Assembly (NCBI GenBank): GCA_964199315.1
Contig: OZ116704.1
Span: 3,224,001 to 3,288,000 of the forward strand
Length of the DNA stretch: 64,000 bases
Origin: Orbicella franksi
Lineage: Eukaryota
Direction: 5' to 3'
Shown: piece by piece, positions 1-64,000 of the stretch
Numbering within the stretch: the stretch's first letter is position 1
Layout: each line of letters begins with the position of its first letter
The notes under the pieces: generated by a model
The model's input: only the letters and a program-made list of their open reading frames with translations
Told to the model about the DNA's origin: nothing
Database searches by the model: none
Position numbers and translations under genes: made by a program

Positions 1-544
1 CCGCCATTCAATCCCAGAGATGAATAAATTAAGTTTTAACTGGTTTAAACTTACATAAATGTATTCATGACAGAATTAGGATTCAAAATGCTGTCCTTGG
101 GCTGGTCAAGTAAGCATCAAAATTTTAAACGTCTGTTCAACGAAAAACTGGCAATGTTTGATTTCCGGCTGTTTGCACAGTGCCAGAAAATATTGCTTAC
201 ATTACTTTACCTTTGCAAGCTACTCAGTGTGTCAAAGGAGCTGGATATGAGTGTTGACAGGCAGGTTATTACGTTTGAATTATCCAAAACAGTTTGTTTT
301 TCAGCAGTTTATCCGCTTGAAAGGTCTTGTTTTTGTAATCTTGTTTTTGTGCAGTTTAGGTTGGATAAGAAAAGAAAAGTAAATGCTAAATTTTCCTAAG
401 ACCTTTGCAACATTTCTTGAGAAATTAACAACGGAAAAATTGGAATTCAAGTACTTCACCGTAAGAACCGTAAATTCAATTTCTAGCACTCTGACAATCT
501 CTAATCTTGTACATAATTTTCATAATTTTTCATTTTCCTTGCAG

Positions 545-3500
545 GCCCTAAAGGAGAACCGGGCCCTCCAGGGCCGAAAGGAAATTCAGGTACATGACGT
601 ACTGCTTGGCTGATTATTAACTCTGCTAGTAATATAGCGCGCGGGCTCGTGTGTGTGTACGTTGACAACGCATTTACATGTCTCCTCTTCAAATAGTCAA
701 GAATACGGGTAGTCTGTCTTTCGCTTAGTCCGTTCTGCGTGACACGAAAGAAAACCGCGAGAAAAAAATGGCTCGCGAAATCCTGGCGGTGAGAAGCGCT
801 TCTCGTTCCCAGGATTTCGCGCGGCCATTTTTTCGTCGCGGTTTATTTACGGTCTCACTCGACGGGTTAAGCGAAAGAGGGAATACTCGTAGTCTACAAA
901 TAGTATTTCAAGGAGTTTTAAACTGAGTTTTTCAGCTCACACATGCACAAACTTTGTCGCTATAAGGTTTCTTTCACGATAGACTTTTTTTTTAAATACT
1001 GGGAATATCAGGTCATGGGCTCCTGGGAATATACATTTCCAATGTTCATCATTGCTTAATAGACCAATTTCGATATATTAAAATTCAGCCTAACACAATA
1101 GACCTCAGCACGAGGCTCTGGGGAAAAAACCCCACAAACTCTGTAGTTATTCCCCAGAGCTACGTACTGGGGTCTATTGTTTTAGGCTGAATTTTAATAT
1201 ATCGAAATTAGTCTATATAGAGCATCTTCACTCACGTGGCTAGCAGCCATGCAAATTATTGAATCAAAAGAAAGTGTTTACATAAGAAAAGAGTTCAACT
1301 CCCACAGGCTTGGCTAGGGACGGCAACATGGCCGCCGTTTCATTGTTTTCGGACACCAATATGGCTGCCGTGACGTCATGTGAAAGCACTCTATTCACAA
1401 TGACGTCAATCTGTTGTGGGTCACGTGATATGACCGTATATTGTGTTGACGTCACGAACGTGGATCGTGTGGAAGTCGGAAACTTCGATAAACTGTCCGG
1501 CTCTTTAAGTTGTCGCTAGTACAGCTATGCAATGCGCTTAAGCAGGAAATGAAAATTTCACCGAGACATGTCGGAACTATCTTTAGCACGTGCATCTTCG
1601 AAAGGGAAGATTTTTTAATGAAGTTGATGAACGCAAACTCGATATGCTTATTCGCCCCGGATACAAACGCACATAACATTATGTGTGAGCACAACGAGCG
1701 ACTAGTGTAACTAGCGATGTTATTTGAAAAATAAGAAATTGTAGCTCTGGCGTGCAATAATGCTGAAATTCCCTTCCACAAGTCATCAGGCTGGAGCTTA
1801 TCAGGCCGGTTTCTGTAGCGTGAAGCGACTAGGAGTATTTCTACTCCCCCTTGGATGGGATGCTAGTTCATCGCAGGGTTACCCCCTCCCCCCTCCCCGA
1901 GCATTAAGTTCGCCGGTACCCATTTATATACCAACAGTGAAACACATGTTTCCCAATAATCTACGTTTACGCCACCGAGGTTTTGATGAGATTCGGTGGC
2001 ACAAGGCGTCCTTGATAATCGATATTCAGCAAACATATTTTATTCATGTAATTTTCTAACCCGTTTCTATTTCTTTTTTCGTAGGTCGGCGAGGTAAAAA
2101 AGGTAAACGAGGTTAGTTTGTGTTTTGTAAGGTAATGAGGCTTGAATTCTCGCCATTTTTTTCCTTGCCATACTTCCTCGGGCTAGATAGGTAAAGTTCA
2201 ATTCTGAATTTATCAAACATATCATGTAGTTTGCCAGTCTATAAGAATTTAAGATTGTATCTGTTTAGCCTTTTTGGCTTGCTTAACGTAGTGCGTATGC
2301 TGTGGTTTGTTCAGTGATTGGCAGAGAATTAGCAAACCACAGTGCAAAAAGAAACACATTTCTGGTGATAATGGTGCTTTATGGTTAATCACCAACTGGC
2401 ACCTTTTCCTCAGGGCACAATGGAGATCCAGGCCCTCCCGGCGAAAAAGGCGAAAAAGGCGAAAAAGGCGAAAAAGGCGAAATAGGCTCTGTGGGCCCTC
2501 CAGGAATACAGGGACCCAAAGGAACAAAAGGTGAGCTTTCCACATAAGGTTATAAGGTGGTCATGTGACTGAACGTCACGTTTCAGAAATTGAAAGCAAA
2601 CAGTCTCAAAACTCTCGAAAATTAACGCGAAACCGAAGGAAAAAAAATAATCTTTTCATGTGAGCCTGTTACGATGCCGATTGGTTTTGGCTGTAGATTG
2701 TCAAAATTTTAGGCTGAAAATACATCTCGCTTACTTTGTTTAGTTTAACATGAACAAGGAAGTTTATGAGCAAAAAATACAGAGCTAAGAAATCATGAGA
2801 CACCAAAGTGAACATACTACTACTCTTGAAAGTCATTATAAAAGCAGGAAAACTGCCATTCCTAATAAATAACGTAAAGTCACTTACTTCAACTCAGTTT
2901 TACAATCCTGGTTGGAGTCCCCCTGACGTGGCATTTACTTCACTGCACGTTCTTCACGCTAGAATCAAACCAAGTAATACTTAAGTATTATGTCATGACT
3001 CTCTTTTTTATGTTTGTATTCCAGGAGACACAGGGCCCTCAGGTCCCGAGGGAGTAGGCGGTAAAAATGGCTCTCAGGGCCCCCCTGGCGTCAAGGGAGA
3101 CATGGGAACCAAAGGCGACATAGGTAGGAACTTGCGCTTATATTAACCCTATTGCACCTGAAATTTCTTCGTTCGCAAGCCTACCAAGGGGGATGTGGGA
3201 AAGTGTCCCCCTTCGTGCAATATGAGGATTCAAAAACTGTTAACTAAGATTCTGCATGGAATCAATTGTTCGTAAAAGCTAAAAACTTACTAAACAGAAA
3301 ATAAGGTTTGAAAACCGCCGGATTTTAGTTAGAAAAAGAAAACCCCTTGAAGACGTGATTTACGAAAAGTTGCGAAGTTTAGTTTGAAATTAGCACGAAC
3401 AGTTTGTGCCTCCCCGAGGCATGCGAACATTGTCAGAGAGCAATTGGCACTGGAAGGTAACAAAGTATCATTTTCAGATTGGGGAACTTATTCATATTTT

Positions 3501-4557
3501 ATAAATGAATGTACAGTACAGAGCGGGAACATTAGCACAAGACAAAATAGGCAAAGACAGGACAGCAGTCATGGCACTGAAAGCTCTTATCTTGTTTGTT
3601 TTGTTTTTGTTTTGTTTTTTTAATAGGACCTCCTGGGCCGCCCGGAGCGTCGGTGAGTAATCTACCGGCTGACTTTTGTACAAGTGTAGTGGTAAGGAAT
3701 TAGCGCATAATTTTACAAGAAATCAGCGAAAAGCGTTACTATCGTAAAGGCGGTTAGCCTAGGATCTGATCTCAGATAGGGCTCAGATATGAAACCCAGA
3801 AGGGTAAGGAAAAGATATTTGGCCTTGTAAAGAAGGATTCGAACCCACTGCCTTTGGAATTGGTGTTCCCTTTTCGTAATGGCGTTCGAGCTACGAGCAG
3901 TCGGAAATTGCCGGGCATAGATGGTAAAAGACATTGAATTTATAACGGTGACGATCATTCATTCATTCACACTGTATAATTACAAGGTCTTAACTTTTAA
4001 CTAATATATTTTTTTTATTGCCATCTAGATGAGTGAGAGCATCCACCTTGTTGGCGATGGACAAAAAATTCAAAACCCAAGTAATTTGCTTTTTTTTTTT
4101 ATGGCATCCTTGAAATGACTTAGTCTTTCTGGTCGAGTAAAGACGTGCATGATTCGGAAACTAATCACTAATCAAGTGCAAATATTCGTCAGCAGGCTTC
4201 CACCGCATTACAAACTGGGCATTGAAGCACAGGGAGGGCAGCATCTTGTACCACTCACCAACCGGGCACATTGAGGTGAAGAGAAAGGGCTATTACTACA
4301 TTTACAGCCAAATGTATTACTATGATGGCACCACCATACAGATGGGTCACAACACCTACATCAATCATGAAAAGGTCATGGAAAGTTCAGGGAGCGTTAT
4401 TAGTGCCGAAAGGAAGTACAACACCAAGTATCATGGCGGGGTATTCTTACTTCAGGAAAATGACACCATCTCCGTTCATATTCCATACACTGTGCACTAT
4501 TTCATGGATAGTGAGGGCAGCTTTTTCGGAGCCTTTTTGTTACACCATATCGATTAG
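545..4557 (+). CDS. Locus A (5' part lies upstream of the window): collagen-stalk TNF-superfamily (ectodysplasin-like) ligand
   Basis: GT-AG exons in one continuous frame: 545-589, 2085-2111 (GRRGKKGKR), 2414-2530, 3025-3123 (all phase 1-1 Gly-X-Y), 3627-3652 (GPPGPPGAS), 4029-4080 ([20 protein letters not shown] strand A), 4193/4196-4557 (THD body with [11 protein letters not shown] and FFGAFLL, TAG stop). Confidence 0.85.
700..896. mobile_element. Palindromic MITE
   Basis: Imperfect long inverted repeats: TCTTTCGCTTAGTCCG...AAAATGGC.CGCGAAATCCTGG / CCAGGATTTCGCG.GGCCATTTT...CGGGTTAAGCGAAAGA. Confidence 0.7.
1060..1215. mobile_element. Hairpin MITE
   Basis: TAGACCAATTTCGATATATTAAAATTCAGCCTA and its near-perfect reverse complement at the other end. 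Confidence 0.8.
1218..1393. mobile_element. MITE adjacent to 1060-1215
   Basis: TAGAG...TTCAC..ACGT / ACGTCATGTGAAAGCACTCTA imperfect TIRs. Confidence 0.55.
4193..4557 (+). CDS. THD-body exon A1 (TNF homology domain)
   Basis: [13 protein letters not shown] (TNF-family signature), [18 protein letters not shown], stop; overlaps ORF 4222..4557. Confidence 0.9.
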
Positions 4558-5221
4558 ATTAGATGATGGTCACACGCGGGAATTTAACCTCCTGAAAAGT
4601 TAAGGGGCTCCCTCCCTTGGTATATCCTTATGGGAGTACTGTAAATGACTTGTTACTCTTTTCGATCGTTCATTTAGACCAGACTTAAGGCTTCCACGGA
4701 TGTTTTGCGATAAAGGTCGATGTCTCGTTTTAGGCAAAGGCCATCATAGAACATAGTCTTTTGCTTTAGGTTAGAATTATGTTGTTTAGGGTACTCAACT
4801 CCAACAACCGAACGCATTCTGTTTAGCGCCCTAACTCAAAAATAATATCTTAGAGCGATATTATCCTTGTAAGTATATTTGAAGGTTGTAACATTTCAAG
4901 GGTGACATGGTCGTACAGCACTATGATATCGGGTTGTCTGTAGTGGCAAGAGGATTTTTCTAGCTTTCTAAACGGTATGATACGTAGATAAACTGTTGAT
5001 GTTTTAGGTGTCAAGTCAGTTGACGATGTTATGTCCAGTTGGCCTGTGGTCTCGATGCTGCCTGATCTGTGCTCCACGCCGTTTCCACGACACTTTACTG
5101 GCTCATTTCATTAATTTCATTCATTTATCTATCAAAAGCTTATGTCAAACACATCATGACCTATGATATTTTGTATCATTGCTCATGAAATACCTGCTTT
5201 TCAAATTGTATTCAAAGCGTA

Positions 5222-5235
5222 GGGAAAATTTCCCC
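5222..5235. promoter_or_regulatory. Palindromic kappaB-like site GGGAAAATTTCCCC between THD exons A1 and A2
   Basis: Motif match only. Confidence 0.3.
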
Positions 5236-5756
5236 TGATGTTCTTGGTATTGTTGTTGTTGTTGTTGATCATGATAATGACGACGATGCAAATATCGAAA
5301 ATAGCAGCGTACCAACCAATGGGATGCGAGCATTAACTGATAACAGAATGATAAGAGATGTGATTTATTTCTTGAAAAACAAATAGTTTTAGGATGAATT
5401 GTTTATGAATAGGCGATGGACTGTAGGCACATGACTGACTGTAAAACCTACAATGGGATTAAATGATTGGTTCATTAACTAATTCAATAGTCGTATGCAC
5501 TGTATTTGACTAAATGATTGATTAACAGAGTGCAGACGGAAAACACTAGATTAACTTTCAATCAATTGCTAGGGTGAAATATTAAGCACACAATGTACTG
5601 TTTTCTGATTTTATTGGGGATAACCAATGCTGAACGTGTTTTAGTGCCAACCTGACTCAGTGACTTTCCAATCCTGTCATGCCGTTGCTTTCAATCTGTG
5701 ATCATAACTATTCGCAGCGAATTCCTCTCACCCAGAATGGGTTTGTTTCTTCACAG

Positions 5757-6118
5757 TAGCAAGACGTACAGTTAGGAACTGGCTTGTAAAGTACAGATCA
5801 GGCAGAATTCAACACCATAATGGCATTGTGCAAGTACAAATATCTGGATTTTACTACGTGTATTCCCAGATGTTCTACCATGACGGCACACCACTTCAAA
5901 TGAGTCATCAGTTGTGCGTCAACTCAGACAAATTCTTGGAGAGTACATCTGCTGTTGTCAGTGAAGCTAGAAAATATAACACCAATTACAATGGCGGCGT
6001 AGTCTTACTAAACGCGACGGATCGCATTTCTGTCCGAACTCCTTTCTCGACTCGTTATTACATGAATCCGAGTTCAAGTTATTTTGGCGCATTCCTGCTT
6101 CATCCTACAACACGTTGA
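5757..6118 (+). CDS. THD-body exon A2, probable alternative terminal exon of locus A
   Basis: Acceptor tttcttcacag|, phase-1 entry, open to TGA at 6116-6118; NWLVK, GFYYVYSQMFY, YNGGVVLL, YFGAFLL. No strand-A exon or start codon of its own was found in 4558-5756. Confidence 0.75.
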
Positions 6119-8296
6119 CCTTTCCTGTCCCGAAATTGAACGCATTGTCTTCTAAGTTTGTTCTAGGAAGTTGGTGATATATCAAGGCTGCTACGTTCCG
6201 GCTAAGCTCGTCTCCCACCGACTACAGTTTTTCGTTATCCCTTGCCACCTTTCTGCCCGATCAATGCTGTAACAGGAAGTAACTTGTTGATCACTGTTGG
6301 GTTAAATACGGTTAAAGTGGTATTTAACTTCCTTAACACTGTTTGCAAGGCAAAATACCTCTTCACTTAGCAATTAACTGCTAGGAAACTGGCCGTGGTT
6401 GTAGGATCCTTGAACAGTTTAACCAAGCCCAAAAAAAAAAAAAAGATTTCTTGTTTGCGCAACTTTAGACCCTATTCATAAATGACTAGCACCGTGTCTT
6501 GCCCTTTAAACGCACGAGCTTCACACGTGCAGTTTTAATGCAAAATTTAATTTGCAGAGGACTGAGTGACAAAGACATTTGTTCACGAAAACGAGGCTGA
6601 AAAAGGCAGAACTGTCTTTATCCGTGCATGCAAACACTGATATCAAACTCTGCAACGATTGGACCAAAACACTCGACCTGCCAAAGATGGCCAAAAAAAT
6701 TGAAGGAGATGGTAAAGTGTCGTTAATTGACTTGAAATCATAACCTTAAAAAAACATCATATGGCGGCCATTTATGAAGACAGGTCAGAGTTATAACACA
6801 GAGCATCTCTAGTTTAGCTTACATGAAGCCCTTTGGTATCCAAAGGTTGTAAGATAGCATTTACTAAATGTGAGTATTGCTGATTCGCGTTAGACGGACA
6901 GCTGCTGTGCAAGTTAACTTAGCCTTTTAGTTTGTTATATTGAAAAATGCTATTATTCAGGCTAATAACTTTAATGTCTTTCATTTGTGTTGTTCAAGTT
7001 AAATTTTATAGCCATTTGACAATAGATGTGTTTAAGTATCGCTAAATGTATAAAACTGCGTTGTAATATTTTAATTAATATGAATATAAGCTGTAACTTT
7101 TCCTTTGCTGCGATCGAAATAAAATTATTGTAGTGAACTGTCGGTGTCGGAATGTTCTTCCGGATCATTAGAGATAAATATGGTAGAAAACTGGTGAAGT
7201 GGACATGAGTATGTATGGTCCAGAACGACATAAAACTAATCTGTACCTCACAATCAACCAGACAAAGACGGTGTTATACGGTAGCGTTCAATTTGAGTAG
7301 CCAAAGCTTGGACTCGTGATCGACCGACAAACGAAAGCAACACTTATTAATTACTAAATTCCCCTTTTCAAGATTTAGCACTGCTTTAAACGGAGTCACG
7401 CCAAGATTACGTTCGTTGACCACAATAGCTCTCATCCAATGGAGACAGTTCACGAGCTCATCACGGGGAACCATCTGGCTTGTCACGTGCAAACGTTTTG
7501 TGTGTCATCAGATCATACCGGGCAAAATTTGCCCCGACGATTCATTATGTGAAGAAACAAAATCTGAAAAAGTTACGGCAAAATTTTGAAGAGAAATAAG
7601 TAAAATTAATATCCAAAGTAGAAATCTTCACGAACATAAGCGATTGTTATTGCTGACTTAGTGATGGACATCTTATCGTGGAAATCGTTTTTACGGCCTG
7701 ATTTGCAGTACACCACCTTGAGAAGGTTTCACTGAGTGATGACGGAAGTTCTATCCAAATAAAACCCTTCCGACTTACATCATTCGGCAATATCAACTTC
7801 AACTTTTGAACACTAACTTTGATTTCGGACTTTCGGCTTTGGCTTTGGTACAAATACGATCATTATATCATATCATGGTCAAAGTTTCTCCAAGGTACGT
7901 GAAAATTGGACTTAGGAAACGTAGTCCTCAAACTGACGCCCAATTCGATGGCGACCTGAGTTTTCCATATCCTGTTAATTTTTGGTTTAAAATAAAATAT
8001 CCCAGTTTTAAAAGTCAACAGTTCTCCTTCTTGATATGCCGGAATATCTGTTCTTATGTCCCATATCCCATTAATTTTCCCCCAAAATATCTTAGTGGTA
8101 TCCCATAACTTTTTTACCTAAATATCTCGTATCTCGAAAAGCCCTAATAGGGCCTTTAAATTACAGATATATTCCATGTAGAAAGTAAAGTGGATCCGTT
8201 TGTAATTTCCCCCTATTTTCTTGGTAAACAATAGCACGCCAATAACATTTGGCTTAGAGCCAGATGGGTTTTCATGTGACTTTATCCCGGTTTTCC

Positions 8297-8308
8297 GGGA
8301 ATTTTCCC
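8297..8308. promoter_or_regulatory. kappaB-like site GGGAATTTTCCC upstream of the locus B ATG
   Basis: Fits GGGRN(N)WYYCC; ends 68 nt before ATG 8376; counterpart upstream of locus C. Confidence 0.5.
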
Positions 8309-8375
8309 TCACAGTTCGGTCATCATTGTCTGTTAAGCGGTCTGTTCTTGACGTTCTTGTCCTATCCCACCGGCC

Positions 8376-11300
8376 ATGCAAGAAAAAGAAAAGCAAAGAG
8401 GAGGCCAACTTCTCCCTGTTTTACTTGTTTGCATGTTGTTAGCCTGCGCGGGTCTTGTGTTTGCTGTTTACACCCACAAAGAACTCTGCTGGCTGAAAAC
8501 CCAAATCCGCGAACATGAGAAGCTTATCCAGACCTTACAACTCGGTAACAATGCGCGAGATATCCAGGTATGAGGTTTCTTTTCCGGTTTACAAGCGTCT
8601 GTGATTTTAAGAAAATTTCGGTATTGCCACGGACATACGAATTGTTTTTTAATGTCAGTTTTGTGTATGTTTCAGGGGTCAGAGGAAGTTCGTGTCCGGA
8701 GAAGCGCTCAAACTTCTTGTACTTGCGTCGGTTAGTGGCCCAGAATTTTTTGTACGGTAACAATTCTTATCCAGTTGACCTGTCTTAGGAGAGAGTTATG
8801 ACGATTTCAGTTATCACATAACCAATTCTCGAAGAGTATATTTGCACCTTGTTCGCTGGAAATTCCCCTGGGTTTACTTCTAGCTACTTCTTATAACAAT
8901 AATCTTCTGTAGCCTCCCACGCAGACGCTAAAGGGAGATGAGATTGCGTGACGAACCCAAGATTACAAGTAGCGTGACCAATAGCCTGCAGAACAGGCGG
9001 ATTAGCGGGGTAGAGAGCGAAACGCTAGAGCGAAACGCGATACACGAGCGCCGAGCGCGAGACGATTGTTATCAATTTTTTTCGTCCGGCGCTTCGCGCT
9101 CGTGGTCGCGCTCCGCGCTCGTTTATCGCGTCTCGCTCACTGCCCCGCTAATCCGCATGTTCTGCAGGCTACGTGACCAGGGTAATTTTTTAATTTTGTT
9201 TCCGTTTTCCTCATCTTTGAATTCTAGGAGCCCCAGGAAGACCAGGCCGGAGGGGGAAGCCTGGAAAGCCCGGTCATGCTGGCCAACGAGGCCCTCCAGG
9301 TAAATGAATTCATAGCTTAAAGTTGTAAAGTTGTCCTGATTTACTGAAACAAACTGGTAGAACCAACATGATCAAAAATTGACCCTGAAGGAACAATTGA
9401 CGCTTCTAGCATGGATTGACTGAATCACAGGATATTTTGCAAGGAACAGGGTCTTCTTCAAAAGACATCTTGGATTTGTCTTATAGGTCATGGAATACCG
9501 TTCCTAACCATCAAGAGTTTTCATCACTATGAGTTAGGTTTTCTCAGGCCAACTGGTTAAAGAGAAGTCCAGGATTTAATTCAGCAACAGTTCTTATTTC
9601 CCAATGATTTTTCCTGAGGGAAGTGGTTGTGGTGTCAGAAGTGCGTTTTAAAAATATATTCTCCGCCATTTCAATCAGTTATCCAGTTGGCCCCGTCTCC
9701 CAGACACAGTGAGGTGTGAGGTAAATTTCCCGCCGACCTCCAGTTAAACACTGACCGAGGATGAAGACCTGTACGAGCGAAGGATTTGGGGGGAAATGTT
9801 TTCTTCCTGGATAGCTTGAGTATTATAAGCCGTTCTGTATTCTTGAGGGAAAAAACTCAAGCCGGTGACGTCTTCATCCTCCGTTCTTTGTTTTCGTTTG
9901 TTTTTTTTTTTTCTTTTTTTTCTTTCATAAAGCGCTCGTTGATGTCCTCCTCGAAATCACAGCGTGAAGACTGTGATGCTTTCATTTGACAATTGTTTTA
10001 CTGCATCATCTCACTTGTTATTGTATTTCGGGCTTCTAGGATTCCCAGGGATGCGAGGCTTTCCGGGAATGTCAGGAGAACCCGGTCCCGTTGGTCCCCC
10101 GGGCCCTCCAGGTAATGACTTCACAGTTTGTAATGAAATTCATGAACAATAATAATCACAGCTGATGAAAGGTCTTCCCAGCCTCGTCAAGTTAATTCTA
10201 AGCGATTATACCACAATTAAGACCAATAATTGACCATAAATGTTTATCGATTTTGAATTTTTGCAAAAAACGGCCATTCAGTTCAGTTATTTTGGCCTCT
10301 GAATTTTGCTAAAAGGTTTGTCTTTCAGTTACTTTTCTAGTTCATTTTCAACTTCAGATAATCAATTTACACTTCTTCTGCTTCTTCAGTTGACTTTCGT
10401 ATTTTCTGTATCTGTATTTTGCATTTTTATCTACTTCGTGTCTTGGTTGTCTTGAGCGCTTCCCGGGGGAATTGCATGTTCTAGTCTGTAGTTCTGTTTC
10501 ATAGGATAATATTGTCTCTGGTCTAATACTTCATTACTTCATCTTTCATTTGCAGGAGAAAGAGGCTTCCAAGGTCCTGTTGGTCCGCCTGGCCCTCCAG
10601 GTAATGACATAATAGTTTATAACAAAATTAATGAAAATAATCATCAAACGAATGTTCTAATCACAACTGGAAGTATTCCTTCCTTCCTTCCGATATCCGT
10701 ACCGTTGTTCATTGTCAAACGGACTTTCGTCTTGAAATTTATTTTCGACTTCTTCTCAGCCCATAATTCGGGCATTAAATTGTGAGGTCAGTATCAAATC
10801 AACATAAGAATCACATTTACAAGAAAGGACAAACGCGCGTATGCGCTGTTATTATTCCAGATAGCTCCGAGTTGAGGAGCAAAGAGGTAGTCATTCCTCC
10901 CTTTAATCCTAGAAAGCATGCGGGAATACTCCCCTTATTATGATAAAGTGTTCTTTTTCTTTTCGCCAGACAACGCTGCTTGACAACCTTAATCCTTCTT
11001 TGATCAGCTTGTTTCTGTTTTTTAAATATTTGAATATGTTAGTGGGACGTCTTTGACTTGTAGGACGTGTACAAGGGACAAATAAACACAACTTGTTGGG
11101 AATTCAAGGAGAGCCCGGACCTCCAGGTGATGACCACGGCGGTAGCAAGTAGTAGGCTAACCAAGGCACTTGCCTCTGTCATTTTATCATTTTTGTTGTT
11201 TATAGTCACCATAAACACTCTAAATACCAAGGAAGAGAATTTATCCACGGACATTGCCATTGTCTGGCAACGGCCCTGATGACTTGATAGTTTACATTGA

Positions 11301-46224: not shown

Positions 46225-47570
46225 ATGGAAAATCAAGACAAGAAACAGAAGCTCTTCCTGCAGTCTCCGGTACTGCTCTTGATATGTTGTAGTATGCTTG
46301 TTGTAAGCGTTATAGCCGTCTCATCTCTTGGATTAAGTATCTTGTCTTTCAAGGAGATAACTTGACGTAGCGAAACACACTCTGATGCAGCGAGAAAGGT
46401 TAGTGGAACATTCAATACCTGGTTTATTTAGTGCCATTTTAAGTGAAGACTTTTCCAAAACATAAACGATGAATAAGGGGTGATCGCCATTGTATGAAGT
46501 CTTCGCTTATAGCAAAATTCTCGTTTTCCCTGAAGCCTTCAAGTTCGTAACGTGGTGAATATGGCTGAATTATCTAAATCTGACACCAATACTTGACCAA
46601 AATCTACGTCACTGTGTGCCGCTGACATTGTGTTTTGTGGGTGTGGCTTGAAATGTTTTTTTTTTTTTAATCCCTATGAGGTACCAATTCTAAAACAATA
46701 CATTAACTGACATTGACATTTTTGGGCTCAATACCCTAAAACGGTACAGCGAAAGCTCCTGCTGTGACCCTTTTTAGGCTGAACACCCTATAAATAGCGT
46801 GACAGAATCGTGTACTTACCGCAATCTCATCAACAATAGTGCGTTGTCCTTTAACTTTTTTGAAAGGTCAAGGACAACGCACAGGCTATTGTTTAAAAAC
46901 CTGTAATTTGACCATTCCTGAAGCCGTAGAGGTACCAAACCCGCTTTTTTAACCCCTAAAAGGTACAAAAAGCACCGTCGTAATTATTATGTGGGAGTCC
47001 CTCTTCCATTACCGAAGTGTACCCATAGTAATAGCAGGCATACATAACGCTTCTTCTTTACAATCTTCTTTATCCAAAATTAATTTCTCCTCCTTGACCA
47101 TTTGATATCTGATCTCGAAGAATCTGTTTTCTTAGCTTACTAGTTTTTTTTCTCCTAGGGAAGTGAAATCATCCATCTTGTTGGCGGGGGAAAAGCTATA
47201 TTCACAAAAAAAAAATGACGTTGTAGTCGATGGATGGATTTTGAACGATAAAACTGGCAATATCTCCTTTCACCAAGGATCAAAAATTCTAGTGCAGAGG
47301 TCCGGCTACTACTACGCATACAGCCAAATGTATTACGATGGTGTTGACAGCGCACGCAGGGATATCATTGGCCGCACTACCTACCTACATGATACTATGA
47401 TCATGAAAAGTTGGGGCAACTGGGGAAATACCACTTACCATGGAGGAGTTTTCCACCTTGAGAAATTCGATATTTTGACAGTTAAAATTCCAAAGAATGG
47501 CACGGCAGTCAAGTTGGATGGAAAGGGTACCTTTTTCGGAGCGTTTTTACTACAGGCTGATAAGATGTAA
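46225..47570 (+). pseudogene. Locus D: collagen-less TM-TNF ligand, disrupted (pseudogene or null allele)
   Basis: Exon 1 46225-46398 (TM VLLLICCSMLVVSVIAVSSLGL) has an in-frame TGA at 46363-46365. Exon 2 47159-47570 starts GSEIIHLVGGG, but the THD body (VVDGW...GYYYAYSQMYY...FFGAFLL) is in another frame across an A10 run at 47206-47215. Confidence 0.7.
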
Positions 47571-48793
47571 GTCTCTCGGACGAAAACTGAAAGAGGTAGT
47601 TTGCATATTACAACAACTTCGATGATTCGGACAGGAATAAGGAAGCCCAATCTTATGTTCCAAAATGGCCTTACGGAATTAGGCGTCAACTCCTAGTTCT
47701 TTAAAATATCATTGTAATATCTATTTGCACTGTATACGATTAATGATGATAGTTAAACACGTCTGACATGATTTGTAAAGTAATTTGTTTGTCGTGTCAG
47801 AATTTAAGCATGTAAATGTAAATCGATACAGCGTTTGAATAAAGTTTATATTCTGCCTTTTGGAGCTTTTCGTTGCGTGGTCTTCTGCATGCAAACGTTT
47901 TTTAAAGTAAATGTTTCAAGGGTTAACCACTGTAAAACGCGGGGCCAAGTTTTTCCTAGGCATGTGACCTTGTGTTAAAACTTTCCGAGGACTTTTTGGA
48001 ACTGTCGAACCAGACGCTCTATTCCGTCAAGTACTCCTTATAACGGCCTATATATACGAGGAAGCTGCGTCCGAAAGGGGTACCTATTTCAACCTTCTGG
48101 TATATATAAAAGGGTAGGGATTTCACAAATTGAGGTTTATGAAAAAGTAGGGAAATCTTTCATTTAGGTATCTAAAAGGGCTTTTAGTTAAAATATTTCG
48201 AACAGACGCAACTTATAGTTGTATCATTTGATATATTATGCACTACATGAAATGTGAGGAAGATTTCCTTTTTTGCGATCTATTCATAATATGGGTCGGT
48301 TATGAAAGCAGGGTACCTTTATGTTCTATCAAACTGGTATACAGAAGGGCAAGGGGTTAGACCTCAGGGCGGAGCCTCCCCGATAAAACTTTGTAGAGTC
48401 CTCTGGGCTCTGTTTGGTGATGAAATAAAAGAGATGAGCAGACATTTTCTTGCTTCTAAGGCATTTCATCATGTACGTTACCATACATCGCGTGACAACC
48501 TTTACTTGCGTGATAAACATCACTGCGACCTCTTGGAAACCATAGTATTAAAATACAAGAAATTGCAGTCTCTTAGCTTTTCTAAGAACTGACAGTCCGT
48601 ACAAAGAGTGCAGTAAACATTTGGGAATGGTAACGAGAGCTTTTTAAAACTAGGACAATGAGCCATTGAGTACATCCAAGTCACGTGATCCCGTTCACTT
48701 TCCTAGAAAAAAAAATCTTGGACGCTTGACATTTATCCTATAGCGACAAGATGGTGTTTTTAGGAAGTCTGTAATACCTTAGAAGCAAGAAAC

Positions 48794-51700
48794 ATGCATA
48801 AACCTCAAGCAAGGGTCATCATTTTGCCCTGGTGGATGTTCGTTGTGTTTGCTGCGACACTGGCGACGTTATTCCCGACATTCTTGTATTGTGTCCGCGA
48901 GATTGCCGTCTTAAAATCGCGGGTCGATGCACAACAGCTGACAATTGAAACTCTAGAAACCGTCACAGCGCAGATTCGACTTCGAACTGTGGGCGACGAA
49001 GGAACGAGCGACAAAACAAACGAGGTGTTGGAGAGGCTTTTAAAACTGGAGGTTTGACCTTTTTTCGCTGTCTGCTTTAGATAAAATGATCATTTCGAAC
49101 GACCTAAGGGTCTTTATGTAGCGGTGGTTTGGCATTACACGAGTAATACACATGAACAAAGCTTGCCAAGCGCAAGTTTTTCTGTGACCTTCATTGGGTT
49201 TAGACAAGGTTTTAAACGTTGCTGGACTTCCTTATAAACTAATCTAGACACTGTCCAGACGGTGATCCTCTAGAAAAGCGCGATAGATATTCATGTGAAT
49301 GAAATTAGGACTATTTCCGCGTTGTTAACTGTTTGTTTGTGTTGTAGGACGAAGGAGAGTTGCCGGTCCGGATAAAGCGGGAGGCCAGTAACTGTCGTTG
49401 CAGGCGAGGTATATAAAACCATTTTGGTGTTTATCGTTCTACATGTATCTCTACAGCTAAAGAAGTCGATTAGCCAGTAACATGCATCAGAATTAACGGC
49501 TGGGGTGTGAGGTGAGGGTATACAGGGGATGCGGTAATGCTGAAAATTACGTCAGTGCCGAAGACATCTCTATTCTGATCTGAGCTGCCCCCATCCATCT
49601 CCGTCTTTTCCCCTCCCCCTCTTCGCAGGGAACTTTTGTTCTCGTTGATCGTAGTTGTGCACAAGGTTACATCCCAAGGATTTGCGGTCAGAAACCCGTG
49701 AACCGTGTCTGACGAGTGATTGCTTGAATACGGCATCCCCATGTAGCACTCCTTTATTATTCCTCGAAGTCTGTCTTAGTTTGGATCAATCTCTGTATTC
49801 TCAGTTACGTTTGGGCTTACTCTGCCTAAAACACGTCATTTACACGCTCATGTTTGCTTGCATTCAACCTCTATCCAGTTTTCAATGAGAATTCTAAAAA
49901 TTTTGCCTTTATTCAACACTTGGCAACAATCCATAAAATGCGTCTTTCTCGGAAGTCTTGTATCATATCGCTACGTAGTTCGTTTTCGAAGAGAACAAAA
50001 CAACACTGACTAGCCTCGAAAATAAAAAGGGAACTCGCTCTAAAATGATCACTGATACAAACGAAACAATTCGATTTTCAAGTTGATATAAAATCAAGCT
50101 CTCGACGATTTAAGTTTTGTTGTTGTGATTGTCATACCACTAGAAATAATCTTTCAATGACAAGCTATAGTTATCGTAACAATACTTTATTGGCTTACAT
50201 GAGCATGTCCTGTCCTTGTAAAATGACACGCTAAGAATTTTTTTTGTTCTAAATGTATGCATGTGTTCTGGCACATTCTTTAACTTCGGATGTCAATGCT
50301 GTAAAATGTTTGAGCTACTTTGCCTTGAAAAGTCGAAAAGCCTTTTTCAAAAACACACGCTGAATGGAAAGTTCAAACCTGGGTAGCGGTGAACAATTGA
50401 GAATTCTAAACATTTCGGCAAATGGGATAAAATGAAGTTCATCGTAAGCCAATACTGTCAACAAACCGTTATCCTGACTGATCGACAGTTAGTCATTATT
50501 GCGCGTGACTCAGTATCACAACTACTGTCACGCAACCAACTGCAAGGCCATTGCCACGCTACAAACAATTTATTTATAGCCCCATTTTTTTGTATTGTTT
50601 TTCTGTTCTAGGACCAAAAGGAGAGCAGGGGCAAAAAGGTGAGACACTTCAGTGATGATACTTGATGCTTCGTACAAAGAAATCATAATTTTTTTTTTTG
50701 TCGCGTGTTCGACTGTAAAGGCTAAAGCTATTTGTAGGCTTGTAGGCTATTCACTGAAATATAGTTCCAGGTAAGTAAAGCGAAAAGTATAACTTAAGGT
50801 AAATATGAAGTGAACAGTATGACCTGCTGTTGACAACTGAGTGATTCAAAAGAGCGGTTTTCAATTGAGTGTCGAAAGTAATCTAGCAAATACTTTGGTT
50901 TTGGTGTTATTACGGTTTGATATTGGATGAGTAGTCTAACTGATAAATGATTGGTTTGATTTTGGTTTTACGAGACGCAATTGAAAGCCGCTGTAATCTC
51001 TATTAATTTGTAGTGCTGCACTCGCTCCGGCTCCTCCCGCATTTGTTTTTTTAATTGAAATCTTGCTCTCTTTAGGTCAGCGTGGACGAAGAGGAAGACA
51101 AGGTAATGATCGGTTTTCATAAAACATGTAATTTCGCGATTTATTTGAGAAAAAATCCTTTAGAAAAATCAATAAAAGCACATAAATAATTTGCCAAGTT
51201 AAACTGTGCATTCCTAAAGCGGCTACTGAAGTGTTGTTCCCAGAAGCTCTGATTGCTTTGCTAAACACCAAGAAATGGAGACCTCACAAAGAAGTAGGAA
51301 AGTGAGCCAGCATTAGTTACGGCGGTTACGCATGTTCAGAAATCGTTATTGAACTTGAACGTATGCGCGCAATCAAATCGGAACCAGAATTTTCTGATTC
51401 TGGTAGTTGATTTTCGCTGACCGAAAACGCGCAGGTAGACTGATTGCTGGTAGACTGGAACTAATAGTGCATGCGTAGTAAGCCAAGATGGTGTTACGTG
51501 AGCCACTTTGCAAGAGAGATGAAGTAAAAGTGCCCATAACACGGTAATACTGGTGCGAGCTTGCTCCGTTAGGAGCTTAAACAACTGCTTGCTAAAACTT
51601 GCAAAGGCGCGTCGTGTTACCAAGCAGGGATACTGACATAAAGGAACAATTGCGAGCTCTACAAGGTTCTGAGGCAATGTCCATAATGAAATTCTCTTCT

Positions 51701-54700
51701 CAGGTATTAAGCAGTGTTTTAAATTCCCCTTTCAATAAGAAAACCAACAAAAACGAAAAAAATGACTGAGGTAAGTGCCTAGGTTTGCGTCATACCGGTT
51801 ACGTCCCTGGTAGATGGTCTAATCCTCTACAACTATGAGCCAAGAGACAACGTAAGGCTGATTGAACGGTACGGCAGCTACATTGTCAATTCTAATATTT
51901 TGAAAAGCACGGATAGATGATATTATTTTGAAACGGTGCTAATCAGCATTGCGTCTTCTTCTTGGCTCAGCAAAACCATGAACGGTTCACAACTGTCTTT
52001 ATTTTTATTTTTATTATTTTTTTTCAGGTGTTAAAGGCGTTAAGGGCGAACCCGGAAATACCGGGCCTCCAGGCAGAGATGGATTGAAAGGGGACACTGG
52101 AGAAACGGGTACGTTTCAAACACGCGAAAAGGTGTACATCTGTTTTTATAATCCATTTATAATCCATATCTGAGTGATATTTCCCAGTTTTCAAAAACTG
52201 ATTATTAACAAACATGTTAATTATCCAGTTTTCGAAAATTATTTGAAGGGTAATAAACAGAATAGCCTCCATTTGGCGCTCCTGTTACGCTTTCGGGAAA
52301 CTGTTCGCTTCTCGGAACAGATAATGTCCGCGGACAAATATCCGAGCATATCTTCGCGCCAAATGGAGACTATTGTTTATATATCGAACATTGAAAAACG
52401 TACCTCTTATCCAGGCTTCTGCTGCATCTGTTTCAGGTGACCAAGGGGAGCCTGGAGCCCAAGGTAGTGTTAACTTGTGTGAGGTGTACCTTGAAAGAGA
52501 ACAATGGTGGTTTAGTAATCGTCGATAATTTCAGGGAAATTAATGTTGTGTTTGTCCATCCTGTTCAATATTCCGTAGACAATTGTCATATTTTACTTGT
52601 GTTAAAAATTATTTTGTGATATGTGGATGAAGTCAGAATACAAATTAATTAAAGTTATCGCCGTCTTACAGAAGTTAATTGTTGCCGTCTTTTACAGAAG
52701 TAAGAAGGACATTACAGCGGTATCGCAAAGGGTATGGGATCGAATCTCGCTCAAGCTTCGAATGTATATATCTATTGTAGCTCGCTAGTGCTTTAGCTAG
52801 TTATGCGCTAACTGCTTGTACAATAACTCTAAAGCTGGTTTTTCTTGTTTTTAAACAGGTTTGCCTGGCTCCGTGATGCGCGTGAGTACTCTCGTTATTT
52901 CTCCGGTCGTCTTTAACTTTAATTGTTGAGACAAAACTCATGAAAGGGGAGATATTACACATCTCAATTCTTAATGATAACACATAGGCATGTTTGCTAA
53001 TAATCAGATTTAACGACGGAGAAATTTCACAGTTGACGGTGAGAGAAGATGAAGAGTGTTAATCCCTTATATAGGCCTTACTTTCAAGGTTATCTCGTTA
53101 TTTGTGGATATGGTATGCGGGGTATTATCCAGCAGATAATATTAGGGAACTTGAGCAAACCACGACGACGACGGCAACGAGAACGTCACCTTACCAAAAC
53201 AATACCTTTGCACGTGCTTTGTAAATCTTTGTACATTTCTTTGTACATTTCTTTGCTGTCCTCTGCAAAACAAGAACGTGAAATGACTAAGTTCTGCGTA
53301 GTTTGAGAAACGCGAATGACGACGGTTAATTTTTCGTATTTCCGTTTGGAATTGAATGCTGTCATTGCATATTTGGCCTGACGACTATATATAGCCGGAG
53401 CCACTGGCGTACCGAACAGATCTAGACAATTTCGAATTTCGCTGGTAAAATATAAATTATTTTTGACTACGCATCGTCCTCGACGTCGCCGTTTTCATTG
53501 CTTAAGCTCCCTATTACCACCGGCGTTGCCACTTGATGTTTTCGTGGAGAATTAAAATGTGTGTAACGCCACTTGAGCTGTCCACGTGAGCACTGGCAAT
53601 TTCTAGACGCGATCCTGAGATTTCTGAAGCCGGGTGGTGATCTAAAATGATAAAAAATAACTAGCGAGGGATTGCCTTGGGAATTAGGCCTACATGGGGA
53701 GTTAACTCTCTCCTATCGTTTATCCTCTCTTGCTGATAGTAAGTTACAGTAAGTCTCTTGAAGCTGGAAAGCTCGCCACAGCATTTATTACGCGTTAATT
53801 TGGTGTACAGCCACAAAACCACCCAGAAGTTGTACTCTTTGCCTTAGTACTTATAAATAAATAAATAAACAAACAAACAAACAAATAAATAAATAACTTT
53901 ATTTATATGTGAAATGTATTTAGTGCTCTTGTGCTAATTGGGGACACTGTAAATGAATAAACAATTAATGCAAATAGGAGGCTGACCAGTTGGTTATTTA
54001 CACAACGCGGTCGGGGAGTTGAACTCGGGACAACCGAGAACAAATCCAGATAACGGTAGAAAGGATTTATATATAATCGCGTCTGTTCTGGTTTCAATTT
54101 CGTTTCAGCCAATCGCAACAGATTCAGCGCACATTGTTGGGTATGGTGAGCATATTAACCCGCCAACAGGTACAACAAAATGTTAGTGTTATTTTTCTTG
54201 ATTTCTTTATTGTAGATACAGGAGTTTTTCCGTGAATTTACGGGGATTACATTATTAAGTGGTTTGATAAGTCTTCAGTAGCGTCAATTCCAATTTTTGG
54301 GCAATTTCTCTTTTAGTTTTTTCATTGACTCTGCCAGTTAGGAGACTTGTGAAGGTTAGATGCTTTTTTGGCCTTATTACCTTTCCTGAAAAGTGAAATA
54401 TCGTTGACAAGAGCACGAGAAAAGTGTTATTATCGCTTTTCAAAGGAAAACGCCAATGGATTCCTCCCTTGCAGACGATTTTTTCCGTGGCATTGGGTGA
54501 TGAGACAAAAAGATGTTTGCATTGCTATATAGGAGCTCGCTGTGTGTGTCTTCAGACGTGTTTCGTTTAAACTGGTGTGCAAAAGCACACCAATTTAAAC
54601 AATTGGGTCTCTCCGATATGTCCACCACGAAAACCCTCGCTTGTTTTCGTCGTTCTTGTTAGCTTTCAACTATAATTCTCATTCCTCTCTTTTAAAACGC

Positions 54701-55130
54701 TAAAACGCTCTTAGCTTCTCCCACAGTTCACCGCATCACCAACTGGAAGCTGAGCCACAAAACTGGAAGTATCAAGTTCGTCAGCAACAGCTTCCTTGTG
54801 ATTGGTACAGCAGGTTACTACTTCGTGTACAGCCAACTGTTCTATTACGCCGGGGACACCCTCTTCATGGGCCATTACACATACATCAATGAGGACCCTG
54901 TCATGCGCAGTCTGAGCAGCGTGATTAGCGAGACAAAGAAGTACAACACAAATTACCAAGGAGCGGTATTCCTGCTCAGGAGAGGCGACAAAATCTCCGT
55001 GCGAATCCCGTTCACAAAGTCCTACTTTATGAACAGGGAGACCAGCTATTTTGGTGCCTTCTTGGTAAGCCCCGTGTCTAATACCACCAGTGTTGCCGAA
55101 TCAACGGGCGTTGGTCAGGATCTTCAGTAA
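48794..55130 (+). CDS. Locus E: intact type II TM collagen-TNF (ectodysplasin-like) ligand, 322 aa predicted
   Basis: Exons 48794-49051 (TM plus coiled coil), 49348-49408 (furin RIKR|E, CRC), collagen 50612-50638, 51076-51102, 52028-52108, 52437-52463, 52859-52881, strand A 54109-54169 (DSAHIVGYG), THD 54727-55130 (GYYFVYSQLFY, YFGAFLV, TAA). Total 969 nt in a continuous frame. Confidence 0.85.
53143..53513. mobile_element. MITE in an intron of locus E
   Basis: TAGGGAACTTGAGCAA / TTGCTTAAGCTCCCTA TIRs with ACGACG-rich subtermini. Confidence 0.75.
54727..55130 (+). CDS. THD-body exon of locus E
   Basis: ITNWKL, GYYFVYSQLFYY, YQGAVFLL, YFGAFLV, then a Ser/Thr-rich tail and stop. Confidence 0.9.
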
Positions 55131-55307
55131 AACGAGACTTGTTTGGTTTCCACGTAAACTAAACCGTGAACAGACCAACTATATTTTTTTCTGATCAATT
55201 TAAACTGCTACCTTGCATATCGAGACAAAACTCTTTCTGCTGCCCGCCCTAATCCTTGCTTCGTAACTTCACCCGTGTAACCAGGGTAACATAATCACGA
55301 GGAGCCC

Positions 55308-55400
55308 TAGTCTCCCCCGCAGAGTTCTTTTGGGACGTCACGCAACGCTCTTTGGGAGAGCGTTGCGTGACATCCCAAAAGAACTGCTGCGGAGGACACC
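55308..55400. repeat. Short hairpin MITE downstream of the locus E stop
   Basis: GTTCTTTTGGGACGTCACGCAACGCTCT / AGAGCGTTGCGTGACATCCCAAAAGAAC inverted repeat. Confidence 0.65.
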
Positions 55401-58400
55401 AAAGGAGTCGTGGCCTTCATCAATCTTTCGATGACATCTTAAGCACCGCGTTTACACGTAAGCATAAGCACAAGGTCGATCAAAATTTCAACACACTGCA
55501 CCTGGGTGTGCAACCTCTTGCTTGTGTGTAATTCAGCCTTAGGGAACTGGGAGGCGGCAAGTTGAAGGCAGGCCCCGCACAATTCAGCACTCTGCTTTGT
55601 TCCTTCTGGTAACTCGCGCAAGTATTGGTGATTCTTGACTTTCTTTTTCTTTCTTTTTAAATTCCGAGCTGCAAACATGACATCTAGACATCTCGAAGCA
55701 ATTTTCATAATCTTGACTGTTTGGTAAGTTAGGAAATCAAAATTCTTGTCAAAGTTTTATTTTAATCAGACTCGCGTTTTCTGTATTGCAATCACCATGG
55801 CGTAGTAGTTTTCCTTAAAGTTAGATCCAGGGGTGAATTTAGGGAGGGGATGGCAAGGAGGTAGCTCCTTGAGGTTACTATGGTTATGGTCTCGTTGCAA
55901 CTGTTACAGACCCCAGTTTCTGGGTTTCCTTGAGCCACCCCTGGGACATTCTCCTCAGCTCAATTACACTTCTTACTCAATATTCATGGAATTAAAATTT
56001 GTAAATTATCGTCAATAAAGTAGAGTTAGTAATAGACGTAACAATTTCACGCGCGCTGTACAAATTACATACTTACCTGTATTTTGAGATTAGAATCCTT
56101 GTCAAAAGTACCTAAATCTAAAATACGGTTAACATCCTGGGGTTGACGTTCCACTACACATGCATTGTAGACTTAAAACTTTACAGTATTTCTGACATGT
56201 TGTTGTCAGCTTGTAAAAAATTCCAAATGAATCATTGTGTTTGTCGTCAACAGAGATAAAGATAAGTTAATGGTATTATCAACAAGAGCAGTCCCGCATC
56301 GGGGAGAAAGATTGTGTGACATATTAGAAGCCAGGATCTAGCTGTAAAATCCAGTTACAAAATAAATGCATCTTTTTCTGTTTCTTTCGCGTGATTTTCA
56401 TTTCTCGACATACCCTTTCGATGGAAATTCAACCAAATCGCGGGTTCAACCGATTTCTCTTACAGTATGTGCGTGACACTATTTTACGTGACAGTATGTA
56501 CGTGACAGTCGAGAATCAGGAATGTGTGGGAGAAGAGTGTTTACTAGACAAGTTCCGCTGTAAACTAACGGAAAGAGCCAGACCTTTCTTCCAGTCTTTT
56601 CCCCCCTACGCTTTTTTCTCGTTTTATTTTCCTTTGATTCTTTCTACTCCGACAAGATTTCGGGCCAAGGGACATAATTCGAAGTTTTCAATTTGCAAAG
56701 ACCTTTGTAATGCATCAATTATTACTATTAAATTGTAAGCTTATTGTCAATGATAAAAATAAGTTTCTCAGACATCTCAAGATCTTTCGGCCACGAGAGT
56801 AAGCCGCACAAATTGCATTGTTAAATTCATTTTTGATTAAACCAACTATCAGGAAATCATGGCTACCAGAATAAATTTTGTGACTTATAGCTATGTCACG
56901 CTTAGGAGCGTTTCTGGTTTCATTTGCACGATAATATCTTATTTATTTTTGCGACAAATGCTGGGATTTATCGAGTTCTTCATTTCACCGAAACACACCA
57001 TGGAAGAAATGGAAAGATATTTTAAAAGTCTCTGTGTAAAGTAAGGGAACAGAATGTTCTTAAATAACAAGCGAATCGAGGGAAGGAATTAAACCTCTCC
57101 GAAACCGATCACGTCGAAGGATTACTGACAGCGAATTGATTCAGGATAAGAAATGGTAATTTTCCACTAACTAGCGCTATAAAGTTTCCCTGGTTCACGA
57201 GGGCATTCTTGTAGCGTATACTTAATTTTGCATCGCGGCAAGACTTGTTAGACGACCAAACTAACTGGTGTACTAACGTACGCCAGGTTTTCGTTCATGT
57301 AGCAAGCATTGTCACGGGGCTGGCAAATGCCGTGGTTCGTAAGAGGAGTATTCTACATCTTATGACACTACCATTTAACAGTGTTGAACGTCAGATCACA
57401 AGTCTTACCTTGAACATCTTTACTTTCGCGTATTCTCCGTCGCAAATAACAGCAAAGATAGTTTTTTCCTCCTTCTCCACACTTAAAAAATGTGCTGACA
57501 AAGAACATTTTTTCGACCTGATGCAACGTTCCGTGCAGTACTGGGTGGGGGAATCCCCAGTGGGCCGCTGGCCACGTGATGAATTTTAAAGCAAATGAAC
57601 TCGATTTTTAAATTAATTATTTCAATAAATATTGCGGCCGTGTTATCAGTACGAAACGGTGTCATCTTCAAAACGACAGATCTACATTGTAATTGTTTCA
57701 GACCGACGGAAGACAAGCTATGAACTAACCGTCCATAATGACCCGGAGATTATGCAGTCGTGACTATAGCCCGGGGAGACTCCCATGTAAAAAGGACAGG
57801 GGAGGGAGAGCGGGTTTGTGACCTCTTAGGGTGTTCAGACTCAAAAGGTCCTGAGCGGGAGTTCTGTCTTTTTAGGATATTAATAGAGATTTACAGCAAT
57901 GCTTTCATAAACTTTACGAGTAGAAAGTATTCGAAGCAATCATTATTGCTATTAAGAATTGTGAAAGTGCGAGTTAATGTGCTGTTTTAGAATTTGTACC
58001 TCAGCTCTCTTAGGAGTGAAAAATATTTCAAGCCACGCCCACAAAGCAGAACTTTTCAAAATTTCCGACGAGCGCTCCCGTCGCGTTCACCGTGGCGCAC
58101 CGTTCTTCAACATCGCAAAAAAAATTGGAGAGGTCATCAGCGAAAATGTTTGCTTGCAGCCTTTTGTTGAGTAAGAAAAAATACTGGGATTCCCGAGGGC
58201 TTTTTACCGTAGCTGGTTGAAAAGAAAATGAATAATAATTTTAACTGCGAGTCCATTTATCCAGCACAACTCTGTTATTAATCGTCTGGGAAGCGAAACT
58301 GTAATGAAGTTCTATTGAAGCCAAAATTGTGAAAACCGTTGTTTCATTCGCGTGATTTATGGGCAGAAACCTGAGAGAATGGAATCCTAAGGTGACGTGA

Positions 58401-61320
58401 CCGCTGTATTGAAAGACTGAAAAAAAATTAACTCTTTTTAAAAACGTATCCCACACTAGAGCAATGCAAACAATAATAAATGCTGTATCCGAAAACGAAT
58501 AACCGAGTGCTTATGGGGAGACTGAGCACTAGTACATGAAATTTCTGTATGACCCTTTAAGGGCCTTTTTAGTAAGGGCCTTACTAAAATTGTTTAGCTT
58601 TAGAAACCTGCTCTGCTTACCATTCACGCAAAAAAGTCTTTCAGACAGGTTTTTGAGCTATTTTGTTTTTAAATTAAAAAAAAAAGGAAAAATTTCTCAT
58701 TTTGTTATATTAGATTAAGAAAAATTAGTCTTCCAGATTTTATGTTCGAATTTCACATCATGAATGATTTACTGGGCCTCATGCTCAGCAAACAGTAATT
58801 AGAGGAATTAGAGGTGATATTTCTCATTGGTATAACTTTTGTTTGTACCAACTCTGAAGCACCACTCAGTTCCACTGTTTATGAGCAACCAATCAGGTTT
58901 GAGAAGATAACTTGTGTGTGCCTTTGGCCCGAATAACAAATTCGGTGTTTAATTAGAAACTTTCTATGTAAACCGTTGATATCTAGTCTGCTGTCAAAAT
59001 TGGGCATCAGTCATTTACCTTACCAAAAATTACACCCTGTAATTACTGAACTTCATGTGATAAAGTAAAAAAGCGAATTACTTAATTCTCACCCGAAAGT
59101 ATGGGCACGCGCCGAACCGTGAAACCCTCCCTTAAATTGCAATTGCAATTGCATTCATACGATGTCACGTCTTTACAGCAATACAGGATGCTTAACTGGT
59201 TTGTGGACTGTTAAACATAAAGTCTCTCTTTACAATATACTTAAAAAGTACAGCAAACAACTAAAGAGAATTGATGAAGACCATCAGCTAAAAGATATTG
59301 CCTTGTCATCTGAGAACTACCGGTAGCGCTAAAATAAACGAATAGTAATAAGTAAGGATAATTAAGACTCAGGCTTGTGACAGACAGTGTCAGTTTAAAG
59401 AACACTGTTACAGGTTTAATCTCGTTTTACCTGATCAATGTTAGAGCTAGTAAAGCTGCCCAATTATCATATCGCTTGCTGATTGGCTCTTTATTTTTTT
59501 GTAATGGTTTCACTTTCACTTTCGATTCCTGATTCCAGGCATTCTTTACACGCTTCACGTATCGAAATATACTCCTAGTTTGATGATATGCGTACAAAGA
59601 GAGGTCCTTCTTAGAGTTCGTATGAATTAGAAAGTTACCGTTTATTCGATTCTCAAGGGTCTTTTTTATAGATCGCGTTTTGACAACAGAGGTGGCATCA
59701 GGTTGCATTCTGAGAAATGAAAACAGAGGAAGTCGAATGAACGTGTGTCGTGTTCTTCGAATAATAGCGAGTCTTTTATTGGATTCATAGAGGAGCATTT
59801 AAGGTGAGTAGCTTTCTTCTTGTTTTTCAATCTTTCCAATTTTATGTCTTTAATTCCCCTATAGTGTCCATGATTCAGAACATCCGGAAACCAATCGGAT
59901 ATCATGCAATTCAAACGTCTTCGGCAGAAGTGCTAAAAGCGACGCGCGAATTAAGAACATCTCCGTTTCCGGGTCACGGCTCAAGGCTATAACGATTCGT
60001 TTGTGTTCATGTTTTGTTTGTTCGTTGAAACAGTCCTAATAACTTCGAAATGCGATCAGTGTAGAGAAGATTTATGGACGAAAAAAACGATGGTTTCGAT
60101 TCGTTGTCAAAGAAATGAATCAGTTGGTTTTCACCGCGATCGAACGTTTTGTGTTTACTTAATTCAGTACCGGTGTCGTTTCAACAACGCAGAATGTACT
60201 TAACGCAGCCAGAAGTCTCTTTCATTTGCGACATTGAGTCTGAATTATTCACTGATTCTGCTGATGTTCTACACCGCCATGGATTAAAAAAAAAGAAAAA
60301 AAACGAGTTGCCAAATTCTCCATTTGCAGCCGGCTTGTGTATAGTCGTTTTGCTGTGGAGTTAATACACTAATTTTGAAAAATGCAATTGAGTGAACTAG
60401 AGGTAAATTTCGGATTTCCGTTTGGCACCACCAGAGACAGTTTCCTGTTATAGCTATTGTTATGGCTATAAATTAATTGTATGGATTACATTCATTCGCT
60501 CAGCTAGCATTTTCGTCTGAAGTTACGCAATTTCATGCTTACACGAATATGTTCTTCGTCCATACAGTCCTTAAATCCGCGACATGGTTCAGATTTTACG
60601 TGATCTGTCAGTGCCCGTGTAGAAGCCAAAGTCCAGCGTTTAACTAATGTGTTCGACAATCACATCACAATGACATACTTTTAATGAAATTGTGTAATCT
60701 ATTAAGGTACAGAAGGAGGCCTTTTTAAAGCAATAACACACAGACAGCTCTGTAACATACGTTGAAAACTCAACTGTCGTGTATACAACGAAATGCAAAA
60801 ATTGCTCCTTGCATTGTAACGCGACACGACTCGGCCATTGCTTCAGACTCACTTAGAAAATTTATTCTGTAGACGTTTCTAGGTATTTAGCTTGTTTTTC
60901 TCGAAGAATCCCAACAGAATGGATTATAAAATGACAGCTAACAACTGACAATGTACGGACATAAGTGTACATATAGTTTTATTCTTTTGTATTGTTAACC
61001 TTAGAAAGTTTATCCAAACGTAAACATAGGTCCATTTTGCATAATAATACTTCGGTAAGAGACTTCTGAGAAATGAATAGGTTTCCCTGAAAAGAAACTT
61101 CAAAATGGAATCCGCAGTCCCCAAGAAATCATGACTCAACAAGTGATGCCGTAAACACAGATCACGTGTCCAGTACAATATGTGGCGAAGATATCACAGA
61201 TAGAAGTATCGAAATTCCGTGAAATACTTCAGCTTCCTTGACTTGTAAAGGCAAACGGGCGCCTCATAAACACACTATTGAGTCGGCTTCGAGGAAATAC
61301 CGTAAAGCAACACAGGCAAG

Positions 61321-61797
61321 ATGACTGAAGTACGACAAAGTTTTTCGCAGCAAAATCAATCTCTTCGATGGATGAAGACTTTAGTCGGTGTGATTATCGC
61401 TGGCTCGTTGTTGTTTGTCTTGTTCAAAGAACTACACTCGTTGTCCAAGGGCCTGGAAGAATCGAGCAAATCGCTGGAAGAATTGTCCAACAGACTGGCG
61501 GAGGAAGAGCAAAAGAACGTGAAATTACGTAAAGAGCTCGGACGTGTCAAGGAGAAGATGGACAATATACTGCAAGTGTTTTCAAATATGCAAAAGGTGA
61601 CTTTTGTGTGAAGGTCTTTCCTACATTAAAGGCTAATCTGCAAGCCTAGCTAAATTCATTATGCGTAATTTCCCACCTTCCCTACTTAAAACATCCATAA
61701 GCTTCTTTATCGGTGAGTTACGACCTTAGGTTAACTTTGCTTCTTCTTTTGATTTGTACTTTACAGGTCTCCCGAGACAAAAGAGCTAAAGACAAAC
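61321..61797 (+). CDS. Locus F (3' part not found in window): type II TM protein with coiled coil and furin site, probably the next cluster member
   Basis: Exon 61321-61596 (TM LVGVIIAGSLLFVLF, heptad-rich stalk, AAG|gtgact) and exon 61767-61797 (VSRDKR|AKDK, phase 0 to 1), the same first-two-exon layout as B, C and E. No collagen or THD exon was seen before 64000. Confidence 0.6.
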
Positions 61798-64000
61798 GTA
61801 AGTGTAGCTGTTTATTGGTTGTTTTGGTGCCTTGTTGATTTCGACAGTCGTTAATTACGTACGTACACAATCTTAAGTCAACTAGCGACCCTTGGTCCTA
61901 GATAAATCCGCGTCATCTTAAATCATCTTGAAGCTGTGATGATGCTAAACTTTGGTTCGCCTAAACGTTAAGATCGTGAAAAATAAAATATAACAATTTT
62001 TCTGCTTGTTTGGTAGTGCCTCTTGCAGTGAGTGGCATTTTAAGCGCGTTACTTCCGTGTCAGAAGATGAAGTGGAACGATCAATAGACGTACATTTTTT
62101 CACATGTTAGGTGCAGGAAATGAGGCCAAAATGAGAAAAATAGAGAGGAGGCACAACAGATCTCTTGGGTGGCTTTAAAGATCAAATTTGAAAAGGTTTC
62201 GTTAGCTTTCAATTGTAAAAGTAATCCCTTGAGAGCCATGCCAATATTCAGTTATTTACCCGGGATACATCCGTTTTAATAGACATTGACCCTTATCCAG
62301 TTTCAACACTAGTTACAGACTCTTATTCTAAATTTGATCCCATAAACACTGTCAAGATCACTGATAAAGAAACACGGACAAAGAAACAGACTCGGATTTT
62401 GGACTCGGAAAAACAGCACGTACCAAAGCCAAACCTTTTAGGGCAGCACATCAGCAGTAAGTTTTACTTACCAACGGAGATCAAGTACCGGAAATAAGAA
62501 CACTTTGCTTGACCTGTAGTTTGATAATTTACAAAGCATTATCCGGATGACTCTGTAGTTATTGCGACTTGATATGAACAGCATATCTATATTTACTTTG
62601 GCTGGTGTTAATCTCTCAGCTCCTCTCCGGTGTTATCAGCTTCGATCAACACGTACGTGGAAACATAACCCGAAATTAGGTTCACGATCCAGGACAGTTT
62701 CCGCGTGAACGAACAAAATGAAAGGATATAGATTTTGCGGTTTTGCGTTGGAGGATTGTCTGACGGAAGGAAGGAAATGATTATATAATTACAGTGCTAG
62801 AAGAAATAAAACAATCAAAAAGCTTCGTAAACATCCTGTATTGATAAAGGCATTTGAAATACTATATATTCATTGGCTCACAGTTGATGTCCCCTTCGAC
62901 GATGCTGAAAAGATTCAGTGACACTTTTTAAAAGGCTGAGACTTTTATTGTGTACACTTCAGCGCGTCGTCAGTACGTTTTGCACATTCTTGTAAAGGCA
63001 CACATTGTTCAGTTCGAGAGTAAGCTCTTGAAATTTCTCCCGCGGAAACCCGTTAATGTCTTATCTTAGTATTTAGCCTGTCTGCTGACAATTAATGCCC
63101 AACGTATATTCTATGATATCAACTTCTAGTTACATAAGAATCAGAAGCAAAACTTTGATTAACTCCTTCAAGTTACCCTTCTTCTCTCGAACTACTTTCC
63201 GAACCATCAAAGCTGTCGATTGAAACATGAAAGTTCTTTTTTTTTTTTTTTCCATCTAACCAGCTTTGGACTGATACGTGCGGGAATTTTACAGAAACCT
63301 CTGAAAAACAAAATGATACTTGTATATTTTTCGTCAATACAAACAGCTTCATTGAATATATAATTCTCAACAAATTAAAAGTCCTTGGGAATCGGCTAAA
63401 GAAATTCTTCAATATTTTCATCAGATTTTCAAATGAGAAACAAAATGGAAGGCTGCATTCTATATCAACTTTCCCTTAAGATCCGCGTGCTTAAAGATGC
63501 TCAGCCAGCTCACGATCAGTCATTTATAAGCCGCGTACAAAATTACCTTTGAATTGAAGGAAACCTGAGAAGAGTATTTTACTAAGATAGCAAAACTCCA
63601 AAGAGTTAATTTCGAAAACCTATCGACTTATGTTGTACGTGTTCGATCTTTAATCTTTAATTTTGATATTTGATCTTTAATCATTATTTATACACGGTAA
63701 AAACATCAGGTAGAAAAAATCACATAATAATGACTAAAAATCCAAATCCTAACATTAAATTAACTTACATTAATATGCCACTTAAGAAAAATCCTGGTTT
63801 CCATGAATGCCGTGTTTAAAAATTATGGTAGAGAAGGCGTTTAAATTTGTCCAATGAACCAGACTCTCTAATGTTACAGGGTAAGCTGTTCCAAAGGGCA
63901 GCGCCGCTGTAACTAAAACTATTTTTCATGTAGTTAGTTCTTGGAAAGGGAACAACATGTTTGTTTATCGAGTCCCTCAGAGAATAGCTTGATTCATTTC

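Follow-up and report, generated by a model that had tools for sequence, protein, structure and literature searches.

The question raised by this locus is how a coral gene array that encodes ligands of the TNF superfamily might vary the part of each protein that meets the receptor. The TNF receptors of corals number in the dozens, and the heat-stress and cell-death responses of these animals have been tied to TNF signalling. The coral ligands are poorly catalogued and often carry misleading automatic names (MARCO-like, C1q-like, collagen X-like). We analyzed a stretch of 64,000 nucleotides of Orbicella franksi, called the window below. It is likely that the window belongs to an old and conserved same-strand array of TNF ligands with ectodysplasin (EDA) layout, in which the head is seemingly varied by splicing at loci A, C and E. 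Collagen-TNF ligands of cnidarians are already published and the genes of the array are already auto-annotated; for a major reef builder of the Caribbean, the array supplies a clean, curated set of gene models of such ligands.

Exon organization and stalk length

Seven THD-body exons are found in the window, all on the plus strand (Table 1). The exons upstream of the THDs follow a series of membrane-anchor, furin/CxC, collagen, micro and strand-A exons. The membrane-anchor first exons (282, 192, 192, 258 and 276 nt) are in phase 0 throughout, the furin/CxC exons (70, 55, 55 and 61 nt) end in phase 1, and every collagen exon in loci A, B, C and E has a length that is a multiple of 9. Microexons of 26, 26, 26 and 23 nt and strand-A exons of 52, 49, 40 and 61 or 73 nt complete the series. 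The anchor exon and the RNKR/CPC exon of locus A lie 1.4-1.9 kb before the start of the window. All exon borders are of the type AG...GT with compatible phases, and the joined models contain no internal stop. The shared exon grammar that had been proposed from the sequence alone is confirmed by borders, phases and open models alike.

Table 1. Exons of the array within the window (position 1 is its first letter).
Locus	Feature	Position	Strand	Remarks
A	Collagen exons	545-589, 2085-2111, 2414-2530, 3025-3123	+	45, 27, 117, 99 nt; AG/GT, phase 1 throughout
A	Microexon	3627-3652	+	26 nt, GPPGPPGAS; phase 1 to phase 0
A	Strand-A exon	4029-4080	+	17 residues; common to both alternative THD-body exons
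A	THD-body exon A1	4196-4557	+	PF00229, 48 bits; terminal stop, no donor before stop
A	THD-body exon A2, candidate alternative last exon	5757-6118	+	PF00229, 45.5 bits
B	Anchor exon	8376-8567	+	Phase 0
B	RVRR/CTC exon	8676-8730	+	Collinear with Oculina G026997
B	Seven collagen exons	9228-9299, 10040-10111, 10556-10600, 11812-11883, 11973-12044, 12300-12371, 12529-12591	+	72, 72, 45, 72, 72, 72, 63 nt
B	Collagen exon of 3' part	21006-21086	+	81 nt
B	Microexon	21860-21885	+	
B	Strand-A exon	21975-22023	+	
B	THD-body exon	22661-23052	+	PF00229
C	Anchor exon	27692-27883	+	
C	RISR/CTC exon	27998-28052	+	Furin motif degraded
C	Collagen exons	29805-29876, 30978-31067	+	72, 90 nt
C	Microexon	31618-31643	+	
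C	Strand-A exon	31734-31773	+	
C	First THD-body exon	35698-36078	+	PF00229, 43 bits; ends at phase-1 donor CAAG/GTAAAC
C	Predicted linker microexon	40348-40376	+	29 nt, DETTTTSPAS; phase 1 to phase 0; between the two THDs
C	Second strand-A exon	40934-40985	+	VRQSIYLSGDDTNLRNP; conserved
C	Second THD-body exon (D1 type)	42949-43310	+	PF00229, 51 bits; has stop
D	Anchor ORF	46225-46365	+	No collagen, no furin site
D	THD exon	47159-47570	+	PF00229; strand A and THD body in one
E	Anchor exon	48794-49051	+	Complete gene
E	RIKR/CRC exon	49348-49408	+	
E	Collagen exons	50612-50638, 51076-51102, 52028-52108, 52437-52463	+	27, 27, 81, 27 nt
E	Microexon	52859-52881	+	
E	Strand-A exon	54109-54169 or 54109-54181	+	Two donors 12 nt apart
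E	THD-body exon	54727-55130	+	PF00229
F	Anchor/coiled-coil exon	61321-61596	+	Phase 0
F	RDKR exon	61767-61797	+	31 nt

Direct counting of Gly-X-Y triplets gave 35 in A, 67 in B, 21 in C, 20 in E and 0 in D, in agreement with the stalks of at least 34 (A), about 70 (B), about 20 (C and E) and none (D) claimed earlier. The runs in A, B, C and E are uninterrupted over 20-67 triplets and are collagen (PF01391) by direct count, and the orthologues have precomputed Pfam matches to both Collagen (PF01391) and TNF. The exon models likewise bear out that the loci differ in stalk length, furin motif and number of THDs. Stalk length shifts through gain, loss and duplication of the 9n-nt exons; in locus B, 11812+11973 and 12300+12529 form two exon pairs that duplicate each other. 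The spliced models are collinear with proteins of other corals (A, B, C-tandem and E), and for locus B the identity to Oculina G026997 is 64%. Locus B also has a conserved donor-like CCAG/GTAAACAG after 23029, with a stop 7 codons further, and despite this same conserved donor no second THD was found downstream.

A hydrophobic stretch of 20-26 residues after a short charged N-terminus can be read from the sequence in A, B, C, D, E and F, which is consistent with a predicted type-II membrane topology for all six. The predicted proteins would begin with a short cytoplasmic tail and a signal-anchor helix, followed by a coiled coil, then a furin site with a CxC pair, and finally a collagen triple-helix stalk that leads to the C-terminal THD. 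By analogy with the known family, three chains would trimerise via stalk and THD, and the CxC pair would lock the trimer. Furin would free a soluble trimer where its motif is intact (RNKR in A, RVRR in B and RIKR in E); C, with RISR, and D, without a motif, would not be released. The head would then bind one of the coral's many TNF receptors.

Extent and age of the array

The window is the middle portion of a tandem array of at least eight genes on one strand. The sequence-only reading had described six same-strand loci, and while their exon grammar was found, the array is larger, with two more complete genes upstream of the window, and locus F has no THD within the window. Genome-wide, 9 of the 31 PF00229 matches fall inside the array.

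The array had also been described as evolving by birth and death, a view that our data do not bear out. In the THD tree, the clades that unite A2, B, D1, E, Y and Z with their orthologues (Oculina, Stylophora, Pocillopora or Porites) have 97-100% bootstrap, and A1 is grouped with weaker support (89/90); the first THD of locus C and D2 are unplaced. The extra THD exons (A2 and the second THD of locus C) have dN/dS values of 0.08-0.20. Since most of the paralogues tested have stony-coral orthologues and the extra exons show such low values, the array is old and conserved.

RNA coverage

In the part of the window from 200 to 6199, four polyA runs gave an exon depth of 0-4, with 1-4 reads over locus A, and no junction passed the threshold at such depth. 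The splicing is therefore read from sequence logic and from gene models of other species, which are largely automatic predictions. High RNA depth at 1000-1400 and 1800-2000 corresponds to repeats, fitting in part only.

A probable two-THD chain at locus C

The product of locus C is probably a single chain with two THDs, a form also seen in gene models of Stylophora. The conserved donor after the first THD would be joined to the 29-nt microexon, this to the second strand-A exon, and this in turn to the second THD; spliced so, a single chain would bear two heads. The reading draws on the Stylophora gene models, on matching phases in two genomes and on purifying selection. Our C-tandem model is collinear with Stylophora PFX34031.1 at 67% identity, and the second THD forms a 100/100 clade with THD2 of that protein and has a dN/dS of 0.20. 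Three Stylophora proteins show the order THD1, a linker of approximately 10-28 residues, strand A and THD2. The THDs of locus C fall into two separate old clades, and thus do not stem from a recent internal duplication.

Alternatively, the second THD unit (40348-43310) might be a separate gene with unrecognised first exons, or an alternative 3' module reached by the join 31643>40934 (both phase 0), and the Stylophora tandems might be read-through or merged predictions. This join is likewise in frame, and gene predictors are known to merge neighbours in the coral collagen-TNF family, as in all 452-650-residue two-THD models examined. Moreover, no transcript-derived protein with the D1-type THD spliced was found, all D1-type matches being exon-level ORFs. 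However, neither the window nor L003, where the THDs are 1.1 kb apart, has an anchor exon between the two THDs. The donor that follows THD1 is shared across species, by related corals and by paralogues, while the sequence past it diverges immediately. The linker microexon has homologues in a 32-nt exon of L003 and a 29-nt equivalent in the Stylophora proteins; the window and L003 are alignable here, but weakly, and yet the lengths of 29, 32 and 29 nt preserve the frame in three corals. The Stylophora tandem form is also given by two annotation pipelines. We therefore regard a separate gene or alternative module as unlikely, although it deserves to be taken seriously, and retain the two-head chain as the probable product of locus C.

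Some further observations concern the tandem form. Among the tandem models of Stylophora, some begin inside THD1 and the others have no strand A for it. The 452-650-residue two-THD database proteins were considered as support for tandem heads and rejected, as all examined consist of two whole genes run together, with another anchor mid-chain. A collagen-like linker exon, as in Stylophora isoform X1, was searched for between the locus C THDs and none was found; the 29-nt microexon alone is present. For P0422, a Stylophora protein with two THDs, a three-copy complex prediction scored 0.30 against a mark of 0.32 and speaks on neither side of the question.

Probable alternative last exons at locus A

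Locus A appears to have two alternative last THD exons rather than two heads per chain, with one strand-A exon predicted to join to either of two final THD-body exons. This choice of head is suggested by isoforms in RefSeq of O. faveolata and Porites lutea and by purifying selection. The A-A1 model is 76-78% identical, along the whole of its length, to proteins of Desmophyllum and Pocillopora. The A-A2 model agrees with RefSeq XP_020603222.1 (isoform X3), which splices the shared strand-A exon to A2, in 356/356 residues aside from one extra EKG repeat. Isoform X2 of Porites lutea has the same strand-A-to-A2 join.

We consider it improbable that A2 stands by itself as a gene or is a relic, with isoform X3 as a prediction artefact. 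Isoform X3 is an automatic model, and no junction read was seen in the A1/A2 region at the depth of 0-4; yet both A1 and A2 are covered at low RNA depth in two runs, and the join was independently predicted in Porites lutea and P. evermanni. The A2 ORF is intact with a dN/dS of 0.08-0.15, and its acceptor phase fits the shared strand-A exon. A2 is the sole THD body that lacks its own strand-A exon, and neither an exon of this type nor an anchor exon occurs in the preceding 1.2 kb.

Loci D, E and F

Both donors of the locus E strand-A exon seem to be used, and their alternative use would give either V or GTTKF directly after strand A. The long form has 82% identity end to end with Oculina G026999, and both forms are seen in Acropora muricata isoforms X1 and X8 and in Porites and Oculina models.

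As assembled, no good phase-compatible splice site joins the two exons of locus D, and an in-frame stop lies ahead of its sole strong donor. A frameshift was considered at this locus, as a canonical-looking strand A is found in another frame beside an A10 run, and rejected, as the assembled frame agrees with the strand A of the Pocillopora orthologue.

Locus F is probably a divergent candidate THD gene. Its sole THD-like ORF lies 6 kb past the end of the window and matches Pfam TNF below the cut-off (E=0.086, 13.2 bits). The single-sequence fold is poor (pLDDT 56), and Foldseek returns generic jelly rolls, with carbohydrate-binding modules mixed with GITRL and CD40L at TM 0.4-0.5, while language-model features place it in cnidarian TNF clusters (0.93).

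TNF ligands with ectodysplasin architecture

The genes are, as predicted from their exon models, type-II membrane, furin-site, collagen-stalked ligands of the TNF superfamily with ectodysplasin architecture. The seven THD exons score 42.7-51.2 bits with PF00229 (cut-off 23), and C1q (PF00386) reaches at most 18.7 bits, below its cut-off of 23.7; in this Pfam comparison, which had been proposed as a check, TNF is ahead in every exon and alone passes its cut-off. In a ranking of scores among solved structures, the THD profile scores highest with EDA-A2 (83 bits) and EDA-A1 (79 bits); TRAIL has 61 bits, and APRIL, BAFF and Eiger have 47-49 bits. No C1q chain is found among the best 60 of the 75 solved-structure matches (E up to 0.01). 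Several orthologues are named ‘ectodysplasin-A-like’ by NCBI. An anchor, furin site, collagen stalk and THD are combined in one chain in A, B, E and the upstream gene Y. Locus C keeps the EDA-type layout but has RISR as its motif, and locus D, without stalk or furin site, is not of the ectodysplasin-A type. The earlier reading of the array genes as EDA-like in architecture is supported.

C1q proteins are secreted via a signal peptide. That the array would encode collagen proteins with a C1q domain (C1q/TNF-related or collectin/MARCO-like) is suggested by database names (‘Complement C1q and TNF-related protein 9’, ‘MARCO-like’, ‘C1q-related factor-like’) and by weak C1q Pfam matches to the THD exons (E 0.002-0.016), but is highly implausible in view of the higher TNF scores, the solved relatives and the N-terminal anchor and furin sites, which are as in TNF ligands.

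Relation to known ligands

Vertebrate EDA and the array genes A, B and E share a type-II membrane anchor, furin site, collagen stalk and C-terminal THD, and the EDA-like stalk has approximately 20 triplets. Whereas EDA is a single gene, the array holds many paralogues, its stalks range from 0 to 67 triplets and a CxC pair precedes the collagen. Closer at hand, Hydra HyTNF and the collagen TNFs of Acropora and Nematostella come from the same phylum and have the same anchor-collagen-THD layout. The TNFs of Hydra, Acropora and Nematostella with a collagen domain have been called EDA-like, and this domain is found in 2/5 Acropora and 2/4 Nematostella TNFs (bioRxiv 10.1101/2019.12.13.875351). That study lists single genes and describes neither a tandem array nor a common exon grammar, and no alternative THD exons or chain with two THDs.

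Among predicted proteins of Hydra, oyster and an ostracod, some are reported to carry two to nine THDs in a chain (bioRxiv 10.1101/2024.07.27.603686). These multi-THD ‘in-frame paralogues’ of invertebrate TNF ligands resemble locus C in having more than one THD per chain; all of them are predicted proteins, and a collagen stalk, which locus C has, is reported for none. If the reading of locus C is true, a trimer of its chain would display two THD trimers of different kinds in series, and nature would have in this two-head chain a counterpart of the dual-acting TNF fusion proteins that protein engineers have built.

In TWE-PRIL (mentioned in PMC6862657), which combines the human TWEAK gene with the neighbouring APRIL gene, the anchor and stalk of one ligand are spliced to the downstream THD. 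Isoform X3 of locus A follows the same logic, a stalk joined to a different downstream THD. However, TWE-PRIL joins two complete genes, while A2 lacks 5' exons of its own and one gene would choose between two last exons. In the literature searched, neither a head choice nor a two-head chain is described for a collagen-stalked TNF ligand. The broader proposal, that the array diversifies its receptor-binding head at the RNA level through a choice between anciently diverged THDs at locus A and a two-head chain at locus C, is put forward tentatively, with slightly less than an even chance of being correct. Specific splice events would then alter which receptor a given stalk delivers to. The locus E donors, a few codons apart within the THD, can be likened to EDA-A1 and EDA-A2, which are described in PMC8685516 as differing by two residues and using different receptors.

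Family, exon structure and stalks

Each of the seven TNF homology domain (THD) ORFs on the + strand of the window matches Pfam TNF at 42.7-51.2 bits against a cut-off of 23 bits, and C1q scores below its own cut-off, so that the TNF fold assumed in the sequence-only reading stands against C1q. The solved structures closest to a profile of these THDs are EDA-A2 (83 bits) and EDA-A1 (79 bits) of ectodysplasin-A, followed by TRAIL (61 bits) and by APRIL, BAFF and Eiger (47-49 bits). The NCBI names of the homologues are mixed: ectodysplasin-A-like, MARCO-like, collagen X-like, C1q-related and TNFSF10-like.

A scan for Gly-X-Y runs across the window found 19 collagen stretches 5' of THDs on the + strand, while the opposite strand was almost empty. 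Reading of borders and phases confirmed the exon grammar proposed earlier. Membrane-anchor first exons end in phase 0 and the short exon with furin motif and CxC in phase 1; the collagen exons, all divisible by 9 nt in length, keep phase 1 until a microexon of 23-26 nt brings the frame back to phase 0, and a strand-A exon (…SIHLVG…) and a THD-body exon with phase 1 entry follow. Spliced models of loci A, B, C and E use exclusively AG/GT borders and contain no internal stops. The earlier stalk lengths were likewise correct, with 35 (A), 67 (B), 21 (C) and 20 (E) Gly-X-Y triplets and none in D. In locus A, one collagen exon contains 5.3 tandem copies of a 9-nt unit (GGCGAAAAA, window:2440-2487) that code for (Glu-Lys-Gly)n; this assembly has four such units vs three in the RefSeq protein, and the stalk length of locus A is therefore polymorphic. 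Locus B contains an 18-nt collagen-like stretch (GIQGEPGPPG) with a weak acceptor, which was excluded from the model and probably represents a degenerate copy of the adjacent collagen exons.

Full-length proteins with their parts arranged in this order were retrieved from Stylophora, Pocillopora, Porites, Montipora, Acropora, Oculina, Desmophyllum, Actinia and Nematostella; many derive from transcript assemblies, and most have both Collagen and TNF Pfam matches. The models are collinear with their homologues: identity is 82% between locus E and Oculina G026999, 64% between locus B and Oculina G026997 (whose stalk likewise has ~70 triplets), and 76-78% between the A-A1 model and proteins of Desmophyllum and Pocillopora. 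The A-A2 model matches RefSeq XP_020603222.1 ('macrophage receptor MARCO-like isoform X3 [Orbicella faveolata]') at 356/356 aligned residues, the sole difference being an additional Glu-Lys-Gly unit in the window sequence. By this protein, the DNA comes from O. faveolata or from a coral that is not distinguishable from it.

Probable splice variation of the head

Locus A appears to have two mutually exclusive last exons, A1 or A2, rather than two heads in a single chain. A1 terminates in a stop without a preceding donor, and A2 enters in the same phase as A1 and is the sole THD body of the array without a strand-A exon of its own. RefSeq isoform X3 joins 4080 to 5757 ('…QNP-I-ARRTVRNW…'), and the same join occurs in isoform X2 of Porites lutea and in one model of P. 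evermanni. The exon ends, phases and isoform joins point to A1 and A2 as alternatives. In a maximum-likelihood (ML) tree of 51 THDs, the A2 type forms a 100/100 clade, sister to most other paralogues, with dN/dS of 0.08-0.15.

Reads of four polyA RNA runs were aligned to window 200-6199. Two of the four gave a depth of 1-4 across A1, its 3' flank and A2; at this shallow coverage, the collagen exons had essentially nil depth and no junction exceeded the threshold in the four runs. Within a locus A intron, depth reached 70-110 at 1000-1400 and 1800-2000 from partly fitting reads running into unrelated sequence, which are transcribed repeats sited elsewhere.

Locus E carries a pair of donors 12 nt apart (…ACAG|GTACAACAAAAT|GTTAGT) with a common acceptor at 54727, giving 'PPT-V-HRITNW' or 'PPT-GTTKF-HRITNW'. 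Both forms are present in Acropora muricata isoforms and in Porites and Oculina models, and the donor pair resembles the EDA-A1/A2 switch.

Locus C probably, by a fair margin but not with certainty, carries two THDs in one chain. Its first THD exon closes with a phase-1 donor, CAAG|GTAAAC; this same donor follows B/C-type THDs of several corals, and the sequence past the donor diverges immediately. A 29-nt microexon would restore the frame before the second strand-A exon and the second THD, D1 (dN/dS 0.20). On L003, a contig of a related coral, just 1.1 kb separates the two THDs, a stretch that lacks an anchor exon, and the microexon has an alignable 32-nt counterpart. The Stylophora proteins PFX34031.1, XP_022792743.1 and XP_022792748.1 run from THD1 through a linker of ~10 or 28 residues and strand A to a D1-type THD2, and our 432-residue tandem model is collinear with PFX34031.1 at 67% identity. 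However, these supporting models are predictions, predictors merge neighbouring genes in this family, and the database search returned no transcript-derived D1 protein. An (AATGAC)20 microsatellite starts 18 nt past the second strand-A exon's donor, and the intron ahead of the first THD exon contains 2.8 copies of a 100-nt repeat unit (96% matches).

Coordinates of features in and around the collagen-TNF loci
Feature	Position	Strand	Remark
A1 THD body, locus A	4196-4557
A2 THD body, locus A	5757-6118
Collagen-like stretch, locus B	11099-11134
LTR retrotransposon, locus B	13700-20770
DUF5641 ORF, locus C	28598-29404	-
100-nt repeat, locus C	33369-33651
Linker microexon, locus C	40348-40376
Second strand-A exon, locus C	40934-40985	+	conserved in L003
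AATGAC microsatellite, locus C	41003-41121
D1 THD body, locus C	42949-43310	+	conserved in L003
Anchor ORF, locus D	46225-46365
Anchor/coiled-coil and RDKR exons, locus F	61321-61797

Loci D and F

Locus D has an anchor ORF followed by one exon with strand A and THD body, without collagen or furin site. An in-frame TGA (46363-46365) lies 33 nt before the only strong donor (AAG|GTTAGT at 46398), which is phase-compatible with the THD exon solely from the neighbouring frame; the single in-frame, phase-compatible donor is weak. The locus may be a broken gene with a one-base frameshift, may contain a one-base assembly error, or may be spliced in a way not found.

For locus F, the window holds an anchor/coiled-coil exon followed by the 31-nt RDKR exon; the sole THD-like ORF of the locus is outside the window, ~3.6-6 kb past its end (L007:3620-4093, C7:3291620-3292093); with 158 residues, GGIYYVYCHL and a C-terminal …NSFGMFLVS, it is, on weak evidence, a probable and very divergent THD of locus F.

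Extent and age of the array

The window spans C7:3224001-3288000, and nine of the 31 THD matches found by Pfam search of the 497-Mb assembly fall within C7:3,210,514-3,279,067. The upstream flank holds two further complete collagen-THD genes, Z and Y, and locus A has its anchor and RNKR/CPC exons 1.4-1.9 kb ahead of the window start. The array is old and conserved, and the birth-and-death proposed from the sequence alone is not supported: in the ML tree, bootstrap values of 97-100% place each of A2, B, D1, E, Y and Z with orthologues of other scleractinians, and the order Y…B…E agrees with the gene numbering in Oculina (G026995, G026997 and G026999). Support for A1 with its orthologues is weaker (89/90), and C-THD1 (the first THD of locus C) and D2 had no supported placement in this tree.

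Loci B and C share 82-88% DNA identity over their first three exons and introns (8373-9308 vs 27689-29885), but merely 70% in the THD exons. This suggests one recent event, either gene conversion or duplication of the 5' half alone.

Collagen-bearing, EDA-like TNFs have been published for Hydra TNF, 2/5 Acropora and 2/4 Nematostella (bioRxiv 10.1101/2019.12.13.875351), predicted multi-THD ligands in invertebrates have been noted (bioRxiv 10.1101/2024.07.27.603686), the expansion of coral TNF receptors is well known, and the window's genes themselves are already present in RefSeq. The array is of a known kind; for the splice-level variation of the head, no description was found in the literature searched.

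Transposable elements in introns

Locus B harbours in its long intron an LTR retrotransposon of ~7.1 kb, which probably inserted recently. Its LTRs are 99-100% identical over two compared 300-nt stretches (left starts 13700 and 14346 vs right 19833 and 20470); its ORFs (14947-19472) cover gag, zinc-knuckle and aspartyl-protease, and no reverse transcriptase ORF was found within the element. A locus C intron holds a 268-residue ORF matching Pfam DUF5641 (E=3e-17), which looks like a fragment of a retroelement polyprotein tail.
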